Sequence record: OQ411014.1
Source of the DNA: Escherichia phage EJP2
DNA: 64,000 nucleotides
Strand: one strand, 5' to 3'
Shown: positions 1 to 64,000 of the stretch, in pieces
How the letters are laid out: each line of letters opens with the position of its first letter
Numbering within the stretch: the first letter of the stretch is position 1
Program-made: the position numbers and the translations under genes
Notes under the pieces: model-generated
What the model was told of the DNA's origin: nothing
The model's database searches: none
The model's input: only the letters and a program-made list of their open reading frames with translations

Positions 1-2157
1 ACGTGAAGCAGGTGGCTCATTGGTTGCATTACTAGTTGAGCGTCGTTTCGCTGTTGTTCTTCGTGGGATACGTTTAGAACCACGTTGTGCATATCCAGTA
101 CCGATACCACTTACCTTGCGAATGACAACCAAATCAGTACTGTCAACCGAACTTTGACTATCTGTAATTGGTGGAGCGTTCTTATTCGATACTTCACCCT
201 TAGTTAGTGACTTGCCAGCGGCATCTTCACCTTGTCCAGTGACTGTTGTGTAGAATAATCCAGGGTCAACTGTACCACTAAAGCCAAATAAGTTTGCAGA
301 ACGGGTTCTGACCTCAAAATTGAGCACTCCATTAACTGTACCAATTACTGCACCCTTTTGTACCATATCTTTATTGTACAAATTAGTACTGATACCGTAG
401 AATATACTCTTATAACCACTCTTATGTGTAATTACTAAACCATTCTTACCTACAGTTGTGATTAATCCACCATCAGGGGCAACTACATCACCTTTGGCTT
501 GAATAATCCAACCATTTCTGTTAGTTTGTGTTCCCTTATCAGTAGGTACTTGTTTACCCCAATAACCGAACTCACGAATAACACCACTCACAGGCATTAC
601 CATCTGTAATCCTTCAAATGTTTGTGGATATGTCATTTCTGATGGAGATTGTGTTAAATCTTGTGTCATTACTTCACCAACTTCTTCAGTAGTGTTTATG
701 AACTGAACTGCTTCTGTTTCCTGAACTGGAACAGTTTGAACTTCAACATCATTTGCTGGTTCTGGCTGTACTGGGTCAGTTGTTGAGCTTCTACCACCAC
801 CATTTACTGGAGGATTCATTGCATCACTATGGTTTTCTGCATCAGTGAACTGTGAGTGATAGTGGATGTGGTCATTAAGGCCAACACTAGGAGTTTTGAA
901 GTTTGGAGCCATAAATTCTGCACTTCCGTGGTTACCAGATGAATCAACTGTTAGTGTTTGTCCACCCCCACTAATATTAACTGTGGTTCCACCAATCAAG
1001 TTAGCAGATGTTTCACCTTTAATGGAAACAGTTGTTCCAGCAGTCATGTCCGTATTAGATCCACTCTGCATACGCAAAGATGCAGCAGTAACTAGACGTA
1101 AATCTGCTCCAACGTTAACAACTACCTGACCAGATACTTTAGTATCTAAAGAACCAAGCAATTCTAACTTAGTAGCTCCTGCTACACGCCAGTTCATATC
1201 TTTACCTACATCAAAGTTAACAGAACCTGTTGCATTGAAGTTAATGTCTTGACCAGAACGAATATTCACGTTCTTGTCACAATATAAATCAATATCACCA
1301 TCAGCAGTAAATTTAATACGAGCAGTACCATCGCGGTTAATCAAAAGAACGTCACCACTTGCTTCACTCAATAGTAATTGAGCACCACTACGAGTTCTTA
1401 GTACAATGCCTTCGTTTTTACGACCACCAACGGTTGTATCATTGACTGGGTTACTAAATTGGGTATCCTGATAACCATCTGGGTCATCAGCCCATGTAGG
1501 AGCATTCAATTCAGCATCTGTGTAGCCATCATCCAGAATAAAACTGTTTCCACGAGGTGAAGACATACCATAAACAGTACTGGTAGTTTGTCTAGTGGAA
1601 CTTCTGTTAGCAACACCTGCTTCTTCATCATATAGTAAGTTTTGTTTCTTCAATCCTTCAATCATTGGGACGTTTGGGTACTTTTCTTCACGATTTGTTT
1701 GAATTGTGTTACGATCATAGTCAGTTACTGGTACTGGCATGTCATGACCACTATTAGGCATCACTTCGGTTGCCATACCAGGAACCATTGTGTTCATACG
1801 CTCATCATATAGACATGCAAACCAATAAGCATCGAAAATACGACCTTGCTTAAAGCATACGGCAACTGTACAACCAACATCCGGTGGTACAGCCCAGAAT
1901 CCGTATCCTTTTGGGTACTGTTGATATGAGTTAGCTCCAGGAACACCCGGAGTTCTTCCTGCGAATGGGGCAAGATATCTTGCCTCAATCCATGAATCTT
2001 TAGAATCTCTGTCACTCTGAGAACCTTCAATCCAAACCTTTAGTTTCCCACTATGAGTTGGGTCACGGTTATCCATTACTGTAGCTAATTGGATAAATCT
2101 GGGGTCAAAACGTGCTAGTTGGTTTTCAGCGAACTGTTTACTGTTATTGGTCGCCAT
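1..2157 (-). CDS. Central tail spike / baseplate hub protein (gpV/gp5-like), partial: 3' end runs past window start
   Basis: Hand translation of the minus strand from ATG 2157 is open for 719 codons to position 1; this gene is absent from the ORF track because it has no stop in the window. N-terminal OB-fold-like motif (GYGFWAVPPDVGCTVAVCF), beta-helix-like G/V/I repeats, DHIHYH motif near 856-870, then a domain resembling an M23 peptidase fold around 300-560. Confidence 0.6.
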   Translation of the reverse strand, partial: MATNNSKQFAENQLARFDPRFIQLATVMDNRDPTHSGKLKVWIEGSQSDRDSKDSWIEARYLAPFAGRTPGVPGANSYQQYPKGYGFWAVPPDVGCTVAVCFKQGRIFDAYWFACLYDERMNTMVPGMATEVMPNSGHDMPVPVTDYDRNTIQTNREEKYPNVPMIEGLKKQNLLYDEEAGVANRSSTRQTTSTVYGMSSPRGNSFILDDGYTDAELNAPTWADDPDGYQDTQFSNPVNDTTVGGRKNEGIVLRTRSGAQLLLSEASGDVLLINRDGTARIKFTADGDIDLYCDKNVNIRSGQDINFNATGSVNFDVGKDMNWRVAGATKLELLGSLDTKVSGQVVVNVGADLRLVTAASLRMQSGSNTDMTAGTTVSIKGETSANLIGGTTVNISGGGQTLTVDSSGNHGSAEFMAPNFKTPSVGLNDHIHYHSQFTDAENHSDAMNPPVNGGGRSSTTDPVQPEPANDVEVQTVPVQETEAVQFINTTEEVGEVMTQDLTQSPSEMTYPQTFEGLQMVMPVSGVIREFGYWGKQVPTDKGTQTNRNGWIIQAKGDVVAPDGGLITTVGKNGLVITHKSGYKSIFYGISTNLYNKDMVQKGAVIGTVNGVLNFEVRTRSANLFGFSGTVDPGLFYTTVTGQGEDAAGKSLTKGEVSNKNAPPITDSQSSVDSTDLVVIRKVSGIGTGYAQRGSKRIPRRTTAKRRSTSNATNEPPASR

Positions 2158-4489
2158 TGCTTGCTGTTCCTTCATCATAATCAGTAGTTTGGTCACGACG
2201 ACGTAGTGAACGGATCACTAATCCACCAGTTAATTGCTGGGTGAACTTACCAGAACCATCAAATTCACTCACAACACTGTTTACACGGTAAATTGTTTGC
2301 GTGAAGATGGTTGGTGTGTCGATTTCCAAAATACCTGTGTTGTTACTAATAGCAACAACGGGTTTAATATTCAATAGTAGATATGCTTCACTGTCAATGT
2401 AGTTTGCGAAGTGAATATCGTCATCACCGACAGCCATTTCTTGGTCATTTACAACTCTATCAAGGTATTGTAGGTAAGAGTAGTCACTCCATCCCAACCA
2501 GTACGGATCACCAATAACCTTCATGTCCAATTTACCTAAGAATGCACGGTTATAGTAGTTGTCACGCATCAAACGACGATCCATTTCGTATTCAGTACTG
2601 TTATCGTTTACAGAACCACTGGTTGCTGTTACGATGTTTGTTGGTTCCAACGGAATTGACTTAACTTGTCCATTATCAGAGCCAATACCTTCAGTACCTG
2701 CATAAGTTAGGTCATATTCATCACGATAGTCTTCAATATATTCATTTACACGAGCGTGAACGTCCAAACGTGTCTCAAGTTGTTCCTTGACACCTTCAAT
2801 TGATAAACCTAGTTTATCAGAAGCGGCTGCGGTTGCATCACGTATGAATTGTTGCTCTTCATCTGATAGTGCACGACCTTCACGCTCATCTTTCTCCAAC
2901 TGAACCTTCTTTGACCACATTGCAGTTACGTTTGTGGTTACTGACGTATCATATCGAACATCATCGAGTACTAATATTTCAGCATTGTGAGTACCTAAAC
3001 GGTTGTCGAAGTCGATTTGTGTTGTTGGGTTACGTGTTACTGCTAAGTTGAATCCTTGGTCGAATTTAATATCCAGATTAAGAATTTCTTGGTTAAGACC
3101 TGTAAACTGATAGTCATAACGTTTAATATTCAATTTAGGAGTATTGTCATTTGGGTCTGCGAATTTATCTGCATTCTCAAAGAAGTATTCAATGTTGAAT
3201 TTGTCTTGCTTTAAGTCATCTTCACTAGTTACATCACCAATTTTATATTTTACAATATAGAAATCGTTTTTATAGACTGATGTATTACGAATATTATCAA
3301 ATCCGACATAACGACGAACTGGAATGATATTCACGAACTGACGTTTGCGGTCAGTACTTTCATGTAGAGGAACACAACAGTCCAGTACATCATCTATTGC
3401 ACGAGAGAATGGCACGTTAGCAGCCCAAGAGAAGTTCTTAGCACCTTGTTGACCATTCTTAGTATTACCAACTTCAGTACTTTGTTTAGCATCATAGTTG
3501 ATAGTCATAGTTGCTAGTTCAGAAGGAACATGAATAGTAAAGAATTCATTGTTTGCAAATTCTGGATATTTAAATGTTAAATAACCATACTGTTCTTCTG
3601 CTTGTTCATTTAGTTTATCCTGAATGCTTTGAAGAAAGTCACCAAAGGTTGCTGATGTGCATGTATATGGTTCTAGCATTGTCCAGTCTTTGTTATCAAC
3701 CAATGCAGTACGGTTTGCCACTAAATTCATGTCGTACTTAACAGTACCACCAGATTCAGTTGCACGACCTTTAATATCGTTAATCCTCACACACCATTTA
3801 CGGTTCAATCCAGTTATAGTTTCTGGTTTACCAGTATTTTGGTCATATCCAACGAAGTTCAATTCTAATACCATTGGCACGTCCATGAATTTTTGATATC
3901 CAAGACGGTTAGACATTACAACTATCTCATCCCATAAACTCATACCTGAGTCTTCTGAAATTTCAATAGTACATTCGTTGAATGAGAAGTTTGAAGTACT
4001 GGCTGGTGTCGCTGGTGCTACACTTTTGATTTTTACGTTAGTAATTGAATATCTTCCAGTTACCCCAGATTGTGCTATAATATATTTTGTAATTTGTTGG
4101 TTCGGTGATGACCAAAACAACGCATATTCTTCGGGTTCCATACTGTACAAAGAAAAGTTCCAAGTTACATTATGATACTTCAAAAGAATATTTTCATATG
4201 GTAGTACTATGTCGTTTAGGTTCCAGTCATTCTTAACTGACAAGTCATCAGTACTTCTAGCGTTAGTATTCTTTGGTCTTTCATCATTCGGTTTAGCACT
4301 AAATGGGTTAGAAATATTTGGCATTGCACCTTTAACCACATTAGTGACTTCTCCTTTGACAGTACTTTTTACTTTATCGATTGAAGGAATCTTACCTTTA
4401 ATTTCGGCAACTTTCTCTTGAGCAACTTCAACTGGTCTGTTGAGTTGGTCAACTGTAGCTGTAACGATTCCTTGTACATTATTTGCCAT
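2144..4489 (-). CDS. Large baseplate/tail structural protein (781 aa), function unassigned
   Basis: Long ORF directly upstream of the spike gene with a 14 nt overlap; beta-rich composition; no catalytic motif recognised. Confidence 0.5.
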   Translation of the reverse strand: MANNVQGIVTATVDQLNRPVEVAQEKVAEIKGKIPSIDKVKSTVKGEVTNVVKGAMPNISNPFSAKPNDERPKNTNARSTDDLSVKNDWNLNDIVLPYENILLKYHNVTWNFSLYSMEPEEYALFWSSPNQQITKYIIAQSGVTGRYSITNVKIKSVAPATPASTSNFSFNECTIEISEDSGMSLWDEIVVMSNRLGYQKFMDVPMVLELNFVGYDQNTGKPETITGLNRKWCVRINDIKGRATESGGTVKYDMNLVANRTALVDNKDWTMLEPYTCTSATFGDFLQSIQDKLNEQAEEQYGYLTFKYPEFANNEFFTIHVPSELATMTINYDAKQSTEVGNTKNGQQGAKNFSWAANVPFSRAIDDVLDCCVPLHESTDRKRQFVNIIPVRRYVGFDNIRNTSVYKNDFYIVKYKIGDVTSEDDLKQDKFNIEYFFENADKFADPNDNTPKLNIKRYDYQFTGLNQEILNLDIKFDQGFNLAVTRNPTTQIDFDNRLGTHNAEILVLDDVRYDTSVTTNVTAMWSKKVQLEKDEREGRALSDEEQQFIRDATAAASDKLGLSIEGVKEQLETRLDVHARVNEYIEDYRDEYDLTYAGTEGIGSDNGQVKSIPLEPTNIVTATSGSVNDNSTEYEMDRRLMRDNYYNRAFLGKLDMKVIGDPYWLGWSDYSYLQYLDRVVNDQEMAVGDDDIHFANYIDSEAYLLLNIKPVVAISNNTGILEIDTPTIFTQTIYRVNSVVSEFDGSGKFTQQLTGGLVIRSLRRRDQTTDYDEGTASNGDQ

Positions 4490-4503
4490 GTTGATTTATC
4501 CTT

Positions 4504-4815
4504 TTATTTTACGTTACGTGATCCACTCAAGTAGCTTTGGACTCGCTGGACTGTAGGTATACGAATTGTCTTTCCAGCTTGAAAATCATAGATTGGGTCT
4601 TCTAGTGATGGATTTAATAATGAAAAGATGTATAATAGTCTTTCATTACCATATAGTTCAGCAGCAAGTCTCCACGGCTGACAGTCATACTTCGATGGGA
4701 TGACATAATCTACATCAGAGTCTGCTGGTAGCAGACCGCGTGGAAGATTGTAATCCAGATACCACGTTTGTTTAACTTTTGAGTACGGTGAGTACTGGCT
4801 ATATTTAGAGGCCAT
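4504..4815 (-). CDS. Small LysM-like tail/baseplate protein (resembles P2 gpX-type)
   Basis: 103 aa; motif YVIPSKYD...LAAELYGN...GKTIRIP matches the LysM-like pattern; sits in the baseplate cluster. Confidence 0.4.
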   Translation of the reverse strand: MASKYSQYSPYSKVKQTWYLDYNLPRGLLPADSDVDYVIPSKYDCQPWRLAAELYGNERLLYIFSLLNPSLEDPIYDFQAGKTIRIPTVQRVQSYLSGSRNVK

Positions 4816-5570
4816 TAGATGAACCCTCCTTTGCGTAATAGTTTACCTGTTTTATAGTCATTTAGGTTGAACTTCTTTGTCATAAAATCAGATGTTGGTT
4901 GTTCTTCCATCTGAAGAGTTACAGATACTTTCTGTGGAACCCAGACTTCATTCTCTGCGTTCATGAATCCAGTACTTCTAAGTTGTTGGAAGAAAGCACG
5001 AGTACCTTTATCGGTAAAATCGTACGTATCAGAGCTTGTATTCACTGGCACTTGTATGTATGATACGTCATTAGCTAAGTTAATGGTGTAGCTTTTAAGT
5101 ATCACAGGAATATCATTGTACATGTACCGACCATAACCACTTAGTAATAGGATTGGTGGTGGTGCACCAACGACTGCACGGTTTTCAACTTGGTTAGCTG
5201 CTGCTTTTCGACCGAAGTCCATCAACGAGACGGAACGAATGAAATGTAAGCAACTCAACAAGTACATACCTTCTGCTGCTGTATTGGCATAGAAGTCACC
5301 TTGGATGGTGAAGTTCGTGTTGGAAGTACATTTATAGTTGTTGTATGAACTATTAGAATGAACTGGTTGTTCTGTTTCATAGTTCACTTGTCTACTTTCT
5401 GAGATAATAGGGGTATAGTTCCATACCATACCGTTAGTTGAACGTAGAAACGATAGTATTGTAGGATTCTTTGTGTCACCCAAGTCTCCGTACACGTAAT
5501 CACGTGCGGCATCCTTCGGGCGTAAACGGATTCTGCGGTCAATCATTTTTATTCTCCAAAAATTTGTCAT
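4815..5570 (-). CDS. Hypothetical protein, probable tail/baseplate module member
   Basis: 251 aa ORF, first gene of the minus-strand structural cluster; start may be the internal Met near 5547. Confidence 0.45.
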   Translation of the reverse strand: MTNFWRIKMIDRRIRLRPKDAARDYVYGDLGDTKNPTILSFLRSTNGMVWNYTPIISESRQVNYETEQPVHSNSSYNNYKCTSNTNFTIQGDFYANTAAEGMYLLSCLHFIRSVSLMDFGRKAAANQVENRAVVGAPPPILLLSGYGRYMYNDIPVILKSYTINLANDVSYIQVPVNTSSDTYDFTDKGTRAFFQQLRSTGFMNAENEVWVPQKVSVTLQMEEQPTSDFMTKKFNLNDYKTGKLLRKGGFI

Positions 5571-5604
5571 TTGATGTATTTATGATTGAGACAACCAGAA
5601 AAAA

Positions 5605-5615
5605 TGTGATATAAT
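5605..5615 (+). promoter_or_regulatory. Early-type promoter, extended -10 box TGTGATATAAT
   Basis: Exact TGTGATATAAT with TTGAGA about 18 nt upstream; about 50 nt before the 5669 start. Confidence 0.6.
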
Positions 5616-5668
5616 AGAGTGGTAGGACACGGATAGTCCTCTGAGATGTAAAACATGGAGACAATATA

Positions 5669-6532
5669 ATGATAAACACTAAGCCGAAGCGTAAGAAGTA
5701 TTTGAATAACGCTGACTTACTAAGAGAGATACACATAAGTAAAATGTCGTATTGCTATCTGCTAGATCGTGCTTATAGTATGTATGACTACATAGTTTTT
5801 GATGAATCCGAAATCACTGAAGAAATCTTAGAAAAGGCTTCAGCGGCTCGAATCAAACGACTAAACAATGAAGCGATTGACAAGATTCGCGTAAAAGATG
5901 GACTATCAGCTAAGAAAGCGAAAGAACAAGCTGAAAGTTTAGGTGTAGTATTGAGTACTGTACCACAAGATGAAGTAGTGATTCGTGTAATCACCGATGA
6001 ACATATCCCTTTCGATGCTTCCAACAAGAAAGGTGAGAAGTTCCGAGTAAACTTTGAACCATTCAAACACTACATCGTTGATGATTGTGGAGAGATAGTT
6101 GAAGTTGGTCGGTCACATTGGCGTGGTGATTTAGAAAACGGTGAGTTCTCAATGGACCACGGTCGAATTACAAATGAACTCGGTAAAATGTTTATCAAAC
6201 TTGCTGAACAGATTTCACACAAGACTAACTATAGACGTTATACGTACTTGGATGAAATGATGGGCGATGCTCGTGTTCAACTAGTCAAGAATGCTCTTCT
6301 CTTCAAAGAAAGTATTCTGTACAAAAAAGTGAAACCTGCTGTGCAGTTGAATCCCTTTTCATATTATACATCGTTTGTTAACAACGCGTTTCGTTCAGTA
6401 CTGAATGCTGAAAAGAATGTACGTAACATCCGTGATGATTTGTTGGAATTGAATGGCTTTAACCCAAGTCATACTCGTCAACTAGAAATCGAAATTCAAA
6501 TGCAAGAAAGGAAAAACAATGGCACTATTTGA
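5669..6532 (+). CDS. Putative late-transcription sigma factor (gp55-like), extended form
   Basis: N-terminus KPKRKKYLNNADLLREI resembles the T4 gp55 N-terminus as recalled; sits directly upstream of the gp47/gp46-like pair as in T4; 287 aa is longer than T4 gp55. Confidence 0.4.
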   Translation: MINTKPKRKKYLNNADLLREIHISKMSYCYLLDRAYSMYDYIVFDESEITEEILEKASAARIKRLNNEAIDKIRVKDGLSAKKAKEQAESLGVVLSTVPQDEVVIRVITDEHIPFDASNKKGEKFRVNFEPFKHYIVDDCGEIVEVGRSHWRGDLENGEFSMDHGRITNELGKMFIKLAEQISHKTNYRRYTYLDEMMGDARVQLVKNALLFKESILYKKVKPAVQLNPFSYYTSFVNNAFRSVLNAEKNVRNIRDDLLELNGFNPSHTRQLEIEIQMQERKNNGTI

Positions 6533-7553
6533 TAAAGCAGTTACTTTTACAGATATTCATCTTGGTCTAAAGAACAACAGTAAAGAACACAACGAAGATT
6601 GTTTGAACTTCGTGAAGTTCATGATTGCTGAAGCGAAGAAACAAAATATACGTACTTGCATCTTTATGGGAGATTTCTTCCATAATAGAAGCAACGTAAA
6701 CATAAGTACTTTGAACTATGGTTTGGAAGTTATGAAACTTCTAAACGAGAACTTCGATAAAGTATATTTTCTTGTCGGGAACCACGATATGTACCACAAG
6801 AACAAACGTGACATTACCAGTATCAATATGGCACAGGCGTTCGAGAACATACATTTCGTGAATGAGATGGAAACTATTGATGATTGCACTTTCATTCCTT
6901 TTATGATTGATGACGAATACACAAAGTTACCATCTCTACGAAGCAAATACGTTTTTGGTCACTTAGAATTACCTGGATACCTCTTGAATAAAATGGTCGA
7001 AATGCCTAACCACGGTAAAGAGACTCAAGAGTCATTCAATGGTTGTGAATACGTCTTTAGTGGACACTTCCATAAACGACAATCTAAAATTACACCAAGC
7101 GGTACTAAGGTACTGTACACTGGAAACTGTTTTCCACATGACTTTTCTGATACATGGGATGATGCACGTGGTATTATGATTCTTGAACACGGTAAAGACC
7201 CATATTTTGTTGCTTGGGATAAAGCACCGAAGTATAGAACCTTTACTTTGTCTGAACTTCTGTCTGACCCATCATATTACGTCCAAGATGATGTAATTGC
7301 TAAAGTTCAAATTGATATTCCTGTTACTATGGATGAGATTAGTTACATTCGTGAACTATTCAGTACTATTCATAATATCAGAGAGTTCAACGTAGTAACG
7401 AACAAGAAAGCAGTGATGGATGATGTTGAGAAGATGGTGGATTCATCTGAAGGGACTGAAACAGTCGATGAGATTGTACTACGTCAAATCAGTGAAATTG
7501 ATTCACCAATATTCGACAAGAATCTACTAATGCAAATTTACACATCACTATAA
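6519..7553 (+). CDS. Mre11/SbcD-like recombination nuclease (T4 gp47-like)
   Basis: N-terminal FTDIHLG phosphoesterase motif, GDFFH, GNHD; 344 aa; followed by the Rad50-like partner. Confidence 0.8.
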   Translation: MALFDKAVTFTDIHLGLKNNSKEHNEDCLNFVKFMIAEAKKQNIRTCIFMGDFFHNRSNVNISTLNYGLEVMKLLNENFDKVYFLVGNHDMYHKNKRDITSINMAQAFENIHFVNEMETIDDCTFIPFMIDDEYTKLPSLRSKYVFGHLELPGYLLNKMVEMPNHGKETQESFNGCEYVFSGHFHKRQSKITPSGTKVLYTGNCFPHDFSDTWDDARGIMILEHGKDPYFVAWDKAPKYRTFTLSELLSDPSYYVQDDVIAKVQIDIPVTMDEISYIRELFSTIHNIREFNVVTNKKAVMDDVEKMVDSSEGTETVDEIVLRQISEIDSPIFDKNLLMQIYTSL

Positions 7554-7568
7554 TCAAGGAGAGCACGG

Positions 7569-9713
7569 ATGCTTACAATCAAGAATATTACAATGAGAAA
7601 CTTTTTCTCCTTTGGGAATGCACCACAGACTGTAGTACTGGATAGTACTGATATATCCTTAGTTCTGGGTCAGAACAATGATGTACTTCTCGATGGAGCA
7701 GACAATTCCGGTCGTCGTAATGGGGTGGGTAAATCTGCCCTCATTCAAGGCATCGTATATGGTCTGTATGGTAAAAGTATCGGTAATGATATCAAGATTT
7801 CTAACTTGGTGAATAAAATCAACACTAAGAACTGTGAAGTATTCTTAGAGTTCAGTAAAGATGGTGTTGATTATCGAGTTGAGCGTGGGCGTAGCCCAAC
7901 GTATTTCAACTTCATCACCATGAATCAGGATAAAGCTGATGATGAATCTCGTGGTGAGAAGAAAGATACCCAAGAAGATCTAATTGAAGTTCTTGGTATC
8001 TCGCAACAATTGTTTGAACACATTGTAGTACTGAATGCTAACGTTGAGCCGTTCTTGTCATTGCCTGTTATCAAACAGCGTGATATGATTGAAGAACTTC
8101 TTGGTATTACTCAACTAACCGAGAAAGCTGAACTACTAAAGGACATGCATAAAGAATCGAAACGTCAAGCTGAACAAGAAAAGTTCAAGATTGAAACTAT
8201 TACTGCTTCGAACGAGCGTATCCAGCAGAGTATTTCTATTCTCCAGGATCAAGCCGCTGCGTTTGAGAAAGCTAAGTCTGAAAAGATTGATAGTATCCAA
8301 TCTAAGCTGGTGGATTTTGAGGGAGTTGATTTTGCTAACTTATTTGAAGTTGCGACTAAGAATGAGATGGCTAAACAATGTAATGCAGACAGAGCAGTTC
8401 TTGAAGGTCGAGTGAATACACTTGCTCAGAAATATCAAGACTACGATGCACAGTTAGTTGCAAATAAAGAGTTGATTCAACAAAGCATCCAAGAATTGAA
8501 CACTATTGACATTGTTCAGGAATTGAGTAACCACAATGAATTATCTTCGTGGTTAGAATTGGAGAAGATTCTAAAAGAATCATTGAGTACTAAGAAATTC
8601 AAGGAACAACAGATCAGTACTGCTGAACGTAACTTGAATATGCTAAAAAGTACTTTAGCAAAAGAAGAAAGTTCACTCCAAGATGTTCTTGATAACAAAT
8701 GTTCTCTATGTAAGGGTAATCTAGACCATGATGAAAATCATAAAACTCTAAAAGAGAAAGTACTAAGTTCGATTCAATCACTAAAGGAAGAGATTTCAGT
8801 TGTGGAATTGCAGATTAGTGCAACCGTAGCAGAAATTGATGCTTTGGAGATATTTGACTTGCCAGCTAAACCAGTTACAGTGTATCCTACATTGTCTGGT
8901 GCACAACTTCATGAACATAAACTAGCTGAATTAGTAAAACAGTTAGATGAAGTACAGGTCAATATCTATGAAGAAGAGTTACAGAATTCATATGCTAAGT
9001 TAGCAGAGACACCAGTACTGGAAGTACTAGATTGGTATAGTGTTCAAGAAGTTACTGAATTGAATTTCATGTTCGATGGACTAAAGTCTGATTTAGAACG
9101 AGAAATGAAGTCTGAGAATCACTTCGTATCTCAAATTGAGACACTAAAAACTACATCTCTACAAGCTGTATCGTATGATGAGTTCAATGAGTTCGATAAG
9201 TTGGCTAATCACCAAGAATTCTTGGCTAAATTGCTAATCAATAAGGACTCTTATGTTCGTAAACGTATCATTGAACAGAATATCTCGTTCTTGAATACAC
9301 GTTTACAGTACTATATCGATGCTGTTGGTTCATCTCATCAGGTAGTATTCATGAATGACCTAAGTGTTGATATTACATTGAATGACCAGACCTATGACTT
9401 CAAACAATTGTCTCGTGGTGAGCGTACTAGGGTTAACATTGCGTTATCCTTAGCATTCCGTGATACCTATGAGTCTCTATACCAAGCAATTAACCTCATT
9501 TGTATTGATGAGATGATTGATGTTGGTCTTGATAGTTCTGGTGTAATGAAAACGTGGACAATATTCCAAGATCTTGCAGCTATTCGTAACAAGAACGTAT
9601 TTGTCATCTCTCATAGAGAGGAATTACTCAGTAAAACTGACAAGATACTCAAGATTACGAAAGAAGCTGGATTTAGTTCAGTTGCTTATACAACATTGGA
9701 TGATTTTTTCTAA
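7569..9713 (+). CDS. Rad50/SbcC-like ATPase (T4 gp46-like)
   Basis: Walker A NGVGKSALIQ at N-terminus, long coiled-coil middle, C-terminal signature/Walker B region (LSRGERTRVNIALSLA ... LICIDEMID). Confidence 0.8.
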   Translation: MLTIKNITMRNFFSFGNAPQTVVLDSTDISLVLGQNNDVLLDGADNSGRRNGVGKSALIQGIVYGLYGKSIGNDIKISNLVNKINTKNCEVFLEFSKDGVDYRVERGRSPTYFNFITMNQDKADDESRGEKKDTQEDLIEVLGISQQLFEHIVVLNANVEPFLSLPVIKQRDMIEELLGITQLTEKAELLKDMHKESKRQAEQEKFKIETITASNERIQQSISILQDQAAAFEKAKSEKIDSIQSKLVDFEGVDFANLFEVATKNEMAKQCNADRAVLEGRVNTLAQKYQDYDAQLVANKELIQQSIQELNTIDIVQELSNHNELSSWLELEKILKESLSTKKFKEQQISTAERNLNMLKSTLAKEESSLQDVLDNKCSLCKGNLDHDENHKTLKEKVLSSIQSLKEEISVVELQISATVAEIDALEIFDLPAKPVTVYPTLSGAQLHEHKLAELVKQLDEVQVNIYEEELQNSYAKLAETPVLEVLDWYSVQEVTELNFMFDGLKSDLEREMKSENHFVSQIETLKTTSLQAVSYDEFNEFDKLANHQEFLAKLLINKDSYVRKRIIEQNISFLNTRLQYYIDAVGSSHQVVFMNDLSVDITLNDQTYDFKQLSRGERTRVNIALSLAFRDTYESLYQAINLICIDEMIDVGLDSSGVMKTWTIFQDLAAIRNKNVFVISHREELLSKTDKILKITKEAGFSSVAYTTLDDFF

Positions 9714-9718
9714 CAGAA

Positions 9719-9746
9719 AGGGAGCTTTATGCTCCCTTTTTTATTA
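9719..9746. terminator. Bidirectional hairpin terminator between convergent genes
   Basis: GGGAGCTTTATGCTCCC hairpin followed by TTTTTTATT; A-rich on the other side. Confidence 0.6.
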
Positions 9747-10218
9747 ATCTCATATCTAACTTACCTTCCTTGATGAGTGTCCTCGCTTGGTTGGCTCTTT
9801 TCTTAACATTAGTCTCTGGTTCAGTACCTAATGAACTCAGTACTTCACATTGCTGCTTTGCTGGTAGTGCTTTAAACTTCTTCACATCCACTGTAAGAGC
9901 CGTATGGTGAATAACTTGCTCTTCTGGTGGTATATTGTTATGATGCTCTAGATAGTCTGCTAGATTGCGTAGAACTTCGTATAATGGCTTATCAGTCAAG
10001 TGCCTTACACACCTATTAAATGAGTTCTGTACGCGTCCCTCCCAGCCGTTAACCTCATTCTGTAGTACTCCCCTACAGTGCTGGTTATCTTGGTGGTAGT
10101 GGTCTAATACGGGCTTTGTGATGGGTATTTGAAGGATAGGATCAATACCACCTTGTGCCTTTAGTAGTTCCTTACGATATTTTGCTGCATCGTCAGGGTT
10201 TTTAAGTCTTCTTTTCAT
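9727..10218 (-). CDS. Endonuclease VII-like Holliday junction resolvase (T4 gp49-like)
   Basis: 163 aa; LDHYHQDNQHCRGVLQNEVNGWEG matches the endo VII H-N-H core (T4: HLDHDHELNGPKAGKVRGLLCNLCN); similar length and basic C-terminus. Confidence 0.6.
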   Translation of the reverse strand: MKRRLKNPDDAAKYRKELLKAQGGIDPILQIPITKPVLDHYHQDNQHCRGVLQNEVNGWEGRVQNSFNRCVRHLTDKPLYEVLRNLADYLEHHNNIPPEEQVIHHTALTVDVKKFKALPAKQQCEVLSSLGTEPETNVKKRANQARTLIKEGKLDMRLIKKGA

Positions 10219-10263
10219 ATCTACACCTTTTGGACAATGATTCTAGTTACTTTATTTAGTTTA

Positions 10264-10464
10264 AGTACTATCATTGTCATCCACCAGCATTCAGTACTTC
10301 TATTATGCATGTTCTGTGTATACAGGAATCACAAAAGTACTAATGACCTTTCTGAAATCCTTGCAGTACTAAGGATGTCCAAAACTCTTGGAGAATGTAC
10401 TTAGTTGCAGTACATAGAGAAGAGTACTATGCTCACGTAATGAAATTATTTTCGAAAAAGTACT
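10264..10464. repeat. Array of six exact AGTACT boxes (five as AGTACTA, same orientation) in non-coding DNA
   Basis: AGTACT at 10264, 10293, 10336, 10365, 10423 and 10459, plus near-copies TGTACT at 10396 and AGTACA at 10409; spacings 29-58 bp; lies between the endo VII start and an early promoter. Confidence 0.6.
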
Positions 10465-10489
10465 AGAAAAATGAGATGCAAACATAAAA

Positions 10490-10500
10490 TGTGATATAAT
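10490..10500 (+). promoter_or_regulatory. Early-type promoter TGTGATATAAT reading into a roughly 700 nt ORF-poor region
   Basis: Exact box; no convincing protein-coding gene downstream until the terminator at about 11189. Confidence 0.55.
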
Positions 10501-11041
10501 ATAAGTACAAGTTCATAAGGTCAGTTTTTACTGATACAGATTAAACCCAATTCACTCGAAAATGTAGAGGATGGATGAGTAGACTTATGACTACGTAGTG
10601 CAAAAGAAACCCGTTAGGAGATGGCATAGTTTGTACCACCCACGGCAATGTGGCACTTTAAATGAACGCGATAAGCAGACAGACGTTCACTAGATAGACA
10701 TATAAGGCTACCTTACCACACTTGCTAAGGGAGTTCAGTTCAGAACTTGTTTTGAGCTTGAACAGCATTAAGATTCGATTGTATGGATTTTAATGTATGC
10801 GTACTAAGACTACGACCGTTGCACATGACCGTGATAGAGAGAAACAGAGCAACCCGCTTTCGTTCTGACTTGTTCAGAAATTCACGATACAATAATTCCG
10901 ATGCTATCAGCGTCAAGCAATATTTCAGATCCTTAATTGGGTCTTTTTTATTGTCTTCATTCCCCTGCGGGGGGATGAAATTGCCTCAACAAATCTCGTC
11001 AAGTATTAAAGTATTAATTAGTTCTTAATAATTAAATTATT

Positions 11042-11104
11042 AAATGAATTGAGATTCATTAGAGTGAAACGAAGTGAACGATAAATGAATTGAAGATTCT
11101 TAGA
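11042..11104. repeat. Imperfect direct repeat (about 23 nt x2) in AT-rich non-coding DNA
   Basis: AAATGAATTGAGATTCATTAGAG at 11042 and AAATGAATTGAAGATTCTTAGAC at 11082; the surrounding sequence is rich in TTAATTA/AATTAAATTATT. Confidence 0.5.
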
Positions 11105-11180
11105 CAATCGAAGATTGGCTAATCAAATACTTTCTCCTAAAGAATGATTCAATAATAATTCTTAATGAATTTTAAATACA

Positions 11181-11206
11181 AAAAAAACCAGCAACAATGT
11201 GCTGGC
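11181..11206 (-). terminator. Hairpin terminator downstream of the minus-strand gene ending at 11206
   Basis: CCAGCACAATGTGCTGG-type hairpin (CCAGCA / TGCTGG) flanked by an A8 run on the plus strand, which is a U-run on the minus strand. Confidence 0.55.
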
Positions 11207-11457
11207 TATTGATTCATTTTCTTCATTCTTTTGTTATACGACTTCACCATTAAATCCCTTGTCTGTACTGGCATATTCAGTAATGACTCATAGGAAGTGT
11301 TCTCTATAGCAACAGCAGCATCCATCAATGACACCTGAATGTCATTGACATTAAACTCCATATCACTTAGAATCTCTTTTATTTCTTCCGGTTCACTAAT
11401 GAGAAGTCTAGTCCGAAAAAATGGGATGGGTCGTATTTTAGTCCAGTCAATTCCCAC
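11206..11457 (-). CDS. Small hypothetical protein (83 aa); start uncertain
   Basis: ORF overlaps the 3' end of the upstream gene in another frame; could start at the internal Met near 11361. Confidence 0.3.
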   Translation of the reverse strand: MGIDWTKIRPIPFFRTRLLISEPEEIKEILSDMEFNVNDIQVSLMDAAVAIENTSYESLLNMPVQTRDLMVKSYNKRMKKMNQ

Positions 11458-12245
11458 TGATGATTACAGTTACTACATTCAACATCCATAGTATGACTGA
11501 TACCTACATCAAATACACTATCAGACTTTTCACTAATGATTTTGAGATCATTCTTGTTCAAAGTACCAAGCCATTCAGAAATAAATTCTGGTTCAGTTAC
11601 TTCTTCATCATTAGGAGTGACTATCTTCGCAATACTACTGCAAATCATATCATAGTTCAGTTGAGTCATTTTCTCAAAAATGTCACTGAAAATTTCCATT
11701 CTTTCTTTCTCTTCCAAATCAGCACTCATATCAATAACACGAGAACGACTTTGTTGAGCAAACATACGCTCACCAAAAGCAGAATGCTCTTCCCATGTAT
11801 GTGGTCTAAAGTATACTGTTAGTCCATTTTCCATTAGTACTACAGGCTCTTCAGTAAATGAAGTAGTAGTATTGAGTAGATAGTTCAAATCACGACTAAA
11901 TCCACCCACATGTTCACACTCTGGACATGTAACATTGATATCATATGATTCATCTTTAGTAGCTAATTTAATAGCAATAAGTAGTTGCTCTACGTCGTTT
12001 ACATAGAGTTTAGAAGCATCAAGTACTGAAGGGACACAGTTCTCAATTACTTTAGCAATGGCATCACCACCAATTAGTGCATCAGCAGTATTAAGTAGAA
12101 TTTCATCACGTGCAGAACGAGCACATACACCACACTTAGTATTACTTACTACACCTTCAGGGTACTTGATTACATCGTTTGAAACTAGTTTAGTGAACAG
12201 TACTTCAATTTTACTGTACTGTGACAAAGGGTTCATCTTGCTCAT
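11379..12245 (-). CDS. Hypothetical protein with three Cys clusters (possible zinc-binding structural/assembly protein)
   Basis: 288 aa; CGVCARSA, CPECEH and CSNCNH motifs; transcribed divergently from the tape-measure-like gene. Confidence 0.55.
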   Translation of the reverse strand: MSKMNPLSQYSKIEVLFTKLVSNDVIKYPEGVVSNTKCGVCARSARDEILLNTADALIGGDAIAKVIENCVPSVLDASKLYVNDVEQLLIAIKLATKDESYDINVTCPECEHVGGFSRDLNYLLNTTTSFTEEPVVLMENGLTVYFRPHTWEEHSAFGERMFAQQSRSRVIDMSADLEEKERMEIFSDIFEKMTQLNYDMICSSIAKIVTPNDEEVTEPEFISEWLGTLNKNDLKIISEKSDSVFDVGISHTMDVECSNCNHQWELTGLKYDPSHFFGLDFSLVNRKK

Positions 12246-12298
12246 ATATACTCCATATCATAAATAGTTTTAATATAATTATTTATTAAGGATAGGAT

Positions 12299-14491
12299 AT
12301 GGCAATTTCACAGAGTGATTACTTATTGCAAGAGATGTTGAATAAATCATCCAGTGCAAATGATAATCTTAGTGCTATGCGTGATTTGCTCATAGAACTG
12401 AATAAAAACGTTAAAAAAGGGTCAAGTAACTCACCTGGGAGTGGTGGTGGCGGTGGTTCTGGTGGTGGCGGCAGCGGCAGTTCTGATAGTAATGGAGCAG
12501 ATCCGAAGAAGTACTCAAACATGTTTAAACAGATGTTCGGTAATATGAGAGGGGCCGGAAACACCATACTTGGAAACAACGGAAATGCTGCTAACGTAAT
12601 GGGTTCACTAGGAACTACAGCAACTGGCCTTGCATCGTCATTAGGTAGGGCAATTCCAGTAGTTGGTGGGGTAACTCAAGCATTTACATTATTAGTAGAC
12701 GCTGGAATGGCAGTTTACAACTATATGAATGCTCAGTTGGAGATGTATAATGAGTTAAACAGTTCAGGTTTGACACTTGCAACTGGTATGAGTACGCTAG
12801 AACGTGCTTCTGCTAAGAGTTTGATGAGTAATGCAGAATTTGGTGAAGCATTGAAACGAAACTCTGACGTTTTAGCAGCTATGGAAGGTCAATATGGTCA
12901 TGGTGTTGAAGGTTTTGGTAATTTATTGAATACAGTTCAGAAATTGCAATCAGTTAACGGTCTATATGGTGTTTCTCAACAACAATTAGCTGATATGGCA
13001 GCAAGAAACTTCAAATATCAGAAATTATATGGCACACAAGAGTCATTACGCTCTGCTGCACAGGCTCAAAGTACTGATCTCTTTGTTCGTCAGATGACTT
13101 CATTGAGTAAGAGTGTTGGTAAGAGTGTTGACCAACTATTAGGTAATTTTGAGAACCTAACTGACAGTTTTGACAGTCAAACAAACGCCCGTTCATTGGA
13201 ACGTTTCTGGGGTCTATCAACAGACCAAGCGGCTGATGTAAACAAGGCAATGAACACTGTTTATGCTAGTTTAGGTGAAGTTGGTGTTAAGTTGCAAGCA
13301 GCAAACACTATGAAAATGTCCCAACAGCCATTGACTGAAGAATTTAATAACTTTTTTACACAAATGTTAACCGATAGAATGCGTGAAATACAACGTGCTG
13401 GTGTAAAAGATCCGAAACAAATACAGAAATATCTATCTGACTATATAAAATCTCATCAAAAGCAATTGCAGCTTGAAATTGATGCACAATATGATGCAAA
13501 AAATATACCAGCAGCAAAATTCCTTGAAGATTTGCGTAATTCAATGCAAATGTTGAACGAAAATACTTCTGATGTTAGTCCAGTAATGGAAGAATTTACA
13601 AATAGATTCAATACATGGCTACAAGACTCAGTAACTGGACCATTTAAAACTATGTGGGCTGATACACGTGATAGTGCATTGCGTTATTTGATGGATACAT
13701 ATGATTCAGTTGACAGTATATTCATGATGCCAGCACAAATGATGAAAGATTTGTTATCATATATAACTGAAGGTATGGGAGGAATGGGAACTCTGTTCTT
13801 AGGACTACCAGGACAACTGATGGATATAATTACAACAAACTTTGGTCCTGTTAAGGAAGCATTTGGTAAATTCATGGGTGATTTGATGGATATCCCAGGT
13901 CGATTGGGTGAATTCCTATGGGGAATGCTCACTGGTGATGGTTTATCTAAGAGTGCTGAGGGTCTTCAGAAGACAATTAATAGTCTATTTGGTCATATTA
14001 CTGAGATGTTTGACGGTATTATGGATTTAGAATTCAATTATGATGACATGAAAGAGAAAGTACTGGGTGTTTTCCAATCAATGAAGGATAAATTATCTGG
14101 AATTTGGGATAGTGCTAAGTCATGGATTATGGGTGACGACAAAAAAACACCAGAACCTAGTAAAAAATCCAAAACTGAAAAACTTTCAGAGAAAAATAAG
14201 ACAGAAACTAAAGCACCAACGCCTCCACCTACTAGTGTTGAGAAGAAACATCAAACAGCACAGGTAACGGAACCTCCACAATATACAAAACCTGAGAAAA
14301 TTGAGAAGGTAGAGAAGGAAGTAGCACCAGTAATGGATGTTGCTAACAATCAAGCGACGCTAGAAGAGAGCATTTTAAAAACACTAAATAATCTCATGAG
14401 TGTTGCAGAACAAACTAACCAAATCAATAATAACGCTGGCATGTATCTACGTCAAATCGCAGAAAACACCGCTGGTGCACAGAATGTATAA
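12299..14491 (+). CDS. Putative tape-measure / internal virion protein
   Basis: 730 aa, Gly-rich N-terminal tract (GSGGGGGSGGGGSGS), long helical Q/L/M-rich core, K/E/P-rich C-terminus; immediately upstream of portal. Function inferred from composition only. Confidence 0.45.
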   Translation: MAISQSDYLLQEMLNKSSSANDNLSAMRDLLIELNKNVKKGSSNSPGSGGGGGSGGGGSGSSDSNGADPKKYSNMFKQMFGNMRGAGNTILGNNGNAANVMGSLGTTATGLASSLGRAIPVVGGVTQAFTLLVDAGMAVYNYMNAQLEMYNELNSSGLTLATGMSTLERASAKSLMSNAEFGEALKRNSDVLAAMEGQYGHGVEGFGNLLNTVQKLQSVNGLYGVSQQQLADMAARNFKYQKLYGTQESLRSAAQAQSTDLFVRQMTSLSKSVGKSVDQLLGNFENLTDSFDSQTNARSLERFWGLSTDQAADVNKAMNTVYASLGEVGVKLQAANTMKMSQQPLTEEFNNFFTQMLTDRMREIQRAGVKDPKQIQKYLSDYIKSHQKQLQLEIDAQYDAKNIPAAKFLEDLRNSMQMLNENTSDVSPVMEEFTNRFNTWLQDSVTGPFKTMWADTRDSALRYLMDTYDSVDSIFMMPAQMMKDLLSYITEGMGGMGTLFLGLPGQLMDIITTNFGPVKEAFGKFMGDLMDIPGRLGEFLWGMLTGDGLSKSAEGLQKTINSLFGHITEMFDGIMDLEFNYDDMKEKVLGVFQSMKDKLSGIWDSAKSWIMGDDKKTPEPSKKSKTEKLSEKNKTETKAPTPPPTSVEKKHQTAQVTEPPQYTKPEKIEKVEKEVAPVMDVANNQATLEESILKTLNNLMSVAEQTNQINNNAGMYLRQIAENTAGAQNV

Positions 14492-14506
14492 TAATGGAGA
14501 TCTCCG

Positions 14507-16261
14507 ATGAGTAGTTGGAAACGACATATGACCACCGCCCGTTCTAAAGTTTCAACAACCAAACAGGAACAGGCAAAAAACAAATCAGGATTGGAAACAT
14601 CAGGTTCTAAATCTAACTTTGCTTCATATCTCCCAGTGGTATACACTGGGTTACCAAACCGTACTGATAGATATCGTCAGTACGATCAAATGGACCAAGA
14701 CCCTGAAATCCGAACCGCATTAAACATCATTGCTGACTTTTGTACTCAAAGTACTGAAGATTTTGGCCTACCATTTAAGATTAAGTATAGAGATAACATT
14801 GGTGATACTGAAGTTACTACTCTTGAAGACCGTCTTGAATCATGGGCTGACCAGAATGATTTTAAAACCAGAATGTATGAAATTGTTCGTGGTCTATTAA
14901 AGTATGGCGACCAATTCTTTATCCGTGACCCAGAAACATTTGACTGGTACTGGGTAAACCCAATGAACGTAGAGCAGGTATTCGTAAACGAAGCTACTGG
15001 TAAGAACCCAGTTGTTTATTATATCCGTGACGTATCATTGAACCTACATGATAAAGTATTTTCTAACTTACAAATTGGTTTTGACCGTATGACATATCCT
15101 GGTGCAGTACCGAACGGTATGAACACTAACAGTAATATGTTTAGTAACAGTTCTGGTGGTGGATATGGTAACAGTGCAAACAGTGCTGACCCATTCAACA
15201 CAAATGGACGTATGGATATTATCCCAGTTGCCGCAGAACACGTTATTCACTTAACATTAAATACTGGACAAGATGGTGTATGGCCTTTCGGTACTAGTAT
15301 CTTAGAAGATGTGTTTAAAGTTTATAAACAAAAAGAACTTCTTGAAGATAGTATCATTATCTATCGTGTACAACGTGCTCCAGAACGTCGTGTATTTAAA
15401 ATTGACGTTGGTGATATGCAAATACCACAAGCAATGGCACACGTAGAGCGTATCAAGAATGAAATCCACCAGCGTCGTATACCTTCCAATAAAGGTGGCA
15501 GTACTTCATTAATGGATGCAGCGTATAACCCACTTAGTATTCTAGAAGACTACTTCTTCCCACAAACATCTGAAGGTCGTGGTTCATCTGTTGAAACTCT
15601 TCCTGGTGGTGATAACCTAGGTCAGATTGATGACTTGCGTTACTTCAATGATAAATTGATTCGTGGCTTACAGATTCCATCTTCTTATCTACCAATGGGG
15701 CCAAGTTCTGATGGTGGCGTTTCCTTATTTGGTGACGGTGCTACTCAAGCTATGGCAAGTGAATTACGCTTTAACAACCAATGTATGCGTTATCAACGTT
15801 TGGTTGCACGTGTATTTGATAAAGAATTCAAACGTTATATGATTTACAATGGTTATACTATTAGTGATTCTTCGTTTGAAGTGATTTTCAATCCACCAAT
15901 CAACCTAGCGTCTTATCGTCGTGCTGAACTTGATGCTCGTCTAATTAACACTTATCTACCACTAAATGACATTCCATACATTGCGAAACAAACCATTCTT
16001 AATAAGATGGGCTTTGACCAAGGTGAAATTGTCAAGAACGAACAGCTATGGATTCAAGAAAATCCAGATGCATTTGACGGTACTGGTGCTAATCCAGATG
16101 GTGAAGAAGAAGCAGGTCTTGCGTCAGTAGGTATTAATGCACCAAACGATGCTGGTACTGATTTAGGTATTGATGATGATGGAAATCTAGAAAGTGCCGA
16201 TGCGAAGTTCCAGGACATGCAAGCGGATTTTAACCCTAATACATTAGGCGATTCTTTCTAA
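14507..16261 (+). CDS. Portal protein (T4 gp20-like)
   Basis: IIYRVQRAPERRVFKIDVGDM and ETLPGGDNLGQIDDLRYF match recalled gp20 blocks ([39 protein letters not shown]); 584 aa. Confidence 0.85.
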   Translation: MSSWKRHMTTARSKVSTTKQEQAKNKSGLETSGSKSNFASYLPVVYTGLPNRTDRYRQYDQMDQDPEIRTALNIIADFCTQSTEDFGLPFKIKYRDNIGDTEVTTLEDRLESWADQNDFKTRMYEIVRGLLKYGDQFFIRDPETFDWYWVNPMNVEQVFVNEATGKNPVVYYIRDVSLNLHDKVFSNLQIGFDRMTYPGAVPNGMNTNSNMFSNSSGGGYGNSANSADPFNTNGRMDIIPVAAEHVIHLTLNTGQDGVWPFGTSILEDVFKVYKQKELLEDSIIIYRVQRAPERRVFKIDVGDMQIPQAMAHVERIKNEIHQRRIPSNKGGSTSLMDAAYNPLSILEDYFFPQTSEGRGSSVETLPGGDNLGQIDDLRYFNDKLIRGLQIPSSYLPMGPSSDGGVSLFGDGATQAMASELRFNNQCMRYQRLVARVFDKEFKRYMIYNGYTISDSSFEVIFNPPINLASYRRAELDARLINTYLPLNDIPYIAKQTILNKMGFDQGEIVKNEQLWIQENPDAFDGTGANPDGEEEAGLASVGINAPNDAGTDLGIDDDGNLESADAKFQDMQADFNPNTLGDSF

Positions 16262-16326
16262 GAATAAATAACTATGATTAGATAATTCACCCCTTCAGTG
16301 GGGTGAATAACATTTAGGAGTGAACA

Positions 16327-16557
16327 ATGTTAGATGAAATCTTTGAATCAAGAGACGATTCTATGTACGACCCTGAAGATGATCAGACTGTTTATAAACT
16401 AACTGATACCAGAAAACCTAAATTGACGCTTCAGATTTTAAATAATCTAAGAAAATATCGTGAATTTAAGAAGAATGAAGAGGCACGTCGTGCTTCTGTT
16501 GTATCTGTTGTGTATGCAACACCATCTGAACCATCCGGTGGAAGTGGAATGATGTAA
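16327..16557 (+). CDS. Small hypothetical protein (76 aa)
   Basis: ORF with upstream GGAG; lies between the portal and prohead-core genes. Confidence 0.4.
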   Translation: MLDEIFESRDDSMYDPEDDQTVYKLTDTRKPKLTLQILNNLRKYREFKKNEEARRASVVSVVYATPSEPSGGSGMM

Positions 16558-16560
16558 AAG

Positions 16561-16597
16561 AGCGATTTTAAACCCCTTTTAAAAATCGCTTTTTTTA
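16561..16597 (+). terminator. Rho-independent terminator
   Basis: AGCGATTTTAAA CCCC TTTTAAAAATCGCT inverted repeat followed by T7. Confidence 0.65.
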
Positions 16598-16603
16598 AAA
16601 AGT

Positions 16604-16623
16604 ATAAATAATCACATACTGAA
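16604..16623 (+). promoter_or_regulatory. Late-type promoter box TATAAATAAT with conserved downstream ACATACTGAAA element
   Basis: TATAAATAATCACATACTGAAAT; nearly the same 20-mer recurs at 19400 upstream of the capsid gene. Confidence 0.5.
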
Positions 16624-16655
16624 ATATAAAATTTTGTATATCTTTGGAGGATATC

Positions 16656-17525
16656 ATGGCAAACAAAAAATTACTACAAGAAGCTATTCAGGCTTTTGCA
16701 AATGGTGAACACGCTGTTGCTGATAAAAAACTACGTAAATATTTTATCGAAACCGCTCAAGAAATTAACAAGAAACTAGAAGAAGAAATGGAAGCGGAAG
16801 AGTGTGAAGAAATCTCTGAAGCGGAAGAAGTAGAAGACTGTGAAGAAGTCGTTGCTGAAGACATTCATTCTGGTCAATCAGAAGATCTAACTGGTGAAAT
16901 TCAATATGCACTAGGTGAAGCTGAAGACGAAGAAGTTGAAGCTGGCGAAGAAGAAATTGGTATCGACGGTGACGAAGAAGTTGCTGGCGAAGAAGAAGTT
17001 GAAGTTGAGTCTGGTGACCTACCAACTCAAGACCAATGGGCTTCCATTAAAGATGCAATTGATTCTCTAAGCAAGCGTTTCGATGAAATCGAAGGCGAAG
17101 GCGACATTGACCTAGATGTTGAAGGTGATGATGTTGGTGATGAAGAAGAAATTTCCGATTTCGAAATTGACGATGCAGGTGAAGAAGAATTTGGTGATGT
17201 ACAGTTCGGTGATGAGAAATTTGGCGAATCTTACAAAATGAAACCAGTTTCTAAACCAGGTAACGATGCAGCTAAATCTAAATCTCCAGTTGCACCAAAC
17301 GCTAAATCTCCAGTAGACGGCGTTGACCCAGTTAAGATCAAAGATGGTAACGTTGTTACTAACGATGGCGAACTTCTAAAAAATAAAGATGCTGACACTG
17401 CTAAAGTGGAAGACATGAACAACGTTATGGATAATGCTAAAGGTCTAATGAAAGACGTTAAGAAACCAGCTAATAAAGCTGACAAATCTAAGTCTGTAGT
17501 TCCATCAAAAGCACCAAAGTTCTAA
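16656..17525 (+). CDS. Highly acidic prohead core / scaffold-like protein
   Basis: D/E-rich with strong GGAGG site before ATG 16656 (track start 16644 is TTG); position between portal and protease matches the T4 gp67/gp68 region. Confidence 0.5.
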   Translation: MANKKLLQEAIQAFANGEHAVADKKLRKYFIETAQEINKKLEEEMEAEECEEISEAEEVEDCEEVVAEDIHSGQSEDLTGEIQYALGEAEDEEVEAGEEEIGIDGDEEVAGEEEVEVESGDLPTQDQWASIKDAIDSLSKRFDEIEGEGDIDLDVEGDDVGDEEEISDFEIDDAGEEEFGDVQFGDEKFGESYKMKPVSKPGNDAAKSKSPVAPNAKSPVDGVDPVKIKDGNVVTNDGELLKNKDADTAKVEDMNNVMDNAKGLMKDVKKPANKADKSKSVVPSKAPKF

Positions 17526-17559
17526 TCATAAATAATATAAAGAAAGGAGATCATTAATT

Positions 17560-18183
17560 ATGAACATGATAAGAGAGTGGTCTTCATTCAGTGATTCGAA
17601 CATTGTACTTGAATATCAAGAAAACAAATTAGGCGGTAAGGATTGCTACCTTCGTGGTATTGCAATCCAAGCCGATAAACGAAACCTGAACGAACGTATC
17701 TACCCACTAAATGAAATTGCTCATGCTGTTGAAGTTATGCAACAACGTCTGCAACGTGGTGAGAGCATTCTTGTTGAATGTGACCACCCAGAAACACTAA
17801 CTATTAACTTAGACCGAGTTGCAGCCAAAATTACGAAAGTATGGATGGAAGGTCACAATGGTATGGCAGAAATTAAACTTCTACCAACCTCACATGGCAA
17901 AAACATTCGGGCTATGCTCGAAGCAGGTGTAAAATTGGGTGTAAGCTCACGTGGTTCTGGTAACGTTGACCATAACGGTATCGTATCAGATTTCGAAATT
18001 GTTACTATTGATATTGTTGCTCAACCAAGTGCTCCAGATGCTTATCCAGAAGCAGTATTTGAGTCTCTAAACTATAAGTACGGTTCACCTGCTAACGGAA
18101 GAAAATCTATCGTTGAAAACAAGAAAGTTCCTACTTCAGTAGAAAACGAAATTCACGATTTTTTCAAGAAATTAAAAGGTTAA
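17560..18183 (+). CDS. Prohead protease (T4 gp21-like)
   Basis: 207 aa, same size and position (portal-protease-scaffold-capsid) as T4 gp21; strong AGGAGA RBS. Synteny-based. Confidence 0.55.
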   Translation: MNMIREWSSFSDSNIVLEYQENKLGGKDCYLRGIAIQADKRNLNERIYPLNEIAHAVEVMQQRLQRGESILVECDHPETLTINLDRVAAKITKVWMEGHNGMAEIKLLPTSHGKNIRAMLEAGVKLGVSSRGSGNVDHNGIVSDFEIVTIDIVAQPSAPDAYPEAVFESLNYKYGSPANGRKSIVENKKVPTSVENEIHDFFKKLKG

Positions 18184-18255
18184 AAAAAATTTTTTATAAA
18201 TATTTGTACATCAAAAGTGCTAATATTTAAAAAGTACTTTAAAGGAGAACAAACA

Positions 18256-19371
18256 ATGTCGAAATTAGATAAGTTTCTAAACGAATCTAGTCTTTCTGAT
18301 GAGGCTAAAGCACTTATCCAGGAAGCATGGAATGAAGAAAAAGCTATTGTAGCTGCCGAAATGCGTGAAGAAATGAAAGGACGTTACCAAGAAGATTTAG
18401 GTCGCTTAACTGAAGGTCTAAATACAATGATGACTGGTGTCATCAACGAAGAAATGAAAACCGTATATGATGAACGTAAACGTCTATCAGAAGATCGTGT
18501 TACTCTTCGTAAAACCCTTGGCAACTTTTCACAATTTGCAAACGGTGTGCTAGCTGAAGAAGTTAAAGGTATGCGTACTGAACGTATCCAAGTTCAAGAA
18601 AGTCTAGACAAGTTCATCGGTTTTAGTAATAAAATCCTAGCTGAAGAACTAAAAGACTTCCATACAGAAAAAACCCAACTAGTTGAAGCACGCGTTAAAC
18701 TAATCGCTGAAGGTCATAAGCAAATTGCTGAAGCCCGTCAGAACTTTGTAAAACGTGCCGCTGAATCCGCTGCTGTTTATATCGCAGAAACCACTCACAA
18801 AAATCTATCGTCTCTTAAAGATGATCTTCGTGAAGCTAAACAAAATATGTTTGGTCGTAAAATTTTCGAAGCGTTTGCGAATGAGTTCCACAATAAACAA
18901 TATAGCGAAAATTCAATTCTACGTCAGTTGACCGAATCTGTGAAACAACATGAAAGCGAAGTGATGGATATGAAGGTCGCTCTTCAAGAATCCAAACAAG
19001 TAGCTGCTGATGCACAACGTAAGATGCGTATCATGGAAGATACTCAAGCTCGTGCAGCAATCATGTCTGAACTGGTTAAGCCTCTTAACCCACAGCAAAA
19101 ACAAATTATGGAATCACTACTTCAAACTTCCCCTACTGCGAAGCTAAAAGACGATTTCAACAAGTATCATAAATCTGTACTGAAAGGTACACTAAATGAG
19201 TCTGCTGCAAAAGGCCGCCCAGCAGTTGATAATAAGGCAAACAAACAAACTCTAGCTGAAGGTAAAGTTATTACCGGAAATCGAGCAGCGATTGTTGAAA
19301 ATGAAATGGACAGTACTGATATGGCGTTCCTCAAAGAAATCGAACACCTTGCAGGAATGACCAAAAAATAA
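18256..19371 (+). CDS. Prohead scaffolding protein (T4 gp22-like)
   Basis: Helical, charged, E/K/Q-rich; AAAGGAGA RBS before ATG 18256; immediately upstream of the major capsid gene. Confidence 0.55.
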   Translation: MSKLDKFLNESSLSDEAKALIQEAWNEEKAIVAAEMREEMKGRYQEDLGRLTEGLNTMMTGVINEEMKTVYDERKRLSEDRVTLRKTLGNFSQFANGVLAEEVKGMRTERIQVQESLDKFIGFSNKILAEELKDFHTEKTQLVEARVKLIAEGHKQIAEARQNFVKRAAESAAVYIAETTHKNLSSLKDDLREAKQNMFGRKIFEAFANEFHNKQYSENSILRQLTESVKQHESEVMDMKVALQESKQVAADAQRKMRIMEDTQARAAIMSELVKPLNPQQKQIMESLLQTSPTAKLKDDFNKYHKSVLKGTLNESAAKGRPAVDNKANKQTLAEGKVITGNRAAIVENEMDSTDMAFLKEIEHLAGMTKK

Positions 19372-19399
19372 TTATTTTATAAAGCTAATCTTTTTCAGT

Positions 19400-19420
19400 G
19401 ATAAATAATAACATACTGAA
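19400..19420 (+). promoter_or_regulatory. Late-type promoter box GATAAATAAT with ACATACTGAAA element
   Basis: GATAAATAATAACATACTGAAAAG about 35 nt upstream of the capsid gene start. Confidence 0.5.
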
Positions 19421-19454
19421 AAGCGAAATAAACCATCTTTTAAGGAGATATAAA

Positions 19455-20630
19455 ATGTCACAACTATTAACTGAATCTAAATGGGCACAAGTTAAGAGCA
19501 AACTAACCGAAGGTCTAAAAGACAACCGTAAACTAGTAATGGAATCTGTTCTAGAAAACCATCGTAAAGTAATGCTAAACGAAAACGCTTCTGGCGGTGC
19601 AACTTCTGCTGGTAACATTGCTACCCTAAACAAAGTAATTCTACCAATCATGCGTCGTGTAATGCCAACCGTTATCGCTAACGAAATCATCGGTGTTCAA
19701 CCAATGTCTGGCCCAGTTGGTCAAATCCATACCCTACGTGTTCAATATGCTGATAACGCACCAGGCGTTGTAGCTGGTGAAGAAATGCTATCCCCATACA
19801 AAATCGCTAAGTCCTATACTGGTGATGTGAATGGCGATAACGAAAATCCACGTGCTGCTCCTACTAGTCAACTAGAAGGTACTATGGGTCGTCGCGTTAA
19901 CATCCGTATCCTACGTGAAACCGTTGAAGCGAAATCTCGTCGTCTATCCGCTCGTTGGACTGTTGAATCTGCACAAGATGCACAATCTCAACACGGTATC
20001 GATATCGAAGCTGAACTAATGGCTGCTATCGCTCAAGAAGTTACTACTGAAATCGACCAAGAGCTACTACACAAACTACGTGCTCTACCTGGTGCTGCTG
20101 CTGTAACTTATGACCAATCCAAAGTTACTGGTGTTGCTACTTTCGTTGGTGATGAACATGCTGCTCTAGCTACTCTAATCAACCGTCAAGCGAACGAAGT
20201 TGCTCGTCGTACCAAACGTGGTGCTGCAAACTGGGCTGTTGTTTCCCCAACCGCACTAACCATTCTACAGTCTGCAACTACTTCTAGCTTTGCTCGTACC
20301 ACCGAAGGTACTTTCGAAGCACCAACTAACGTTAAGTTTGTTGGCGTACTAAACAGTACTATGCGTATCTATGTTGATACCTATGCAGATGACAGTACTG
20401 ATGTACTAATCGGTTACAAAGGTAATGCTGAAACTGATGCTGGCGTGTTCTACTGCCCGTACATCCCACTAATGGCTTCCGGTACTGTAATGGACCCTAA
20501 CACTGGGGAACTCGTAACAACATTCTTAACCAGATATGGCTACGTACAGTTGACCGACAGTACCAGTTCTCTTGGTAACGCGGCTGACTACTACAGCAAA
20601 ATTGCTATCCGCAACGTAACCTTCATGTAA
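19455..20630 (+). CDS. Major capsid protein, T4 gp23/gp24 family
   Basis: IANEIIGVQPMSGPVGQ and ETDAGVFYCPYIPL match recalled gp23 blocks (IAFDICGVQPMNSPTGQ; EMDAGIYYAPYVAL); strongly biased codon usage; TAAGGAGA RBS. Confidence 0.9.
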   Translation: MSQLLTESKWAQVKSKLTEGLKDNRKLVMESVLENHRKVMLNENASGGATSAGNIATLNKVILPIMRRVMPTVIANEIIGVQPMSGPVGQIHTLRVQYADNAPGVVAGEEMLSPYKIAKSYTGDVNGDNENPRAAPTSQLEGTMGRRVNIRILRETVEAKSRRLSARWTVESAQDAQSQHGIDIEAELMAAIAQEVTTEIDQELLHKLRALPGAAAVTYDQSKVTGVATFVGDEHAALATLINRQANEVARRTKRGAANWAVVSPTALTILQSATTSSFARTTEGTFEAPTNVKFVGVLNSTMRIYVDTYADDSTDVLIGYKGNAETDAGVFYCPYIPLMASGTVMDPNTGELVTTFLTRYGYVQLTDSTSSLGNAADYYSKIAIRNVTFM

Positions 20631-20650
20631 TATGTTTTAAAACCTTAAAA

Positions 20651-20678
20651 GGGACTCTTGACGAGTCCCTTTTCTTTT
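20651..20678 (+). terminator. Rho-independent terminator after capsid gene
   Basis: GGGACTC TTGA CGAGTCCC hairpin followed by TTTTCTTTT. Confidence 0.7.
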
Positions 20679-20728
20679 ATTATAATCACACGTATACAAA
20701 GAAACCCCAACTGAAGAGAATTAAAAAA

Positions 20729-21823
20729 ATGCCTAAATCATCAATGACTCAACAAGAATTCGAAACTAAAATGACCGAGAAGTATGGTAAAGTAGATTTC
20801 AGTACTATGACGTTTAAGTTGAGTAAAACTACAATCAATTGTCCTAAGTGTGGAAACGCAAATACCAAATCTGCAATCCGACACATTGAATGTACTTGTG
20901 CAAACTGTTTTTCCAATATGTCACAACGTTCTAGTAATGAAATTTTCATCGAAAAAGTAGAAAACAAATTCGGAGCAGGTAAGTTCAAATTCGACAAACT
21001 AAATTATCATAACGCCAAAACTCCGGTTGAATTGTTCTGCACTGAACATAATGCATATTTCACCATTGTCCCAAATAAAATGCTCACTGGACATGGTTGT
21101 AATGTATGTAATAAAAATGAAGCACATACTACTGAAAGTTTCATTACAATTGCGAAAAAGAATTATGGCACTACCACGTTTGACTTCACTAATACAGTGT
21201 ATGTTAACCGCCAAACTAAAGTATCAATCCATTGTAACGAAGGTAATCACGAATGGTTAGTTAACCCAGCAACTATAATCGCCGGAATAAACCAATGTGG
21301 TGTCTGTAAACGCAAATCTGGTATGACAACGGAACGTTTTATTAGTGATGCAAACTCTGTACATGATAATGCATACACATATGAGAACACTGTTTATAAA
21401 AGAAGTGAATGTGTCGTAGATATCACATGTCCAAAGCATGGAAACTTTACACAATCACCAAAGTCACACCTTCGTGGTCGTGGATGTCCAAAGTGTGGTA
21501 AGTATGGTTATCAACAAACACAGCCAGGTTACTTCTATATTCAGAAGTTGACGAATGAGAACAAAACTGTGTATAAGTACGGAATCACTGGTGACATGAA
21601 ACGTCGCGTCCAAGAACAATCCCGTGATTCTGTATTTGAACACGAAGTGCTTGTTGAAATGTACTTTGAAGACGGAAAGAAACCAATGGCATTAGAATCA
21701 CTGTTGAAGAACTATATTGAGAGTGGAGTCACCAGTACTGAAGAATTGCCATCAGGATTTTCGGAAACCTTTGATGAGAAGTACTTAGATGAAGTACTAT
21801 CCATAGTAAATAACTTTAGGTAA
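20729..21823 (+). CDS. Zinc-ribbon-repeat protein with C-terminal GIY-YIG-like (T5orf172-type) domain; candidate homing/mobile nuclease
   Basis: Four repeats of a C..HG.F...P...G.GC..C unit (e.g. CPKHGNFTQSPKSHLRGRGCPKCG); C-terminus GYFYIQKL...YKYGITGDMKRRVQEQ. Confidence 0.5.
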   Translation: MPKSSMTQQEFETKMTEKYGKVDFSTMTFKLSKTTINCPKCGNANTKSAIRHIECTCANCFSNMSQRSSNEIFIEKVENKFGAGKFKFDKLNYHNAKTPVELFCTEHNAYFTIVPNKMLTGHGCNVCNKNEAHTTESFITIAKKNYGTTTFDFTNTVYVNRQTKVSIHCNEGNHEWLVNPATIIAGINQCGVCKRKSGMTTERFISDANSVHDNAYTYENTVYKRSECVVDITCPKHGNFTQSPKSHLRGRGCPKCGKYGYQQTQPGYFYIQKLTNENKTVYKYGITGDMKRRVQEQSRDSVFEHEVLVEMYFEDGKKPMALESLLKNYIESGVTSTEELPSGFSETFDEKYLDEVLSIVNNFR

Positions 21824-21843
21824 TAACAGAAGGACAAGAATTC

Positions 21844-22236
21844 ATGGATGAAAACACAATAGTAACGGTATATCGATTCGGAAAGGAAGTTTACCTAAAG
21901 AACAGTACTGGAAACTTTGAATCTCTCATTGAAGGATACCCATTAGTAGCATATAATGCAGATACAGAAGAGCTATACCAGTATCAGGATGCACATAGAT
22001 ACAGTAAAGGTAGTTTTGTGCAGGATATGCTACAGATTGACGGCACTGAGATGAGTTATAAGATGTACTTAGACGTCTACAAGGCTGAAATGAACAAGAA
22101 ACACATCTCTGCACCAGTACTGGCAGAGATTTACGAAAATCAACACCAAAATCCGCACTTAACTGATGATTTGAAGCCAGTTAATGCGTTTGACAAGCTA
22201 AGTAAGCTCGGATTGAACTTCAAAATCAGTAGATAA
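21844..22236 (+). CDS. Hypothetical protein (130 aa)
   Basis: ORF between the two T5orf172-like genes. Confidence 0.45.
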   Translation: MDENTIVTVYRFGKEVYLKNSTGNFESLIEGYPLVAYNADTEELYQYQDAHRYSKGSFVQDMLQIDGTEMSYKMYLDVYKAEMNKKHISAPVLAEIYENQHQNPHLTDDLKPVNAFDKLSKLGLNFKISR

Positions 22237-22276
22237 ATAATCCCAGAGTACAATTCAGTACTATGGGAGAGATTAA

Positions 22277-22582
22277 ATGCAAATATGTTACGTAATCACC
22301 AATAAAGCATGGCCTGAGTGGGTAAAAATTGGATTCACATCTAAATCAGAGATGAAATCCAGACTAAGTACATACCAGACGGGTTCACCATTTAGAGATT
22401 ATGAAGTATATCATGAAGTACTATTTGATGATGCGAAATCCGCTGAAAAAGAAGTACATAAGCGTTTAAAACAAATGAATGCAACTAGATCACCAGGGAC
22501 TGAGTGGTTTAAAATGAGTAAAAAAATAGCAGCCAATATGATTGATTCAGTTCTAGATGATATAGAGAACGACTTGCTATAA
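22277..22582 (+). CDS. Stand-alone T5orf172/GIY-YIG-like domain protein
   Basis: ICYVITNKAWPEWVKIGFTSK...RLSTYQTGSP matches the T5orf172 core pattern; ATAAATAAT box upstream at 22232. Confidence 0.45.
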   Translation: MQICYVITNKAWPEWVKIGFTSKSEMKSRLSTYQTGSPFRDYEVYHEVLFDDAKSAEKEVHKRLKQMNATRSPGTEWFKMSKKIAANMIDSVLDDIENDLL

Positions 22583-22587
22583 ATATC
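22578..22587 (+). promoter_or_regulatory. Late-type promoter box CTATAAATAT upstream of tail fibre gene
   Basis: TATAAATA-type box about 35 nt before the 22623 start. Confidence 0.4.
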
Positions 22588-22622
22588 AATATATTGACAT
22601 ACGATAAAAAGGATTTTATAAT

Positions 22623-24332
22623 ATGAGTATTAGTTTTAACCATCCTTCCAACATTGTAACGAGTACGAGTACTCTTGAGATTACAGCATTGGGTGGAACA
22701 GCTAGTAATCCTAAACCAATACGTTTGAATGCATCATCGTTGATTGTTCCGGTTAAACCTCTTCCAGCAGGTGAAATGGGTGCATTAGTATTCGACAATT
22801 CAACCCATACTATGAAGTATCATGACGGTACTAGTTGGGTAGAACTATTGGCTAAAGATGTAATACTACAACCAATCATTAATGATATTGCAACCATTAA
22901 TACTAAATTAGGAACTAAAGTAGATAGTGTTACTTACTCATCTAGTGCCATCCCAAGTGCATCTGTGAGTGGTACAACATTAAACATTATCTTCCCAACT
23001 GGTAGTACTGGCGGTACTGGCCCAACAGGGTTGTATACTTCCCTTAAACCTGGTACAATAACCCACTATGCATTAACATCAGGTCAAAACGCAGCATCTA
23101 TTCGTGAACAGATGTCTGGTGTTTCCGGTGGTCAATCAGGCCGCAACGGAACTTCAGGATCTCCATACAAAACTTCCGATGGTTGGTGTTTCGCTGATGG
23201 ATTATACTGGACATGGGCTGGTGAAAATGGTACAGTAACAAAACAGGTTCCGAACTTAAACCAAGATGCTTATTTGAAACCAATGACTGTTTCTGGTGTA
23301 ACACAAATCGCATCTGTTATTGCTGGTTCAGCACAAATTGGTCAAACTGCATTATCTATTGCTCAATTGCCACCACACAGCTTCACTGTGAGTGGACAAA
23401 CAAGCACAGCGGGTGAGCACATCCACTCCCAACAACTTAGAGGTAATGACCGTTCAGGACACACTGCAATCACTTCTTCTGCTGATGCAGGTATCCCAAC
23501 AGTAATTACTAACGTTAACGCTGCTGGTAATCACATCCATACATTCTCTGGTTCATCCAATACTATTGGTTCTGGTCAGGGTCATGGACATACAATTTCA
23601 AATATTGATGTTAACCACTTTACTGTTGCTGTTTTATATAACATCGCAGAAGGTTCAGTTGCATTGAGTGAGAAAGTTGCAAGTACTAAGTACGTACTGA
23701 AAGCTGGAGACGTAATGACTGGTTCACTTACTATTGCCAACGCATCAATTCTTCGTGGTGATGACGCTTCTCTAGTCCAGTACTTCAGATATGCAAACAA
23801 CACAGAACGTGCAGCAATTTATCATTCATCTTCTAACAACACATTACGTTTACGTAGTAGTGGTGGCACAGAAGTAACGATTGCCAATAACGGTACTTTG
23901 TTCGCTAGTGCATTAACAGGTTCGTCTGGTAACATCAGCGGTACTTTAACAGCTAGTACTATTAGTGCAACTAACGGTACTTTCAGCGGTACTTTAACTG
24001 TTAACTATACCAATACATCTTCATTGAACGTAACAAGTCAATCTGCTGTAGTTGGTGGTAAGAACATTGTTCGCTCCATTAACGGTACTGGTGCTGATGG
24101 AAACGGTAACGTAACACTAACTCTAGGTGCTATCCAAAATATTAAACTTGGGCCACGCCGCCAAACTCCAAAAATGAAAGATGCTTCTTGGACGCATGTC
24201 GAAGCAGGTGGTTTATTGGATGGTGCTTGGATTTCTGTCAACGGTAGTTCAGGAACACACTTAGAAAGATTGAGTTATAGAATGGTTTCTGTTATGGTTA
24301 ACGGCGTATGGAAAACAATTGACGTTGAATAA
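22623..24332 (+). CDS. Tail fibre / receptor-binding protein with HxH metal-binding-type repeats
   Basis: N-terminal GALVFDNSTHTMKYHDGTSWVEL fibre motif; repeated GEHIHS, GNHIHT and GHGHT units; Gly/Ser/Thr-rich C-terminal half. Confidence 0.65.
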   Translation: MSISFNHPSNIVTSTSTLEITALGGTASNPKPIRLNASSLIVPVKPLPAGEMGALVFDNSTHTMKYHDGTSWVELLAKDVILQPIINDIATINTKLGTKVDSVTYSSSAIPSASVSGTTLNIIFPTGSTGGTGPTGLYTSLKPGTITHYALTSGQNAASIREQMSGVSGGQSGRNGTSGSPYKTSDGWCFADGLYWTWAGENGTVTKQVPNLNQDAYLKPMTVSGVTQIASVIAGSAQIGQTALSIAQLPPHSFTVSGQTSTAGEHIHSQQLRGNDRSGHTAITSSADAGIPTVITNVNAAGNHIHTFSGSSNTIGSGQGHGHTISNIDVNHFTVAVLYNIAEGSVALSEKVASTKYVLKAGDVMTGSLTIANASILRGDDASLVQYFRYANNTERAAIYHSSSNNTLRLRSSGGTEVTIANNGTLFASALTGSSGNISGTLTASTISATNGTFSGTLTVNYTNTSSLNVTSQSAVVGGKNIVRSINGTGADGNGNVTLTLGAIQNIKLGPRRQTPKMKDASWTHVEAGGLLDGAWISVNGSSGTHLERLSYRMVSVMVNGVWKTIDVE

Positions 24333-24347
24333 TAATAGGAATATAGT

Positions 24348-24860
24348 ATGCTTAATCTGAAAAATTTCAAAAAGTACAAACCGGAAGGTATCATTGACGG
24401 TTTTATGTATCTTATATCAGAAGATGGGTTAGATTGGTATGAGGCACGTGAAATGTTCCAAGAAGATACAGTGAAGATTTTGTATGAGAATGACGGCACT
24501 ATTGTATGTGCCGACTACACGGCACTATTCATGCCCCCATTAGATTGTAGTATTGCTGAAATATACTATGACGGAAACTTGAATGATTTGTATGGGATGG
24601 TTTTCGATGGTGAAAAAGTAGTACCATACGATGAACCAAACTCTGAACGGATTGAGCGTTTAAAATCTGAGCAAAAGAATCTTAAAGTATCTGCAATCAA
24701 CGAACTGAATAACTTAAAAATGGCAATCGACCTTGATGTAGCAACCGAAGATGAAAAGAAACTCTTCCCAGTACTGAAGAGTTACATCATGAAACTATCC
24801 ACTTTCACTGATGATGATTTCACTGATAAACTGTTTGAATTTCCAGTTAAACCAGTTTAA
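24348..24860 (+). CDS. Tail fibre assembly chaperone (Tfa-like)
   Basis: C-terminal block AIDLDVATEDEKKLFPVLKSYIMKL matches the tail-fibre-assembly pattern; immediately downstream of the fibre gene. Confidence 0.6.
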   Translation: MLNLKNFKKYKPEGIIDGFMYLISEDGLDWYEAREMFQEDTVKILYENDGTIVCADYTALFMPPLDCSIAEIYYDGNLNDLYGMVFDGEKVVPYDEPNSERIERLKSEQKNLKVSAINELNNLKMAIDLDVATEDEKKLFPVLKSYIMKLSTFTDDDFTDKLFEFPVKPV

Positions 24861-24956
24861 CAAAAAAATATGAGACAAATCGAAAACGTCTGATATAATA
24901 GAGTCATCTGACATGGTGTTAGATGACTTTTCTAAAATCCAAATGGAGAAAACATA

Positions 24957-25256
24957 ATGGCTAAGAAACTCGAAAACAAAGTTGAACTACACGATCTAAA
25001 CGATGAACAACGTAAACGTCTAGGTGACGGCTTGACAAATGCTGTAGTTCAGCTAACATACCATAAGAGTGTAAAAGAGTCTTACAAAGAGTTTATCAAC
25101 AGCCTAGCTGATGAACTTGGTATTGATGCTGGAACTATTCGTGCAGCAGCAGCCCGTATGGAAAAAGGTGATTTCTTCGAGAAGGTTCGTAAGCAAGATG
25201 AAATCGAAACTATGCTACAAATCACTGGTAATCTACCAGCAGAAGATGACGAGTAA
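24957..25256 (+). CDS. Small hypothetical protein (99 aa)
   Basis: ORF with RBS; downstream of a TCTGATATAAT variant box at 24889. Confidence 0.45.
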   Translation: MAKKLENKVELHDLNDEQRKRLGDGLTNAVVQLTYHKSVKESYKEFINSLADELGIDAGTIRAAAARMEKGDFFEKVRKQDEIETMLQITGNLPAEDDE

Positions 25257-25270
25257 TAACAAGTAACTAT

Positions 25271-25300
25271 AAGCCTCCAAATGATTGGGGGCTTTTATTT
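25271..25300 (+). terminator. Terminator-like hairpin
   Basis: AAGCCTCC...GGGGGCTT stem followed by TTATTTTG. Confidence 0.45.
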
Positions 25301-25338
25301 TGCATTAAGTTTATCGTTTATTTTATAAGGAGATAAGT

Positions 25339-28300
25339 ATGTACGTAGATGGATATATGGAACGTAAGCGTGGTTCAGAAGTTCTTCACGTAGCTGAACG
25401 TGTCAATGGTAAACGTGTACTACGAGAACTAGATCCAGTGTACGAGTACTATGTTGAGTCACCGTACGGTACACAAAAGACAATTCACGGAACTATGGCT
25501 GAGAAGTTTGAGTTCAGTACATATCGTGATATGAAAGCATCCCTAGAGCGTCACGCCGGATGCAAAATCTTTGAATCTGACTGTAACGTCACCTTCAAAA
25601 CACTAGCTAAACGTTATATGGGTAAAGCATCACCAGACCTGAACGTATTGTTCTTCGATATCGAGACAGACTTTCATGAAAAGTTTGGTTATGCACCAAC
25701 ACATGATCCATTCAACCGTGTAACTGCAATTTCTCTGTATCAAAGTTGGACTGGTTGTGATTATGTTCTAACACTACCACCTGCAAGTATGAGTCTTATC
25801 CAGGCACAAGAAATTGTGAATGAACTCAACGCAGAGACTAATGATGAAAACAGTAAAGTAATTCTTTACACTGACGAAAAAGAGATGTTCATCGAATTCT
25901 TCTCTCTAATGCAGGACGCAGATGTATTGTCCGGCTGGAACAGTGAGTTCTATGATATTCCTTACATGATCAACCGTACTAAGAAGCTATTCAATGAAGC
26001 AATGTTGGCTCATTGGTGTCTTTGGAACAAAAAACCTGTTTCCCGTGAAGCTGATAACTTTGGTAAAGTTGTTGTTACATATGACCTAGTAGGTCGTGTA
26101 CACCTTGACTACTTAGCACTTTACAAGAAACACGCCGGACAAGTTGAACAGTCCTATCGTCTAGATGATATTGCTGAGAAAGTAACTGGCGAAAACAAAG
26201 TTGCATACGATGGTTCTTTGAACAAACTATACAACGAAGATTACAAAATGTTCTTACGATATTCTAAGCAGGATAGTATCCTACTGAAGAAAATTGATGA
26301 GAAGATGGACTTCATCAGTCTACATAACCGACTAGCTCATAAAGAATGTGTACTAATCAGTACTACAATGGGTTCGGTAGCACTAATCGACACATCTATC
26401 ATCAACAAAGCACACAAACGTGGTGAAGTAGTTTTTGATAAGAAGAATCAGGACGAAGTTGAAGTTGATGATCGTTATGATTTTATGGGTGACGATAATG
26501 ATGATGGTGAAGAAGAGAAAGTAGCAGCAAAAGCAGCGGGTGCATGGGTACAAGATCCAGTACTGGGTTTAGTTGACTTCTTAGGATGTACTGACTTTAA
26601 CAGTCTATATCCAACAGTTCTTCGTTCACTAGGTATGAGTACTGAATGTATTATCGGGCAATTGCGTCATGATTATACTGAAGCACACCTTGAGAAACGT
26701 GTTGCAGACCAACGTGCTAAATCTAAATCCAAAGCATTTGAACCGGATTGGACAGCAGCATGGCATGGTTTGTTTGCTAGTATTGAGTTCACAATGGTTC
26801 GTGAGAAATCACAAAGCCTAATCAATGTTGATTTGGAAGATGGTAGTACTTTCCAAGCAACTGGTGAACAACTATATGAACTAATCTTTGCTGAAGATAG
26901 TACTATTGTTCTTTCCGCTAACGGAACACTATTTGATAAAACCAAAAATGGTGTAATCCCAGAGATCCTTACTGAATGGTACTCTGAGCGTAAATGTCAG
27001 CAGAAGATGGTCATCGATTATAAACACATGTACAGTGACGGTTGGGAATTGCCTTCATCTTCTCTTGACAAGATTGAAGCTGCTATGCAAAACTACACAG
27101 CAGGTACAGAATTTTACCGTACTAACTTACATGATGATGACCCAGTATATCTCCTACGTATTGCACTAACTAATGCAAACTATGAAGATGTAGCTAAACT
27201 TGTGGTTGAGAACGGTCTAGTACTGAAAGATGGTCGTCTATTCTGTAAGAAAGAAGATAAAGACTACTTCAAGAAACAAAGTGCGTTCTGGAAACAGAAC
27301 CAGCAGATTCGTAAGATTCTTCTGAACTCCCTCTATGGTGCACTACTAAACAAAGGTTCTCGTTTCTTTGATAAGCGTCTAGGTCAGTCTGTAACCCTAA
27401 CAGGTCGTAGTATGACTAAACACATGGCATCTCGTATCAATGAGATTGTTACTGGTGAATACAACCACGAAGGTGGATGTGTAATCTATGGTGATACCGA
27501 CTCCGTATATTTCAGTGTTGCTCACTATATGAAAGAACAAGGTTTTGAATTCAACCTAAACCGTACTGAAGTAGTTGATTTGTATGTCAAGATTGGTGAT
27601 GAAATGGGTGAAAACTTCTATGAATTCATGAATGATAGCTTCAACACTGGTATTGAGAAAGGTAAATTGGTTGGTGCAGATCTTGAGATGGTTGGTTCAC
27701 GCGGACTATTCCTGAAGAAGAAGCGTTATGCTATTCTGAAGTACTGGGAAGATGGTTTCCGTAAAGATGAAAATGGTGAAGTTGGTGAAATCAAAGCGAT
27801 GGGATTGGAAATCAAACGTTCCGATACACCTAAGTACATCCAGAACTTCCTACAAAGTACTTTGATTGCACTACTTGTTGGTGAATCCGAAGATGAACTT
27901 CGTGCTCGTGTTCGTGAATTCAAATGTACATTCAAGGATAAACCATCACATGAGAAAGGTGCTCCACGTACAGTGAAGAAGTACACTCATCACGAGGAAG
28001 AGTATCAGAAAACTGGTAAATGTTCCGTATCACACGTTCTAGCTGCAATTCAGTGGAACAAACTATGTGGAATTTACGAAGATAAAACTGTACCAGAAGC
28101 AACTGACGGTACTAAAGTAATCGTCTGTGATCTAAAGCCAAACCCTACAGGTATTCTGAAAATTGGTTATCCAATTGACTGTGTTGAATATCTACCTGAA
28201 TGGTTCCTTGACTTACCATTTGATGATGATAAAATGGAACAATCAATTCTAACCAAGAAACTAAACAACATCTTTGGTATTCTTGATATGGATATTGGTA

Positions 28301-28350
28301 TCAATGAGAAGAGTACACTAGCACTTGACAGTGGTTTCTTCGAGTGGTAA
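25339..28350 (+). CDS. DNA polymerase, family B (T4 gp43-like)
   Basis: Exo I FFDIETD; KILLNSLYGALLNK (motif A region); CVIYGDTDSVYF (motif C); 1003 aa. Confidence 0.9.
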   Translation: MYVDGYMERKRGSEVLHVAERVNGKRVLRELDPVYEYYVESPYGTQKTIHGTMAEKFEFSTYRDMKASLERHAGCKIFESDCNVTFKTLAKRYMGKASPDLNVLFFDIETDFHEKFGYAPTHDPFNRVTAISLYQSWTGCDYVLTLPPASMSLIQAQEIVNELNAETNDENSKVILYTDEKEMFIEFFSLMQDADVLSGWNSEFYDIPYMINRTKKLFNEAMLAHWCLWNKKPVSREADNFGKVVVTYDLVGRVHLDYLALYKKHAGQVEQSYRLDDIAEKVTGENKVAYDGSLNKLYNEDYKMFLRYSKQDSILLKKIDEKMDFISLHNRLAHKECVLISTTMGSVALIDTSIINKAHKRGEVVFDKKNQDEVEVDDRYDFMGDDNDDGEEEKVAAKAAGAWVQDPVLGLVDFLGCTDFNSLYPTVLRSLGMSTECIIGQLRHDYTEAHLEKRVADQRAKSKSKAFEPDWTAAWHGLFASIEFTMVREKSQSLINVDLEDGSTFQATGEQLYELIFAEDSTIVLSANGTLFDKTKNGVIPEILTEWYSERKCQQKMVIDYKHMYSDGWELPSSSLDKIEAAMQNYTAGTEFYRTNLHDDDPVYLLRIALTNANYEDVAKLVVENGLVLKDGRLFCKKEDKDYFKKQSAFWKQNQQIRKILLNSLYGALLNKGSRFFDKRLGQSVTLTGRSMTKHMASRINEIVTGEYNHEGGCVIYGDTDSVYFSVAHYMKEQGFEFNLNRTEVVDLYVKIGDEMGENFYEFMNDSFNTGIEKGKLVGADLEMVGSRGLFLKKKRYAILKYWEDGFRKDENGEVGEIKAMGLEIKRSDTPKYIQNFLQSTLIALLVGESEDELRARVREFKCTFKDKPSHEKGAPRTVKKYTHHEEEYQKTGKCSVSHVLAAIQWNKLCGIYEDKTVPEATDGTKVIVCDLKPNPTGILKIGYPIDCVEYLPEWFLDLPFDDDKMEQSILTKKLNNIFGILDMDIGINEKSTLALDSGFFEW

Positions 28351-28395
28351 TATAAATGAATGAACCCCAGAAATGGGGTTCGATAAGGATAAAAT

Positions 28396-28812
28396 ATGAA
28401 AAATATTTATGAACGTATTGGTGAAGCAATTCTACAAGGTACTAACAGCCTGTTCTTGGTATGTGACAGTACTGAAGTAGCGTTAGTCAAACGCAAATAC
28501 AATTCCATTGGTACAACCAATCTAAACGGTATTGTATACACCGTATTTGACTTACAGGACGAAGTATCTAATACAGACTCTGACGATTTATCAGAAATGT
28601 ACCGTATTCTTCCTGTATCGCCTTCTACGCAGCCAAACATTACACCTAGTCACAATCATTGGTATAGTCCAAATAACCCGTGGAACGACCCGTGGAATGA
28701 TTGGAATCGAATGAACCCTCTCACTACACCAGTAACACATCCATTCTGGGACAAATTTGGTACATGGTCTAGTACTACTGACTATGATGTGACTTACAAA
28801 GTAAAGAAATAA
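28396..28812 (+). CDS. Hypothetical protein with Trp/Pro/Asn-rich C-terminus
   Basis: 138 aa; C-terminal HWYSPNNPWNDPWNDWNRMNP repeat-like tract. Confidence 0.4.
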   Translation: MKNIYERIGEAILQGTNSLFLVCDSTEVALVKRKYNSIGTTNLNGIVYTVFDLQDEVSNTDSDDLSEMYRILPVSPSTQPNITPSHNHWYSPNNPWNDPWNDWNRMNPLTTPVTHPFWDKFGTWSSTTDYDVTYKVKK

Positions 28813-28843
28813 AAGTTCAAAAAAATGAGACGTATCTATTTTC

Positions 28844-28854
28844 TGTGATATAAT
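28844..28854 (+). promoter_or_regulatory. Early-type promoter TGTGATATAAT
   Basis: Exact box about 50 nt before the 28907 start. Confidence 0.55.
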
Positions 28855-28906
28855 AGATACGTAAATTGATGATGTTACCATAAACAAATATTTTGGAGAT
28901 ATAATA

Positions 28907-29638
28907 ATGGATCTACGCAATGTACTACGTGACCTAGTAAACACCACTTCCGGTATCGATTTCACCTGTATCGCAGTTTCTAATGAAGACCGTGGTGAAG
29001 GTCAACGTGTGTATATGGAATCTTATACAGAAGACAAAACCCTAGTAATGCGTGCTTTCACTAAAGAGAACGTACCAGACTTCGAAGGTCGTTTTGGTCT
29101 AACCAACCTCGGAACTCTTCAAGGTCTAATGAACCTCAAAACCTTCAGTACTGAAGGAACTACTATCACAGTAAACCAGAAAGCTGGTAAGGTTCAAAGT
29201 CTAGGTTTTGCTTCTGAAGATGCAAGTACTGTATTCGTTGTACAGTCCGAGAAATTCATTCCAGCACAACCACGCTTCACTGAGAAAGATTATGCAGTAA
29301 CAGTTGTCCCAACTGCTGCTAAAGTTCAAGAACTAAAGAGCTTCTCTGGTGTGTTCAAGGCAATCAGTGCACTAGCTACTCCATACACTGAAGACGGCAA
29401 TATGTTCTTCCACGTTGGTGAAAAGAACAAGAATAACCACACTGGTGCGATTCAGTTCTCTAAAGCTGAAGGTGATTTGAAACTACAATACGGTTATGCA
29501 ATTGACCGCATTCTTCAAACCCTAGGTCGTGTATCCAATGCAGAATCTGCTTCACTGTCTGTAAGTGCAACTGGTATTCTGAAAGTTACAATTGATACTG
29601 GTCTTGTTGTTTATCAGTTCTTTGTACACGGTTGCTAA
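28907..29638 (+). CDS. Hypothetical protein (243 aa); possibly a sliding-clamp-like replication factor
   Basis: Size and position after the polymerase resemble T4 gp45 (228 aa); no motif confirmed. The ORF is secure, the function is not. Confidence 0.4.
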   Translation: MDLRNVLRDLVNTTSGIDFTCIAVSNEDRGEGQRVYMESYTEDKTLVMRAFTKENVPDFEGRFGLTNLGTLQGLMNLKTFSTEGTTITVNQKAGKVQSLGFASEDASTVFVVQSEKFIPAQPRFTEKDYAVTVVPTAAKVQELKSFSGVFKAISALATPYTEDGNMFFHVGEKNKNNHTGAIQFSKAEGDLKLQYGYAIDRILQTLGRVSNAESASLSVSATGILKVTIDTGLVVYQFFVHGC

Positions 29639-29650
29639 TATTTGATGGGA

Positions 29651-29680
29651 GATGAATAATCTCCCAATTTTTTATTCAGG
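29651..29680 (+). terminator. Rho-independent terminator
   Basis: GGGAGATGAATAATCTCCC hairpin followed by AATTTTTTATT. Confidence 0.65.
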
Positions 29681-29688
29681 AGAATACA

Positions 29689-30309
29689 ATGGCAGTCCCA
29701 CGTTTTATTGCTGACCCACATTTGGGGCATCGTAACATTCATAAGTACAGAACAGTATTTGAAAGTCAAAAACATAACGATTTGTATTTCATTCGTGTTC
29801 TTCAAGAATGTAGTACTAAACGTGATAGTATGTTCTTTCTAGGTGATGTAGTATTTGATGAGTACTATCTTGGTGCAATCAAAGAACTTCCTGGTAAGAA
29901 AATTCTTATTCCAGGAAACCATTGTACTGAATATATCCCAATGAAGAAGCTGGTGGATGTGTATGATGAAGTACATGCTTTATTGAAATATAAAGAGTTC
30001 TGGCTCTCACATGCCCCACTTCATCCTGACGAATTGCGTGGGAAACGAAACATTCATGGTCATGTACATACTGCATCAGTACCTGACACAAAGTACTTAA
30101 ACGTATCAGTTGATAGTACTTTTATGAATTATCTACCACGTACACTAACAGAAGTACGAACTGCTTTTGGAGAGCAACAAAGTACTTCACAGCATTACCG
30201 AGGAATTGATGATGCAGATGCATTATCAGTTATTACCTCAAATCCAATTTCCAAGAGTGCATACTATTGGGCGTTGGAAGAATCACGGAAGATTACAATT
30301 ATTTTATAA
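29689..30309 (+). CDS. Metallophosphoesterase (calcineurin-like phosphatase)
   Basis: DPHLGH, GDVVFD, GNH and GHVH motifs in canonical order. Confidence 0.65.
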   Translation: MAVPRFIADPHLGHRNIHKYRTVFESQKHNDLYFIRVLQECSTKRDSMFFLGDVVFDEYYLGAIKELPGKKILIPGNHCTEYIPMKKLVDVYDEVHALLKYKEFWLSHAPLHPDELRGKRNIHGHVHTASVPDTKYLNVSVDSTFMNYLPRTLTEVRTAFGEQQSTSQHYRGIDDADALSVITSNPISKSAYYWALEESRKITIIL

Positions 30310-30319
30310 GGAATAAAAA

Positions 30320-30520
30320 ATGCCACTATATACATTTCGCTGCACAGATGAGAAGTGCAACCACTCTGAAGACAAAATTGTAAAGATTGCAGATCGTGAG
30401 AATCCACGGCCTTGTACTAAATGCAATGGTGAAATGCGTCATGAGGCATTTACTGCAGGGGATAAAGGTGCTAACCTATATTTCCGTGGTAACTGGTTCG
30501 CAACAACAGGGAGATACTAA
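30320..30520 (+). CDS. FmdB-type zinc-ribbon small protein
   Basis: MPLYTFRCTDEKCNH...PCTKCNG matches the FmdB pattern (MPxYxYxC...CPxCG). Confidence 0.5.
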   Translation: MPLYTFRCTDEKCNHSEDKIVKIADRENPRPCTKCNGEMRHEAFTAGDKGANLYFRGNWFATTGRY

Positions 30521-30521
30521 T

Positions 30522-30818
30522 ATGACTAAACTACGAGCAAACACGGATTACGTTATCGTTGAACTAGTAGGTACTAAGAGCAACGTTACCGAAGCAGGTA
30601 TTATCATGTCCAACGTTGAACAACCAACTCTAGGTCGAGTCATCAGTGTTGGAGCAGGTAAATACTTACCTAATGGTGAACGTCAAGAACATAACATCAT
30701 CGATGGTGATATTGTTATTTTCGGTAAGTCATCACTCAACCAACCAATCCAGATTGATGAAGATAATGTATACTACGTCATGAAGGTTGATGAAGTATTT
30801 GGAACCTATAATGTCTAA
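30522..30818 (+). CDS. GroES-like co-chaperonin (T4 gp31 analogue)
   Basis: DYVIVELVGTKSNVTEAGIIM...GRVISVGAG...GDIVIFGK matches the Hsp10 pattern; ATG 30522 with GGGAGA RBS. The track ORF 30387 is an artefactual N-terminal extension. Confidence 0.6.
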   Translation: MTKLRANTDYVIVELVGTKSNVTEAGIIMSNVEQPTLGRVISVGAGKYLPNGERQEHNIIDGDIVIFGKSSLNQPIQIDEDNVYYVMKVDEVFGTYNV

Positions 30819-31530
30819 AAAACTACCATTTTGGATAATCCCCGCTCACTGGGGGTTGTCCGGTAAAGCAAAGAAAATTGCTCAAATCAACTATTACAGT
30901 ACTGATCAGTACCAAGCAGATTATGAATGTGCAGAACATATCTATTTGACTGAATATGAAATTGATTCAGCACGTAATGATATTGCGTTGCGTCATAGTA
31001 AGATTCAGAATCTGGAATACAGACTAAACAAACTATCCATTGATGAAAAGCACGGTCGAATCACTGAAAACGAACAAAAGAACAAAGCACTTGACATTCG
31101 TTTGGAAGAGAAAGATATTAGTGAAAAGGATTATGACCGTGAAAAACTTGAACTCCTTCCTGATGGTGAAGAGAAGAGTATTGGAACTATTGAGTACTTG
31201 TTCAAGTACCATGAAATTACTGAACGTGAATATAGCAAAGAACTATATACGTTGCGTAAAGAGCCGTGGATGGATTTCGATTTAGAATTGAATCAAGAAA
31301 CGAATGAGATTGAGTTATCATTTGACTATAATGAATTCTTCTGGAAGAAGTTGAAACATGATGGTCATCCAGGTAATGATGAATATGAAATCATCGAAAA
31401 CTTCATTCGTGATTGGGGACGTAAGATGGCATCAGATGAATACGTAGATGATTACGATTCTAAACTGATGAATGAGAATACTGAACCAGATCTTACTGGA
31501 CTACCGGAAGGTTATCGAGTTTATAAATGA
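30811..31530 (+). CDS. Hypothetical protein (about 239 aa)
   Basis: ATG overlaps the GroES-like stop (translational coupling); helical and charged. Confidence 0.5.
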   Translation: MSKKLPFWIIPAHWGLSGKAKKIAQINYYSTDQYQADYECAEHIYLTEYEIDSARNDIALRHSKIQNLEYRLNKLSIDEKHGRITENEQKNKALDIRLEEKDISEKDYDREKLELLPDGEEKSIGTIEYLFKYHEITEREYSKELYTLRKEPWMDFDLELNQETNEIELSFDYNEFFWKKLKHDGHPGNDEYEIIENFIRDWGRKMASDEYVDDYDSKLMNENTEPDLTGLPEGYRVYK

Positions 31531-31542
31531 CAAGAAAAAAGG

Positions 31543-31571
31543 AGAACATTGCGTTCTCCTTTTTTTTATAC
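31543..31571. terminator. Bidirectional terminator between convergent genes
   Basis: AGGAGAAC ATTGC GTTCTCCT hairpin with A-run upstream and T8 downstream. Confidence 0.65.
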
Positions 31572-31583
31572 TATACTGAAAAA

Positions 31584-32240
31584 TTAATCAAGAATAGCAG
31601 GAATCTGCTTGTGAATCTTGATTGCGAAGTTACCTGCTTGAGCAGGAGTCGCAGATGATTCCAATTTAACTTCACCACCAGTACTGGTCATGAATGGAAC
31701 ACCTGTTAGGTCATCAATTAGTAGACGGCCTTGGTCGATTGCAGTAGTTGGTACGCCTTGGAAAGTAGTAGCGTCACGGTCAAATACGTCAGCACGTTCG
31801 ATTAGGAAAGTGAGAGCACTTGCACCAGTAACGGAAGCAGCACCAGAGATACCATTTGGAGCGTTTTTCCAACCAACAACATCAGCAGCTTGTGCAATGA
31901 GGGAGGTGGATAGAATTACCGCACGTTGTTGAACAACGTCGATAACACGCTTCATATTTGTTTGAGCAGCGAAAGCAGCAGTGTAGTCAACTTCTACGGT
32001 AGCTTCTACGAAAGGAGTGCCGTCAACACGAACTACACCTTTATCGTTTAGGAAAGCAGTGATTTCATCACGCTCAACTGTGTTTAGAAAATGTTGAACA
32101 CCCGCATATGAACATGGAGCACCAGTCACAGCGATAACAACATCACCAGCATTTGCAACAGCGATGGAAACTAGGGCGTTTTTACCATAGAAATAACCAA
32201 GAACGCCACTCTCGGAGAAACCATTAATACGTTCTAACAT
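31584..32240 (-). CDS. Abundant virion-type protein, paralogue A (function unassigned)
   Basis: 218 aa, Ala/Val/Thr-rich; capsid-like codon bias; AAAGGAGA RBS; shares blocks with its neighbour (QQRAVILSTSLIAQAADV; LTFLIERADVFDRDATTFQG). Confidence 0.55.
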   Translation of the reverse strand: MLERINGFSESGVLGYFYGKNALVSIAVANAGDVVIAVTGAPCSYAGVQHFLNTVERDEITAFLNDKGVVRVDGTPFVEATVEVDYTAAFAAQTNMKRVIDVVQQRAVILSTSLIAQAADVVGWKNAPNGISGAASVTGASALTFLIERADVFDRDATTFQGVPTTAIDQGRLLIDDLTGVPFMTSTGGEVKLESSATPAQAGNFAIKIHKQIPAILD

Positions 32241-32257
32241 GTTAATTCTCCTTTAAA

Positions 32258-32821
32258 TTATTTAAGTACAGGTAGTGCAGCAAACACTTTAATAGCAACT
32301 GGAACAGCGTCAGCAGCAGAACCGTCTTGTTTGCGGAATACACCAGCTTGACCTAGGTCAGCAACGAATTCAGCACATGGATCAACTGGAACTGGGTATG
32401 CAGCACCTGGACGAACAGCTTGTGCGTTAAACACATCTTGACGTTCGATGATGTAAGTGATACCGAAAGAAGTAGCAGTTAGAACGCCAGTAGAACCGTA
32501 AGCGATTACGTTACCGTCAACTTTACCGAAATCAGCAACAGTTGCATCTACTTCGCCTTTAGCTAGTAGAGAGGTAGTAACTAGTACTGCACGTTGGGAA
32601 AGTAGTTGTGCAACCATAAATTGGTTGTAGTTTGCAGCAGATAGAGCGGTCTGAGCAGCGTTATCGCCAATTTCAGTACCGTCAGGTTGAATAGCGGTTT
32701 CGCCAATTTCAACGTCAGCAGGTAGAGATAGAACTACAGTTACAAAACCGTTATCACCACCCCAGAATTCACGACCATGTGCACTCATGCCATAGTTACG
32801 ATCAAAAGTATTAAGACTCAT
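32258..32821 (-). CDS. Abundant virion-type protein, paralogue B (function unassigned)
   Basis: 187 aa; SQRAVLVTTSLLAKGEVD and ITYIIERQDVFNAQAVRPG align with paralogue A; same codon bias. Confidence 0.55.
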   Translation of the reverse strand: MSLNTFDRNYGMSAHGREFWGGDNGFVTVVLSLPADVEIGETAIQPDGTEIGDNAAQTALSAANYNQFMVAQLLSQRAVLVTTSLLAKGEVDATVADFGKVDGNVIAYGSTGVLTATSFGITYIIERQDVFNAQAVRPGAAYPVPVDPCAEFVADLGQAGVFRKQDGSAADAVPVAIKVFAALPVLK

Positions 32822-32865
32822 AAAAATCTCCTTGTCTAATTTGTTGCAGATTAATCCTGCTTAAA

Positions 32866-32877
32866 GTTATTTATCAA
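32866..32877 (-). promoter_or_regulatory. Late-type promoter box (GATAAATAAC on minus strand) for the paralogue pair
   Basis: Reverse complement of TTATTTATCA about 45 nt upstream of the 32821 start. Confidence 0.4.
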
Positions 32878-32963
32878 TTGTGTATTTGCATAACACGGAA
32901 AAGGATGAAATAACATCGTTTTATATGAATTTATTTATCAAATTTTGAGACACACAGATTTTA

Positions 32964-32974
32964 TGTGCTATAAT
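32964..32974 (+). promoter_or_regulatory. Early-type promoter variant TGTGCTATAAT
   Basis: One mismatch from the consensus; about 30 nt before the 33007 start. Confidence 0.5.
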
Positions 32975-32982
32975 ACTACTGA

Positions 32983-33993
<1,011 letters not shown>

Positions 33994-33994
33994 T

Positions 33995-34495
33995 ATGCCA
34001 GTACTAAAAATACTAACGGACTATGCATTCATTGCTGAAACTAACGCAGGTGATAAGATTGGTATTCTAATCAATCACGCAGAAGACAGTACTGAACGGA
34101 ATGGGATTGAATTTATTTGTCCAGACGGAACATTAGAATTCAATACTATTGAAGAACTAGAATCTATTATGGGTGAGAAATTCACCTATAAAGAAGTAGA
34201 AACGAAAGATGCGACAACTTCATCTAAGAGTATTGGTGATTATCCTGTAAATGACACAGATAGTGTTTATGATGTACAGGAAGACCCAACAACTGGTTAC
34301 AGTACTTTCTCTAAGAGTAAGAAGTCTAAGAAGCGTTTCTACCCAGGTTGGTTCTTGGTAAAATCCAGTACTGGAACATATAATCCACGGATGACTATCA
34401 GTACTGACATTTATGATGAACGTATTGATACTGATGAACTTTATGGTCCTTTCAAGACATTTATGGAAGTTACATATAAACTAAAAGGACTATGA
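33995..34495 (+). CDS. Hypothetical protein (166 aa)
   Basis: ORF with RBS, contiguous with the RNase H gene. Confidence 0.45.
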   Translation: MPVLKILTDYAFIAETNAGDKIGILINHAEDSTERNGIEFICPDGTLEFNTIEELESIMGEKFTYKEVETKDATTSSKSIGDYPVNDTDSVYDVQEDPTTGYSTFSKSKKSKKRFYPGWFLVKSSTGTYNPRMTISTDIYDERIDTDELYGPFKTFMEVTYKLKGL

Positions 34496-34496
34496 T

Positions 34497-37800
<3,304 letters not shown>

Positions 37801-37817
37801 ATATAATTATAATATAA

Positions 37818-39146
<1,329 letters not shown>

Positions 39147-39164
39147 GGAGATAAATTCACTTTT

Positions 39165-39175
39165 TGTGATATAAT
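39165..39175 (+). promoter_or_regulatory. Early-type promoter TGTGATATAAT (first of a tandem pair)
   Basis: Exact box. Confidence 0.55.
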
Positions 39176-39260
39176 AGATTTACCAGCTAGTCTGGTGAAG
39201 TAAAAGACTTGAGATTGTCTCTAAAAAATCTTAAAAAATTATTGAGCATTTCGAAAAGAA

Positions 39261-39271
39261 TGTGATATAAT
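39261..39271 (+). promoter_or_regulatory. Early-type promoter TGTGATATAAT (second of a tandem pair)
   Basis: Exact box about 95 nt upstream of the SSB gene. Confidence 0.55.
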
Positions 39272-39364
39272 ATAAACATCAAGATGATACGGAAATAAAA
39301 CAACATCTTGATGGTAACAAAGAAACCTAATATAAACCAAGAAACAACGTAAAGGAATACAAAT

Positions 39365-40426
39365 ATGAAATCTCTAGCTGAAATTCGTGCTCAACTACAA
39401 GCTCAAGAAGAAAAAGCCACCGCAATCAAAAACGGTACTTTTACTGGTGAACGTAAAGCTGACGCTTTCCTAGCTTTCTGGAACATCCCAGAGAACACTC
39501 CACTAAATCTACGTTTTCTACCAGATGCGGATGAGAACAACCCATTCTTCTGGCGTGAACGTGACATGATTACACTTGAGTTCAACGGTATCGTTGGTAT
39601 GCACTCTGATAAAGTACGTGTTCAAGTACCATGTAATGAAATGTGGGTTCCAAAATCCTGTCCTGTAACTAACGAACTACGTAAGTGGTACGAAGTTGCT
39701 AAAGAGACTGGTGATGAAGCTCTAAAACAACAAGCAAGCAAATACTGGAAAAAGAAATCCTATCTACTACAATGCTTTATCGCTCCTGATTCTGTAGCTG
39801 TAAAGGATGATATCGCTCCAGAAAACCCAATCCGTCGCGTTCTAGTGAATAAAGAGATTTTCAGTAAAATCACTTCTATTCTAATGAACCCAGGCATCAA
39901 AGAAATGCCAGTTCACTATGAAGGTGGTCGTGACTTTGGTGTAGTAAAAACTAAAAACGGTGGTGGCTTCAACCAGTACAATATGTCCCAGTTCTCCATG
40001 TCTGAGCGTCCATTGAATACTGCTGAACGTGCTGCAATCGAAACATACGGTCTATTCGACCTAGGCGAATTCATGCCAAAACAACCAACTCCTGAAGAAC
40101 TACAAGCAATTGCTGAAATGTTCGAAGCATCAGTTGATGGCAAACCATATGACCCTGCACGTTGGGCTTTCGCTTACCGTCCAGCAGGTGTTCAAAAACC
40201 AACTAGCGGTGCACCTTTTACTCCAGCACCACAACAAGCTCCTACTACTCCTGCTCCACAAGCACCAGTACAGGAAAGTGTTCAACAACCTGCTCCACAG
40301 GCTCCAGTACAACAACCTGTACAACAGCCAGTACAAACTCCAGTAACTCCTGTTACTCCAGCGGCATCTACCGCTCCAGTATCAGCAGCAGATTTGGTTG
40401 CTCGTCTAAAGATGCAAAACAAATAA
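39365..40426 (+). CDS. Single-stranded DNA-binding protein (T4 gp32-like) with Pro/Gln-rich C-terminal tail
   Basis: LNLRFLPDADENNPFF and CPVTNELRKWY resemble gp32 VIRFLPSKNDEQAPF and CNELRKKY; biased codon usage; C-terminal PAPQAPVQ repeats. Confidence 0.7.
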   Translation: MKSLAEIRAQLQAQEEKATAIKNGTFTGERKADAFLAFWNIPENTPLNLRFLPDADENNPFFWRERDMITLEFNGIVGMHSDKVRVQVPCNEMWVPKSCPVTNELRKWYEVAKETGDEALKQQASKYWKKKSYLLQCFIAPDSVAVKDDIAPENPIRRVLVNKEIFSKITSILMNPGIKEMPVHYEGGRDFGVVKTKNGGGFNQYNMSQFSMSERPLNTAERAAIETYGLFDLGEFMPKQPTPEELQAIAEMFEASVDGKPYDPARWAFAYRPAGVQKPTSGAPFTPAPQQAPTTPAPQAPVQESVQQPAPQAPVQQPVQQPVQTPVTPVTPAASTAPVSAADLVARLKMQNK

Positions 40427-40466
40427 TCTGAAGTTGAAGTAAGTAGTAAAGGTAGTATAATAGATA

Positions 40467-40495
40467 AAGGGGCAAAGGATTTGCCCCAATTTTAT
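40467..40495 (+). terminator. Rho-independent terminator
   Basis: GGGGCAAAGGATTTGCCCC hairpin followed by AATTTTATT. Confidence 0.65.
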
Positions 40496-40511
40496 TCATG
40501 GAGAAGAATAT

Positions 40512-41630
40512 ATGAAAATGACATCTGGTTTCGCTAACATCCTAAAAAGCAGTACTGCATCTGTAAAGAAAAACTCTGGCGTTAGTATGGGCTTCCATGA
40601 TCCTGACACTTGGGTTAGTACTGGTAACTTAGCATTGAACTACCGTATCAGTGGAGACTTTCGTAAAGGTATCCCACTAGGCAAAGTAACTATGTTTGCT
40701 GGTGAATCTGGTTCTGGTAAATCATTTATCGTTAGTGGAAACATTGCTCGTGAAGCACAACAACAAGGTATCTTCGTAGTACTAATTGACTCCGAAAACG
40801 CATTGGATAGTGATTGGCTTCGTGCTCTAGGTGTTGATACTTCTGAAGAAAAACTTCTAAAAATGAACATGGGTATGATTGGCGACGTTGCTAAATTCAC
40901 TTATGACTTCATTGAAGGTTATCGTAAAGAGTATGAAAACGTTCCACGTGAAGAACGTCAAAAAGTACTGTTCATCATTGACTCTATCGGTATGTTGAAT
41001 ACTGAAATTGCTAATGACCAAATGAAAGCTGGTACTATGAAAGGTGACATGGGTCACAAACCAAAACAACTAAAAGCGTACATCACTAACTGTGTGAACT
41101 CTTTAGGTGCATTGAATATGGGTATGGTCTGTGTAAACCACAGTTACGAATCCCAAGACATGTTCAACCCTGACCCAAAAATCAGTGGTGGTTCTGGTCT
41201 AGTATATGCATCCTCAATCGTAGTTGCGATGGGTAAACTAAAATTGAAAGAAGACCAAGATGGTAACAAAACATCTGATGTGAGCGGTATCCGTTCAAAA
41301 TGTAAAGTCATGAAGACTCGTTACAACAAACCATTTGAAGACGTAGAAATCAAAATCCCTTACGAGCGTGGCATGGACCCACTAAGTGGACTATTTGATA
41401 TGTTCCTCAAATACGAACTACTAACCAAATCCGGTAACCGTTATATGTATGTTGATATCGATACTGGTGAACAAATCCTCATGTTTGAAAAAGCATGGCG
41501 TCAAAATACAAACAAATCGCTTGAACTAGTAATGGAACAGTTCAATCGCCATCCTAATATCTCTCCTATCCTAGAAGATGATAAAGGTGATGAATCCTTT
41601 GGTGATGATATCCCAGACACTGAAGAGTAA
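40512..41630 (+). CDS. uvsX: RecA-family recombinase UvsX
   Basis: Walker A FAGESGSGKSF; RecA-like core; 372 aa, close to T4 UvsX (391 aa). Confidence 0.85.
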   Translation: MKMTSGFANILKSSTASVKKNSGVSMGFHDPDTWVSTGNLALNYRISGDFRKGIPLGKVTMFAGESGSGKSFIVSGNIAREAQQQGIFVVLIDSENALDSDWLRALGVDTSEEKLLKMNMGMIGDVAKFTYDFIEGYRKEYENVPREERQKVLFIIDSIGMLNTEIANDQMKAGTMKGDMGHKPKQLKAYITNCVNSLGALNMGMVCVNHSYESQDMFNPDPKISGGSGLVYASSIVVAMGKLKLKEDQDGNKTSDVSGIRSKCKVMKTRYNKPFEDVEIKIPYERGMDPLSGLFDMFLKYELLTKSGNRYMYVDIDTGEQILMFEKAWRQNTNKSLELVMEQFNRHPNISPILEDDKGDESFGDDIPDTEE

Positions 41631-41642
41631 AATAAATTCACA

Positions 41643-41672
41643 TGGCTACTTTACGGTAGCCATTTTTAATGC
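41643..41672 (+). terminator. Rho-independent terminator
   Basis: ATGGCTAC TTTAC GGTAGCCAT hairpin followed by TTTTTAAT. Confidence 0.65.
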
Positions 41673-41698
41673 TAGTATAAAACCAAAGGAGTATAGTG

Positions 41699-42163
41699 AT
41701 GAGCAAACCTTGGCATTGGGTAATAAAAGCTGATAAAACTAAGATTGTTGATATGGTACAGTTCTTTGATGCTGAACTGGAACAAGCTCGTAAAGAGATC
41801 AAACAAGTTGGTGTTATCGAGAATATTGCAGCAAAACTCCCTTCTTACCATGAAGAGCGTTTTGGTCAACTACAACAAATCGAAGCAGTGATGGAAGTTC
41901 TTGAACTAGAAATGCGTAAACTCGAATCCGAAAAGTTTCAGTTCTTTCTAGAACACTATCGCCGTGCTTTGTCGTCTGCTGACTGTAAACGTTATGTTGA
42001 AGGTGACAAAGAAGTAGTAGAACAATCAGAACTAATCAACGAAGTTGCGTACATCCGTAACCAATACGTTGGTATCATCAAATCCCTAGAAATGAAAGCA
42101 TTCCAGATTAACAATATCGTTAAACTGCGTACTGCTGGAATTGAAGACGCTCGTATCGACTAA
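41699..42163 (+). CDS. Hypothetical helical protein, possibly recombination mediator (UvsY-like)
   Basis: 154 aa, adjacent to uvsX; C-terminal region loosely resembles recalled UvsY; AAGGAG RBS before ATG 41699 (track start 41696 is GTG). Weak. Confidence 0.3.
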   Translation: MSKPWHWVIKADKTKIVDMVQFFDAELEQARKEIKQVGVIENIAAKLPSYHEERFGQLQQIEAVMEVLELEMRKLESEKFQFFLEHYRRALSSADCKRYVEGDKEVVEQSELINEVAYIRNQYVGIIKSLEMKAFQINNIVKLRTAGIEDARID

Positions 42164-42169
42164 TACATT

Positions 42170-42200
42170 AGGACGCACATCATTGCGTCCTATTATTTTA
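42170..42200 (+). terminator. Rho-independent terminator
   Basis: AGGACGCACATCATTGCGTCCT hairpin followed by ATTATTTTA. Confidence 0.65.
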
Positions 42201-42213
42201 TATAAGGAATTAT

Positions 42214-43032
42214 ATGTCTAAACTAGAAGAATTCTTGAAGAACGTATCAGTACTGGATACTGAAACCACTGGCGTTGAAAGCGATGATGACATTATCGAA
42301 TTCAGCATTTCCTATCCACATGGTTGTCATGAGAATATTGACACTATCGACAACTACACTCTACGATACAAACCTCTAAAAGATATTCCCCCAGAAGCGA
42401 GTGCAGTCCACTTTATCAGTACTGAAGATGTAGCAAACTGTATCGGTTATGCTGATGATCTAGAAAACATTGATGCTCTTATGGGTTGCCGTAACTACCT
42501 GATTGGTCACAACGTCCAGTTCGACCGTCGTATGATTACTGATAATGAATTCAAACATCGTGGTTCAGTATCCGAATATCTACTTGACGATTCTCGTTGG
42601 ATCTGTACACTACGTCTGGCGAAGAAAATGTTCGCAGAAGATGTTGAATATAAAAACCTAACACTAAGTTATTTGTGGTACAAATTCGGTTGTTATCGTG
42701 ATGTTCATCGTGCAGTCAATGCCCACGCAGCAAAAGATGACGTTTTCATGTGCTACCAAGTACTGGTAAAACTCGTTGAAGTTGCTATTGAGCGTGGTCA
42801 CATTGACCCAACACAAGACATTGGCCCACAAATTACTGAATTCGTAAACACCCCAATCCGTTATACCGTGATGCCATTTGGTAAACACAAGGGTGAACAA
42901 ATGTCTGTAGTACCACTAAACTATATTGAGTGGATGATTCGGAACAGTGACGTTCTAAACGAAGACCAGCCGAACTATGACATGGACTTTGCACACACTC
43001 TAGCAGCAGAATATAGCGAACGTACTAACTAA
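42214..43032 (+). CDS. DnaQ-like DEDDh 3'-5' exonuclease with C-terminal PFGKHKG-motif domain
   Basis: Exo I LDTETTG; HNVQFDRRMI (exo III-like); C-terminal PFGKHKGEQMSVVPLNYIEWM. Confidence 0.65.
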   Translation: MSKLEEFLKNVSVLDTETTGVESDDDIIEFSISYPHGCHENIDTIDNYTLRYKPLKDIPPEASAVHFISTEDVANCIGYADDLENIDALMGCRNYLIGHNVQFDRRMITDNEFKHRGSVSEYLLDDSRWICTLRLAKKMFAEDVEYKNLTLSYLWYKFGCYRDVHRAVNAHAAKDDVFMCYQVLVKLVEVAIERGHIDPTQDIGPQITEFVNTPIRYTVMPFGKHKGEQMSVVPLNYIEWMIRNSDVLNEDQPNYDMDFAHTLAAEYSERTN

Positions 43033-43053
43033 TACACAATAAGGAACTCATGG

Positions 43054-44538
43054 ATGAGTAATATTTGTAAGCTAACGCTTCAGGATGAAGTGAATTGTAA
43101 ATTTGAAGAGTTACCTATACAAGTTCGTAATGAGATGGTGAAAGCCGTCTCATACGTGCTACCGTATGCTAAATTCACCCCAGCAGGTCGTTTAGGACGT
43201 TGGGATGGTAAAGTAAACTTTATGAACTTAGGTGGTAGTACTTATTACCATATGCTTGATAAGTTACTACCAATCCTTGAGAAACATAACATTAGTATTG
43301 ACTTGGAAGATCAACGTATCCAACACAACTTCGAGTTCGACGAAATTGATGAGAATCTTTTCAGTTATGTTGAATTTGGTGCAGGTCACCACATGGAAGG
43401 TAAAAGTGTTGTTCTTCGTGAACACCAAGTGAACGCAATCAATGAATGTCTACGCAATCCGCATGGTCTATTGTTAGCTAGTACATCTTCTGGTAAGACA
43501 CTTATTACTGCTGGGCTATCGAAGTGCGTAGAAAAGTATGGACGTAGTATCATCATCGTTCCAAGTACTGACCTAGTACAGCAAACGTATAATGACTATG
43601 AAATGGTTGGATTAGATGCTGGTGTATTCTATGGTGATAAGAAAGAGTTGGGACACCAACACACTATCACAACATGGCAATCATTGAACTCTCTTTGGAA
43701 ACAAACCAAAAAGAATGAAATCCAACTGTCTGAACAAGACATTCATGACTTTATTGATGGTGTCGTATGTGTAATGGTCGATGAAGCCCACACAGCAGCA
43801 GCAGAAGCTCTACAATCAGTACTGGGACAAGTAATGAAGGATATCCCACTACGTTGGGGTCTAACTGGTACTATCCCTAAAGACCCAGTAGTAGCGGCTA
43901 AGATACGTTGTAATGTTGGTGATGTAATCTATACTATTACTGCAAAAGAACTACAAGATAAGAAAATTCTTAGTACTTGTAATGTAAACTGTATCAAACT
44001 AAAAAGTACTTTGAAGTTCGCAACATATCCAGAAGAGATGAAATATCTTGTAACTGACCGTGAGCGAATGGCGTACATTGCACAACTCATTTCTGCAATA
44101 TCCAGTTCAGGTAATACCTTGGTGCTGGTGGATAGACTTGAGGCAGGTGAACTACTTTGTGAGTTCTTGGGGATTCCCAAATCAGAATTCGTTCGAGGAC
44201 AAACTAAGAAGAAAGACCGCGAAGCATCGTATGGTGAGATTCGCTGGGCTGATAACCAAATACTGATTGCAACGTATGGTGTAGCGAGTACAGGTATTAG
44301 TATTTCACGTTTATACAATGTAGTACTGATTGAGCCAGGAAAGAGTTTCGTTCGTACCATCCAGTCCATTGGGCGTGGTTTGCGTCGTGCTGAAGATAAA
44401 GACCACGTAGAGATTTACGATATCAGTGGGTCTAACAAATACTCTGCTAAACACTCCAGAGAACGCATCGCGTACTATGAAGAAGTTCAGTACCCGTATA
44501 CAAAATTGGATGTAAAAGATTGGCAACAAAAAATGTGA
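43054..44538 (+). CDS. Superfamily 2 DEAH-box DNA helicase (UvsW-like)
   Basis: Motif I ASTSSGKT, motif II MVDEAHTAAA, C-terminal helicase motifs GRGLRR. Confidence 0.65.
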   Translation: MSNICKLTLQDEVNCKFEELPIQVRNEMVKAVSYVLPYAKFTPAGRLGRWDGKVNFMNLGGSTYYHMLDKLLPILEKHNISIDLEDQRIQHNFEFDEIDENLFSYVEFGAGHHMEGKSVVLREHQVNAINECLRNPHGLLLASTSSGKTLITAGLSKCVEKYGRSIIIVPSTDLVQQTYNDYEMVGLDAGVFYGDKKELGHQHTITTWQSLNSLWKQTKKNEIQLSEQDIHDFIDGVVCVMVDEAHTAAAEALQSVLGQVMKDIPLRWGLTGTIPKDPVVAAKIRCNVGDVIYTITAKELQDKKILSTCNVNCIKLKSTLKFATYPEEMKYLVTDRERMAYIAQLISAISSSGNTLVLVDRLEAGELLCEFLGIPKSEFVRGQTKKKDREASYGEIRWADNQILIATYGVASTGISISRLYNVVLIEPGKSFVRTIQSIGRGLRRAEDKDHVEIYDISGSNKYSAKHSRERIAYYEEVQYPYTKLDVKDWQQKM

Positions 44539-44551
44539 TAAAACGTATTTT

Positions 44552-44562
44552 TGTGATATAAT
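44552..44562 (+). promoter_or_regulatory. Early-type promoter TGTGATATAAT
   Basis: Exact box about 40 nt before the 44601 start. Confidence 0.55.
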
Positions 44563-44600
44563 CAGATGTGTTGATAAACAAAATAAAAGGAATTATATAA

Positions 44601-45038
44601 ATGGAACTTAGATCTAGCATTGCATTCATCGCTGACCAGAAGACACTAGACGTATTAGATGTGTTTTTGAATGACGATTCTATTATGGATGATATGGTAT
44701 CCTCAATTGATTACATTCAAGAGTTAGAACGTGCAGACACTAACGTCTGGCGTTGTAACACCAACGGTGATGAATGGGTCAACATCTATGAATTACAAGA
44801 GCGTATTGCAGCTAAGGATGAATCTCTAAAGTTTGATATCATCTATGCCAGTACTGATGCTAAGACGTTCATTGACGTGATTAGTATTAGTGGCAACTTC
44901 GATTCGTATGTAGATACTGATTTAGACAAAGTACAAGAACTATGTGAAACCTATGGTTTGGAGTTTTACGGTGCAGACGAAGTAGAAGATTACTACTACG
45001 ATGATGAAGAAGAATCTGAAGATGATGAGTACTACTAA
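44601..45038 (+). CDS. Highly acidic small protein (145 aa), early-expressed
   Basis: Strongly D/E-rich, C-terminus YYYDDEEESEDDEYY; first gene after an early promoter. Confidence 0.5.
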   Translation: MELRSSIAFIADQKTLDVLDVFLNDDSIMDDMVSSIDYIQELERADTNVWRCNTNGDEWVNIYELQERIAAKDESLKFDIIYASTDAKTFIDVISISGNFDSYVDTDLDKVQELCETYGLEFYGADEVEDYYYDDEEESEDDEYY

Positions 45039-45049
45039 GGAGAAATGAG

Positions 45050-45553
45050 ATGAAAGTATTGACACCAGAAAATAAAACATTCGATATTGATATGGTTACT
45101 GACTGTATTCCAGAAGAGATGTTCTGTGTATTGGATTTGAGTGAGTATGGGGATTCAGATTTCTATTTCAAACATATCCTACACACTGTATCATTCAACA
45201 GTATCAGTGTGGATTTACAAATTGGTGATCGAGTGGTTCAAATCCCACTAGGTTGGCAGATTCTTCTAGGTGATGAAGAAACTGGTATGATTGAGATGTG
45301 CACTATCGAGAACCTTTTGAATATGAAAGATCCACTCGCTTATGTATACAATCCGATTCGTTCTATGTATGCTAAGTTTGAACCAATCAAAGTACTGCAA
45401 GTATATACTCTAACGCAGAAATGGCAGATTCCGTACCTACAGAAAAAGAACCTACTGTGTGTACCACTGCAATCAGGCTCTAATCCTCCGTGTGCATTCT
45501 TTGCGGATGAGAACGAGAAAATTCAAGATTTATATTTAGGAATTGGTGAGTAA
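45050..45553 (+). CDS. Hypothetical protein (167 aa)
   Basis: ORF with GGAGA RBS. Confidence 0.5.
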   Translation: MKVLTPENKTFDIDMVTDCIPEEMFCVLDLSEYGDSDFYFKHILHTVSFNSISVDLQIGDRVVQIPLGWQILLGDEETGMIEMCTIENLLNMKDPLAYVYNPIRSMYAKFEPIKVLQVYTLTQKWQIPYLQKKNLLCVPLQSGSNPPCAFFADENEKIQDLYLGIGE

Positions 45554-45554
45554 C

Positions 45555-46403
45555 ATGTTTGATTTCAGTACAACTAAAAAATCTTCAGAAGAAATAGAAC
45601 TGACCAAAGAAAGTAATATCAAACTGGACATGAACAATCTGTTAGCTAAGATTGATACAGCAGATTACAAATATTATGATTCACTCACTGATAAGGAGAA
45701 GAAGCACTTCACGCCTTATACAGTACTAAGGTGGGTGAGTTCACTTGATGACAGTATGCTCGTAACCTATGGTGCGAAGCGTGTTGAGGATATTTTTGGT
45801 AAGTGGAGTGCTGGTGGTAAAGAAGCACTAAACGAGCTACGTACTGAACTTCAATCTGCTGGCATCAATATCATCAGCATTGCAAAATATGAACACGGGA
45901 AATATGACTGGCGAATTAAGTTCGCCGTCCCGAACAAAGAAACTGCTGATAATCTAATGGAAGCTATGAAAGAGTTCACAATCACTGGCGGTGAAATCAT
46001 CTCTTTGATTGATAGTCTAACTGCTAAGTATCATTTGATTATGTTGAATGACATGGTGAATGATGGTTTCTGGAGTCTCAAGGAACACCCTGAGTTGGTA
46101 TATCAGTTATTATGTTCAGTATCTGATATGGTTGGGGCAGAGAAGCGAGCACACACATGGCTTCCTTTCCCAAAAGGTCTAAAAAACGTTGACAAAACCA
46201 TCTTTGAGATTATAAAATCTACACAAACTGGATTGACAGCAAACCAACTCACCGAAGAAGAGTATAAGATTTTGTTGTCAGGTTACAATAAGAGTTCTTT
46301 TACAGAGTTGCTTGATGAGATGGGATATCAAGAATCTGAGAAGAAAAGTACATTGAAACAATTCAAATCGGAATGTGAGAAATATGACCAGAGCTACAAG
46401 TAA
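45555..46403 (+). CDS. Hypothetical protein (about 282 aa)
   Basis: ATG 45555 preceded by GGTGAG; the track start 45543 is TTG. Confidence 0.5.
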   Translation: MFDFSTTKKSSEEIELTKESNIKLDMNNLLAKIDTADYKYYDSLTDKEKKHFTPYTVLRWVSSLDDSMLVTYGAKRVEDIFGKWSAGGKEALNELRTELQSAGINIISIAKYEHGKYDWRIKFAVPNKETADNLMEAMKEFTITGGEIISLIDSLTAKYHLIMLNDMVNDGFWSLKEHPELVYQLLCSVSDMVGAEKRAHTWLPFPKGLKNVDKTIFEIIKSTQTGLTANQLTEEEYKILLSGYNKSSFTELLDEMGYQESEKKSTLKQFKSECEKYDQSYK

Positions 46404-47094
46404 GAGCACAGATTTTCAATGTTGTTTCTGTGATAAGAAATTCAAACGTGAAGAAACAATTCTTACTCATAAATGCACTAAACGCGACCGATACAATGAC
46501 CGAGACTCCCGCCAAATGCGGGAGGCTTTTCGTATCTATATGCATTTTATGACTTTCAACCGTATGAGCATTAAAAAAGGCGTAGAGCCTTTAATGCATT
46601 TCATCAAGTCCAAGTACTTCAATGAGTTCTATGATCTTGCGGGGTATGTACTACAAACTGACATACTAAACAAAGAAGATTTCATAACTAATATTATAAG
46701 TACTGGAAAAAAGGTATATGAATGGACTACCACAAAAACTCTAACAGAGTGGACTATTCAATGTATCAAGAATGAACACCCTACATATGCTGTAGAAAGA
46801 TCCATCCCTGCCTTAGTTGAATGGGGAGCATTGAATGAATGTGAATGGAACACTTTCTTTGCAAATGTTAGTACTGAACGTGCGATTCGTTGGCTTGAGA
46901 CAGGAAAGATCTCACCTTGGTTGATCTATACTGCTGCCCCTGAGAGTGGGAATAAACTATTATCGCGTTTTTCGGACACTGAATTGGATTACATTTACCA
47001 GTATATTGAACCTACGTTCTTCACTCGTAAGATGATCAAATACGATGCCGAGTGTAAACGTATTCGTGAATTACTGACAGGAGCCGGATTATGA
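46375..47094 (+). CDS. Hypothetical protein with N-terminal Cys/His zinc-finger-like motif
   Basis: FQCCFCDKKFKREETILTHKCT; start uncertain (46375 or 46384); overlaps the upstream gene. Confidence 0.45.
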   Translation: MRNMTRATSKSTDFQCCFCDKKFKREETILTHKCTKRDRYNDRDSRQMREAFRIYMHFMTFNRMSIKKGVEPLMHFIKSKYFNEFYDLAGYVLQTDILNKEDFITNIISTGKKVYEWTTTKTLTEWTIQCIKNEHPTYAVERSIPALVEWGALNECEWNTFFANVSTERAIRWLETGKISPWLIYTAAPESGNKLLSRFSDTELDYIYQYIEPTFFTRKMIKYDAECKRIRELLTGAGL

Positions 47095-47462
47095 CGAATA
47101 TCTATAACAAAACACCAAGCAATAAAAACCTTGATGCAGAAGCAGAACAGATGTATGATACAATGAACAATGTGAAGAAAGAAAAATCACAATCACCAAT
47201 TGTAAAGAGTGTTGGTCGCGTAACTGAGATAACTTTAGGTGATTCGAAGTTTTCAGTGCATGATCCAGTACGGATTGAAAATATCATCAAGTTAGCAGAG
47301 AAGCACGAATCCAGCATTACGCAAATTCGTCAATCTATTCGGTCAACGAATCTGGTTATAAAACAACTTCAACAGAGAGTTGGTTCGTTGGAATCTGAAC
47401 TGAAAGCTATAAAGGACAAATTGAACAATGGATATCAAAACGGATACGGCAGTTCATTATAA
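47091..47462 (+). CDS. Hypothetical coiled-coil protein (123 aa)
   Basis: Heptad-like C-terminal region (KQLQQRVGSLESELKAIKDKL). Confidence 0.45.
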   Translation: MTNIYNKTPSNKNLDAEAEQMYDTMNNVKKEKSQSPIVKSVGRVTEITLGDSKFSVHDPVRIENIIKLAEKHESSITQIRQSIRSTNLVIKQLQQRVGSLESELKAIKDKLNNGYQNGYGSSL

Positions 47463-48072
47463 GAAAGCACGAACAGATATTGACATTGACTTTAAAGATG
47501 CTAAGTCTGTTATCGCACAATTGCCGTGTATTAGAAGTACTGAAAAGATTACTGAAGATGGATTGATGGTTCATAATAGTGGTGTTCATTTTGATAACAT
47601 ACCATTTGATCCTGTGAGTGGGTTAGCTAGTATTCAATACAAAGAAGCAGAAAGGTTAGGATATCAAAAGGTCGATATTCTATCACAATCTGCTTATGTA
47701 CACGTTCGAGACAGAGAACATTTGAAAGAGCTAATGGCACGCGAGCCTGATTGGGGGTTATTACTTGAACCTGAGATTGTAAACGAACTCTCACAAATCA
47801 AGAAGCACCTCACATTGCTAACCGTATGGAAACCTTCTTCCATTGATGAATTAGCTATGTTCCTTGCAATGATTCGCCCTGGTAAAAGGAAGTGTCAAAG
47901 TATGAATAGTTGGGATGAAGTAAAAGGGACTGTTTGGGATTATAGTACAATTGAGTTGAACGGTGAAGGTAAGAAACTACCATACTTCAAGAAGCCCCAT
48001 GCTTATGCATACAGCTTGATGATTGTAGTCCAACTAAATGCTCTAGTTGAGCATCTTATTTCTTCTTCTTGA
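47428..48072 (+). CDS. Hypothetical protein (214 aa)
   Basis: ORF overlapping its upstream neighbour; no motif recognised. Confidence 0.45.
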   Translation: MDIKTDTAVHYKKARTDIDIDFKDAKSVIAQLPCIRSTEKITEDGLMVHNSGVHFDNIPFDPVSGLASIQYKEAERLGYQKVDILSQSAYVHVRDREHLKELMAREPDWGLLLEPEIVNELSQIKKHLTLLTVWKPSSIDELAMFLAMIRPGKRKCQSMNSWDEVKGTVWDYSTIELNGEGKKLPYFKKPHAYAYSLMIVVQLNALVEHLISSS

Positions 48073-48409
48073 GAGCAACATTCCGACGCTTGATACGTTT
48101 TGTAGGGATATTACTGAGAGAGATAACTGGTCCAGAAACAAAGTTTATGGTATCGGTATTAAATCTCTTAGTGTATCCTTCAAAAATTTCCATTTCTTCA
48201 CGTAAGAAAATACATACTGGAATAGAACGATTGCTTTGTTCCCACCAGTATTTTGCAAGACTAAGAAGTTCTTCTTGCTGAGACTCATCCATCATCTGGA
48301 AACAATACATAGTACTGTACTGTTTGCTTTTGATTTTGATGATTCCGTAGTAAGTGATACCGTCATGCTCAAGTACGGTCACGTAAGGGTAAGTTTTGTG
48401 ATTGTTCAT
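48056..48409 (-). CDS. Hypothetical protein (117 aa), isolated minus-strand gene with basic C-terminus
   Basis: Only minus-strand ORF in a long plus-strand block; C-terminus RIKRRNVALKKKK; 3' ends overlap convergently. Confidence 0.4.
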   Translation of the reverse strand: MNNHKTYPYVTVLEHDGITYYGIIKIKSKQYSTMYCFQMMDESQQEELLSLAKYWWEQSNRSIPVCIFLREEMEIFEGYTKRFNTDTINFVSGPVISLSNIPTKRIKRRNVALKKKK

Positions 48410-48462
48410 AGCACTTCCATAAATATTATATAATTAATACAAAGTATTTATAGGGAAAAATA

Positions 48463-49434
48463 ATGGCACATCATGGCTTATATATGTATCCGTGGAACAA
48501 CGAAGTATCATTAGGCAACTTCAACATGCCTTACAATAATGAGAATATCGTAATTTATCGCGGTGCTAACAACACATTGTCCTTCACTGTACATAACGCT
48601 GATGGAAAATACACCTTACTTAAAGATAACCAGTACTTAGTGTTCAGTATCTTTGATGCAAGAAATAACACTAAAATATTTGATACTACTTTGGAAAAAG
48701 TACAACCATCTTGGGTTTCTGAATCTGGACAAGCCAGACAAACTCTAGGTAATAAGAAAAAAGTTTACTACGGATGTTTAGTACCAGCAGGTGTCATACA
48801 AGATTTGAGTCCTGGTTCGAAGTACCGCTGGAGTATCATCAAAGTAACTATGGATGGATCTTTAATTGAACCAACTGAATACTTGTACACTGGTTTGGAT
48901 TATGAAGCTAGTGCTGAGTTGATTGTAAAAGACACTGCATCCCCTGCATTTGTTCCATCACAAGAGATTAGTGACAAACATAATTCCAGTTGGCTACCAA
49001 TCAAACACCCAGAGCGTGAACCTATTGCGAATGGTATCAAAGGTGATTTTGAAGTTCTTCATTCATCATCTATTCGTGCAGGTTGCCAATATGGTCTAGT
49101 TGAAGGATTGAGTACTATTGCCTTTTACTTTAAAAATTTCGTAGGTAGAATCCAGCTACAAGGTTGCTTGGCTAACAATAGCCCAATGGATTCTGAAAAC
49201 TACAAATGGTTCATCATTAAGTTAGATGACAAAGAGTACATTGAAAGTGGATTCGATGAGAATGGAATACCAAAAACAATTGATGGAATTCAACCATTTA
49301 ACTTCCGTGGTAACTTCATGTGGTTGCGGGTTGTGTGTGTCATACCACCAGTAGTTAGAAACTATCCACCTAATGAAGTAGTGAAGTTGTACGAACCACT
49401 GTTAACCGTTCCTAAAATTTTAATTCGACGATAA
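48463..49434 (+). CDS. Hypothetical protein (323 aa), possibly structural
   Basis: Beta-rich composition; AGGGAAAAATA upstream of ATG. Confidence 0.45.
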   Translation: MAHHGLYMYPWNNEVSLGNFNMPYNNENIVIYRGANNTLSFTVHNADGKYTLLKDNQYLVFSIFDARNNTKIFDTTLEKVQPSWVSESGQARQTLGNKKKVYYGCLVPAGVIQDLSPGSKYRWSIIKVTMDGSLIEPTEYLYTGLDYEASAELIVKDTASPAFVPSQEISDKHNSSWLPIKHPEREPIANGIKGDFEVLHSSSIRAGCQYGLVEGLSTIAFYFKNFVGRIQLQGCLANNSPMDSENYKWFIIKLDDKEYIESGFDENGIPKTIDGIQPFNFRGNFMWLRVVCVIPPVVRNYPPNEVVKLYEPLLTVPKILIRR

Positions 49435-49453
49435 TTGAGACATAATGGAAAAG

Positions 49454-49464
49454 TGTGATATAAT
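49454..49464 (+). promoter_or_regulatory. Early-type promoter TGTGATATAAT
   Basis: Exact box overlapping the track ORF start at 49445, which argues that the primase starts further downstream. Confidence 0.5.
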
Positions 49465-49492
49465 CGTTGATACGAAACATGAGGATAGCACA

Positions 49493-50539
49493 ATGAATCC
49501 AGTACAAATTATTATGGCGACAGTCATGAATGATCCAGTACCAGCATTAGGGGTCTGGAAGTCATACAACTGTCCAGCATGTGTTTATCGTGGTCAGTCC
49601 AGACCGGATGTTCGTCATCGCGGTAATCACATGTTTACGAACGAAGGTTCTGTAATCTACAACTGTTATAACTGTCACTTAAAGACAGGTTGGAGTCCTG
49701 GAAAATATATGAGCAAAGATATGGCATCTTTGCTCTCTTATTTTGGGATATCCCAGAAATCACAAACCGAACTTGACTTTTATATAAAAGAGATGGTTGA
49801 AAGTGGTGATTTCAATCAACAAGAAGAAACAGCAGCACAACGCTTATATCAGCGTATAACGAAACGAGAGTTTCCAAAAGGTACTAAGTCTTTCTTAGAT
49901 TGGGTGAATGAAGAAACAATCCCAAATGAGTTTCTTAGTGTCTTGAATGAAGTAAATGGAAGAAACCCGTACTTACTCGATTTGGATTTATATTGGAGTC
50001 CGTCGAAAGAGAACCGGATGTATGACAGATTTATTATTCCATATTACATGAACGGTCAGCTTGTCGGCTATACTGCTCGACATAAAGATTTGTCCAGTTC
50101 AATGAGATATGTGAACCATGTTAGTACTTCATTGTTGTATAACTTTGATTTACTGAACGATCCAAATATCAAAACAGTACTAGTAGCTGAAGGGCCAATA
50201 GATGCAGCATTGATGGGAGGTGTTTCAGCTAACAACTACTATCTTGGTGCAGCCCAAATTGAAGTACTATTGGCAGCGAAAGAACGAGGAAAACGTATTG
50301 TAATAGTTCCAGACCGAGATAAGGATGGTCTAGTTACAATAGAACAAGCGATAGAGTTAGGATTCTCTGTATCATTCCCTGATTATGGAACAGTACGAGA
50401 TTCTAAAGGTATCAGATATATAAAAGATTTCGATGAAGCATGTGCAAAGTACGGACGATTATTTTGCATTCAAATGATTCACTCCAGTATCGTGGATGAA
50501 GCATTCTATATTCGAGCACAGTCAGACAAATGGATTTGA
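49493..50539 (+). CDS. DNA primase (T4 gp61-like; zinc ribbon plus TOPRIM)
   Basis: CPAC...C..C zinc-binding region, then TOPRIM-like LVAEGPIDAAL and VIVPDRDKDG; GAGGA RBS before ATG 49493. Confidence 0.7.
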   Translation: MNPVQIIMATVMNDPVPALGVWKSYNCPACVYRGQSRPDVRHRGNHMFTNEGSVIYNCYNCHLKTGWSPGKYMSKDMASLLSYFGISQKSQTELDFYIKEMVESGDFNQQEETAAQRLYQRITKREFPKGTKSFLDWVNEETIPNEFLSVLNEVNGRNPYLLDLDLYWSPSKENRMYDRFIIPYYMNGQLVGYTARHKDLSSSMRYVNHVSTSLLYNFDLLNDPNIKTVLVAEGPIDAALMGGVSANNYYLGAAQIEVLLAAKERGKRIVIVPDRDKDGLVTIEQAIELGFSVSFPDYGTVRDSKGIRYIKDFDEACAKYGRLFCIQMIHSSIVDEAFYIRAQSDKWI

Positions 50540-50550
50540 GGAAATAATAA

Positions 50551-52092
50551 ATGGTAAACACGGATGTAACCCAGTACAGTATTCAAGCACAAGAACGCCT
50601 ACTAGCAAAGATTCTTAGTAACCCAGAGTTGTATGTTCGTTGTAAAAACATTCTTCGTCCTGAGTACTTTGATAACGTATTCCGTAATAGTATTGAGTTC
50701 GTGAATGAATACGCAGTAAAATATAGTGAACTACCACCACTTGACGATATCAACTTCAAAGGTGGTATGGAATACAAACAAACTCCAGTATCAGATTTGC
50801 ACCAACAATCAGTACTGGACGATATCTCTGCATTCTGTCGTCATAAAGCACTAGCTTTGGCTGTACAGAAAGGAATGGAATTAGTACACCAAAAGAAATA
50901 TGGTGGTATTGAAGAACTAATTCGTGAAGCAATGCTAGTATCAGTACAGAACGAGTTAGGTCTGGACATTTACGAAGACCCAACATCTGTAATCAAATCA
51001 CTAGCTGATATGCAAGGTTCTTTCAAGAGTGGTTGGGATACTCTTGACTATAAATTATTTGGTGGCTTCGGTCGTCAAGAACTTGAAATCTTTGCAGCAG
51101 CATCTGGTGGTGGTAAGTCTGTAGTACTACAAAACTTAGCTGTGAACTTCTCCAAGTCAGGACTAAATGGTGCGTACATTTCTCTTGAACTTGCAAAAGA
51201 ACTTGTCGCTGTACGTATCTATGGTATGCTTATTGACAAGAAACAGCAGGAAGTAAAAACTGATATTGATAACACAGCACTACAGGTAAAGATTGAAGAG
51301 AAGACTAACGGTATGTTACGTATCCACCGTCTTCCAGAATCTGTCAGTACTACAAACGATATTGAAAGTTATCTACGTGAACTCCAGATCAAAACTGGTG
51401 TAAAACTAGATTACGTATGTGTGGACTACCTTGATCTACTAACATCTGACCGTTGTACTGCTCAAGATAAATCTAACGCATTCGTGAAAGATAAGTTCGT
51501 ATCGGAAGAACTACGTGCATTAGCAATGAAAATGGACATTACTGTTTTCACCGCTTGTCAGTTCAACCGTGATGGTGTAAAAGGTGAAGACAAGAAATCT
51601 TCTTCACAAATCGCTGGTGGTATTTCCAAAATCTATACTGCGGATAACGTAATCTTTATTGATGGTCGTAAAGACGTAGGTGAAATGTGGTTTGACTTCC
51701 AAAAAACTCGTAACAGTTCAGCAGTAGGTTCCCGTCTACGTATGTCTTATAACATGGATTCACTTCGTGTTCTTGACCATGCAATGACCGTTGAACAAAT
51801 GCAACAAGAAACATCATTCCAGCATAGTGGTAAAGTACGTATTGGTGGTGGTAATGTTTTATCTTCTCCATCTGCCCCGACTGCAATCCAACAATTGCAT
51901 AATTCTATGAAGAATGTAGTTCGTCCTCTTCAAGCACCTACCAGTACTGAAGAAGTTGTAGAAAGTACCGTTTCAGAAAGTACTACCGGTACTAATGAAC
52001 CTGCATATGCAAATACTGCACTAAATACTTCAAATACACCTTCCAATGGTCGTGTTGATAATATGAGGAAATTCTTACAGAATAGGAAATAA
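50551..52092 (+). CDS. Replicative DnaB-family helicase (T4 gp41-like)
   Basis: Walker A AAASGGGKSVVLQNLA; DnaB-like C-terminal RecA fold; adjacent to the primase. Confidence 0.8.
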   Translation: MVNTDVTQYSIQAQERLLAKILSNPELYVRCKNILRPEYFDNVFRNSIEFVNEYAVKYSELPPLDDINFKGGMEYKQTPVSDLHQQSVLDDISAFCRHKALALAVQKGMELVHQKKYGGIEELIREAMLVSVQNELGLDIYEDPTSVIKSLADMQGSFKSGWDTLDYKLFGGFGRQELEIFAAASGGGKSVVLQNLAVNFSKSGLNGAYISLELAKELVAVRIYGMLIDKKQQEVKTDIDNTALQVKIEEKTNGMLRIHRLPESVSTTNDIESYLRELQIKTGVKLDYVCVDYLDLLTSDRCTAQDKSNAFVKDKFVSEELRALAMKMDITVFTACQFNRDGVKGEDKKSSSQIAGGISKIYTADNVIFIDGRKDVGEMWFDFQKTRNSSAVGSRLRMSYNMDSLRVLDHAMTVEQMQQETSFQHSGKVRIGGGNVLSSPSAPTAIQQLHNSMKNVVRPLQAPTSTEEVVESTVSESTTGTNEPAYANTALNTSNTPSNGRVDNMRKFLQNRK

Positions 52093-52095
52093 AAG

Positions 52096-52362
52096 ATGTC
52101 CGGTAAACATAACCTACTTGATAGTATTATAAATTATGCTCCCGTAAAGGAAGATTTATATACTTTTAGTAATAGAGCCGATCACGCAATCAATGCTGTG
52201 ATAAATCTAATGGAAAGTATCGAATCAGATTTCAGTCCTGACGAAGCTGAAGATTTGAAAAAGCGTCTTTTCCTTAGTATCAAAAACCGCGACTATCGGA
52301 AGTTTCAACGTGGGCTAGAGAATATAGCCCTCAATGAAAAACGAAATTCAAGGGGCGAATAA
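52096..52362 (+). CDS. Small hypothetical protein (88 aa)
   Basis: ORF with RBS. Confidence 0.4.
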   Translation: MSGKHNLLDSIINYAPVKEDLYTFSNRADHAINAVINLMESIESDFSPDEAEDLKKRLFLSIKNRDYRKFQRGLENIALNEKRNSRGE

Positions 52363-52544
52363 TGTCAAAGAAAACTAAAAAATTGAAAGAGAATGCTTCT
52401 GCTGGTGCAACATCAGCAGGTGCAATCGCATCGGTTCCTACTGGTCTACATTACTCAATTCTAATGCGTATCCCAAAGAGTGATTTCTTCGGGTATTCTG
52501 AAGTTGATGAAACAGGTAAGAAAAAGACTAAAAAAGGAAAGTAA
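52362..52544 (+). CDS. Small basic hypothetical protein (60 aa)
   Basis: Lys-rich termini; start overlaps the upstream stop. Confidence 0.35.
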   Translation: MSKKTKKLKENASAGATSAGAIASVPTGLHYSILMRIPKSDFFGYSEVDETGKKKTKKGK

Positions 52545-52943
52545 ATGAAAGCCTACACATTCTATACAATACATACAGTTGTAGATATTGGTGATGGTAG
52601 TACTGCTACAATTGTGGACGGTAAGTTTACTGGTGCTATGAATTTGTCACGAATAGTTGAAGCCGTAATGGTTTACGACTATCCGATGATGGTAAGTGTT
52701 GTTCGGGATGAAGTTGATCTATCCAAAAGCAATAATAGTGAATTTTATGATTTACCTTCCTCATGGGGTAAATGTATTGTCAGTACTTTCAAATTCACTA
52801 TTCCAATGAACGTCACCATCAATCTAACTGGGATACCATTAGTATTACCATCAATAGTAAATGGTACACGTATTACTAAATTCAACGCAGCGTTGAGTAC
52901 GCGTAATATTAGTATTAGTAAACAGACACTTTGGTCTGCCTGA
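52545..52943 (+). CDS. Hypothetical protein (132 aa)
   Basis: ORF in an operon-like run. Confidence 0.45.
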   Translation: MKAYTFYTIHTVVDIGDGSTATIVDGKFTGAMNLSRIVEAVMVYDYPMMVSVVRDEVDLSKSNNSEFYDLPSSWGKCIVSTFKFTIPMNVTINLTGIPLVLPSIVNGTRITKFNAALSTRNISISKQTLWSA

Positions 52944-52986
52944 TAAATAATCAGGAATAAGAACACAGATTTCTTTTGGAGAGAAT

Positions 52987-53958
52987 ATGGACATACAACA
53001 AACTGCCGAACAACTGCAAAAATTCGCAGATGCACATGGCCTGAACATGGATTGTTCAGTACTACTAGATCAGATGGACTCTGGTGATTTCATTGAACTC
53101 AATGGGGCAATTGACAACTCTGATAACCATTCTATTATGCAGATTCTGCAAAAATACAAAGCACGCTTGAGTGAGAGCTATGGTTACTTTACTGGGAATA
53201 TCCTAGTTGAATCTTATGGCTTGAATTTCATCAACTCATTGAGCTATAATTCTCTTGAGAAATTTTTCAAAGAGAACGTATCTTTTGCAATGCATGATAA
53301 TAGTCATTTGACGATTGCAGAAATGAAAACAATTGCATATGATCATGCAAACATTGATAACGTTTCTGTGTTTATGGAAGATAATAACCCACAAGCACAA
53401 CTTACTGCTAACATTATTGCTAATGCAAACACTCGCCAACAACAAACGCAAGTGAACCCACAAACGCAAGCAAAAATGAAACAAGCTGAGTTACAACGTA
53501 ACTCCGGTAACAACGCAATGAAAGTTACTGTACCAGGTAATCAGTCTGGTACTAACAACGTAGCAACTCTTGTTGGTGTTGATCCAGGACCAACTGAACA
53601 GCAGACGTTGGTGGTAACTAAAGATCCTCAAAAACAAAACCAAGTAAATGTTTATGGTTTGGATGACGTGAATCCTGTAGACCAACAAGGTCAAATCAAC
53701 ATGACTGAAGAGTATTCTCCACAAGAGATCAATCAAGATGTTATGGCTCCAAGCGGTGCACACCCTGAGAGTGGTGGGCCATCCCCACTAACAGTTACTG
53801 AACCTGGTATTGGTGGTATCATTCAAGCTATTGCACATATCGAGTCCGAAGATAATATTCATGGTGATGAAAGCCCAATGGGTAATCAATCAATGAATGA
53901 TGAGAACGATATTATTGCACAAATCATTGATAACTGTTCTAAGATGCGAGGCCGCTAA
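52987..53958 (+). CDS. Hypothetical Gln/Asn-rich protein (323 aa)
   Basis: ORF with GGAGAG RBS; low-complexity Q/N/P tracts. Confidence 0.45.
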   Translation: MDIQQTAEQLQKFADAHGLNMDCSVLLDQMDSGDFIELNGAIDNSDNHSIMQILQKYKARLSESYGYFTGNILVESYGLNFINSLSYNSLEKFFKENVSFAMHDNSHLTIAEMKTIAYDHANIDNVSVFMEDNNPQAQLTANIIANANTRQQQTQVNPQTQAKMKQAELQRNSGNNAMKVTVPGNQSGTNNVATLVGVDPGPTEQQTLVVTKDPQKQNQVNVYGLDDVNPVDQQGQINMTEEYSPQEINQDVMAPSGAHPESGGPSPLTVTEPGIGGIIQAIAHIESEDNIHGDESPMGNQSMNDENDIIAQIIDNCSKMRGR

Positions 53959-54188
53959 TGAGAATGACCACGAATATCTATGGTCACTCAGTAATGGTAT
54001 CAAATGAAGAATATTCAGTATTGAAAAAAATCAAAGAGCGTGGTAAGATCCCCGCTCTCAAGATTCAAGAATATTACAGAACTGTAGCAGACAAATTGGT
54101 TTCTCGTGGAGTACTAAATAAAGTTCACGAGGATGGAAAGGATTTCTATGAACCAATAGGGAGTGAAGATGAAAGACAGCACAAGTGA
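53958..54188 (+). CDS. Small hypothetical protein (76 aa)
   Basis: ORF; its start overlaps the upstream stop. Confidence 0.4.
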   Translation: MRMTTNIYGHSVMVSNEEYSVLKKIKERGKIPALKIQEYYRTVADKLVSRGVLNKVHEDGKDFYEPIGSEDERQHK

Positions 54189-54891
54189 TTTTATGGAAGG
54201 AATGCTATCGTCTTTGAATGATATTGAAGATGGTATCCAACCACAATCTCGACCACAACAAAATTACAATCACAATCAGAACCCAAATCAAGGTTTTGAT
54301 GTATATGCGGCACAAGCCGAATCTGCTGCTCGTGCACTCAATGAAACTAAAAACCTCTTAGAAGGTCTAACTGACATTGGGTTTGAATATGGAAATATCA
54401 ACAATCCAGACGCAGAAGCACAATCACAGCGTGCACCAACATATTCTGAATCACCAAGTACTTATGCACAACCAGTGTATAATGAACCAAAAATCCAGAA
54501 GCCATCGCGTCACTGGAGCTTAGTTGAGAATATTTTACAAGGTACTAAGAGTACTAAAGTATACAGTATAAAATGTAATTACAGTAACGAAGTACTAATG
54601 GATGGCATGTTGATGTTTGAATCATCCCAAACGTTAGTAAACTTACTCAATGAAGGACGTAATCTTTCGGACATAAAAGTACTAGGGATTATAAGTTCTG
54701 GTATACAGTACAGTACTGTTGTTATGGAAACACTTCGCAATGTGAAGAAACGCCAAAAAGTACTAAACGAATCACAGTATGATGTAGCCAAAGATCTTGA
54801 TGTGGTTATTTCAGAGAAGAAGAATGAAGCCAAACAACTAAGAAATCGTGTAATCAAATTTTTAGTTGACGAAGGATACATAACTAAATAA
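54169..54891 (+). CDS. Hypothetical protein (about 240 aa)
   Basis: ATG 54169 preceded by GGGAG; the track start 54163 is GTG. Confidence 0.45.
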   Translation: MKDSTSDFMEGMLSSLNDIEDGIQPQSRPQQNYNHNQNPNQGFDVYAAQAESAARALNETKNLLEGLTDIGFEYGNINNPDAEAQSQRAPTYSESPSTYAQPVYNEPKIQKPSRHWSLVENILQGTKSTKVYSIKCNYSNEVLMDGMLMFESSQTLVNLLNEGRNLSDIKVLGIISSGIQYSTVVMETLRNVKKRQKVLNESQYDVAKDLDVVISEKKNEAKQLRNRVIKFLVDEGYITK

Positions 54892-54924
54892 AATAGGAAT
54901 TGACTATTATAAGGAAATATACAA

Positions 54925-55554
54925 ATGTCTAAGAATTTTTCTAAATTGATGGAAACTGCTAACAAAGGTGAAGCAATGTCTTACATTCGTCTAAACGAAT
55001 CTAACATTGAGAAAGCTGAAATTGTTCTAGCAGTCAAAGGCGAGATTGTTGACAAGCTACAACGTCAAGCTGAAGTAATCAACAACATGGGCGTGGACGT
55101 ATTAGGCCCACTACTAGATCGTATCAAAGCTGAACATGGTCTTGAATCTGCTGAAAGTTTCCGTAACAACATCAGCGGCCTATTAGAGCACGCAGTAAAA
55201 ACTCTAATGGATGTAAAAGATAAGATCAGTACTGAAACTCTAAAACTAACTGGTGATATTACCAATGAACCTAGTATCAGTGAACTAGGTGCAGGTGCAG
55301 ATGAAATGTCTCTTGACATGCAAACTCCAGAGTTTGACTTTGAAGCAGATGCAGATTTTGAAGATATTGATGTTGAACCAACTCCAGCAGAACGTGAAAT
55401 GAAAGAATCCGTTCAACCTAAACGTATCGGTATTGAGATTGAAAGTAAGTCCGGTGTTGTAGGTCGCAAGTTCTTCGAGAGCAAGCAATCTATGAAAACT
55501 TGGCTAACTGAAAACGAACACAAAATCAAACGCGTTATTGGTATGGTAAAATAA
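54925..55554 (+). CDS. Hypothetical acidic protein (209 aa) with high-expression codon bias
   Basis: AAGGAAA RBS; codon usage resembles the capsid gene. Confidence 0.5.
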   Translation: MSKNFSKLMETANKGEAMSYIRLNESNIEKAEIVLAVKGEIVDKLQRQAEVINNMGVDVLGPLLDRIKAEHGLESAESFRNNISGLLEHAVKTLMDVKDKISTETLKLTGDITNEPSISELGAGADEMSLDMQTPEFDFEADADFEDIDVEPTPAEREMKESVQPKRIGIEIESKSGVVGRKFFESKQSMKTWLTENEHKIKRVIGMVK

Positions 55555-55563
55555 GGATACAGG

Positions 55564-55890
55564 ATGAAATTCAGTGAACTAACTGAAGTCGCTCCTGAGA
55601 AGAATATCCAAAGTATGATCATGACCACTGCACTATCTTTAGTTGCAACTGGTCGTGAAGAAGTGAAACTACAATCACTAATTGGTGAAATCAAAAAGCG
55701 TACTAACATTGATGTTCCATACAACGTTATGGTTGACATTCTTAGTAACCTACCTTTTGTAACTGATGTAAATAGTGATGTAGTTACCTTCGGTGGTGAG
55801 GATACCAGTACTGATGCCCCTGAAGAGGATTCAGCAGATATCGTTGCTGATATGGCATCAAAAGCGGCGTCAAGTAATTTGAAGCAATAA
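55564..55890 (+). CDS. Hypothetical acidic protein (108 aa)
   Basis: ORF directly following the previous gene. Confidence 0.45.
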   Translation: MKFSELTEVAPEKNIQSMIMTTALSLVATGREEVKLQSLIGEIKKRTNIDVPYNVMVDILSNLPFVTDVNSDVVTFGGEDTSTDAPEEDSADIVADMASKAASSNLKQ

Positions 55891-55910
55891 ATTGAGACAG
55901 ATTTACATAA

Positions 55911-55921
55911 TGTGATATAAT
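55911..55921 (+). promoter_or_regulatory. Early-type promoter TGTGATATAAT
   Basis: Exact box immediately upstream of the AGGAG RBS of the nuclease gene. Confidence 0.55.
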
Positions 55922-55933
55922 AGGAGTACAAGG

Positions 55934-56647
55934 ATGTACATACCACCAATCGTAGAACGATTCACTTATGCAGGTTACGAGAGAATAGAAGGCGGCCCAG
56001 AAGGTCGCCTTTATTCAACTCCAAGTGGTAATCTTCCTTCAGTAACTACAATATTATCTGCAACTGATAATAATGAAGGATTGAAGCAGTGGCGGGAATT
56101 CGTTGGAAACGAAAAAGCAGATGCAATCTGTTTGGAAGCAACAACAATTGGTACGTTTATGCACGAAAATCTGGAGAACCGATTGATTGGTAAACCTGAT
56201 CATGAAGGTGGAATGCCAGTACGAGTACTAGCTCGTAGAATGGCAGATGTTATTCAGAATGAAGCATGGCCTCATATAAATGAGGTATGGGGACAAGAAG
56301 TACCGTTGTACTATGAAGGATTATGGGCTGGCACTACTGACTTGGTAGGAGTTCACAATGGACTACCTACAATTATGGATTACAAAAATTCACGTAAAGA
56401 AAAGAAATGGAAACAGATTGAGAACTATCGTATGCAGCTTGCAGCTTATGCTCTTGCTCATAACTATCAGTTCGGTACGGATATAAATAGAGGCGTGATT
56501 TTTATTTGTGTTCGAAAAGATCCAAACAATCCAACATATCAAGAGTTCGTTGTTGAAGGAGATGACTTCAAAGAGGCTTGTAATATGTGGATTGAACGAG
56601 TTGAACAATATTATACTTTACGCGGAGAAATACAACATGGGAACTAG
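55934..56647 (+). CDS. PD-(D/E)xK-family nuclease (possible recombination exonuclease)
   Basis: GTTDLVGVHNGLPTIMDYKNSRK and YRMQLAAYALA fit the D...(D/E)xK...QxxxY arrangement of RecB/lambda-exo-like nucleases. Confidence 0.5.
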   Translation: MYIPPIVERFTYAGYERIEGGPEGRLYSTPSGNLPSVTTILSATDNNEGLKQWREFVGNEKADAICLEATTIGTFMHENLENRLIGKPDHEGGMPVRVLARRMADVIQNEAWPHINEVWGQEVPLYYEGLWAGTTDLVGVHNGLPTIMDYKNSRKEKKWKQIENYRMQLAAYALAHNYQFGTDINRGVIFICVRKDPNNPTYQEFVVEGDDFKEACNMWIERVEQYYTLRGEIQHGN

Positions 56648-57230
56648 AACTATGAAACAAGACATTTTTACTATCAAAGCAATCGAATCTAAAGGTTATG
56701 AACTAGAAGAACTAATCACTCGTTCCGATGAAGAGATCGAGAAACTCCCACTAAGTGCTAAACTAATCACTTTCATTCAAGAGCTAAAAACTCGTGGTGG
56801 TAAAACTGCTGACCAACTAGCAGAACAAATCGCAGACCTAATGATGCGTGAAGAAAATGAACCAGCACCTGCTGTAGTTGAAGCATATGCAGATGTTAGC
56901 GAAGAAGTAGAAGAACTACCAACTATTACAATGTTAGTTGATGATGAAACTGAAATTGTAGTACAAGGTGACGAAGTTACTATCGAAGCTGAAACTATTG
57001 TCGTAGAAACTAAAGAAGTCCCAGTAGAACGCACTGAAGCTGCTCCTGATGATATTGCAGTCATCCGTGAAGCACTAGCAGCGAAAGAAGCAAAATCTTT
57101 CCAACCTTTCATCAAACACTTGAAAGCAGCAGTTCCAGCATCTATCCTAGACGCAGTAGACAGTACTGTAGTATCTGATCTAATCGATGCTCGTATTGCT
57201 GAAGTCAAGGCAGCAGCAGAAAAGAAATAA
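56637..57230 (+). CDS. Highly acidic protein (about 197 aa) with high-expression codon bias
   Basis: GGAGA RBS before ATG 56637; E/D/V/T-rich repeats (EEVEELPTITMLVDDETEIVVQGDEVTIEAETIVVETKEV). Confidence 0.5.
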   Translation: MGTRTMKQDIFTIKAIESKGYELEELITRSDEEIEKLPLSAKLITFIQELKTRGGKTADQLAEQIADLMMREENEPAPAVVEAYADVSEEVEELPTITMLVDDETEIVVQGDEVTIEAETIVVETKEVPVERTEAAPDDIAVIREALAAKEAKSFQPFIKHLKAAVPASILDAVDSTVVSDLIDARIAEVKAAAEKK

Positions 57231-57260
57231 ATAATCCTATAATATTATAGGAGATAATAT

Positions 57261-57827
57261 ATGGCACAACAACAAGTCGCTCTACAGCAAGTACGTTCCG
57301 GTAAACAGCGTGATTTACCGGACGCTTTAGAGAAAGGTCAAATAGGTTTCAGTACTGACGTTGGTCGTTTGTTCATTGGTTTACCATCCGCATCAGAACC
57401 ATCCTCTTTGGTCGCGGGTCGTAATTGGACAAATGCACCTAACTCTGGTAAAGAAAACGTAGAAATACTAACAGAATTTACACCGTGGGAAATCATAAAT
57501 GATTTGGTAAGTAAGCCAAACGTTATTGAAGTCCCTCCGTCAACAACACTAACATCCACTATTCGAAGTAAATCACGTGCATTCATAAATTATGTTGCAT
57601 ATGATGACACAACTGTGTTAGAATCTGGATCAGTACAAATTGTAGTAGATGGTACACGTACTCTTCTATCACAACAAAACAACACGAATCAGGATGATGG
57701 TATCTTTATGATTACTTTCTTGGAACCTTCATATGATTCAACGTCTCAACGAATGACTATGCCAGTACAGAATAGTAGTACTCGCAAATTCACAGTTGAA
57801 TTCCTTATAAGTGGGTGGGATAAGTAA
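57261..57827 (+). CDS. Hypothetical protein (188 aa), possibly virion-associated
   Basis: Late-type box AATAAATAATCC at 57226 and an 8 bp palindrome abutting the RBS; motif QIGFSTDVGRLFIG. Confidence 0.45.
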   Translation: MAQQQVALQQVRSGKQRDLPDALEKGQIGFSTDVGRLFIGLPSASEPSSLVAGRNWTNAPNSGKENVEILTEFTPWEIINDLVSKPNVIEVPPSTTLTSTIRSKSRAFINYVAYDDTTVLESGSVQIVVDGTRTLLSQQNNTNQDDGIFMITFLEPSYDSTSQRMTMPVQNSSTRKFTVEFLISGWDK

Positions 57828-57830
57828 AAA

Positions 57831-57851
57831 AAGGCTTTCCCGCCTTTTTAT
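57831..57851 (+). terminator. Weak terminator hairpin
   Basis: AAGGC TTTCCC GCCTT stem-loop followed by TTTTA. Confidence 0.4.
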
Positions 57852-57891
57852 TCCCCTATATAAAATTACAGTAAACAAACAAGGATGTATA

Positions 57892-60213
57892 ATGATCAAC
57901 GTTACAAAACGTAATGGTGCGTTAGAAGCACTAGACTTAGAAAAAATTCACCAAATTCTTTTCTTCGCAGCAGATAAACTTAGTGGTGTTTCCGTATCTG
58001 AAATTGAGTTACGTGCTCAACTACAGTTCCATGAGGGCATCAAAACAAGTGAAATCCATGATATCCTTATCAAAGCTGCATCCGAATTGATTAGTGCTGA
58101 AACTCCTAATTACCAATACGTTGCTGGTCGTCTAATCAACTACTCTCTACGGAAAGTCGTTTACGGTACTTATGAACCAATCAAGTTCTCAACTCATGTA
58201 CAAGACCTAGTAGACCGTGGGATTTATGATCCTGAAGTACTGGAAAAGTATTCGATGCTTGAGATTGAAGAACTCGGCAAATACATCAAACATAAGCGAG
58301 ATGATAAATTCACTTATGCAGCGATGGAACAATGGCTCGGTAAGTATCTATGTAAGAACCGTGTTACTAAAGAAATTTATGAAACCCCACAGATGGCTTA
58401 CATGCTAATGTCTGCTATTATTTTTATGGAATACGACCCAAGTACTCGTATGTCCTATGTGAAACGCTTCTACGATTCCATTAGTAACTTTGATATTAGC
58501 CTACCAACACCAATCATGGCTGGTCTACGTACTAACACTCGCCAGTTTAGCTCTTGTGTAGTACTGAACATTGGTGATAGCCTTGATAGTATTGGTTCTT
58601 CTAACCATGCAATTCTACGTTACATCTCCCGTAAAGCTGGTCTAGGTATCAACTTTGGTCGTGTACGTGCAATTGACTCTGCTATTCGTGGTGGTGATGC
58701 AGTCCATACTGGCGTTATCCCATTCATCGCAGCAGCAGCAAAAACTGTAAAATCCTGTTCTCAGGGTGGCGTTCGTGGTGGTGCAGCAACTATCCACTTC
58801 CCACTATGGCACTATGAGTTTGAAAGTCTTGTAGTACTGAAGAATAACAAAGGAACCGAATTCAACCGTGTACGTCAAATGGACTACTGCTTCCAATTGA
58901 ACGAAACACTATATGAGCGTTTATGTACTCGCGGTGATATCTCTTTCTTCTCCCCAAGTGACGTTCCAGGGCTATATGAAGCATTCTGTGTTGATAATGC
59001 AACATTCGAAAAGCTATACGTACAATACGAAAACGACCCAAGCATTCGTCGCAAGACTATGCCAGCGGTAGAAGTGTTTACTATTCTAATGAACGAACGT
59101 TCCAGTACTGGTCGTATCTACATTCAGAATATTGACAGTACTAACGAACACTCACCATTTGACCCAACTGTTGCACCGATTGAACAGAGTAACTTGTGTC
59201 AAGAAATCGCACTACCTTCAGTTCCATTTGAAGATGTGAATGGTGATGATGGTCTAATCAGTCTATGTACACTAGCAGCAATCAACTGGGGTAACTTCGA
59301 AAACCCAAGTGATATGGAAAACGCGTGTGATCTATCTGTTCGTGCATTAGATTCACTACTAGCATACCAAGACTACCCAGTAGGCCACGCTAAACGTGCT
59401 ACAGACTTGTATCGTCCACTAGGTGTTGGTATCATCAACCTAGCTTACTTCCTAGCTAAACGTGGTCTACGCTACGATGAAGGTGCATTAGAGACAGTGA
59501 ACGAGTGGGCTGAAGCATGGTCTTACTACTTACTGAAATCTTCGGTAGAACTTGCAAAAGAGAAAGGACGTTGTGAAGGATTTGAAAATCTCCGGTATGC
59601 TCAAGGTATTCTCCCAGTAGATACTTATAAGCGAACTGTTGATGAACTAGTAAGTCCTGAACTAAAAATGGATTGGGATTCTCTCCGTGCTGATATCGCT
59701 GAATATGGCATTCGTAACGCAACTACAATGGCACTAATGCCAGCGGAAACAAGTGCACAAATCAGTAACAGTACTAACGGTATTGAACCACCACGTAGTC
59801 TAGTAAGTATCAAGGCATCCAAAGATGGTATCTTGAAACAAGTAGTACCAGAAATTGGTAAACTCAAAAACAACTACACCCTACTATGGGATATGAAAGA
59901 CAACAGTGGTTATCTGAAAATTGTTGCAGTACTGCAAAAATACATAGACCAGAGTATTAGTGCTAATACTAGCTACAACCCAGCTAACTATCCAGATGGT
60001 AAACTATCAATGAAACTTCTTCTTGGTGAATTACTACTCGCATATAAGTACGGCGTGAAGAACCTGTACTATATGAACACCAACGACCAAGCAGGAGAAG
60101 TTGATGTATCTAAAACCGCAACCGATGGGAATAAAGTCCCTGAATTGAAAGGATTTATCCTTTCAAATATTCCGCTCGATGATGAAGGTGGATGCGATTC
60201 CTGTACTATCTAA
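57892..60213 (+). CDS. nrdA: Ribonucleotide reductase large subunit, class Ia (NrdA)
   Basis: N-terminal ATP-cone start MINVTKRNGALEALDLEKIH; AAGGA RBS before ATG 57892; 773 aa; active-site Cys-containing blocks present. Confidence 0.85.
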   Translation: MINVTKRNGALEALDLEKIHQILFFAADKLSGVSVSEIELRAQLQFHEGIKTSEIHDILIKAASELISAETPNYQYVAGRLINYSLRKVVYGTYEPIKFSTHVQDLVDRGIYDPEVLEKYSMLEIEELGKYIKHKRDDKFTYAAMEQWLGKYLCKNRVTKEIYETPQMAYMLMSAIIFMEYDPSTRMSYVKRFYDSISNFDISLPTPIMAGLRTNTRQFSSCVVLNIGDSLDSIGSSNHAILRYISRKAGLGINFGRVRAIDSAIRGGDAVHTGVIPFIAAAAKTVKSCSQGGVRGGAATIHFPLWHYEFESLVVLKNNKGTEFNRVRQMDYCFQLNETLYERLCTRGDISFFSPSDVPGLYEAFCVDNATFEKLYVQYENDPSIRRKTMPAVEVFTILMNERSSTGRIYIQNIDSTNEHSPFDPTVAPIEQSNLCQEIALPSVPFEDVNGDDGLISLCTLAAINWGNFENPSDMENACDLSVRALDSLLAYQDYPVGHAKRATDLYRPLGVGIINLAYFLAKRGLRYDEGALETVNEWAEAWSYYLLKSSVELAKEKGRCEGFENLRYAQGILPVDTYKRTVDELVSPELKMDWDSLRADIAEYGIRNATTMALMPAETSAQISNSTNGIEPPRSLVSIKASKDGILKQVVPEIGKLKNNYTLLWDMKDNSGYLKIVAVLQKYIDQSISANTSYNPANYPDGKLSMKLLLGELLLAYKYGVKNLYYMNTNDQAGEVDVSKTATDGNKVPELKGFILSNIPLDDEGGCDSCTI

Positions 60214-60221
60214 TAACAATC

Positions 60222-60255
60222 AACTACCCAATGCTATGTTGGGTAGTTTTTTAAT
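60222..60255 (+). terminator. Rho-independent terminator
   Basis: AACTACCCAA TGCTATG TTGGGTAGTT hairpin followed by TTTTAAT. Confidence 0.65.
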
Positions 60256-60276
60256 AAAAAACGAGGTAAAGTAAAA

Positions 60277-61041
60277 ATGAAAGTTGATTATTACAAACCA
60301 ATGTCACTTGATTTTATTGAAGAATTTTGGGAAGACCTTGATATGAATCTTGTGATTCAGAAACAAAATCTACCAGAGGACTTCATTTCTAAACATATCA
60401 ATAAGCTAGACACTAACGCACTCGCACGGTATCAGAAACTATCTGTTGATTTCATCAAAGAGAAATGGGAATGGTTTGATAAGAATATTGTTATGCAATA
60501 TATTGTTATGCCGATGGAATGGATTGCAGAGAAGTGGGATGAACTAAAAAACACTGCTGCTGACACCATTGCGAAGTATCAGAAGCTAACAGTTGACTTC
60601 ATCAAAGAGAAGTGGGATACTTGGAGCACTGCTGCTACTGAGTTCATTTCGAAGTATCAGAAGCTAACAGTTGACTTCATCAAAGAGAAGTGGGATTATT
60701 TGGATAAGAACTATATTTCTCAATTCCAAACACTAACAACCGACTTTATCAAAGATAGTCTTTCAACATTGAATGCTAAAGCTGTTGCTGTATTCCAAAT
60801 CATAGAAGATAGTGTTCGTACTCTATTAGGACTACCAGCACCTGCCGCTACAATCACTGGTAATCAAATCCTTGCATTTGATCCATGTTCTGATGGTATG
60901 GCACGTTTCAACGCACACACACCAGACAACAATACAGTACTAACATGGAATGAACTACTACGTCTCCATGGTGGTACACAAGAAGGTAATCGTGATATTC
61001 ACTGGTTATCATGGAAATTAGGAAAATCTATAAACACATAA
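60277..61041 (+). CDS. Tandem-repeat protein (VDFIKEKW units) between nrdA and nrdB
   Basis: Four copies of an approximately 26-residue unit (YQKL[ST]VDFIKEKW...); 254 aa. Confidence 0.5.
   Translation: MKVDYYKPMSLDFIEEFWEDLDMNLVIQKQNLPEDFISKHINKLDTNALARYQKLSVDFIKEKWEWFDKNIVMQYIVMPMEWIAEKWDELKNTAADTIAKYQKLTVDFIKEKWDTWSTAATEFISKYQKLTVDFIKEKWDYLDKNYISQFQTLTTDFIKDSLSTLNAKAVAVFQIIEDSVRTLLGLPAPAATITGNQILAFDPCSDGMARFNAHTPDNNTVLTWNELLRLHGGTQEGNRDIHWLSWKLGKSINT
60573..60695 (+). repeat. Perfect 45 nt direct repeat (two copies, 78 nt period) inside the repeat-protein gene
   Basis: GAAGTATCAGAAGCTAACAGTTGACTTCATCAAAGAGAAGTGGGA at 60573-60617 and 60651-60695; a diverged third copy lies near 60430. Confidence 0.8.
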
Positions 61042-61051
61042 GGAAATGAGA

Positions 61052-62188
61052 ATGTCTGTATTTGCAAAAAATGAAAAATCCCATTTGGAAAAGAAAATGT
61101 TTTTTGACGAAGCAGTTGATATTCAACGTTTTGAACACGTAAAATATTCTGCTATTGATCGTCTATCTGAAACACAATTGGGGTTCTTCTGGCTTCCACA
61201 GGAAGTTGACGTAACTCGTGACAAGATTGACTTTGAAATGCTATCTCCAGTAGAGAAACACATCTTCACTTCTAACTTGAAACGTCAAATTCTACTTGAC
61301 TCTGTTCAAGGTCGTGGTCCAAGCCTAACACTACTTCCTTATACTTCTCTTCCAGAGATTGAAGGTTTCATTAGTATTTGGGATTTCGTGGAAGGTGCTA
61401 TTCATAGTCGTTCCTATACGCACATTATCCGTAACGTATATCCGAACCCATCTGAAGTATTTGACACTATGTTGGATATTCCAGAGATTACTTCATGTGC
61501 AGCGGACGTATCAAAGTACTATGACCGTCTTGATGAGTTGGGTTTACAGTACCGTATGCTTGGTGAAGGTACACATGTTGTAAATGGCGAAACTGTAGTA
61601 GTTGACATGCGTGAACTGAAGAAAGCACTATGGTTATGTTTGAACAGTATCAACGTACTGGAAGGTATTCGTTTTTATGTTTCCTTTGCTTGTTCGTGGG
61701 CTTTTGCACAGAATAAGAAAATGGAAGGTAACGCTAAAATCATCAAACTAATTTGTCGTGATGAGAACCTTCACCTTGCAGCAACACAAATGTGGTTACG
61801 TCTACTCAAGAAAGATGATCCAGATTTCGTGAGTATCGCTGAAGAATGTCAAGAAGAAGTTCAACAAATGTTCCTTGATGCAATTCGTCAAGAAGAAGAG
61901 TGGGCTGACTTCCTATTCAAAGACGGTTCTATGATTGGTGTGAACGCACAAATTCTGAAAGAATACATTCGTTTCATCGGCTCCAAACGTATGCAAGCGG
62001 TTGGTGTGAAATGTCCTTTCCGCGTAAGTAAAACTAACCCACTACCGTGGACTGAGTTCTGGATTAGCGGTTCTGAAATCCAGGTAGCTCCACAAGAAAC
62101 TGAACTAAGTTCATATATCACAGGTGGTATCGTGAACGATCTAGATGATGACTTCTTTGCTGAATTCAAATCTGTAACTACATTATAA
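61052..62188 (+). CDS. nrdB: Ribonucleotide reductase small subunit, class Ia (NrdB)
   Basis: Di-iron ligand pattern incl. FVEGAIHSRSY; 378 aa; ATG 61052 preferred over 61046 on RBS spacing. Confidence 0.85.
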   Translation: MSVFAKNEKSHLEKKMFFDEAVDIQRFEHVKYSAIDRLSETQLGFFWLPQEVDVTRDKIDFEMLSPVEKHIFTSNLKRQILLDSVQGRGPSLTLLPYTSLPEIEGFISIWDFVEGAIHSRSYTHIIRNVYPNPSEVFDTMLDIPEITSCAADVSKYYDRLDELGLQYRMLGEGTHVVNGETVVVDMRELKKALWLCLNSINVLEGIRFYVSFACSWAFAQNKKMEGNAKIIKLICRDENLHLAATQMWLRLLKKDDPDFVSIAEECQEEVQQMFLDAIRQEEEWADFLFKDGSMIGVNAQILKEYIRFIGSKRMQAVGVKCPFRVSKTNPLPWTEFWISGSEIQVAPQETELSSYITGGIVNDLDDDFFAEFKSVTTL

Positions 62189-62193
62189 AAGTA

Positions 62194-62226
62194 AATGGAG
62201 AGCATAATATGTTCTCCATCTTTTTG
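62194..62226 (+). terminator. Rho-independent terminator after nrdB
   Basis: ATGGAGAGCATAATATGTTCTCCAT hairpin followed by CTTTTTG. Confidence 0.65.
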
Positions 62227-62236
62227 AGGGTATATA

Positions 62237-62407
62237 ATGAATAGTTCTGTGTTTAGCTTTCTACCAGATACTGTCTATCGATTTCATTTGGTTGACGGAA
62301 ACCAAATAACTGGTATCATCACTCAAGTGTTTGATGATGGAATCGAGGTTTCTAATCGACGAATCGTTCAAGACAAAATTGTTTTTTGGTACGAAGTTGA
62401 AGAATAA
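62237..62407 (+). CDS. Small hypothetical protein (56 aa), below the ORF-track length cut-off
   Basis: Hand translation MNSSVFSFLPDTVYRFHLVDGNQITGIITQVFDDGIEVSNRRIVQDKIVFWYEVEE; GAGGG upstream. The opposite-strand track ORF 62261-62455 lacks signals. Confidence 0.35.
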   Translation: MNSSVFSFLPDTVYRFHLVDGNQITGIITQVFDDGIEVSNRRIVQDKIVFWYEVEE

Positions 62408-62426
62408 TTGAGATAAAAGATTTTTT

Positions 62427-62700
<274 letters not shown>

Positions 62701-62717
62701 GAACAGGAGCAATACTA

Positions 62718-63443
62718 ATGGCTAAAACTACTCTAGACCTGAATGCACAACTTCAGCAAGTAATCGAATTCATGACTGTTGTTGGTCAAACTGTGAATAC
62801 TCATGAAACTTACGCAACACCAAAAGTTGCAGACTTCCGTACTCGTCTCATCGAAGAAGAAGTTTTCGGTAAGAAAGAATTAGTTGATTCGATGAATAAT
62901 GATGATGTTGTGGGTGTTCTTGATGGTCTATGTGACGTTCTATATGTAACCTATGGTGCTCTAGCAACCTATGGTCTAGAACTAGACACTTCAGTATCTC
63001 ATCCGGTAGAAATCGCGGATGGTGGTTCTAAGCAGATTTTCAAACACACTGCATTTGAACTAATTCGCTCTATCTCTGGTGCAGTAGAGCAATACAAACG
63101 CGGCGTTGAACTAGGTGACTTCCGCACAATGATTCGTGGTCTTGGTAATGTCATTTTTCAAGTAACTCGCATTGCTGAAGAATACAATATCTCTCTTCAA
63201 GCACCATTCGCTGAAGTTCATGCGTCCAACATGAGTAAGCTATGTACAACCGAGCAGCAAGCAATTGATAGTATTGCTGAACGTGTAGAAGCTAATAACG
63301 ACAAGAGTGCTGATTATATTGGTGCTACTATTGCTCGCGTTGAAGTGAATGGTAAAGAGTACTTTGTTATTCGCCGTGCCTCCGACAATAAAGTACTGAA
63401 AGGTAATGGCTTCTTTGAACCTAACCTAGCTAAGTACGTGTAA
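62718..63443 (+). CDS. MazG-like nucleoside triphosphate pyrophosphohydrolase (possible dCTPase/dUTPase-type enzyme)
   Basis: LIEEEVFGKKELVDSMNNDDVVGVLDGLCDVLYVTYGALATYGLEL fits the MazG EExxE...D...DVL core. Confidence 0.45.
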   Translation: MAKTTLDLNAQLQQVIEFMTVVGQTVNTHETYATPKVADFRTRLIEEEVFGKKELVDSMNNDDVVGVLDGLCDVLYVTYGALATYGLELDTSVSHPVEIADGGSKQIFKHTAFELIRSISGAVEQYKRGVELGDFRTMIRGLGNVIFQVTRIAEEYNISLQAPFAEVHASNMSKLCTTEQQAIDSIAERVEANNDKSADYIGATIARVEVNGKEYFVIRRASDNKVLKGNGFFEPNLAKYV

Positions 63444-63451
63444 TAAAAAAA

Positions 63452-63485
63452 AGGGACATATAAAAAAATATGTCCCTTTTGGGTT
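63452..63485. terminator. Bidirectional terminator between convergent genes
   Basis: GGGACATAT AAAAAAA TATGTCCC hairpin flanked by an A-run and TTTTGGGTTTT. Confidence 0.65.
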
Positions 63486-64000
63486 TTAAAATTTCCACAT
63501 AGATTTTTGAACATCTGAAATAATCGGACTAATATCTGTAACAACTTGTGTTATTTGGTTATTGTCATACTCTCTATTGAGAGTTAGCATAATGTATCCA
63601 ATAACCGAATAACCATCATTGGCAGAAATAGGGATGGTTACTACAGTTTTATATGCAATATGAACATTGGCATTTTGATTACAAGTAAACTCACTACCAG
63701 CTTCAAAAATGTCTTCACATTCTGAACGAATAGCTGTGATGTTTTCATAATGCACTTTGTTCAACAGTATTTCTTGAAAAATACGTTTATTGATGATAGT
63801 ACTGTGTATCTTATCTTCGATTGGTTCTAAACCATTCCGATTTACCGACGCAACACCAATTTGGCCTTTAAACATATCCGATGTTTCGGAATCTTTACCT
63901 TCTGGTACGAATTTGTATAAAACCACGTTGACAACCTCTTCTTGTTGAGCTAGAATATCCGCAAAACGTGAATTGATTATTGCTGTTTCAGCACTTTCAC
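63486..64000 (-). CDS. Hypothetical protein, partial: 5' end lies beyond the window end
   Basis: Minus-strand frame is open from 63486 to the window edge by hand translation; the track start at 63926 is a GTG. Confidence 0.45.
   Translation of the reverse strand, partial: ESAETAIINSRFADILAQQEEVVNVVLYKFVPEGKDSETSDMFKGQIGVASVNRNGLEPIEDKIHSTIINKRIFQEILLNKVHYENITAIRSECEDIFEAGSEFTCNQNANVHIAYKTVVTIPISANDGYSVIGYIMLTLNREYDNNQITQVVTDISPIISDVQKSMWKF

Follow-up and report, generated by a model that had tools for sequence, protein, structure and literature searches.

Apparent selection of the palindrome AGTACT as a genome-wide signal in Rak2-like jumbo phages

In the phage DNA analyzed here (the window, a stretch of 64,000 nucleotides) and in its Rak2-like relatives, the palindromic hexamer AGTACT seems to be under selection as a signal spread over the whole genome: it is about seven times more frequent than chance or codon choice would make it, while other palindromes have mostly been purged. 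We tentatively interpret it, in the form H-AGTACT-D, as a positively selected DNA word that is kept at two to three copies per kb throughout the Rak2-like clade and that would act as a density-dependent tag read by a clade-specific factor, an interpretation to which we give slightly less than an even chance.

A dispersed excess independent of coding

The features on which the analysis rests are the following:

1..64000, no strand assigned: dispersed AGTACT copies, 166 in all (2.6 per kb), 159 within open reading frames (ORFs) and seven outside them
10264..10464, no strand assigned: six AGTACT clustered within 201 bp where ORFs are sparse
22623..24332, plus strand: tail-fibre ORF, identified by synteny with annotated relatives and containing AGTACT five times (2.9 per kb)

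The over-representation of AGTACT is real and strong. Against the 166 copies observed, 100 dinucleotide-preserving shuffles of the 64-kb window gave 22.35 ± 4.67 (maximum 32), and a first-order Markov model, which predicts 22.1, places AGTACT first by z-score among all 4096 hexamers of the window. A previous reading of this DNA from its sequence only had noticed the excess, which survives every null applied (dinucleotide, codon and dicodon shuffles, and the Markov model); its expectation of about one copy per 3 kb agrees with the computed 22 per 64 kb, and its impression of one copy every few hundred bp is matched by a mean spacing of 386 bp and a median of 272 bp. With a coefficient of variation of 1.00, the spacing is indistinguishable from random (Poisson) placement; neither regularity nor clustering was found in the window, whose longest gap and count of short gaps lie within random expectation, and within its ORFs the sites are evenly spread along the length of the genes.

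The sequence-only reading had considered that AGTACT might be a by-product of preferred codons and had named a codon-shuffled null as the check; this null was run, and the controls do not reach the observed frequency. Shuffling synonymous codons within genes yielded 42.0 ± 5.3 copies (maximum 59) and shuffling codon order 27.0 ± 5.3, compared with 159 in the ORFs; even the strictest null, a dicodon shuffle that leaves the protein sequence, codon positions one and two and every dinucleotide unchanged, stops at 94.9 ± 6.1 (maximum 113). AGT, ACT, GTA and CTA are indeed favored codons, and since the dicodon null attains 95, composition accounts for part of the raw 7.5-fold excess. The observed number nevertheless exceeds all codon-level nulls by more than ten standard deviations, and relatives with similar G+C content and similar proteins are neutral for AGTACT or have none. 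Moreover, the copies in the ORFs (93 in frame 0, 18 in frame 1 and 48 in frame 2) represent enrichments of 3.6-, 4.4- and 3.9-fold, respectively, and non-coding DNA is enriched as well. With all three shuffles falling short of 159, we reject codon usage, amino-acid content or dinucleotide composition as a passive cause and leave this explanation almost no probability.

In non-coding DNA pooled from ten loci, 76 AGTACT copies stand against 8.2 expected, and the density there (2.23 per kb) equals that of coding DNA (2.28 per kb), although some of the non-coding copies may fall into missed genes, since the ORFs come from a simple greedy caller. AGTACT is also found in both arms of terminator stems and beside Shine-Dalgarno sequences. 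Within the ORFs of the window, 93 of the 142 Ser-Thr dipeptides are encoded as AGTACT and a single one as TCTACT, and the dipeptide itself is in excess (142 versus 87). In our interpretation, selection targets the nucleic acid rather than the encoded proteins.

Both local examples given by the sequence-only reading, the six copies in 201 bp and the five copies in the tail fibre gene, proved exact. The sites of the cluster (10264, 10293, 10336, 10365, 10423 and 10459) lie directly upstream of a promoter-like TTGAGA-N17-TGTGATATAAT (10490-10500), which precedes a candidate conserved structured non-coding RNA; no longer repeat contains them. The six-site cluster is not conserved in seven relatives, which have zero to three sites each at the syntenic position. 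It is therefore a local maximum of an excess that runs through the whole genome and no obvious nucleation array, and with Poisson spacing in addition, a conserved cis-regulatory array (operator, centromere, origin iterons) can be rejected. The density in the tail-fibre ORF is typical, as the ORFs of the window range from 0 to 4.7 per kb; the lowest values belong to the most conserved genes, namely those for SSB (0), the portal (1.1 per kb) and the major capsid protein (1.6 per kb).

Extended word, site turnover and distribution

The preference extends beyond the hexamer. While one-mismatch variants of AGTACT in the window reach only 0.5- to 2.9-fold (most of them above 1), the 8-mer CAGTACTG makes up 37 of the 166 sites, with 1.2 expected. 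Flank statistics from 1317 AGTACT sites in 607 kb give enrichments of 21-fold for CAGTACTG, 7.4-fold for AAGTACTT, 5.2-fold for TAGTACTA and 1.0-fold for GAGTACTC; C...G flanks are hence the most favored, and G...C is the sole flank combination without enrichment. Base frequencies at -1 and, complemented, at +1 agree in these 1317 sites (C 0.36/0.39, G 0.10/0.05), and T at -4 and A at +4 are favored as well (0.40/0.43 versus 0.30). In the window, CTG follows A-GTA in 24 of 48 cases despite making up only about 10% of CTN codons; the flank preference therefore beats codon usage. The selected word is effectively H-AGTACT-D, with two-fold symmetric flanks of which C...G is preferred, and the data suggest a specificity that covers a symmetric context of 8-14 bp. 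The symmetry is suggestive rather than proof, as coding constraints distort flank statistics. A longer hidden repeat or motif was rejected, since the context logo contains the ±1 and weak ±4 preferences alone.

Individual sites turn over, but their density is kept. The window and its closest relative have 51% of their AGTACT sites in common, compared with 25% for other hexamers. At conserved Ser-Thr positions, the relative has AGTACT in 79-90% of the cases in which the window has it, and still in 53-67% of those in which the window does not. Selection would therefore act on the number of AGTACT copies and not on their location.

Beyond the window, stretches of 4-50 kb were sampled per genome. 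All sampled genomes of the Rak2/PBECO4/GAP32/CBB/BF type are enriched three- to eightfold; AGTACT ranks first among hexamers in nine of nine Rak2-type genomes sampled, and among palindromes in 10 of the 11 IMG/VR contigs whose capsid identity is at least 86%. The early-gene region of CBB is even denser (161 versus 13 expected), by which a confinement to late or structural genes can be dismissed. The window has no copy in the phage collection, where its best match reaches 82% identity over one third of a 12-kb query, and it is distinct from the IMG/VR contig with 96% capsid identity, to which it is 74-80% identical in DNA. By contrast, 69 environmental relatives (720 kb) are neutral (221 versus 207 expected), and the sampled stretches of PA5oct (14.3 expected; its most depleted palindrome), XacN1 (9.3 expected) and coliphage phi92 (15.4 expected) contain no AGTACT at all. 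The enriched clade is recorded almost exclusively on Enterobacterales, and XbC2, recorded on Xanthomonas, is also enriched; E. coli K-12 has three copies in 50 kb, or about 0.06 per kb. Judged from these samples, the enrichment is a derived trait of one clade, with the opposite sign nearby.

That phages usually deplete palindromes, as the sequence-only reading remarked, holds here too: the window lacks 24 of the 64 palindromic hexamers, AGTACT being the one exception, and the sampled Rak2-type genomes lack 17-30 others. AGTACT, the ScaI/Eco255I site and as such a 6-bp type II palindrome, is in excess instead of being depleted as a restriction-avoided site is (166 versus 22 in the window, 524 versus 72 pooled). 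EcoRI, EcoRV and SnaBI sites occur at the expected frequency in Rak2-type phages.

Weighing the alternative explanations

The proposal that the DNA is modified and thereby escapes restriction, likewise raised from the sequence only, finds no support in the available evidence. In its fuller form, AGTACT would be the target of a phage-made, site-specific modification that blocks ScaI-type restriction and additionally has a positive function, for instance in marking phage or newly replicated DNA, so that sites accumulate; we consider this unlikely, although a modification confined to AGTACT is conceivable. Restriction pressure on AGTACT does exist, because other phages of these hosts such as phi92 purge it, and the sharp specificity of 6-8 bp resembles that of restriction-modification enzymes. 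As many as three DNA methyltransferases are encoded in the Rak2-type clade (PMC5259590 and its supplement), and a resistance of RaK2 DNA to many enzymes has been reported (PMC3622015, data not shown). However, the C5 methyltransferase of the clade is reported to act at CpG and to yield methylated CpG (PMC3622015), a dinucleotide that AGTACT does not contain, and DNA of the close relative fEgEco12 was cut as predicted by ten enzymes of other specificity (PMC13070987). The C5 enzyme is present in 49 records, with no match at E≤1e-97 in Eneladusvirus and the Munch/fENko group, and phi92 has a 50%-identical C5 enzyme yet zero AGTACT. The N4C enzyme is patchy (18 records only, in Mimasvirus and Eneladusvirus), and the one enzyme present in all clade subgroups, universal but divergent (40-86% identity), belongs to the Dam family, which is typed on GATC. 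No clean co-occurrence thus emerges between AGTACT and the C5, N4C or Dam-family methyltransferases. The substitution spectrum has no excess of C>T decay, the signature of methyl-cytosine deamination, at AGTACT. Tolerance of AGTACT need not require protection, given that EcoRI, EcoRV and SnaBI sites are tolerated as well, and protection alone predicts a neutral frequency and not a sevenfold excess. A search of the accessible literature returned no description of AGTACT enrichment and no paper linking AGTACT or ScaI to these phages. The character string 'SCAI' in the RaK2 paper denotes a culture medium.

The word might instead serve the replisome or recombination, either as a primase start or as a nuclease or topoisomerase site that seeds recombination-dependent replication, and a 350-kb genome would then be copied faster at a higher density. 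The primases of T7 and T4 begin at trinucleotides that contain GT, and AGTACT offers 5'-GTA-3' on both strands; density matters whereas position does not, and a full T4-like replication and recombination module is present in the window. Known primase sites, however, span 3-5 nt and need no enrichment, and the neutral environmental relatives and the AGTACT-free PA5oct have the same type of replication module; we regard this proposal as quite unlikely. Slightly less likely still is a neutral drive, in which AGTACT arises from mutation biased by sequence context or from biased gene conversion like that of very-short-patch repair. T4-like phages recombine heavily, and the equal enrichment of coding and non-coding DNA is what a function-blind drive would give. 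Yet conversion should deplete the one-step neighbors, and these are not depleted, so that the very-short-patch variant was rejected; in addition, existing AGTACT sites are kept about twice as well as other hexamers, a symmetric specificity of 8-14 bp goes well past known mutational contexts, and protein sequence has been bent towards Ser-Thr. An action in RNA, with AGUACU bound by a phage RNA-binding protein or nuclease, seems to us very unlikely. As AGTACT is palindromic, AGUACU occurs in transcripts of either strand and hence on every transcript that crosses a site, and the flanks have some sense-strand asymmetry, with C at +1 less frequent than G at -1. A palindrome is unnecessary, though, when 82% of the ORFs lie on one strand; the two-fold symmetry of the preferred flanks reaches ±4, and promoter and terminator DNA has an equal density of AGTACT. 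Finally, the phages could hijack a host factor of the Enterobacterales, such as the nucleoid-occlusion protein SlmA, and thereby block cell division. The SlmA binding site, the 12-bp palindrome GTGAGTACTCAC, has AGTACT as its core, and almost all recorded hosts belong to this order. Against this, neither GT.AGTACT.AC nor GT.AG..CT.AC has a match in the window, GAGTACTC is precisely the non-enriched combination, G or T is not preferred at -3 and -2, and XbC2 on Xanthomonas is enriched; SlmA sites were therefore rejected, and a hijack of this kind is highly improbable.

A putative tag and its relation to known systems

The tag reading, which revives an idea of the sequence-only reading (a recognition element for a phage protein), is the best to survive: the symmetric context, the specificity, the maintained density and the restriction to one clade all speak for it. 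The factor that reads H-AGTACT-D would act on duplex DNA, have two-fold symmetry and be specific both for the sequence and to this clade. That a protein reads the word, that it is phage-encoded and what its binding achieves are points we infer, since no reader protein was identified: among the genes tested (C5, N4C and Dam-family methyltransferases) none convincingly tracks the trait, and when ten small uncharacterized ORFs of the window were scanned with Pfam for nuclease, methylase or helix-turn-helix (HTH) domains, the result was only a stand-alone T5orf172 protein (GIY-YIG superfamily), which has close homologues in the enriched clade and no link to AGTACT.

A binding protein or enzyme could use such a tag to distinguish phage from host DNA without bulk base modification, because the word occurs about 2.6 times per kb in the window and about 0.06 times per kb in the sampled E. 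coli stretch. It is conceivable, if rather unlikely, that Rak2-like jumbo phages, which have neither bulk base modification nor a phage nucleus, mark their own DNA in this manner with about 900 copies of H-AGTACT-D per genome, read by a dedicated phage protein that separates phage from host DNA. The reader may shield the DNA from nucleases or direct factors for replication, transcription or packaging, and the purge seen in phages of the PA5oct, XacN1 and phi92 type would reflect an opposing pressure by host restriction or possibly by AGTACT-directed weapons of competitors. If true, a virus would here possess a self-identity system encoded in its sequence, and the question of how large unmodified phage genomes are told from host DNA would have a new answer.

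Phage genomics treats short palindromes as liabilities; this clade purges most of them yet selects AGTACT to about sevenfold, with such strength that codon choice, dipeptide content and even terminator stems are reshaped, while its nearest relatives are neutral for the word or eliminate it. This pattern points to unrecognized sequence-specific machinery acting genome-wide, for which the 8-bp word is a handle as bait, with GAGTACTC as a built-in negative control. The enrichment is also a diagnostic signature for assigning metagenomic contigs to the clade.

With restriction-site avoidance, AGTACT shares its sequence class, its occurrence in genomes that purge 17-30 other palindromes and its full avoidance by relatives and phi92, but the sign is reversed in the clade. 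GATC, the Dam methylation mark read by SeqA and MutH, is similarly a frequent palindrome that is useful genome-wide and read on duplex DNA by symmetric proteins, and the Rak2-type clade also encodes DNA methyltransferases; unlike AGTACT, GATC is not strongly over-represented in E. coli, and no AGTACT-specific methyltransferase or methyl-reader was found in this analysis. SlmA sites have the AGTACT core in common with the phage word, and their DNA serves as an activating scaffold for the protein, but the SlmA flanks are absent here, and hundreds of AGTACT per genome contrast with about 20-50 SlmA sites. Chi, KOPS and the DNA-uptake sequences (Neisseria DUS, Haemophilus USS) tag cellular genomes as AGTACT may tag phage DNA, and Chi, KOPS and DUS are read by RecBCD, FtsK and ComP, respectively. 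These words are asymmetric, and Chi and KOPS are oriented with replication, whereas AGTACT, a viral word, is perfectly palindromic, as are its preferred flanks; this leaves no room for a strand skew with replication direction and makes strand or orientation tests for a translocating reader impossible. Shared with them are an exact short word in several-fold to tens-of-fold excess, its presence in coding and non-coding DNA and in all frames, a density kept despite turnover, clade specificity and, as for DUS, occasional pairing in terminator stems; AGTACT has the strong, dispersed, genome-wide over-representation that characterizes an architecture-imparting word.

AGTACT in the window and across phages

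The window contains 166 copies of AGTACT, whereas dinucleotide-preserving shuffles yield 22.35 ± 4.67 (maximum 32); the overrepresentation claimed in the sequence-only reading is thus borne out, and its two examples, the cluster at 10264-10464 and the tail fibre gene, are both exact. AGTACT outranks every other hexamer, and its own sub-words CAGTAC and GTACTG come next. Twenty-four of the 64 palindromic hexamers lack any copy in the window and many more are depleted (CTGCAG, 1 versus 10 expected; the tetramer GATC, 98 versus 224), which is the usual signature of restriction avoidance, with AGTACT as the only palindrome going the opposite way. TTAA, CATG and GGCC are depleted as well. Expected counts derive from a first-order Markov model except where another null is named. 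In 243 kb pooled from five genomes of the Rak2-like clade, AGTACT occurs 524 times (72 expected) and every other palindrome stays at or below 1.6-fold; 17 palindromes are at zero in this pool and absent from all seven Rak2-like samples. These include CAGCTG, GCATGC, CTCGAG, GAGCTC and GTCGAC (pooled expectations 17-32). The avoidance profile of the pool correlates with that of coliphage phi92 (r = 0.58).

The window has a G+C content of 38% and 72 ORFs (simple greedy caller), 59 of them on the plus strand, that cover 91.5% of its length. It encodes baseplate, late sigma factor, SbcCD-like nuclease, endonuclease VII, portal, protease, major capsid, tail fibre, DNA polymerase, terminase, SSB, UvsX/UvsY and helicase. 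Megablast (12 kb searched) reveals distant relatives only, with at most 82% identity over about one-third of the query; each belongs to the Rak2/PBECO4/121Q-type jumbo myoviruses, which have genomes of about 350 kb and hosts among the Enterobacterales. The window genes stand in the same order as those of Erwinia phage Hallingskeid, Klebsiella phage fENko-Kae01, PBECO4 and RaK2.

AGTACT counts, observed / expected (query genome sampled as 64 kb, relatives as 4-50 kb stretches)
Hallingskeid: 129 / 16
fENko-Kae01: 74 / 13
PBECO4: 78 / 13
RaK2: 80 / 10
GAP32: 114 / 14
CBB: 112 / 16
XbC2: 90 / 14
Serratia phage BF: 86 / 12
CBB early-gene region: 161 / 13 (12-21 per 5 kb)
69 environmental contigs (capsid 62-68% identical, 720 kb): 221 / 207
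Atu_ph07: 3 / 5.2
T4: 7 / 9.4
PA5oct (capsid 67%; L010, 65.8-107 kb): 0 / 14.3
XacN1 (L007): 0 / 9.3
Coliphage phi92 (L015, 1-50 kb): 0 / 15.4
E. coli K-12 (50 kb): 3 / 4.8

AGTACT is the top hexamer in the samples of Hallingskeid, fENko-Kae01, PBECO4, RaK2, GAP32, CBB, XbC2 and BF, and since the CBB early region is enriched too, the trait covers all temporal gene classes. Among 11 IMG/VR contigs with a capsid identity of at least 86%, the enrichment is 2.8-7-fold and AGTACT is the top palindrome in 10. The trait follows the phage lineage, because XbC2, whose recorded host is Xanthomonas, carries it. It is limited to one clade and reversed next door: AGTACT is the single most depleted palindrome of the PA5oct sample, which otherwise avoids few. 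With neighbours either neutral or wholly purged, the enrichment is therefore a derived, all-or-none property of one clade.

Coding context, flanks and turnover of the sites

The suggestion that the excess is a by-product of preferred codons, for which codon-shuffled controls had been chosen as the decisive test, fails: synonymous-codon shuffling per ORF yields 42.0 ± 5.3 copies (maximum 59 in 500 runs), not the 159 found in ORFs. Shuffling of codon order gives 27.0 ± 5.3, and even the strictest null, which preserves protein sequence, codon positions one and two and all dinucleotides, gives 94.9 ± 6.1 (maximum 113). Enrichment is alike in the three reading frames (93 versus 25.6, 18 versus 4.1 and 48 versus 12.4). 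Ser-Thr dipeptides in the window ORFs are spelled AGTACT in 93 of 142 cases and TCTACT in one; they are in excess (142 versus 87 expected), whereas Thr-Ser is not (86 versus 87), and the DNA word has therefore bent protein sequences. Ser-Thr positions are below average in protein-level conservation, which fits a placement at tolerant positions.

In pooled non-coding DNA of ten Rak2-like loci (34 kb, 32% G+C), 76 copies stand against 8.2 expected (2.23 per kb, compared with 2.28 in coding DNA), some of them probably inside short genes or genes missed by our own simple caller. The excess thus goes beyond every composition and codon null and does not depend on reading frame, on whether the DNA is coding, or on gene class. 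True intergenic copies sit where the sequence can vary freely, beside the Shine-Dalgarno sequence (AAGGAGTACT), within promoter spacers, and in both arms of terminator stems:
RaK2 locus, 11943/11953: AGTACT in both stem arms
XbC2, 33875/33891: AGTACT in both stem arms
BF, 34083/34098: AGTACT in both stem arms

One-mismatch variants of AGTACT reach merely 0.5-2.9-fold, so the hexamer is read precisely. Across 607 kb of Rak2-like DNA, which holds 1317 sites, the -1 base and the complemented +1 base agree (C 0.36/0.39, background 0.17; G 0.10/0.05, background 0.20), and T at -4 and A at +4 are favoured more weakly, again symmetrically (0.40/0.43 versus 0.30). The flanked words CAGTACTG, AAGTACTT, TAGTACTA and GAGTACTC are enriched 21-, 7.4-, 5.2- and 1.0-fold, respectively. 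CTG supplies 24 of the 48 Leu codons that follow A-GTA but only about 10% of CTN codons, and a preceding C is doubled at third and also at second codon positions; the flank preference hence overrides codon usage. The specificity is sharp and the context symmetric over 8-14 bp, and a symmetric dimer that reads duplex DNA would be expected to select such a perfect palindrome in two-fold symmetric surroundings. For a signal in RNA this symmetry would be unnecessary, as 82% of the ORFs share one strand.

Spacing of the sites resembles random placement (CV = 1.00; the longest gap and the count of gaps below 50 bp agree with this), and they are evenly distributed along genes. Highly expressed genes of the strongest conservation carry somewhat fewer sites (0 per kb in SSB, 1.1 in portal and 1.6 in capsid; elsewhere 3-4.7). 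In protein-guided codon alignments, with other hexamers in the same frames as control, 51% of the window sites are kept in Hallingskeid (76% nucleotide identity) versus 25% for other hexamers, and 27-29% versus 15-19% in two more distant relatives. A conserved Ser-Thr is written AGTACT in the relative in 79-90% of cases if it is so written in the window and in 53-67% if not, and other conserved dipeptides share the identical hexamer in only 34-39%. Sites turn over, yet old ones are preferentially kept and new ones preferentially arise above background, a pattern consistent with weak selection acting on a large set of equivalent sites. None of seven relatives has a conserved counterpart of the six-site cluster at 10264-10464; we read the cluster as a local peak rather than a special array.

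Candidate readers and other elements of the window

Three DNA methyltransferases have been reported for CBB (PMC5259590, supplement). Judged by tblastn thresholds rather than curated orthology, close homologues of the C5 enzyme CBB_399 occur in Mimasvirus, Asteriusvirus, RaK2-like phages and Hallingskeid, Eneladusvirus and the Munch/fENko-Kae01 group yielded no match at E ≤ 1e-97, and the N4-cytosine enzyme CBB_157 is found in 18 records only, in Mimasvirus and Eneladusvirus. Phage phi92 possesses an enzyme 50% identical to CBB_399, yet has no AGTACT. The small Dam-family enzyme CBB_72 (PF05869) occurs in every enriched subgroup (40-86% identity within the clade), and the PA5oct group is missing from the organism tally of its matches. 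The Dam family is typed on GATC enzymes. RaK2 DNA is reported to carry methylated CpG by bisulfite sequencing (data not shown in that paper; PMC3622015); AGTACT contains no CpG. Sites differing by one base display no excess C>T decay in their substitution spectrum. Ten enzymes digest the DNA of the Asteriusvirus fEgEco12 at the predicted sites (PMC13070987), so bulk base replacement is absent. Rak2-like phages carry EcoRI, EcoRV and SnaBI sites at the expected frequency, so that tolerance of a ScaI-type site alone demands no protection. Given the methyltransferase distributions, the substitution spectrum and the fEgEco12 digestion, modification of AGTACT gains no support but may still occur.

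The binding site of SlmA, the nucleoid-occlusion protein of Enterobacterales, has an AGTACT core. SlmA was rejected as a reader: GT.AGTACT.AC has no copy in the window, and of the flank pairs G...C alone shows no enrichment. Among ten small ORFs of unknown function scanned against Pfam, one encodes a stand-alone T5orf172 protein, and nothing was found that links it to AGTACT. A neighbouring ORF looks like a homing endonuclease, because only some relatives have it.
22277-22582 (+): T5orf172/MUG113 protein (GIY-YIG superfamily), 101 aa, conserved; 62 close homologues, all in the AGTACT-enriched clade
20729-21823 (+): 364-aa ORF inserted after the capsid gene, with zinc-finger-like and weak T5orf172 matches

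Further elements of the window are as follows.
10490-11010 (+): about 500 nt free of ORFs, preceded by a strong promoter-like TTGAGA-N17-TGTGATATAAT and ending in two hairpin-plus-T-run terminators
5605, 10490, 28844, 39165, 39261, 44552, 49454, 55911, 62427 (all +): nine exact copies of TGTGATATAAT
8306, 29949, 34761, 37162, 44124, 45810, 51613 (+) and 10281, 15466 (-): E. coli Chi octamer GCTGGTGG
35164-37800 (+): large-terminase ORF, 878 aa versus 547 aa in Hallingskeid and PBECO4

The ORF-free stretch has homologues in L001 (10591-11096), L002 (10495-11000) and L003 (10445-10950) and in the CBB stretch L014 (8146-8681), and an annotation gap of CBB holds a second copy. Its nucleotide identity exceeds that of the flanking genes clade-wide (84% versus 76% in Hallingskeid), it folds better than shuffles (z = -3.5), and RNAalifold on nine sequences predicts 102 pairs, 28 with compensatory double changes. 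It has no Rfam match and is a candidate for a new structured non-coding RNA of Rak2-like jumbo phages. Most TGTGATATAAT copies have TTGAGA(C/T) about 17 bp upstream and an A-rich tract; by these motifs, the set is probably an extended -10 early or middle promoter class of the phage. Chi occurs seven times on the plus strand (0.40 expected) and twice on the minus strand (0.24), likewise seven and two times in Hallingskeid, and 1-5 times in total in other relatives; the excess may serve to tame RecBCD or be in part a codon effect of GCT-GGT-GG. The terminase ORF contains a LAGLIDADG/Hom_end homing-endonuclease domain (residues 281-357) before Terminase_6N (422-626), the ORFs at this position in RaK2 and fENko-Kae01 are about as long, and the extra segment looks like an intein-type insertion. 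Many tRNAs lie in the CBB early region (L014, CBB 250-300 kb; 18792-49176), among them those for Ser(GCT), Leu(TAG), Thr(TGT) and Val, which decode the codons of AGTACT in its three frames (AGT, CTN, ACN, GTN); this set may be an adaptation to the codon usage imposed by AGTACT.

A possible density-dependent tag

We consider it very probable that selection acts on the AGTACT DNA word itself. Our tentative reading of its role, for which we would claim somewhat less than even chances, is a density-dependent tag read by a protein; a target of modification, a site for the replisome or a nuclease, neutral drive, a signal in RNA and the hijacking of a host factor each seem to us less probable than this. 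A symmetric protein would read the tag on duplex DNA. The phage has about 2.6 copies per kb and the host, as sampled in one 50-kb stretch of E. coli K-12, about 0.06; at these densities the word could tell phage from host DNA, a distinction that might be attractive for a T4-like phage without hydroxymethylcytosine.

No description of AGTACT enrichment was found in full-text searches of the phage, jumbo phage and methylome literature and for these phages by name. Over-represented functional words are already known in bacteria; what appears to be new is a palindromic restriction-type site at about sevenfold excess throughout a phage clade that purges other palindromes. In Chi, uptake sequences and KOPS, the benefit is tied to site density, and that of AGTACT would scale in the same way.

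Follow-up and report, generated by a model that had tools for sequence, protein, structure and literature searches.

A probable gene for a large, folded non-coding RNA between the EndoVII and baseplate hub genes of Escherichia phage EJP2

Genes and features at the locus

In the window (i.e., the whole stretch of 64,000 nucleotides from Escherichia phage EJP2, sequence record OQ411014.1, that was analyzed here), the minus-strand EndoVII gene has its start codon at 10218, and the region that adjoins it presents the following features.

10219-10470, no strand assigned: AGTACT-rich spacer between the EndoVII start codon and the RNA promoter
10472-10500, plus strand: RNA promoter, TGAGATG-N13-TGATATAAT, with the family consensus TGRRAYR as upstream element
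10507-11125, plus strand: predicted RNA, long form of approx. 620 nt (nhmmer E = 1e-141, alignments, covariation, folding energy)
10513-10594, plus strand: 5' domain of the RNA, with P1, P2, P3 and a 3-bp stem (helices 88-100% paired)
10597-10715, plus strand: second domain, with a closing helix, a swappable hairpin, tertiary pairs and two hairpins (covariation)
10733-10893, plus strand: central domain, with hairpins, two pseudoknots and a three-way junction (covariation)
10927-10950, plus strand: hairpin with U-run, an internal intrinsic-terminator-like element that is optional in the family
10956-10979, plus strand: GC hairpin, UUCAUU-CCCC-UGC-GGGGGG-AUGAA, nearly invariant in all copies including the bacterial ones
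11042-11122, plus strand: 3' domain, with direct repeats, a loop hairpin and a terminal hairpin
11186-11207, no strand assigned: bidirectional terminator hairpin between the RNA gene and convergent minus-strand genes (a small ORF and the baseplate hub gene)

The promoter, which a preliminary description of this DNA had placed at 10490, was confirmed as an extended -10 element (TGTGATATAAT at 10490-10500, i.e., TGnTATAAT) with an upstream hexamer at 10471-76 and a score of 10/12 with the TG; the upstream TGAGATG lies at 10472-78 and TGATATAAT at 10492-10500, with TATAAT at 10495-10500. Across 32 copies of the element, TATAAT and the upstream T never vary, and at least 90% retain the G of the TG; the promoter was present with the RNA in all copies that include upstream sequence. 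As TGRRAYR is located approx. 13 nt upstream of the extended -10 element (approx. 17 nt before TATAAT), these motifs indicate a sigma-70-type phage promoter of the TGAAACG class of Rak2-like phages. In phage CBB this class is found mainly ahead of DNA-synthesis genes (PMC5259590), and the previous designation of the promoter as "early" was thus not upheld. The start site of the RNA is predicted near A10507; this site, both 3' ends and the timing of expression are predictions from sequence. Promoters of the same class were found at approx. 9 other sites in the window, e.g., at 55893 ahead of a 237-aa ORF. Presence of this ORF behind such a promoter also led us to reject the interval 55891-56507 as a gap holding a second copy of the RNA; neither blastn nor a profile search found a second copy within the window.

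The preliminary description had found no credible protein gene here, in agreement with our analyses. An 81-aa ORF does exist at 10783-11028; however, a 4-nt insertion interrupts it in the closest relative, the indels among RNA homologs are not multiples of three and break all reading frames, and the alignments contained no ORF common to the homologs. These data indicate that the element has no coding potential. The terminator previously noted at 11189 corresponds to the hairpin at 11186-11207, which serves both strands and is stronger on the minus strand; on the plus strand, no U-run follows it. This hairpin is conserved in syntenic copies and is an annotated terminator in UE-S1 and G17. Moreover, the next downstream gene is convergent in the window, in all syntenic copies and in at least 5 chromosomal islands that carry the element, which argues for a stand-alone RNA rather than a leader.

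Distribution, conservation and structure of the predicted RNA

A family-wide match spanning 10473-11131 was obtained in a profile search (nhmmer, E = 1e-141), and approx. 114 homologous copies were found in Rak2-like jumbo phages, metagenomes and islands of Enterobacterales chromosomes; of these, 84 are almost complete and 56 show >4% difference from one another. Copies are present in 61 jumbo-phage records, and the carriers (Asteriusvirus, Mimasvirus, Eneladusvirus and relatives) have 3 to 5 dispersed paralogs per genome. In genomes of 350 kb these are positioned at approx. 30, 175, 258 and 335 kb (BF and Erwinia phages) or at 90, 193 and 327 kb (121Q). The paralogs occupy orthologous positions across genera and are 20-30% diverged from one another with the core kept, indicating long purifying selection. 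Identity over aligned positions was higher for the RNA than for the flanking genes in Hallingskeid (93% vs. 77-79%), PBECO4 (84% vs. 74-76%) and GAP32 (81% vs. 70-73%). We found no description of this RNA in the literature on Asteriusvirus and Rak2-like phages, and the family is apparently undescribed. The preliminary description had mentioned neither this conservation nor the RNA structure, nor the hairpin and U-run at 10927-10950.

The copy analyzed here, between the EndoVII and hub genes, is the most widely conserved one. No conserved neighboring protein gene was found among the phage copies, the neighbors of the paralogs being unrelated (a sigma factor gene, a methyltransferase gene, an ADP-ribosylglycohydrolase gene, or EndoVII with the hub gene); a conserved protein partner was therefore rejected as a candidate, and no partner protein or target was found. 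ARAGORN identified no tRNA or tmRNA genes in the window, and among 34 loci only 2 had tRNA genes, located >8 kb from the element. Related copies in Enterobacterales chromosomes are found in small integrase-flanked islands, between the integrase gene and a gene for a cI-type repressor, on which the RNA converges in 5 islands; E. coli LR-29-1 and Citrobacter are among the carriers of such islands. Genes common to the islands encode the integrase, the cI-type repressor, a cro-like HTH_35 protein, a 286-aa protein without recognized domains, for which no phage homolog was found, and an LprI-like protein. A host origin of the RNA was rejected, as it shows no similarity to E. coli core genes; among 5426 complete genomes just 2 had a match, in each case within one island adjacent to ffs.

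Comparison of the copies supported approx. 20 helices and four pseudoknots with strong compensatory covariation on the plus strand. RNAalifold showed compensatory changes in 44 of 69 pairs. In the curated structure, which includes the pseudoknots and was derived in part from the same sequences used to score it, 90.2% of cells are paired (37-41% with slid partners), and 66 of 108 pairs show double changes. Its covariation score was 0.406, as compared to 0.147 for shuffles (0 of 500 reached 0.406) and 0.055-0.085 for slid controls; as the sequences are related by descent, the shuffles overstate significance and the slid-partner control is the safer one. On the plus strand, the minimum free energy of folding was -158.3 kcal/mol (z = -4.8), as compared to z = -2.7 on the minus strand. 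This difference, and the many conserved G-U pairs that would be A-C on the opposite strand, indicate that the plus strand is the RNA strand. Long-range helices were first detected without an energy model, and P1 and the 3' hairpin were checked against mismatched-partner controls.

In the 5' domain, P1 is formed by the leader (10513-19) and 10584-90. As this partner sits in the loop of the 3-bp stem 10579-81/10592-94, the arrangement represents a pseudoknot. Pairing of each leader with its own loop gave a mean of 6.85 bp as compared to 4.26 +/- 0.15 bp for mismatched combinations, and at least 8 different compensatory versions were observed; P1 thereby replaced a far less supported long-range closing helix (5' UUGAC with 3' GUCAG) initially proposed by RNAalifold. 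Both P1 and the enclosing 3-bp stem are supported by covariation, yet they would be sterically tight if formed simultaneously; it may be that only one of them forms at a time, or that P1 is intermolecular. P2 is a hairpin (10520-25/10530-35), and P3 (10547-49/10572-74 and 10555-57/10567-69) carries the conserved loop GAAAAUGUA. The second domain is closed by 10597-601/10653-57, and its helix 10611-14/10642-45 bears a swappable hairpin (10617-24/10636-41), whose 11-nt loop is invariant; a UUCG tetraloop takes the place of this hairpin in two copies and an unrelated hairpin in six. Tertiary pairs 10648-50/10699-701 and hairpins 10663-67/10685-89 and 10703-07/10711-15 complete this domain. At its alignment columns 270 and 322, for instance, 22 copies have G-C and 10 have A-U, and no copy breaks the pair.

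The central domain starts with a variable hairpin (10733-62), followed by a hairpin (10765-71/10790-96 and 10773-76/10785-88) whose loop 10778-84 pairs with 10887-93 in a pseudoknot. A second pseudoknot, 10818-22/10849-53, has its 3' strand in the loop of hairpin 10837-41/10857-61; a 3-bp GUU/GAC helix was dropped in its favor. A three-way junction is closed by 10830-34/10882-86, and two further hairpins are located at 10800-03/10811-14 and 10863-68/10874-79. Both pseudoknots, first detected by a covariation scan without an energy model, are well supported (94.6% and 100% paired, with both sides changed in 5 of 7 and 3 of 5 pairs, respectively). Helix 10900-04/10910-14, on the other hand, is poorly supported (33-63% paired, depending on register). 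The hairpin at 10927-10950 is 98% paired where present, with 5 of 6 pairs compensatory, and is missing in 11 to 12 of 32 copies.

The GC hairpin near 10960 pointed out in the preliminary description is present (CCCCTGCGGGGGG at 10962-10974) and is followed on its 3' side by the conserved single strand CAACAAAUCUCGUCA. The hairpin is paired in the alignment, but as its changes are one-sided only, covariation neither supports nor contradicts it. Both direct repeats previously reported at 11042 and 11082 were also found, AAATGAATTGA(G/A)(A)GATTC.TTAGA at 11042-11063 and 11083-11104, the second thus starting one base later than stated. Within the 3' domain, hairpin 11054-60/11084-90 encloses the conserved loop GAAACGAAGUGA; the loop-flanking arms gave a duplex energy of -8.9 kcal/mol with their own partner as compared to -3.6 +/- 0.3 kcal/mol with mismatched ones. 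The terminal hairpin 11100-09/11113-22 has both sides changed in 7 of 8 pairs. The RNA includes the GC hairpin, both direct repeats and the U-run hairpin as elements of its structure. Overall, long and nearly invariant single strands join the helices, and peripheral hairpins are swapped, deleted or relocated among copies with the core fixed.

Comparison with known RNAs and alternative explanations

When compared to Rfam 15 (4227 models, including GOLLD, ROOL, OLE, RNase P, group I and II introns, tmRNA, 6S and small ribozymes), the whole window yielded no hit at the gathering threshold, and 10150-11300 yielded chance-level eukaryotic hits only with E up to 10. Fifteen phage and bacterial loci with copies yielded only host SRP RNA and STnc450, both outside the element. 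The covariance-model search proposed in the preliminary description, run here with the Rfam models, thus produced no known family, while covariation did reveal an RNA structure. A hammerhead-like string at 10574-10597 (GAUGAG, a stem and GAA, i.e., CAGAUGAG-stem-GAA) was rejected, as the positions matching the catalytic core vary among copies (GUUGAG or CAAUGAG; GCA, GUA, GAU or GUU in place of GAA). In hammerheads, the core CUGAUGA ... GAAA around stem II is invariant. RNase-P-like and group-I-like strings were rejected as well, since the respective covariance models do not match. With RNase P RNA, group I introns and tmRNA, the element shares a multi-pseudoknot architecture and exchangeable peripheral hairpins, e.g., a UUCG tetraloop that replaces a whole arm, but it has no covariance-model match, no tmRNA call by ARAGORN and no gene insertion.

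GOLLD and ROOL are RNAs of 0.5-0.8 kb carried by phages and prophages, with many helices and pseudoknots, highly conserved junctions and no associated protein gene (in part PMC12286853, PMC7567579). The element described here likewise has approx. 620 nt, approx. 20 helices, four pseudoknots, phage carriage and no coding capacity. It differs in that it matches no Rfam model in sequence or structure, occurs in jumbo myoviruses of Enterobacterales and Xanthomonas rather than in Lactobacillales and rumen organisms, does not adjoin tRNA genes as GOLLD and ROOL often do, and has several diverged paralogs per genome with their own promoters as well as island copies. OLE RNA (approx. 600 nt, extremophilic Firmicutes) shows similar length and complexity, and long invariant stretches between covarying helices; in contrast to the jumbo-phage RNA, which has no conserved partner gene, it is chromosomal, single-copy and encoded adjacent to dedicated Oap proteins (in part PMC9723947). 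As a precedent, RNA-seq of the lytic phages PA5oct (PMC7318152) and ICP1 (PMC7567579) has revealed abundant transcripts of 0.2-0.8 kb that contain no ORF. These transcripts (approx. 800 nt in ICP1; ncRNA001-004 in PA5oct, a distant relative of the Rak2-like group) are highly abundant and, like the present element, come from ORF-less gaps of 0.3-1 kb in large virulent phages. However, no conserved structure has been reported for them, whereas the jumbo-phage RNA is predicted from sequence, and we found no homology to the PA5oct ncRNA001 and ncRNA002 loci by profile or motif.

Overall, these data suggest, with a probability of approx. 0.7, that 10472-11125 on the plus strand is a self-contained gene that has a promoter of its own and encodes a large non-coding RNA with a compact fold, of a stand-alone, trans-acting, GOLLD/ROOL-like kind. 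The promoter-driven non-coding RNA considered in the preliminary description is thus strongly supported, as the promoter, the approx. 620 nt downstream, the GC hairpin and the repeats form one conserved, covarying unit; there is less support for an origin, a leader or a coding region.

One possible, although unlikely, explanation is that each copy represents an origin of the T4 oriF/oriG or ColE1 RNA II type, where the 3' part of a structured transcript, hybridized at an AT-rich unwinding region, would prime the leading strand; islands would then carry a copy in order to be replicated by the phage replisome, as would suit a satellite. The element resembles these systems in a promoter of apparently middle type, a predicted transcript that would enter an AT-rich stretch and several copies dispersed on a T4-like genome. 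A G6 run (10969-74) followed by a stretch of 20% GC at 10990-11069, approx. 480 nt downstream of the predicted start, recalls the layout of G run and unwinding region in R-loop origins. Further points in favor are the spread of 3 to 5 copies around 350-kb genomes, the T4-like replication and recombination gene set of the phage and the occurrence of this promoter class ahead of DNA-synthesis genes (PMC5259590). However, T4 oriF/oriG and ColE1 RNA II have far simpler and less conserved folds, and the structure of the element continues past the AT-rich stretch; as the hairpins located there represent conserved, covarying RNA structure, a simple RNA-DNA hybrid is argued against. No R-loop origin is known to need four pseudoknots and approx. 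20 conserved helices. In addition, no satellite-type replication or packaging module was found in the islands within the 8-24 kb examined, and none of 72,556 plasmids contained the element.

A cis-acting role, in which the RNA modifies the transcribing polymerase (processive antitermination, cf. HK022 put) or serves as a regulatory 5' leader, with read-through of the U-run hairpin into downstream genes, appears quite unlikely. The order of promoter, structured RNA and intrinsic-terminator-like hairpin within one conserved unit would fit such a role, as would an RBS and ATG directly at the end of some copies and the co-oriented genes within 100-200 nt of several paralogs (e.g., 121Q gp416, gp168 and BF_0349). 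Co-orientation, however, is expected by default, as approx. 94% of the genes of these phages are on one strand (in CBB, 34 of 554 ORFs are on the minus strand; PMC5259590). The copy analyzed here has convergent genes ahead of it and a bidirectional terminator at its end, the RNA converges on cI in 5 islands, and about one third of copies lack the internal terminator. Furthermore, the known put and EAR elements are 5 to 10 times smaller than the jumbo-phage RNA.

The preliminary description had also proposed that the locus, including its AGTACT boxes, forms a regulatory hub or binding-site array. In such a reading, the AGTACT(A) sites would bind a phage or host protein that regulates the two divergent promoters, of EndoVII and of the RNA, or that marks an origin. 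The six boxes within 10264-10464 are indeed present (at 10264, 10293, 10336, 10365, 10423 and 10459; five as AGTACTA), along with two further GTAC, in a spacer that separates two divergent transcription units. They represent the densest AGTACT cluster of the window, although 6 sites in 201 nt (scan-corrected P approx. 0.006-0.03) are less striking than they appear, as no hexamer is more frequent in the window than AGTACT (166 vs. 22.4 +/- 4.7 in shuffles) and the motif is frequent in relatives. In the 310 nt upstream of RNA family members, AGTACT occurs at 4.0 per kb, as compared to a clade background of 2.5 per kb found in all related phage loci. The spacings of 29, 43, 29, 58 and 36 nt, on the other hand, show no phasing, and every other RNA copy has at most 4 upstream sites. 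The spacer of approx. 250 nt had no homolog in 50,697 phage records and is absent, short or replaced in the closest relatives (Hallingskeid, PBECO4, GAP32, BF). An alignment across related phages thus showed conservation of the promoter, RNA, GC hairpin and repeats but not of the spacer, so that the features previously listed do not form one hub. As AGTACT is also the commonest hexamer across the whole phage clade, with an over-representation of approx. 7-fold, and occurs mostly within genes and in all three frames, its role is genome-wide rather than local. Control through these boxes is thus very unlikely; the spacer lies outside the conserved element, its array is, by this comparison, a local, unconserved oddity, and it probably carries the EndoVII RBS and 5' region.

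Finally, it is highly improbable that the RNA is the remnant of a mobile element, i.e., a degenerate group I or II intron or other selfish RNA that proliferated in the genome, jumped into islands and now has no function for the phage: multiple copies per genome, occurrence in unrelated mobile elements and a large pseudoknotted fold with swappable peripheral hairpins are intron-like, but the element lies between divergent and convergent genes rather than inside a gene, each copy has its own invariant promoter, orthologous positions are kept across genera with the core preserved at 20-30% divergence, and no Rfam intron model matched even with E up to 10.

Proposed mode of action and implications

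Under the preferred reading of a stand-alone, trans-acting RNA, host RNA polymerase would initiate near 10507, at the stage of infection at which DNA-metabolism genes behind promoters of this type are expressed. Part of the transcripts would end at the internal U-run hairpin, giving a short form of approx. 440 nt, and the remaining ones would extend to approx. 11125-11205 (approx. 620-700 nt). The RNA would then function in trans by virtue of its three-dimensional fold (as a ribozyme, a scaffold that binds protein or RNA, or a self-assembling particle), and neither through DNA sites nor as the leader of a neighboring gene. Copies in islands would in that case provide the island with this activity, or use it to hamper jumbo phages that infect the cell.

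Few large, intricately folded RNAs are known from bacteria and phages, and RNase P, group I and II introns, tmRNA, OLE, GOLLD and ROOL each brought new RNA biochemistry or architecture. It is tempting, if speculative, to hypothesize that the present family is a new class of large functional RNA, i.e., a ribozyme or an RNA-only particle formed of one or several of 3 to 5 specialized paralogs and needed in the DNA-metabolism phase, and that islands captured a copy under a phage-type promoter as a decoy or hijacker against these phages. If true, this would represent an RNA-based layer of phage-host conflict that has no described counterpart. The presence of the RNA in both phages and host chromosomal islands hints that it is involved in conflicts of phages with their hosts or with islands. 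More than 60 published jumbo-phage genomes have annotation gaps of 0.6-0.8 kb that the family also fills; current pipelines leave these gaps empty or predict spurious small ORFs in them. The several diverged paralogs in each genome make specialization or hetero-assembly testable, and the carriers are cultured, easily manipulated phages of E. coli, Salmonella, Cronobacter, Serratia and Erwinia (e.g., 121Q, PBECO4, GAP32 and BF). As the RNA is large, pseudoknot-rich and strongly conserved, the function of an ornate phage RNA would thus be testable in a genetically tractable Gram-negative system.

The conserved element and its surroundings

The DNA belongs to a jumbo myovirus of the Rak2-like group. 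In the stretch between the EndoVII and small-ORF genes, a promoter and an RNA with an elaborate fold maintained by selection form a conserved cassette, which is multi-copy in phages and single-copy in chromosomal islands. Its features and neighbours in the window are:

7569-9713, plus strand: gp46/SbcC-like gene
9727-10218, minus strand: endonuclease VII (EndoVII) gene
10472-10500, plus strand: promoter of the RNA element
approx. 10507-11125, plus strand: predicted non-coding RNA
11206-12245, minus strand: small ORF and baseplate-hub gene

As a side observation, the 83-aa ORF at 11206-11457 (minus strand), called from a GTG start, overlaps the hub ORF (11379-12245, minus strand) by 79 nt; as relatives are annotated with a 58-69-aa protein at this position, the true start is probably internal.

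Conservation starts exactly at the promoter and runs to about 11125, and the profile of the RNA family matched the window at 10473-11131 (E = 1e-141). The nearest sequenced relative is Erwinia phage Hallingskeid; matches were also found in Asteriusvirus (121Q, PBECO4), Mimasvirus (GAP32), Eneladusvirus (BF) and CBB as well as in Salmonella phages 7t3 and Munch and two Xanthomonas phages. For many relatives the blastn alignment covers the non-coding stretch only, with flanking genes unaligned. Over aligned positions, identity was higher for the RNA than for neighbouring genes (93% vs 77-79% in Hallingskeid, 84% vs 74-76% in PBECO4 and 81% vs 70-73% in GAP32). The element has many indels of lengths not divisible by three, and the 81-aa ORF (10783-11028) considered in the preliminary description is disrupted in the closest relative and shows no coding conservation. 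Of the island proposed there, the part from the promoter to about 11125 is conserved across relatives, while the AGTACT spacer is not.

AGTACT is the commonest hexamer of the window, with 166 sites where dinucleotide shuffles predict 22 +/- 5 (GTAC, 464 sites), and all related phage loci (L001-L119) carry it at a density of 2.5 per kb. Sites are mostly intragenic and in all three frames, with frame 0 commonest, as Ser-Thr codons. The six sites in 201 nt upstream of the promoter form the densest cluster of the window (scan-corrected p ~0.006-0.03); at most 4 upstream sites are found in every other family member. No homolog of the 250-nt spacer bearing the cluster was found among 50,697 phage records, and the nearest relatives lack it or have a different one. 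The suggestion that the array is a regulatory hub is therefore not supported; we regard it as incidental to the RNA element and as a lineage-specific spacer, which is probably the 5' region of EndoVII. The approx. 7-fold excess of this palindrome suggests selection at the DNA level, e.g., for a modification, binding, priming or recombination signal. Other palindromes are strongly avoided in the window (GCGC, 0 vs 38 expected; GATC, 98 vs 267; CAGCTG and AAGCTT, 0 each vs about 9-11; AGGCCT, AGCGCT and CCCGGG also missing), which looks like restriction-site or Dam-site avoidance.

Fold and covariation of the RNA

RNAalifold predicted 69 pairs from 32 copies, and at 44 of these pairs both partners had changed in a compensatory manner. 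With long-range helices added by a covariation scan that used no energy model, the curated structure comprises 21 helices with 108 pairs in total, including four pseudoknots. Pair counts for this structure were taken on a MAFFT alignment and compared to shuffles and to controls with partners slid by 1-3 columns. Paired cells amounted to 90.2% (37-41% in slid controls), both sides had changed in 66 of the 108 pairs, and the covariation score was 0.406, as compared to 0.147 in shuffles (reached by 0/500) and 0.055-0.085 in slid controls. Among the helices and pairs are:

10513-10519 with 10584-10590, plus strand: leader helix P1, 5' leader with a partner inside a small hairpin loop; at least 8 compensatory versions
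10778-10784 (loop) with 10887-10893, plus strand: central pseudoknot; 95% paired, 5/7 pairs compensatory
10818-10822 with 10849-10853, plus strand: central pseudoknot; 100% paired, 3/5 pairs compensatory
10650/10699, plus strand: tertiary pair; G-C in 22 copies, A-U in 10, no exceptions

For P1, leader and loop of the same copy formed 6.85 bp on average, vs 4.26 +/- 0.15 with mismatched partners. In the 3' domain, a long hairpin encloses the conserved loop GAAACGAAGUGA; the two arms of the same copy give -8.9 kcal/mol, vs -3.6 kcal/mol in mismatched controls. The domain also contains a terminal hairpin with 7/8 pairs compensatory. The plus strand is the RNA strand, as indicated by conserved G-U pairs and fold z-scores (-4.8, vs -2.7 for the minus strand). 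Promoter conservation and the covarying plus-strand fold strongly support the promoter-driven non-coding RNA that the preliminary description had offered as an alternative; every feature listed there was confirmed in the sequence, and the GC hairpin and direct repeats are parts of the RNA structure. At 10574-10597, P1 and a 3-bp stem are each supported by covariation yet sterically tight together, and may therefore represent alternative or intermolecular pairings. A U-run hairpin (10927-10950) is part of the RNA and missing from about one third of copies; with it, a predicted short form of approx. 440 nt may occur beside the long form of 620-700 nt.

The periphery of the RNA behaves in a modular way. 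In two copies one arm gives way to a UUCG tetraloop, and in six an unrelated hairpin takes its place. A movable hairpin of approx. 30 nt, UUUUGUAC-AAUAUAGAUCC-GUCCAAAA with AAUAUAGAUCC as loop, occupies a first site (after UAAGGGAG) in 21, a second (within the hairpin following AACCCGC) in 7 and both in 2 of 56 copies (columns 385-425 and 560-595 of the family alignment A2; e.g., L031, L021, L006 and L015). The E. coli island copy is one of the two with both sites filled; at the module site, the copy in the window carries another hairpin instead (10733-10762).

Distribution in phages and chromosomal islands

Searches with conserved words and the profile collected approx. 114 copies, 84 of them near full length and 56 non-redundant at 96% identity. 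The window holds a single copy. Jumbo-phage genomes carry 3-5 diverged paralogs, dispersed at orthologous positions and all on the main coding strand (at 90.3, 192.7 and 326.7 kb in 121Q; near 30, 175, 258 and 335 kb in BF and the Erwinia phages).

In bacteria, the RNA was found in chromosomes of E. coli (2 of 5426 complete genomes), Citrobacter, Serratia, Enterobacter, Silvania, Buttiauxella and unnamed Enterobacteriaceae, and on no plasmids. These copies lie singly in small integrative islands with exchangeable integrases, commonly arranged as integrase (serine or tyrosine type), RNA and convergent S24/cI-type repressor, followed by a cro-like HTH_35 protein, a 286-aa protein without known domain, an LprI-like protein and a resolvase. 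The promoter type and all core helices are kept.

L015, 7844-17743: E. coli LR-29-1 island, between ffs and ybaA
L043, L045, L048-L052, L054: other Enterobacterales islands

The E. coli island also bears a defence-like set (mSLOG-DUF4326, DUF488 and DuOB genes), and its integrase gene is interrupted by an IS3 element.

Promoter, identity and possible role

No copy departs from TATAAT or the upstream T, at least 90% keep the G of the upstream TG, and a TGRRAYR element precedes this extended -10. The promoter is of the 'TGAAACG' class, which in CBB lies mainly ahead of DNA-synthesis genes (PMC5259590). The same class (TGRRAYR, 13 nt, TGnTATAAT) occurs about nine further times in the window, ahead of ordinary genes, including these matches to the first ~40 positions of the family profile:

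5587-5622: same-class promoter
24871-24902: same-class promoter
28827-28861: same-class promoter
32947-32981: same-class promoter
39149-39186: same-class promoter
49437-49468: same-class promoter
55893-55937: same-class promoter, ahead of a 237-aa ORF (55934-56647) with a good RBS
62423-62449: same-class promoter

A literature search found no transcriptome of any Rak2-like phage; we infer the start site and timing of expression from the promoter.

The element hit none of 4227 Rfam families, either in this window or in its copies at 15 other loci, no tRNA or tmRNA was found at the element, and there was no homology to the PA5oct ncRNAs. An intron is ruled out, as the RNA has its own promoter and lies outside genes. 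A hammerhead look-alike at 10574-10597 (GAUGAG, 3-bp stem with G-C closing pair, GAA) varies among copies at catalytic-core positions and is therefore not a hammerhead. The RNA most resembles the ornate phage RNAs GOLLD and ROOL but is a member of neither family. PGAP and phage annotators leave the element blank or assign small spurious ORFs. Several deposited genomes carry 3-7 'hypothetical protein' ORFs on it, often on the wrong strand (Hallingskeid locus L001, 4030-4849; same region in 7t3, PHA46, E9.1, JP4 and others); in other phage records the 0.6-0.8-kb gap is empty, and UE-S1 labels part of it 'repeat_region'.

The next gene is convergent not only in this window but also throughout the syntenic copies and on at least five islands, an arrangement that argues against a role as leader or antiterminator. 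A simple R-loop origin appears less likely given the elaborate structure, which carries on beyond the AT-rich stretch. We propose that host polymerase would transcribe the element and that the RNA would act in trans through its fold.

The island of the preliminary description is real, but its interest lies elsewhere than in the AGTACT array: the remainder is a member of a family of large pseudoknotted RNAs that is apparently undescribed, and it is this family that makes the finding exceed what had been proposed.

Follow-up and report, generated by a model that had tools for sequence, protein, structure and literature searches.

Between the capsid and tail fibre genes of this 121Q-like jumbo phage lie two genes for proteins of the GIY-YIG superfamily, which raises the question of whether they are a pair of mobile nucleases. 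In the window, by which we mean the whole 64,000-nucleotide stretch analysed, three ORFs fill the interval. Along the + strand the order is capsid, a 364 aa homing endonuclease gene (HEG), a 130 aa ORFan, a 101 aa T5orf172 gene and tail fibre. Profile matches identify the upstream flank as a gp23-type major capsid gene (Pfam Gp23, 6.6e-91) and the downstream flank as a tail fibre gene (phrog_13229, 2.3e-200), confirming where the original prediction had placed the pair. The two ORFs are likewise where it had put them, at 20729-21823 (+, 364 aa) and 22277-22582 (+, 101 aa). Its gap of about 450 bp between them holds as a distance (453 nt), but it had omitted the 130 aa ORF (21844-22236) that occupies it. 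None of the three genes has a paralog elsewhere in the window, and an NCBIfam search gave no match for the genes of the locus. Our results indicate that the neighbours are probably two unrelated kinds of GIY-YIG-superfamily gene, a freestanding HEG and a vertically inherited core gene. The features of the locus are as follows; L013 is a sister contig.

20375..20630, + strand, 3' end of the major capsid gene, tract of purely synonymous divergence (window versus L013)
20647..20686, + strand, terminator hairpin of the capsid gene, conserved and overlapped by a sigma70-like promoter
20687..21826, + strand, inserted HEG cassette of ~1.14 kb, from junction alignments against empty sites
20729..21823, + strand, predicted freestanding T5orf172-type HEG, 364 aa, with four zinc-finger repeats and a GIY-YIG/T5orf172 domain
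21051..21499, + strand, coding DNA of zinc-finger repeats 3-4, exchanged (window versus L013)
21844..22236, + strand, middle gene, 130 aa ORFan (phrog_15724 at 9e-25)
22277..22582, + strand, conserved stand-alone T5orf172/GIY-YIG-fold protein, 101 aa, core gene of the phage group

The 364 aa protein contains zinc-finger repeats at aa 7-64, 67-130, 133-196 and 199-259, and its nuclease domain (GIY-YIG/T5orf172, aa ~262-364) is C-terminal. Repeat homology was tested with an HMM built from each unit against the other units. Repeats R2-R4 cross-match at i-E values of 1e-10 to 1e-18, and the R1 HMM detects the other repeats at 1e-9 to 1e-15. The four tandem units first described are thus homologous, but the pattern ascribed to them, C..HG.F...G.GC..C, fits literally in unit 4 only. 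Units 2 and 3 follow it more loosely, and unit 1 is a variant, CxxC...CxCxxC. The C-terminal domain scores 17 bits against Pfam T5orf172 (PF10544; cut-off 20) and 21.2 bits against MUG113 (cut-off 22.3). It is spanned by phrog_681 and has the GIY-YIG fold and the motif residues by which membership is judged. Among the 34 aligned members of the HEG family, 14 match T5orf172 at E<=0.01, the best at 2e-8, and 13 match MUG113 at the same threshold. Zinc-finger matches within the family are to DUF4379 (27/34), DUF723 (12) and CapR (9); the DUF723 and DUF4379 matches of the 364 aa protein itself fall slightly under cut-off. PDB sequence searches found nothing for the 364 aa or the 101 aa protein.

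Zinc fingers of the CapR/DUF723/DUF4379 type were reported in 87% of 229 T5orf172 HEGs, often in multiple copies, and capsid genes in 31% of T5orf172 HEG neighbourhoods (Barth, Dunham & Seed 2023, PMC10448857). The same survey shows a repeated zinc-finger array to be the norm, contrary to the earlier impression of an uncommon repeat architecture. The architecture of the 364 aa protein is that of the class described there, one terminus being zinc-finger and the other T5orf172. Judged by sequence, its gene is typical of freestanding T5orf172 HEGs, an already known class. The ORF is intact and under purifying selection, with a dN/dS of about 0.11 relative to 121Q.

The cassette consists of the ORF and a 42 nt leader with its own RBS, and junction alignments show it to be missing from Hallingskeid, CBB, pEa_SNUABM_19, PBECO4 and others. 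Its left junction lies immediately 3' of the capsid terminator hairpin, AAAAGGGACTC-TTGAC-GAGTCCCTTTT followed by a T run. The hairpin is kept in all relatives, and every occupant of the site begins 3' of it. The overlapping sigma70-like promoter, TTGACG-17-TATAAT, is an 11/12 match. Another candidate promoter, directly before the tail fibre ATG (12/12 sigma70 consensus), was rejected, as its -35 is not conserved in relatives and there is no leader. The TATAAATA motif does not occur above chance in the window.

Presence of the HEG varies among close relatives, always beside the essential capsid gene. The site is empty in 19/52 GenBank relatives and in 14/19 IMG/VR loci, and the capsid-to-small-gene spacing is 1652 nt in the window versus 424-622 nt in 19/52 relatives. 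At least five occupants, namely at least four T5orf172 alleles and one unrelated protein, are found at the same junction across relatives. The single genus Asteriusvirus includes an empty site in PBECO4, a 365 aa HEG in 121Q, a 332 aa T5orf172 protein in SHEFM2K and a 552 aa unrelated protein in UE-S1; the SHEFM2K positional homolog scores 26 bits against Pfam T5orf172. Munch and PHA46 differ by a clean 969 bp presence or absence of the cassette in a backbone that is 100% identical. Similarities of the HEG are also incongruent with those of the capsid, the window HEG being 55% to Munch and 64% to 121Q and the capsid 96% and 91%, respectively. Because the HEG-less arrangement is found in more distant genera (Mimasvirus CBB, Eneladusvirus, Yersinia and Erwinia phages), it is suggested to be the ancestral state.

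The sequence around the site also carries signs of exchange. L013 is 99-100% identical to the window and has different repeats 3-4. The two show no differences in 20000-20374, then 26 in 256 nt; all changes in this capsid tract (20375..20630) are synonymous, leaving the amino acids unchanged. Enrichment of divergence at the capsid 3' end recurs in Munch/PHA46, 121Q/PBECO4 and Munch/SE_PL (P 5e-5 to 2e-22), and in three to four near-isogenic pairs the silent changes are limited to the last ~250-330 nt of the gene, three of these pairs being independent. Codons at 20372-20408 are recoded recurrently, making this stretch a candidate homing target or immunity site, or the end of a co-conversion tract. 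Exact 30-mers of both versions of the capsid patch were absent from IMG/VR. Within the HEG, the exchanged tract 21051..21499 has 36% nucleotide divergence between the window and L013, and its right end (21499) falls at the junction of repeat 4 and the nuclease. Amino acid differences between the two are 2/64 in R1, 4/66 in R2, 25/66 in R3, 28/63 in R4 and 1/105 in the nuclease. The window/L013 exchange is bounded at 20375 and 21499. We read the silent tracts and the finger swap as possible signs of homing and co-conversion. The divergence tracts could, alternatively, come from ordinary hot-spot recombination without nuclease action, and part of the empty sites could be deletions.

The reading of the 364 aa gene as a HEG rests on its architecture, fold and motif residues, its sporadic distribution, the exact boundaries, the many occupants of the site and the silent tracts. 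From these we infer cleavage activity, a target position and homing. The "beads-on-a-string" array of four zinc fingers would bind an extended DNA site, and the C-terminal GIY-YIG-type domain would cut there; this site most likely lies at or close to the capsid gene 3' end of relatives that are HEG-less or differently equipped. In cells infected by both phages, repair would use the HEG-bearing genome as template, so that the cassette and adjacent capsid 3' sequence would be copied together, and swapping single finger modules would retarget the HEG. Barth et al. (2023, PMC10448857) note that homing by the T5orf172 HEGs of ICP1 is, for its part, unverified.

A different reading makes the 364 aa protein a domesticated, host-beneficial DNA-binding protein or nuclease and not a selfish mobile gene, acting as a CapR-like regulator at the capsid terminator/promoter or as an Odn-like weapon against satellites or competing phages. 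The gene does sit directly at the capsid terminator/promoter junction and is under purifying selection, and precedents exist in the CapR regulator (PMC8096241) and the anti-satellite nuclease Odn (PMC8263062). However, the gene is missing from many relatives that are otherwise 99-100% identical, unrelated occupants replace it at the same site, co-conversion-like tracts flank it, and the protein retains its nuclease motif residues, whereas CapR has no nuclease domain. We consider domestication improbable. Freestanding HEGs normally bring about marker exclusion of co-infecting relatives. A benefit from exclusion is compatible with HEG behaviour and is no alternative to it.

The 101 aa gene behaves differently. 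Its product matches Pfam T5orf172 (PF10544) at 49.4 bits (cut-off 20), over profile positions 2-98 of 101, and MUG113 at 48 bits (cut-off 22.3). It has a GIY-YIG alpha/beta fold with a conserved Tyr (beta1), K/Y-I-G (beta2), Arg (helix 1) and Glu. The gene is present at the same position, always stand-alone, in 62/62 relatives, so that the original prediction of a mobile pair, which its domains, sporadic presence, allele turnover and flanking tracts support for the large gene, fails for the small one. In every jumbo relative it is an ORF of 100-108 aa encoding the nuclease fold alone. Identity among relatives is 77-88%, dN/dS is about 0.1 and the motif residues are invariant; the gene is better conserved than the prohead protease or scaffold. 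Neither the sporadic distribution nor the DNA-recognition module of a HEG is found. Because it is conserved at the locus in all 62 relatives, the small gene is, from these comparisons, a fixed core gene of the phage group and not mobile; such conservation is the outcome that the original prediction had itself named as speaking against it.

Nor is the small protein a close copy of the HEG domain, as had been proposed. The HEG C-terminal domain aligns with the small-protein family at an hhalign E of 0.024 over 38 columns, and the small-family HMM does not detect it. With a profile match this weak and an HMM miss, the two are therefore not recent duplicates, and on the same evidence we dropped an origin of the HEG nuclease domain in the neighbouring gene. 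In the model of the PADLOC candidate defence family PDC-S57 (~212 aa) only the N-terminal ~90 positions, the T5orf172 domain, match the small protein (2.5e-15); this is a domain-level match and not a full-length one, and we do not take it as evidence of a defence role.

The middle gene offers little guidance. It matches phrog_15724 at 9e-25, has no Pfam match and evolves fast (20-46% amino acid identity among relatives), with only 9 relatives in 1.84 billion representatives. Searches of Pfam, PHROGs, NCBIfam and PADLOC and an exhaustive HMMER search gave no lead to its function, and the protein has no cysteines and no recognisable DNA-binding domain. In HEG-less relatives it comes directly after the capsid terminator. 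It is probably transcribed with the small gene from the sigma70-like promoter, between two late operons. These properties bear on the idea that the 101 aa gene is what remained, as a bare nuclease domain, when an old HEG lost its DNA-binding part, or is half of a split HEG with the ORFan as its DNA-binding partner, and hence a second mobile or ex-mobile element. The shared fold superfamily fits this idea, as do the constant pairing with the upstream ORFan, whose fast evolution could suit a specificity subunit, and the similar small T5orf172 ORFs in the variable tRNA region of T5-like phages. We nevertheless find it very unlikely given the conservation of the small gene in every relative, the features lacking from the ORFan and the lack of paralogs within the window; moreover, in PHA46 the ORFan is internally deleted and the small gene is intact.

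For the function of the core gene, our tentative suggestion, which may well be wrong, is by analogy a DNA nuclease, either structure-specific or non-sequence-specific, that would work in recombination or repair. Iyer et al. (2021, PMC7824862) proposed an SLX1-like role in recombination, as a Holliday-junction or structure-specific nuclease, for Uri/T5orf172 proteins conserved in group 2.2 jumbo phages (QAY00453.1, APU01437.1), to which we liken the small gene through the fold and that published hypothesis. With an endo VII-type resolvase already present in group 2.2 phages (PMC7824862), a resolvase role is not needed. In a more speculative and doubtful proposal, the small protein would be a core enzyme tied to the adjacent recombination hot spot, and 20372-20408 a shared target or immunity site fought over by finger-swapped HEG alleles. 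It might be structure-specific, processing or resolving the break-repair intermediates of HEGs that land beside the capsid gene, or it might be a nuclease for recombination in general or for host DNA, expressed from an early-type promoter set between late operons.

Repeated loss of an ancestral gene with ordinary recombination and no endonuclease-driven mobility, perhaps leaving a decaying relic, could draw on the small deletions in the neighbouring middle gene of PHA46 and on nearby tail-fibre modules that recombine without any HEG, but is most unlikely in the face of the HEG-less state of more distant genera, the many occupants at exactly the same junction, the intact, selected ORF with conserved motifs and the silent divergence concentrated right beside the site in four pairs.

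Taken together, what is new here is modest: a further T5orf172 HEG of known kind, with an adjoining core gene of nuclease fold. With it, the enterobacterial 121Q-like jumbo phages join the lineages in which T5orf172 homing endonucleases shape genome mosaicism. The locus offers unusually clean natural before/after pairs. Over backbones of 99-100% identity, the members of a pair are set apart by the cassette or by two finger modules, and also by silent recoding of about 250-330 nt of the capsid gene. They single out 20372-20408 as a candidate target region and suggest that new specificity can arise through finger swapping, which could serve modular nuclease engineering. For annotation, the analysis tells apart a mobile gene and its core-gene neighbour, which share a fold and which pipelines label identically.

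Among known systems, the small protein has only 13-17% identity to minimal GIY-YIG nucleases that stand alone, namely the SLX1 catalytic domain/HIGLE, bacterial UPF0213 (YhbQ-like) and T4 EndoII. Unlike these it belongs by sequence to T5orf172/MUG113, and it has no known partner like the SLX4 of SLX1. Compared with the freestanding GIY-YIG endonucleases of T4 (Seg family) and with I-TevI, the window HEG has the reverse domain order, with the nuclease C-terminal. It would bind through its predicted zinc-finger repeat array and not through NUMOD/HTH modules, and its 'YIG' tyrosine motif is of the YKYG/KIG type, as in T5orf172. ICP1 Odn (Gp88), a T5orf172 nuclease active in vitro and inactive as an E180A mutant, is the only biochemical proof of DNA cleavage by this domain (PMC8263062). 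Odn shares the T5orf172 domain and the conserved Arg and Glu with the window HEG, but it binds DNA through a RepA_N domain and, unlike a zinc-finger HEG, has been domesticated for defence. The gene order of 121Q is the same as in the window (capsid, HEG, ORFan, small T5orf172, tail fibre). Its gp604 ('endonuclease', YP_009102191.1) is the positional ortholog of the window HEG, only 64% identical, and gp606 ('GIY-YIG nuclease family protein', YP_009102193.1) that of the small gene, 81% identical; the literature searched held no experimental study of either. Closest in kind are the T5orf172 HEGs of ICP1 and other phages (PMC10448857), one of which, the CapR-homology HEG Gp121, adjoins the ICP1 capsid gene gp122 (PMC8096241). 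Like the window HEG they have N-terminal CapR/DUF723/DUF4379-type fingers and a C-terminal T5orf172 domain, are freestanding beside an essential capsid gene, vary among close relatives, shuffle finger modules and lie at a boundary of genetic exchange. The window HEG differs in its sub-threshold Pfam T5orf172 score, in belonging to another lineage, the 121Q/Asteriusvirus-like jumbo myoviruses of enterobacteria, and in exchange tracts that are delimited here to about 250-330 nt at the capsid 3' end.

The window phage is a jumbo myovirus of about 350 kb from the group of 121Q, PBECO4, CBB and Munch, with which its capsid gene shares 87-91% nucleotide identity. The 364 aa and 101 aa ORFs lie where the original prediction placed them, as borne out by the gene order on the plus strand. 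The 453 nt gap between them, however, is occupied by a 130 aa gene absent from that prediction. The locus reads as follows:

17560-18183, plus strand, prohead protease
Between prohead protease and capsid gene, plus strand, scaffold gene (ATG 18256 fits homologs)
Most likely ATG 19455 to stop 20630, plus strand, gp23-type major capsid protein
20729-21823, plus strand, 364 aa ORF (large gene), directly after the capsid gene in order
21844-22236, plus strand, 130 aa ORF (middle gene)
22277-22582, plus strand, 101 aa ORF (small gene)
22623-24332, plus strand, tail fibre gene
Downstream of the tail fibre gene, plus strand, tail-fibre assembly protein, then T4-type DNA polymerase

In a mechanical ORF list the start codons are GTG 19398 for the capsid gene and GTG 18217 for the scaffold gene; homolog lengths (391 aa and about 371 aa) favour ATG 19455 (MSQLLTESKW) and ATG 18256 (MSKLDKFLNE). 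A minus-strand ORF of 101 aa (19385-19690) overlaps the capsid start and is probably spurious. Upstream of the prohead protease, ORF 16644-17525 encodes a product that includes a long low-complexity stretch, rich in Glu/Asp and extremely acidic; in 121Q, CBB, PHA46 and Hallingskeid the homolog at this position is labelled a virion structural protein.

The 364 aa protein contains four units of about 60 residues (R1-R4; residues 7-64, 67-130, 133-196 and 199-259). An HMM of each unit finds the remaining units, with R2-R4 matching one another at i-E values of 1e-10 to 1e-18. These three each have three invariant cysteines and a variable His/Cys, and R1 is a divergent variant with the pattern CxxC...CxCxxC. 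Pfam matches of the window protein to DUF723 and DUF4379 (treble-clef zinc finger) are near threshold; among 34 aligned family members, DUF4379 is found in 27, DUF723 in 12 and the CapR homology domain in 9. The C-terminal ~100 residues score below threshold for both T5orf172 (17 bits, cut-off 20) and MUG113 (21.2, cut-off 22.3), and matches at E<=0.01 occur in 14/34 and 13/34 family members, respectively. Taken whole, the protein has a 4.7e-73 match to phrog_681 ('endonuclease'). Residues at least 90% conserved in the family are GYFY (267-270), YKYGIT (282-287), R292/R293, E323 and G343-F-S-E346-T. Because of motif order and spacing, E346 is the likely positional counterpart of the essential glutamate in I-TevI and in Odn, the T5orf172 nuclease of ICP1, which the E180A mutation inactivates in vitro (PMC8263062). 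The reading frame is intact, and a dN/dS of about 0.11 relative to 121Q (dS saturated) indicates purifying selection.

The repeat architecture had been predicted to be uncommon, a description left unsupported by a survey of 229 T5orf172 homing endonuclease genes (HEGs) by Barth, Dunham & Seed 2023, in which 87% carry CapR, DUF723 or DUF4379/4397 zinc fingers, often in multiple copies as 'class V repeat proteins' (PMC10448857), and by the precedent of ICP1 Gp121, a putative HEG with CapR homology that adjoins the capsid gene gp122 (PMC8096241). The same survey reports inter-repeat recombination and HEG-to-HEG domain swapping, and 31% of its HEG neighbourhoods include capsid genes (PMC10448857).

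Where Hallingskeid, CBB and pEa_SNUABM_19 have an empty site, the window has an insertion of about 1.14 kb (about 20687-21826) consisting of a 42 nt leader and the ORF. On the left it adjoins the conserved capsid terminator hairpin and the TATAAT that follows, on the right the ribosome-binding site that serves the 130 aa gene. Distribution was measured as the distance between the capsid end and the start of the small gene in 52 GenBank relatives. This is 424-622 nt, too short for a HEG, in 19; about 1433-1497 nt, a three-finger HEG, in 12; and about 1650-1666 nt, a four-finger HEG like the window's, in 12, the remaining classes being 840, about 1560, 1748, about 2167 and 2384 nt. Jumbo relatives in IMG/VR have the short form in 14 of 19 cases. 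Within Asteriusvirus, the post-capsid junction is empty in PBECO4 and holds a 365 aa four-finger HEG in 121Q. The same junction in SHEFM2K holds a 332 aa protein with a like nuclease domain (Pfam T5orf172, 26 bits) and another N-terminus. In UE-S1 (L010, 1818-3476) the occupant is an unrelated protein of 552 aa that has DUF7487, weakly matches a restriction-endonuclease-like model (MTES_1575) and is possibly a mobile nuclease of another class. Salmonella phage Munch has a three-finger HEG, and Salmonella phage SE_PL a CapR-domain version (36% identity) with an additional ORF. The latter (L003, 5545-6168) encodes 207 aa and has no Pfam match. The capsid protein of the window is closer to that of Munch (96%) than to that of 121Q (91%), whereas its HEG shows the opposite order (55% to Munch, 64% to 121Q).

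Upstream of the site, Munch and PHA46 show 100% identity over 3.9 kb; at the site, a clean cassette of 969 bp separates the two. Capsid proteins are identical within the pairs Munch/PHA46, 121Q/PBECO4 and Munch/SE_PL, and the DNA changes are silent. The gene's last 331 nt hold 13/17 (binomial P 5e-5), 33/39 (P 3e-13) and 42/43 (P 2e-22) of the capsid mismatches, respectively. In the first two pairs, divergence runs past the site into the middle gene before identity returns to 99-100%, reaching the first two-thirds of the small gene in 121Q/PBECO4. From 16.8 to 25.8 kb, a sister contig of the window from Logan (L013) is 99-100% identical except for two blocks. Block 1 starts sharply at 20375, preceded by 375 nt with zero differences, and opens with ten consecutive capsid codons synonymously recoded (20375-20402). 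Divergence is then 5-13% across the intergenic region and fingers 1-2 and 36% in fingers 3-4, ending at 21499, the junction of finger 4 and the nuclease domain. The amino-acid differences are 2/64 in R1, 4/66 in R2, 25/66 in R3, 28/63 in R4 and 1/105 in the nuclease domain, and a third allele (L021) shares the right boundary. A mismatch cluster in the capsid patch 20372-20408 is also present in Munch/PHA46 and 121Q/PBECO4. Such silent tracts and such a patch would be expected if a HEG-bearing genome served as template for repairing a break in the capsid 3' region and flanking markers were co-converted. The freestanding T4 endonucleases SegF, SegG and MobE cleave DNA at a distance of a few hundred bp from the genes that encode them. 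Worth keeping are the natural near-isogenic pairs, which set limits to the exchange tracts and suggest a patch of the capsid gene as candidate target, and the finger-module swap within the window's own lineage. Taken together, precise cassette edges, sporadic presence, several occupants, capsid/HEG incongruence and exchange tracts argue that the large gene is mobile, one of the possibilities raised in the original prediction.

Across 24105-24890, L013 and the window are just 51-68% identical in the tail fibre C-terminal tip and the entire tail-fibre assembly (Caudo_TAP) gene, a sharply bounded difference that resembles a swap of host-range cassettes. Munch and PHA46 differ by a comparable replacement or deletion in these two genes.

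The small protein is a genuine T5orf172/MUG113 domain, at 49 and 48 bits. The mobile-gene reading offered by the prediction is refuted here because the gene is kept at the locus in all 62 relatives recovered by tblastn (77-88% identity), an outcome which the prediction itself had named as decisive against it. In every case it lies at the same place, next before the tail fibre gene, as a stand-alone ORF of 100-108 aa. pN is 0.08-0.14 with pS saturated, and conservation at the locus is lower than for the capsid protein and higher than for the prohead protease (66-89%) and scaffold (60-82%). Y5, N9, K17, G19, R29, T35, P38, R40, D41, E57, E76, W77 and K79 are invariant in 38 sequences. The small gene is a Pfam T5orf172 member that fails the defining features of a HEG, with neither a recognition module nor a sporadic distribution, and has no paralogs elsewhere in the window. 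Domain comparison ruled out a recent copy of the HEG nuclease domain. RefSeq labels the 121Q positional orthologs gp604 'endonuclease' and gp606 'GIY-YIG nuclease family protein'. The small protein matches the PADLOC candidate defence family PDC-S57 over the N-terminal ~90 positions (2.5e-15), and its distant homologs on other viral contigs (40-51% identity) lie mostly in longer ORFs of 115-231 aa (median 186).

In 'group 2.2' T4-core jumbo phages, Iyer et al. 2021 describe a conserved pair of Uri (GIY-YIG) proteins, of which one falls in the T5orf172 family, and suggest for them a Holliday-junction-resolvase-like or recombination role; these phages also have an endo VII-type resolvase (PMC7824862). 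If the small protein is the ortholog of one of them, a recombination role is a tentative candidate function for it. The distinction of a mobile gene from a core gene sharing its fold is worth keeping.

The middle gene is an ORFan of this phage group, with 20-46% identity among relatives and 9 relatives in 1.84 billion representative proteins. It has no domain match, no cysteines and no functional lead. In Salmonella phage PHA46 it carries internal deletions, with both neighbours intact.

A sigma70-like promoter, TTGACG-17-TATAAT (20658-20686), overlaps the capsid terminator. TGGTATAAT precedes the middle gene in HEG-less relatives, and the cassettes of 121Q and another relative (L022) carry their own TTTACA/TTGACA...TATAAT. 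Relatives keep a T4-late-like motif, ATAAATAT, just before the tail fibre gene, with TATAAATA at 22578-22585 in the window; this octamer recurs 40-60 nt ahead of the scaffold gene (18195) and of a structural gene (16603). Its five occurrences in the window do not exceed chance. A sigma70 sequence with a perfect 12/12 match to the consensus, TTGACA-17-TATAAT (22594-22622), runs up to one base before the tail fibre ATG, and its -35 is unconserved among relatives. Given the sigma70-like promoter and late-like motif context, the HEG, the ORFan and the small gene may form an early-type unit between two late operons.

By its testable defining features, the large gene belongs with the freestanding HEGs of the T5orf172 class, like which it would work, cleavage and homing being putative. 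The tract pattern in the window likewise agrees with the view of Barth et al. that nuclease genes lie at boundaries of genetic exchange (PMC10448857).

Follow-up and report, generated by a model that had tools for sequence, protein, structure and literature searches.

An inverted pair of paralogous late genes in a Rak2-like jumbo phage probably encodes abundant virion proteins that may lie on the capsid surface

What do two small genes that run against all of their neighbours contribute to a jumbo phage? The question arises in Escherichia phage EJP2 (OQ411014.1), of which we analysed one stretch of 64,000 nucleotides, here called the window. By DNA identity and matching gene order, this DNA belongs to a Rak2-like jumbo myophage, a group with genomes of approximately 350 kb. 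The region around the pair is ~81% identical at the DNA level to Erwinia phage Hallingskeid, its closest relative in GenBank, and ~75% identical to Salmonella phages 7t3, Munch, and SE_PL; weaker matches were found to CBB, GAP32, BF, the pEa_SNUABM phages, and XbC2. From left to right, the window encodes the late sigma factor, portal, prohead protease, scaffold, major capsid protein, DNA polymerase, a phosphoesterase, GroES, a structural protein, the two-gene island, a FEN/RNaseH-type exonuclease, terminase, SSB, and UvsX, and Rak2-like relatives have the same gene order. The preliminary description of this locus called the pair an inverted island, and indeed its neighbours (the DNA polymerase, phosphoesterase, GroES, FEN/RNaseH-type exonuclease, terminase, SSB, and UvsX genes) are all on the plus strand. 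The pair lies 11–17 kb from the portal-protease-scaffold-capsid module, with the terminase gene nearby. An opposite-strand pair between the GroES/structural-protein genes and the RNaseH/FEN exonuclease gene is common to Hallingskeid, phAPEC6, RaK2, CBB, Munch, and even Vibrio phage 2.275.O. The genes on which the analysis turns are as follows.

5669-6532: late sigma factor gene (phrog_12791, E=6e-148)
19398..20630: major capsid gene (phrog_138)
31584..32240, minus strand: second gene of the pair, an open reading frame for an acidic 218-aa paralog (pI 4.7, 22.9 kDa; phrog_9326)
32258..32821, minus strand: promoter-proximal gene of the pair, an open reading frame for an acidic 187-aa protein (pI 4.4, 19.5 kDa; phrog_9326)

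The two adjacent reading frames are exactly as first described and are separated by 17 nt. Both products are enriched in Ala, Val, and Gly. BLASTP aligned the 187-aa and 218-aa proteins with 35% identity over 78 aa (E=1e-6), the aligned blocks being QQRAVILSTSLIA/SQRAVLVTTSLLA and LTFLIERADVFD/ITYIIERQDVFN. A profile-profile comparison with hhalign, for which orthologue alignments of 44 and 47 sequences were used, related the two families over 177 columns (99.1% probability, E=9e-19) and placed an insertion of ~29 residues after the first strand of the 218-aa protein. The sequence blocks that had been noticed earlier are thus part of a full-length paralogy, and the two proteins also fall into the same PHROG. 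Whereas the preliminary description could assign no family, both proteins match phrog_9326, annotated as 'virion structural protein', over the whole profile (E=4e-66 for the 218-aa and E=1e-70 for the 187-aa protein).

Orthologues of the 187-aa protein are RaK2 gp107w, CBB_271, GAP32 gp265, phAPEC6 gp210, and 121Q 618; those of the 218-aa protein are RaK2 gp106w, CBB_270, GAP32 gp264, phAPEC6 gp211, and 121Q 617. The 187-aa protein is 82% identical to a Hallingskeid 'virion structural protein' and ~53% identical to its counterparts in other Asteriusviruses such as 121Q, and the 218-aa protein is 84% identical to that of Hallingskeid and 52% to that of an Asteriusvirus, Sharanji. Pfam and NCBIfam searches with both proteins returned nothing significant, sequence and profile searches of the PDB gave no significant match to either, and no DNA-binding signature was detected by family searches. 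The label 'hemagglutinin repeat-containing' that phAPEC6 gp211 carries finds no support in Pfam. When a profile of both paralogs was run against 5.8 billion proteins, only the same two subfamilies were recovered, in 136 clusters. A full HMMER search of 1.84 billion proteins yielded 42 representatives at 50% identity, nearly all of 138–300 aa, the exceptions being two marginal matches of 78 and 1054 aa. Neither of these deep searches linked the pair to any annotated family, and by these sequence searches PHROG 9326 appears to be a small family.

Expression signals around the pair are clustered in a short region, and the predicted elements are listed below.

31535..31565, both directions: bidirectional intrinsic terminator, a 14-bp stem flanked by A and T runs
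32247..32253, minus strand: Shine-Dalgarno sequence AAGGAGA of the 218-aa gene, inside the 17-nt intergenic spacer
32827..32833, minus strand: Shine-Dalgarno sequence AAGGAGA of the 187-aa gene, invariant in relatives
32846..32860, minus strand: conserved 5'-UTR hairpin GCAGG-loop-UCUGC directly after the proximal late box (from RNAfold and covariation)
32868..32874, minus strand: proximal late promoter box of the T4 type, ATAAATA within TTGATAAATAAC; the ATG follows 47 nt downstream
32932..32938, minus strand: distal late box with an ATAAATA core, 111 nt ahead of the ATG

The late-type box that had been noted upstream of the pair occurs twice, as TTGATAAATAA at 32867-32877 and 32931-32941. 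In an intergenic alignment of six phages from four genera, the ATAAATA core of both boxes is invariant. The proximal box was present without change in all 20 Rak2-like relatives inspected and was absent only from one distant environmental locus; the distal core occupies the equivalent position in Hallingskeid, Munch, CBB, RaK2, and phAPEC6. Across the window, 17 of 21 ATAAATA sites lie 7–55 nt upstream of gene starts, including those of the capsid, scaffold, and protease genes, a count that uses the true start of the capsid gene and that compares with a roughly estimated chance expectation of fewer than one. The late promoter consensus published for CBB is the same as that of the window (PMC5259590). 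The CBB authors found a gp55-like sigma factor and no homologues of gp33 or gp45. At the level of sequence, then, the window has both a TATAAATA-like box and a gene for a gp55-like sigma factor, as expected of a T4-type late transcription unit. The resemblance to the T4 late units, in which gp55 reads TATAAATA promoters, consists of the ATAAATA core, found 15–55 nt ahead of structural genes, and the gp55-like sigma gene; the difference is that the commonest form of the box in the window is GATAAATAA rather than TATAAATA, and the promoters described here are predicted ones. The pair would accordingly form one late operon, transcribed from two tandem T4-type late promoters that the phage's own gp55-like sigma factor may read.

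The hairpin is supported by its pattern of substitution. All 65 of the 65 cells examined across 13 distinct sequences are paired, and compensatory double changes were found at three of the five base pairs (GUAAG/CUUAC in RaK2 and GCCAG/CUGGC in a Vibrio phage). The observed pairing was not reached in any of 500 shuffles, and sliding the partner strand by 1–3 columns reduced pairing to 25–40%. T4 late transcription starts about 6 nt after the box. If the same spacing applies here, transcription would begin at about 32862 and the stem at about +3, the arrangement of a stem-loop at the 5' terminus that shields an mRNA from decay. The hairpin therefore may stabilise the message, probably by shielding it from decay that depends on the 5' end. 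At the other end of the operon, the terminator serves both the pair and the convergent plus-strand gene at 30787-31530, and the annotation of Salmonella phage Munch has a terminator at the corresponding position.

Translation also appears to be favoured. The strong ribosome-binding sites of the preliminary description are the AAGGAGA sequences, which stand 5–6 nt ahead of each ATG, and its suggestion of a capsid-like codon bias was borne out. In a principal-component analysis of RSCU values, the two genes rank second and fourth among 60 open reading frames on the first axis, which accounts for 28% of the variance, in the company of the major capsid gene, SSB, UvsX, and a 293-aa head protein. 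ENC is 31.5 for the 187-aa gene and 35.7 for the 218-aa gene, compared to 34.6 for the major capsid gene and a median of ~42, and both have a GC content of 44.5% as opposed to ~38% for the window. Consensus ribosome-binding sites together with the strongest codon adaptation in the region lead us to expect that both proteins are made abundantly, in roughly equal amounts, and late in infection.

That the products are abundant virion components, as the preliminary description had proposed, is already in the literature for orthologues from three genera, and virion proteomics, the check that it recommended, has in effect been carried out on RaK2, CBB, and phAPEC6. Both proteins were detected in purified virions of these relatives, so absence from the particle does not hold there. 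In RaK2, gp106w and gp107w were abundant proteins of CsCl-purified virions by SDS-PAGE and MS/MS, and the authors treat them alongside the capsid protein, the sheath protein, and a fibre protein and call them distantly related (PMC3622015). Both migrated at their predicted sizes, which indicates that they are not cleaved (PMC3622015). In CBB, CBB_270 had 91.3% peptide coverage, the highest among 55 virion proteins, compared with 68% for the capsid protein and 56% for CBB_271, although coverage by mass spectrometry is not copy number (PMC5259590). In phAPEC6, coverage was 69.8% for gp210 and 69.9% for gp211, next to 74.9% for the capsid protein and 68.0% for the sheath protein (PMC7247149). The window pair consists of further orthologues of this detected family: it is 52–84% identical to the RaK2 gp106w/gp107w family, has the same gene order and inverted position, and carries the same late boxes, 5' hairpin, and ribosome-binding sites, such that we see no substantive difference. 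The present analysis itself shows the gene pair and its paralogy, together with the signals for expression and the fold prediction, and virion presence, abundance, and lack of cleavage are carried over by orthology from the published work. On this combined basis we consider it very likely that the pair encodes abundant, late-expressed virion proteins. By orthology, both would enter the virion uncleaved and in high copy number.

Which part of the virion they build is a harder question. The RaK2 authors suggested in 2013 that one of the pair may be the tail tube protein (PMC3622015), and the preliminary description also listed a tube-like role. Their size of ~20-25 kDa, their abundance, and their predicted beta-strand content agree with a tube protein (PMC3622015), and by 2013 no tube gene had been recognised in RaK2. 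We obtained AlphaFold2 models with family alignments that are confident for both the 187-aa protein (pLDDT 86.9, pTM 0.80) and the 218-aa protein (pLDDT 85.9, pTM 0.82). Both are predicted to adopt a compact ferredoxin-like alpha/beta sandwich. Both models start with ~20 disordered residues that form the N-terminal arm; the body comprises an initial strand, a helix 26 residues long, and an antiparallel sheet accompanied by short helices, to which the 218-aa model adds two more short helices. The comparison with tail tube, sheath, and decoration folds that had been recommended gave no match: structure searches with the models returned no tail tube, sheath, HK97-fold, or decoration protein, and the Foldseek matches in BFVD were confined to members of the family and to uncharacterised proteins from other jumbo phages. 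Tail tube proteins of phages (T4 gp19, with an Hcp-like fold) resemble the pair in size and abundance and differ from it in having no sequence or fold similarity, and the pair matched no tube profile.

The location of the genes likewise argues against a tube function, as the pair does not adjoin a sheath gene. In phAPEC6, the three genes that come right after the sheath gene gp277c, namely gp275c, gp274c, and gp273c, gave matches to PHROG tail-tube families (phrog_4542 with E=5e-86 and 8e-80, phrog_13438 with E=9e-227, and, weakly, the general tube family phrog_45). Tube-family genes beside the sheath gene imply that the tube is encoded at the expected place, ~80 kb from the pair. Given the predicted fold and these separate genes, we regard it as very improbable that either member of the pair is the tail tube protein. 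Of the three roles offered in the preliminary description, this leaves decoration and fibre base as candidates. It also corrects a published suggestion that still influences the reading of these genes.

The models also drew attention to the N-terminal arms, which have pLDDT values below 50–56. In a hand count over the two orthologue alignments, 61% and 46% of the first 28 columns were invariant or nearly so, compared to 28% and 26% of the remaining columns. Such conservation in an unstructured arm suggests that it docks, as a peptide, on a partner that is itself conserved.

Candidate partners and positions come from electron microscopy. Rak2-like phages (RaK2, 121Q, GAP32, CBB, and phAPEC6) have T=28 capsids, a triangulation number that among tailed phages has been reported for 121Q and phAPEC6 only, and in two low-resolution maps an outer layer, a fibre anchor, and an inner body have no genes assigned to them. 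Cryo-EM of phAPEC6 (10 Å) and 121Q revealed a second layer of elongated shape, arranged as a hexagonal network over the capsid protein and bridging capsomers across local two-fold axes, as well as a dimer-shaped fibre anchor at each hexamer centre, both without a gene assignment. Because the pair is among the most abundant virion components that lack an assigned role, placing it would fill one of these gaps. Our preferred reading, to which we give almost an even chance, is that the pair forms an accessory layer outside the T=28 capsid, as either the elongated second layer or the anchor at the hexamer centre.

Rates of evolution fit an accessory protein. The major capsid protein is 96.9% identical to that of Hallingskeid and 91.0% to that of the Asteriusvirus Sharanji, whereas the pair shows 52–84% identity in the same phages. 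A capsid protein with at least 60% identity was found in 88 phage records, of which 73 carry the pair. The abundance of the orthologues, their lack of cleavage, their acidity, and their fast evolution suggest the capsid surface over the interior or the tail, and the patchier distribution, the conserved arm, and the position of the genes near the head module and terminase point in the same direction. Against assignment to the second layer, the phAPEC6 authors point out that this density could be an extra domain of the capsid protein itself. There are also competitors for the same slot among the small virion proteins of phAPEC6, gp347 with 75% and gp253 with 66% coverage (PMC7247149).

Acidity and lack of cleavage bear on the interior of the head as well. 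In bubblegrams of 121Q and phAPEC6 an inner body is visible as a rod of 91 x 18 nm to which no proteins have been assigned, and by our estimate hundreds of copies of a small protein would be needed to build it. The inner-body proteins of phiKZ form paralogous families, a parallel to the present pair. However, the internal head proteins of T4 and phiKZ typically undergo propeptide cleavage, and the full-size RaK2 orthologues and the 91% coverage in CBB give no sign of cleavage by the prohead protease. The pair is moreover acidic (pI 4.4-4.7) and devoid of a DNA-binding signature, and phAPEC6 has other candidates, namely RCC1-like 'DNA condensation' proteins and the Dps-like gp306c with 66% coverage (PMC7247149). 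An internal position in the inner body is in our judgement distinctly unlikely.

The tail offers places other than the tube: the proteins might decorate rings at the collar or distal tail, or anchor the whiskers of the 'hairy' sheath of CBB, 121Q, and phAPEC6. In the tail map of phAPEC6, decoration proteins without an assigned gene occupy two levels, and there are three annular positions with fibre bases (PMC7247149). The whiskers of CBB have no assigned gene products (PMC5259590), and the pair is abundant and lacks an assigned place. Rings, however, need only tens of copies, a poor fit to the top MS coverage and the prominent gel bands, and the genes are far from the tail module. In addition, conservation of the pair extends to all members of the group, yet the CBB authors expressed doubt that GAP32 bears whiskers at all (PMC5259590). 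We therefore consider a tail accessory role unlikely. The probability that remains after these readings is given to no named one.

If the pair does lie on the capsid surface, the occurrence of two co-transcribed paralogs would naturally lead to a pseudo-symmetric heterodimer, which may sit across the local two-fold axis. In such an arrangement the outer surface of the T=28 capsid would carry an accessory layer built from the pair, and the N-terminal arms of the heterodimer could dock onto the capsid protein. A more specific version, in which pseudo-two-fold heterodimers with ~800-1700 copies of each protein constitute the hexagonal cement network and bring a fold that is new among capsid accessory proteins, seems to us doubtful. 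If correct, it would identify the 'second layer' of the 121Q and phAPEC6 reconstructions.

Known cement and decoration proteins (lambda gpD, T4 Soc, epsilon15 gp10, and the phiKZ minor capsid proteins) share a number of properties with the pair: they are small, abundant, uncleaved, expressed late, and specific to a lineage, and they evolve faster than the shell protein, to which a flexible and conserved arm could attach. On the other hand, the predicted fold of the pair, with its long helix, matches no solved decoration protein, whether beta-tulip, Ig-like, OB, jellyroll, or Soc-like; there are two paralogs here instead of one protein; and the capsid placement of the pair is one that we infer. 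The cryo-EM structure of phiKp24 did not serve as a structural guide, as its capsid consists of a single large capsid protein and the pair has no PDB homologue. In the literature after 2020 we found no high-resolution structure of a Rak2-like capsid and no reassignment of these proteins.

The abundance of these proteins in virions of relatives had been published before. To this the present analysis adds full-length paralogy, a confident fold prediction that excludes a tube and matches no known decoration protein, the location of the tube genes elsewhere, the contrast in rate with the capsid protein, and a conserved late cassette with a covarying 5' hairpin. Placing the pair could also extend the known folds of capsid-stabilising proteins by a new one. 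The question is a specialist one, its findings are mostly in the literature already, and general biology is unchanged by them.

The cassette itself is compact and predicted to be highly expressed. It combines a pair of late promoters and a 5' stem-loop with consensus ribosome-binding sites and a bidirectional terminator, and could be of use in engineering these phages. On the opposite strand of the same intergenic region, at 32945-32974, there is a near-consensus sigma-70 promoter with an extended −10 element that faces the exonuclease gene. Together with the late boxes, it makes the region a predicted divergent pair of early and late promoters.

The terminase large subunit gene of the window carries an insertion that is an intein.

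35164-37800, plus strand: terminase large subunit gene, 878 aa

Its product is 878 aa long compared with 547 aa in Erwinia phage Hallingskeid, the closest relative. The additional 331 residues, approximately positions 91-421 of the protein (about nt 35434-36426), split the Walker A motif between GK and T. The insertion contains a LAGLIDADG homing-endonuclease domain and its C-terminal end reads ...THN, followed by T. The extein flanks are 72-90% identical to the Hallingskeid protein, from which the intein is missing. An endonuclease-family ORF directly follows the major capsid gene on its 3' side.

20729-21823, plus strand: 364-aa ORF with matches to the endonuclease and HNH-endonuclease families of PHROG

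The Hallingskeid annotation has no gene of comparable size at the corresponding place, and the ORF probably represents a free-standing homing endonuclease gene that inserted beside the capsid gene.

The window also encodes a late sigma factor, and ATAAATA sites were examined throughout its length.

5669-6532, plus strand: gp55-like late sigma factor gene
32945-32974, plus strand: predicted near-consensus sigma-70 promoter, TTGAGA-18-TATAAT with extended -10 TG

Seventeen of all 21 ATAAATA sites are positioned 7-55 nt upstream of gene starts and therefore provide a usable map of candidate late promoters in the window. The late promoters of the minus-strand paralog pair (phrog_9326) stand back-to-back with the predicted sigma-70 promoter, which points toward the FEN/RNaseH exonuclease gene and whose -10 region (ATTATAGCAC on the opposite strand) is kept in relatives. 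A perfect TATAAATA box was found 34 nt upstream of a gene placed between those for the portal and the prohead protease.

16644-17525, plus strand: 293-aa "virion structural protein", phrog_15696

This gene has the strongest codon bias of the window (ENC 31.1), and its product is another abundant head-module protein. It could compete with the paralog pair, a candidate for the outer capsid layer, as the source of capsid densities that have no gene assignment. Strong codon bias was also observed for a gene that is separated from the upstream DNA polymerase gene by one small ORF, a position that could be expected to hold a sliding clamp gene.

28907-29638, plus strand: 243-aa protein gene, phrog_12062

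A Pfam search with this protein gave no match. The authors of the CBB study did not find a gp45 homologue in that Rak2-like phage (PMC5259590), and the 243-aa protein might be a divergent sliding clamp. In phAPEC6 the equivalent position is occupied by the gene for gp215c, which was detected in virions.

Two related phages provided further observations.

phAPEC6 43541-43981: gp306c, phrog_858 (E=2e-35)
Vibrio phage 2.275.O 1135-3206: three-gene inverted island (227, 184 and 234 aa)

The small virion protein gp306c, with 66% MS coverage in phAPEC6 (PMC7247149), matches the Dps-like starvation-inducible DNA-binding family phrog_858 and may be a DNA-associated internal head protein in the Rak2-like group. 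The island of the distant, marine Vibrio phage 2.275.O is flanked, as elsewhere, by a PIN/FEN gene and GroES, but contains three genes rather than the two in the window. In BFVD, a weak structural match (E=2e-3) was to a protein of 227 aa whose UniProt accession is a neighbouring one; the additional gene may thus be a third paralog of the pair.
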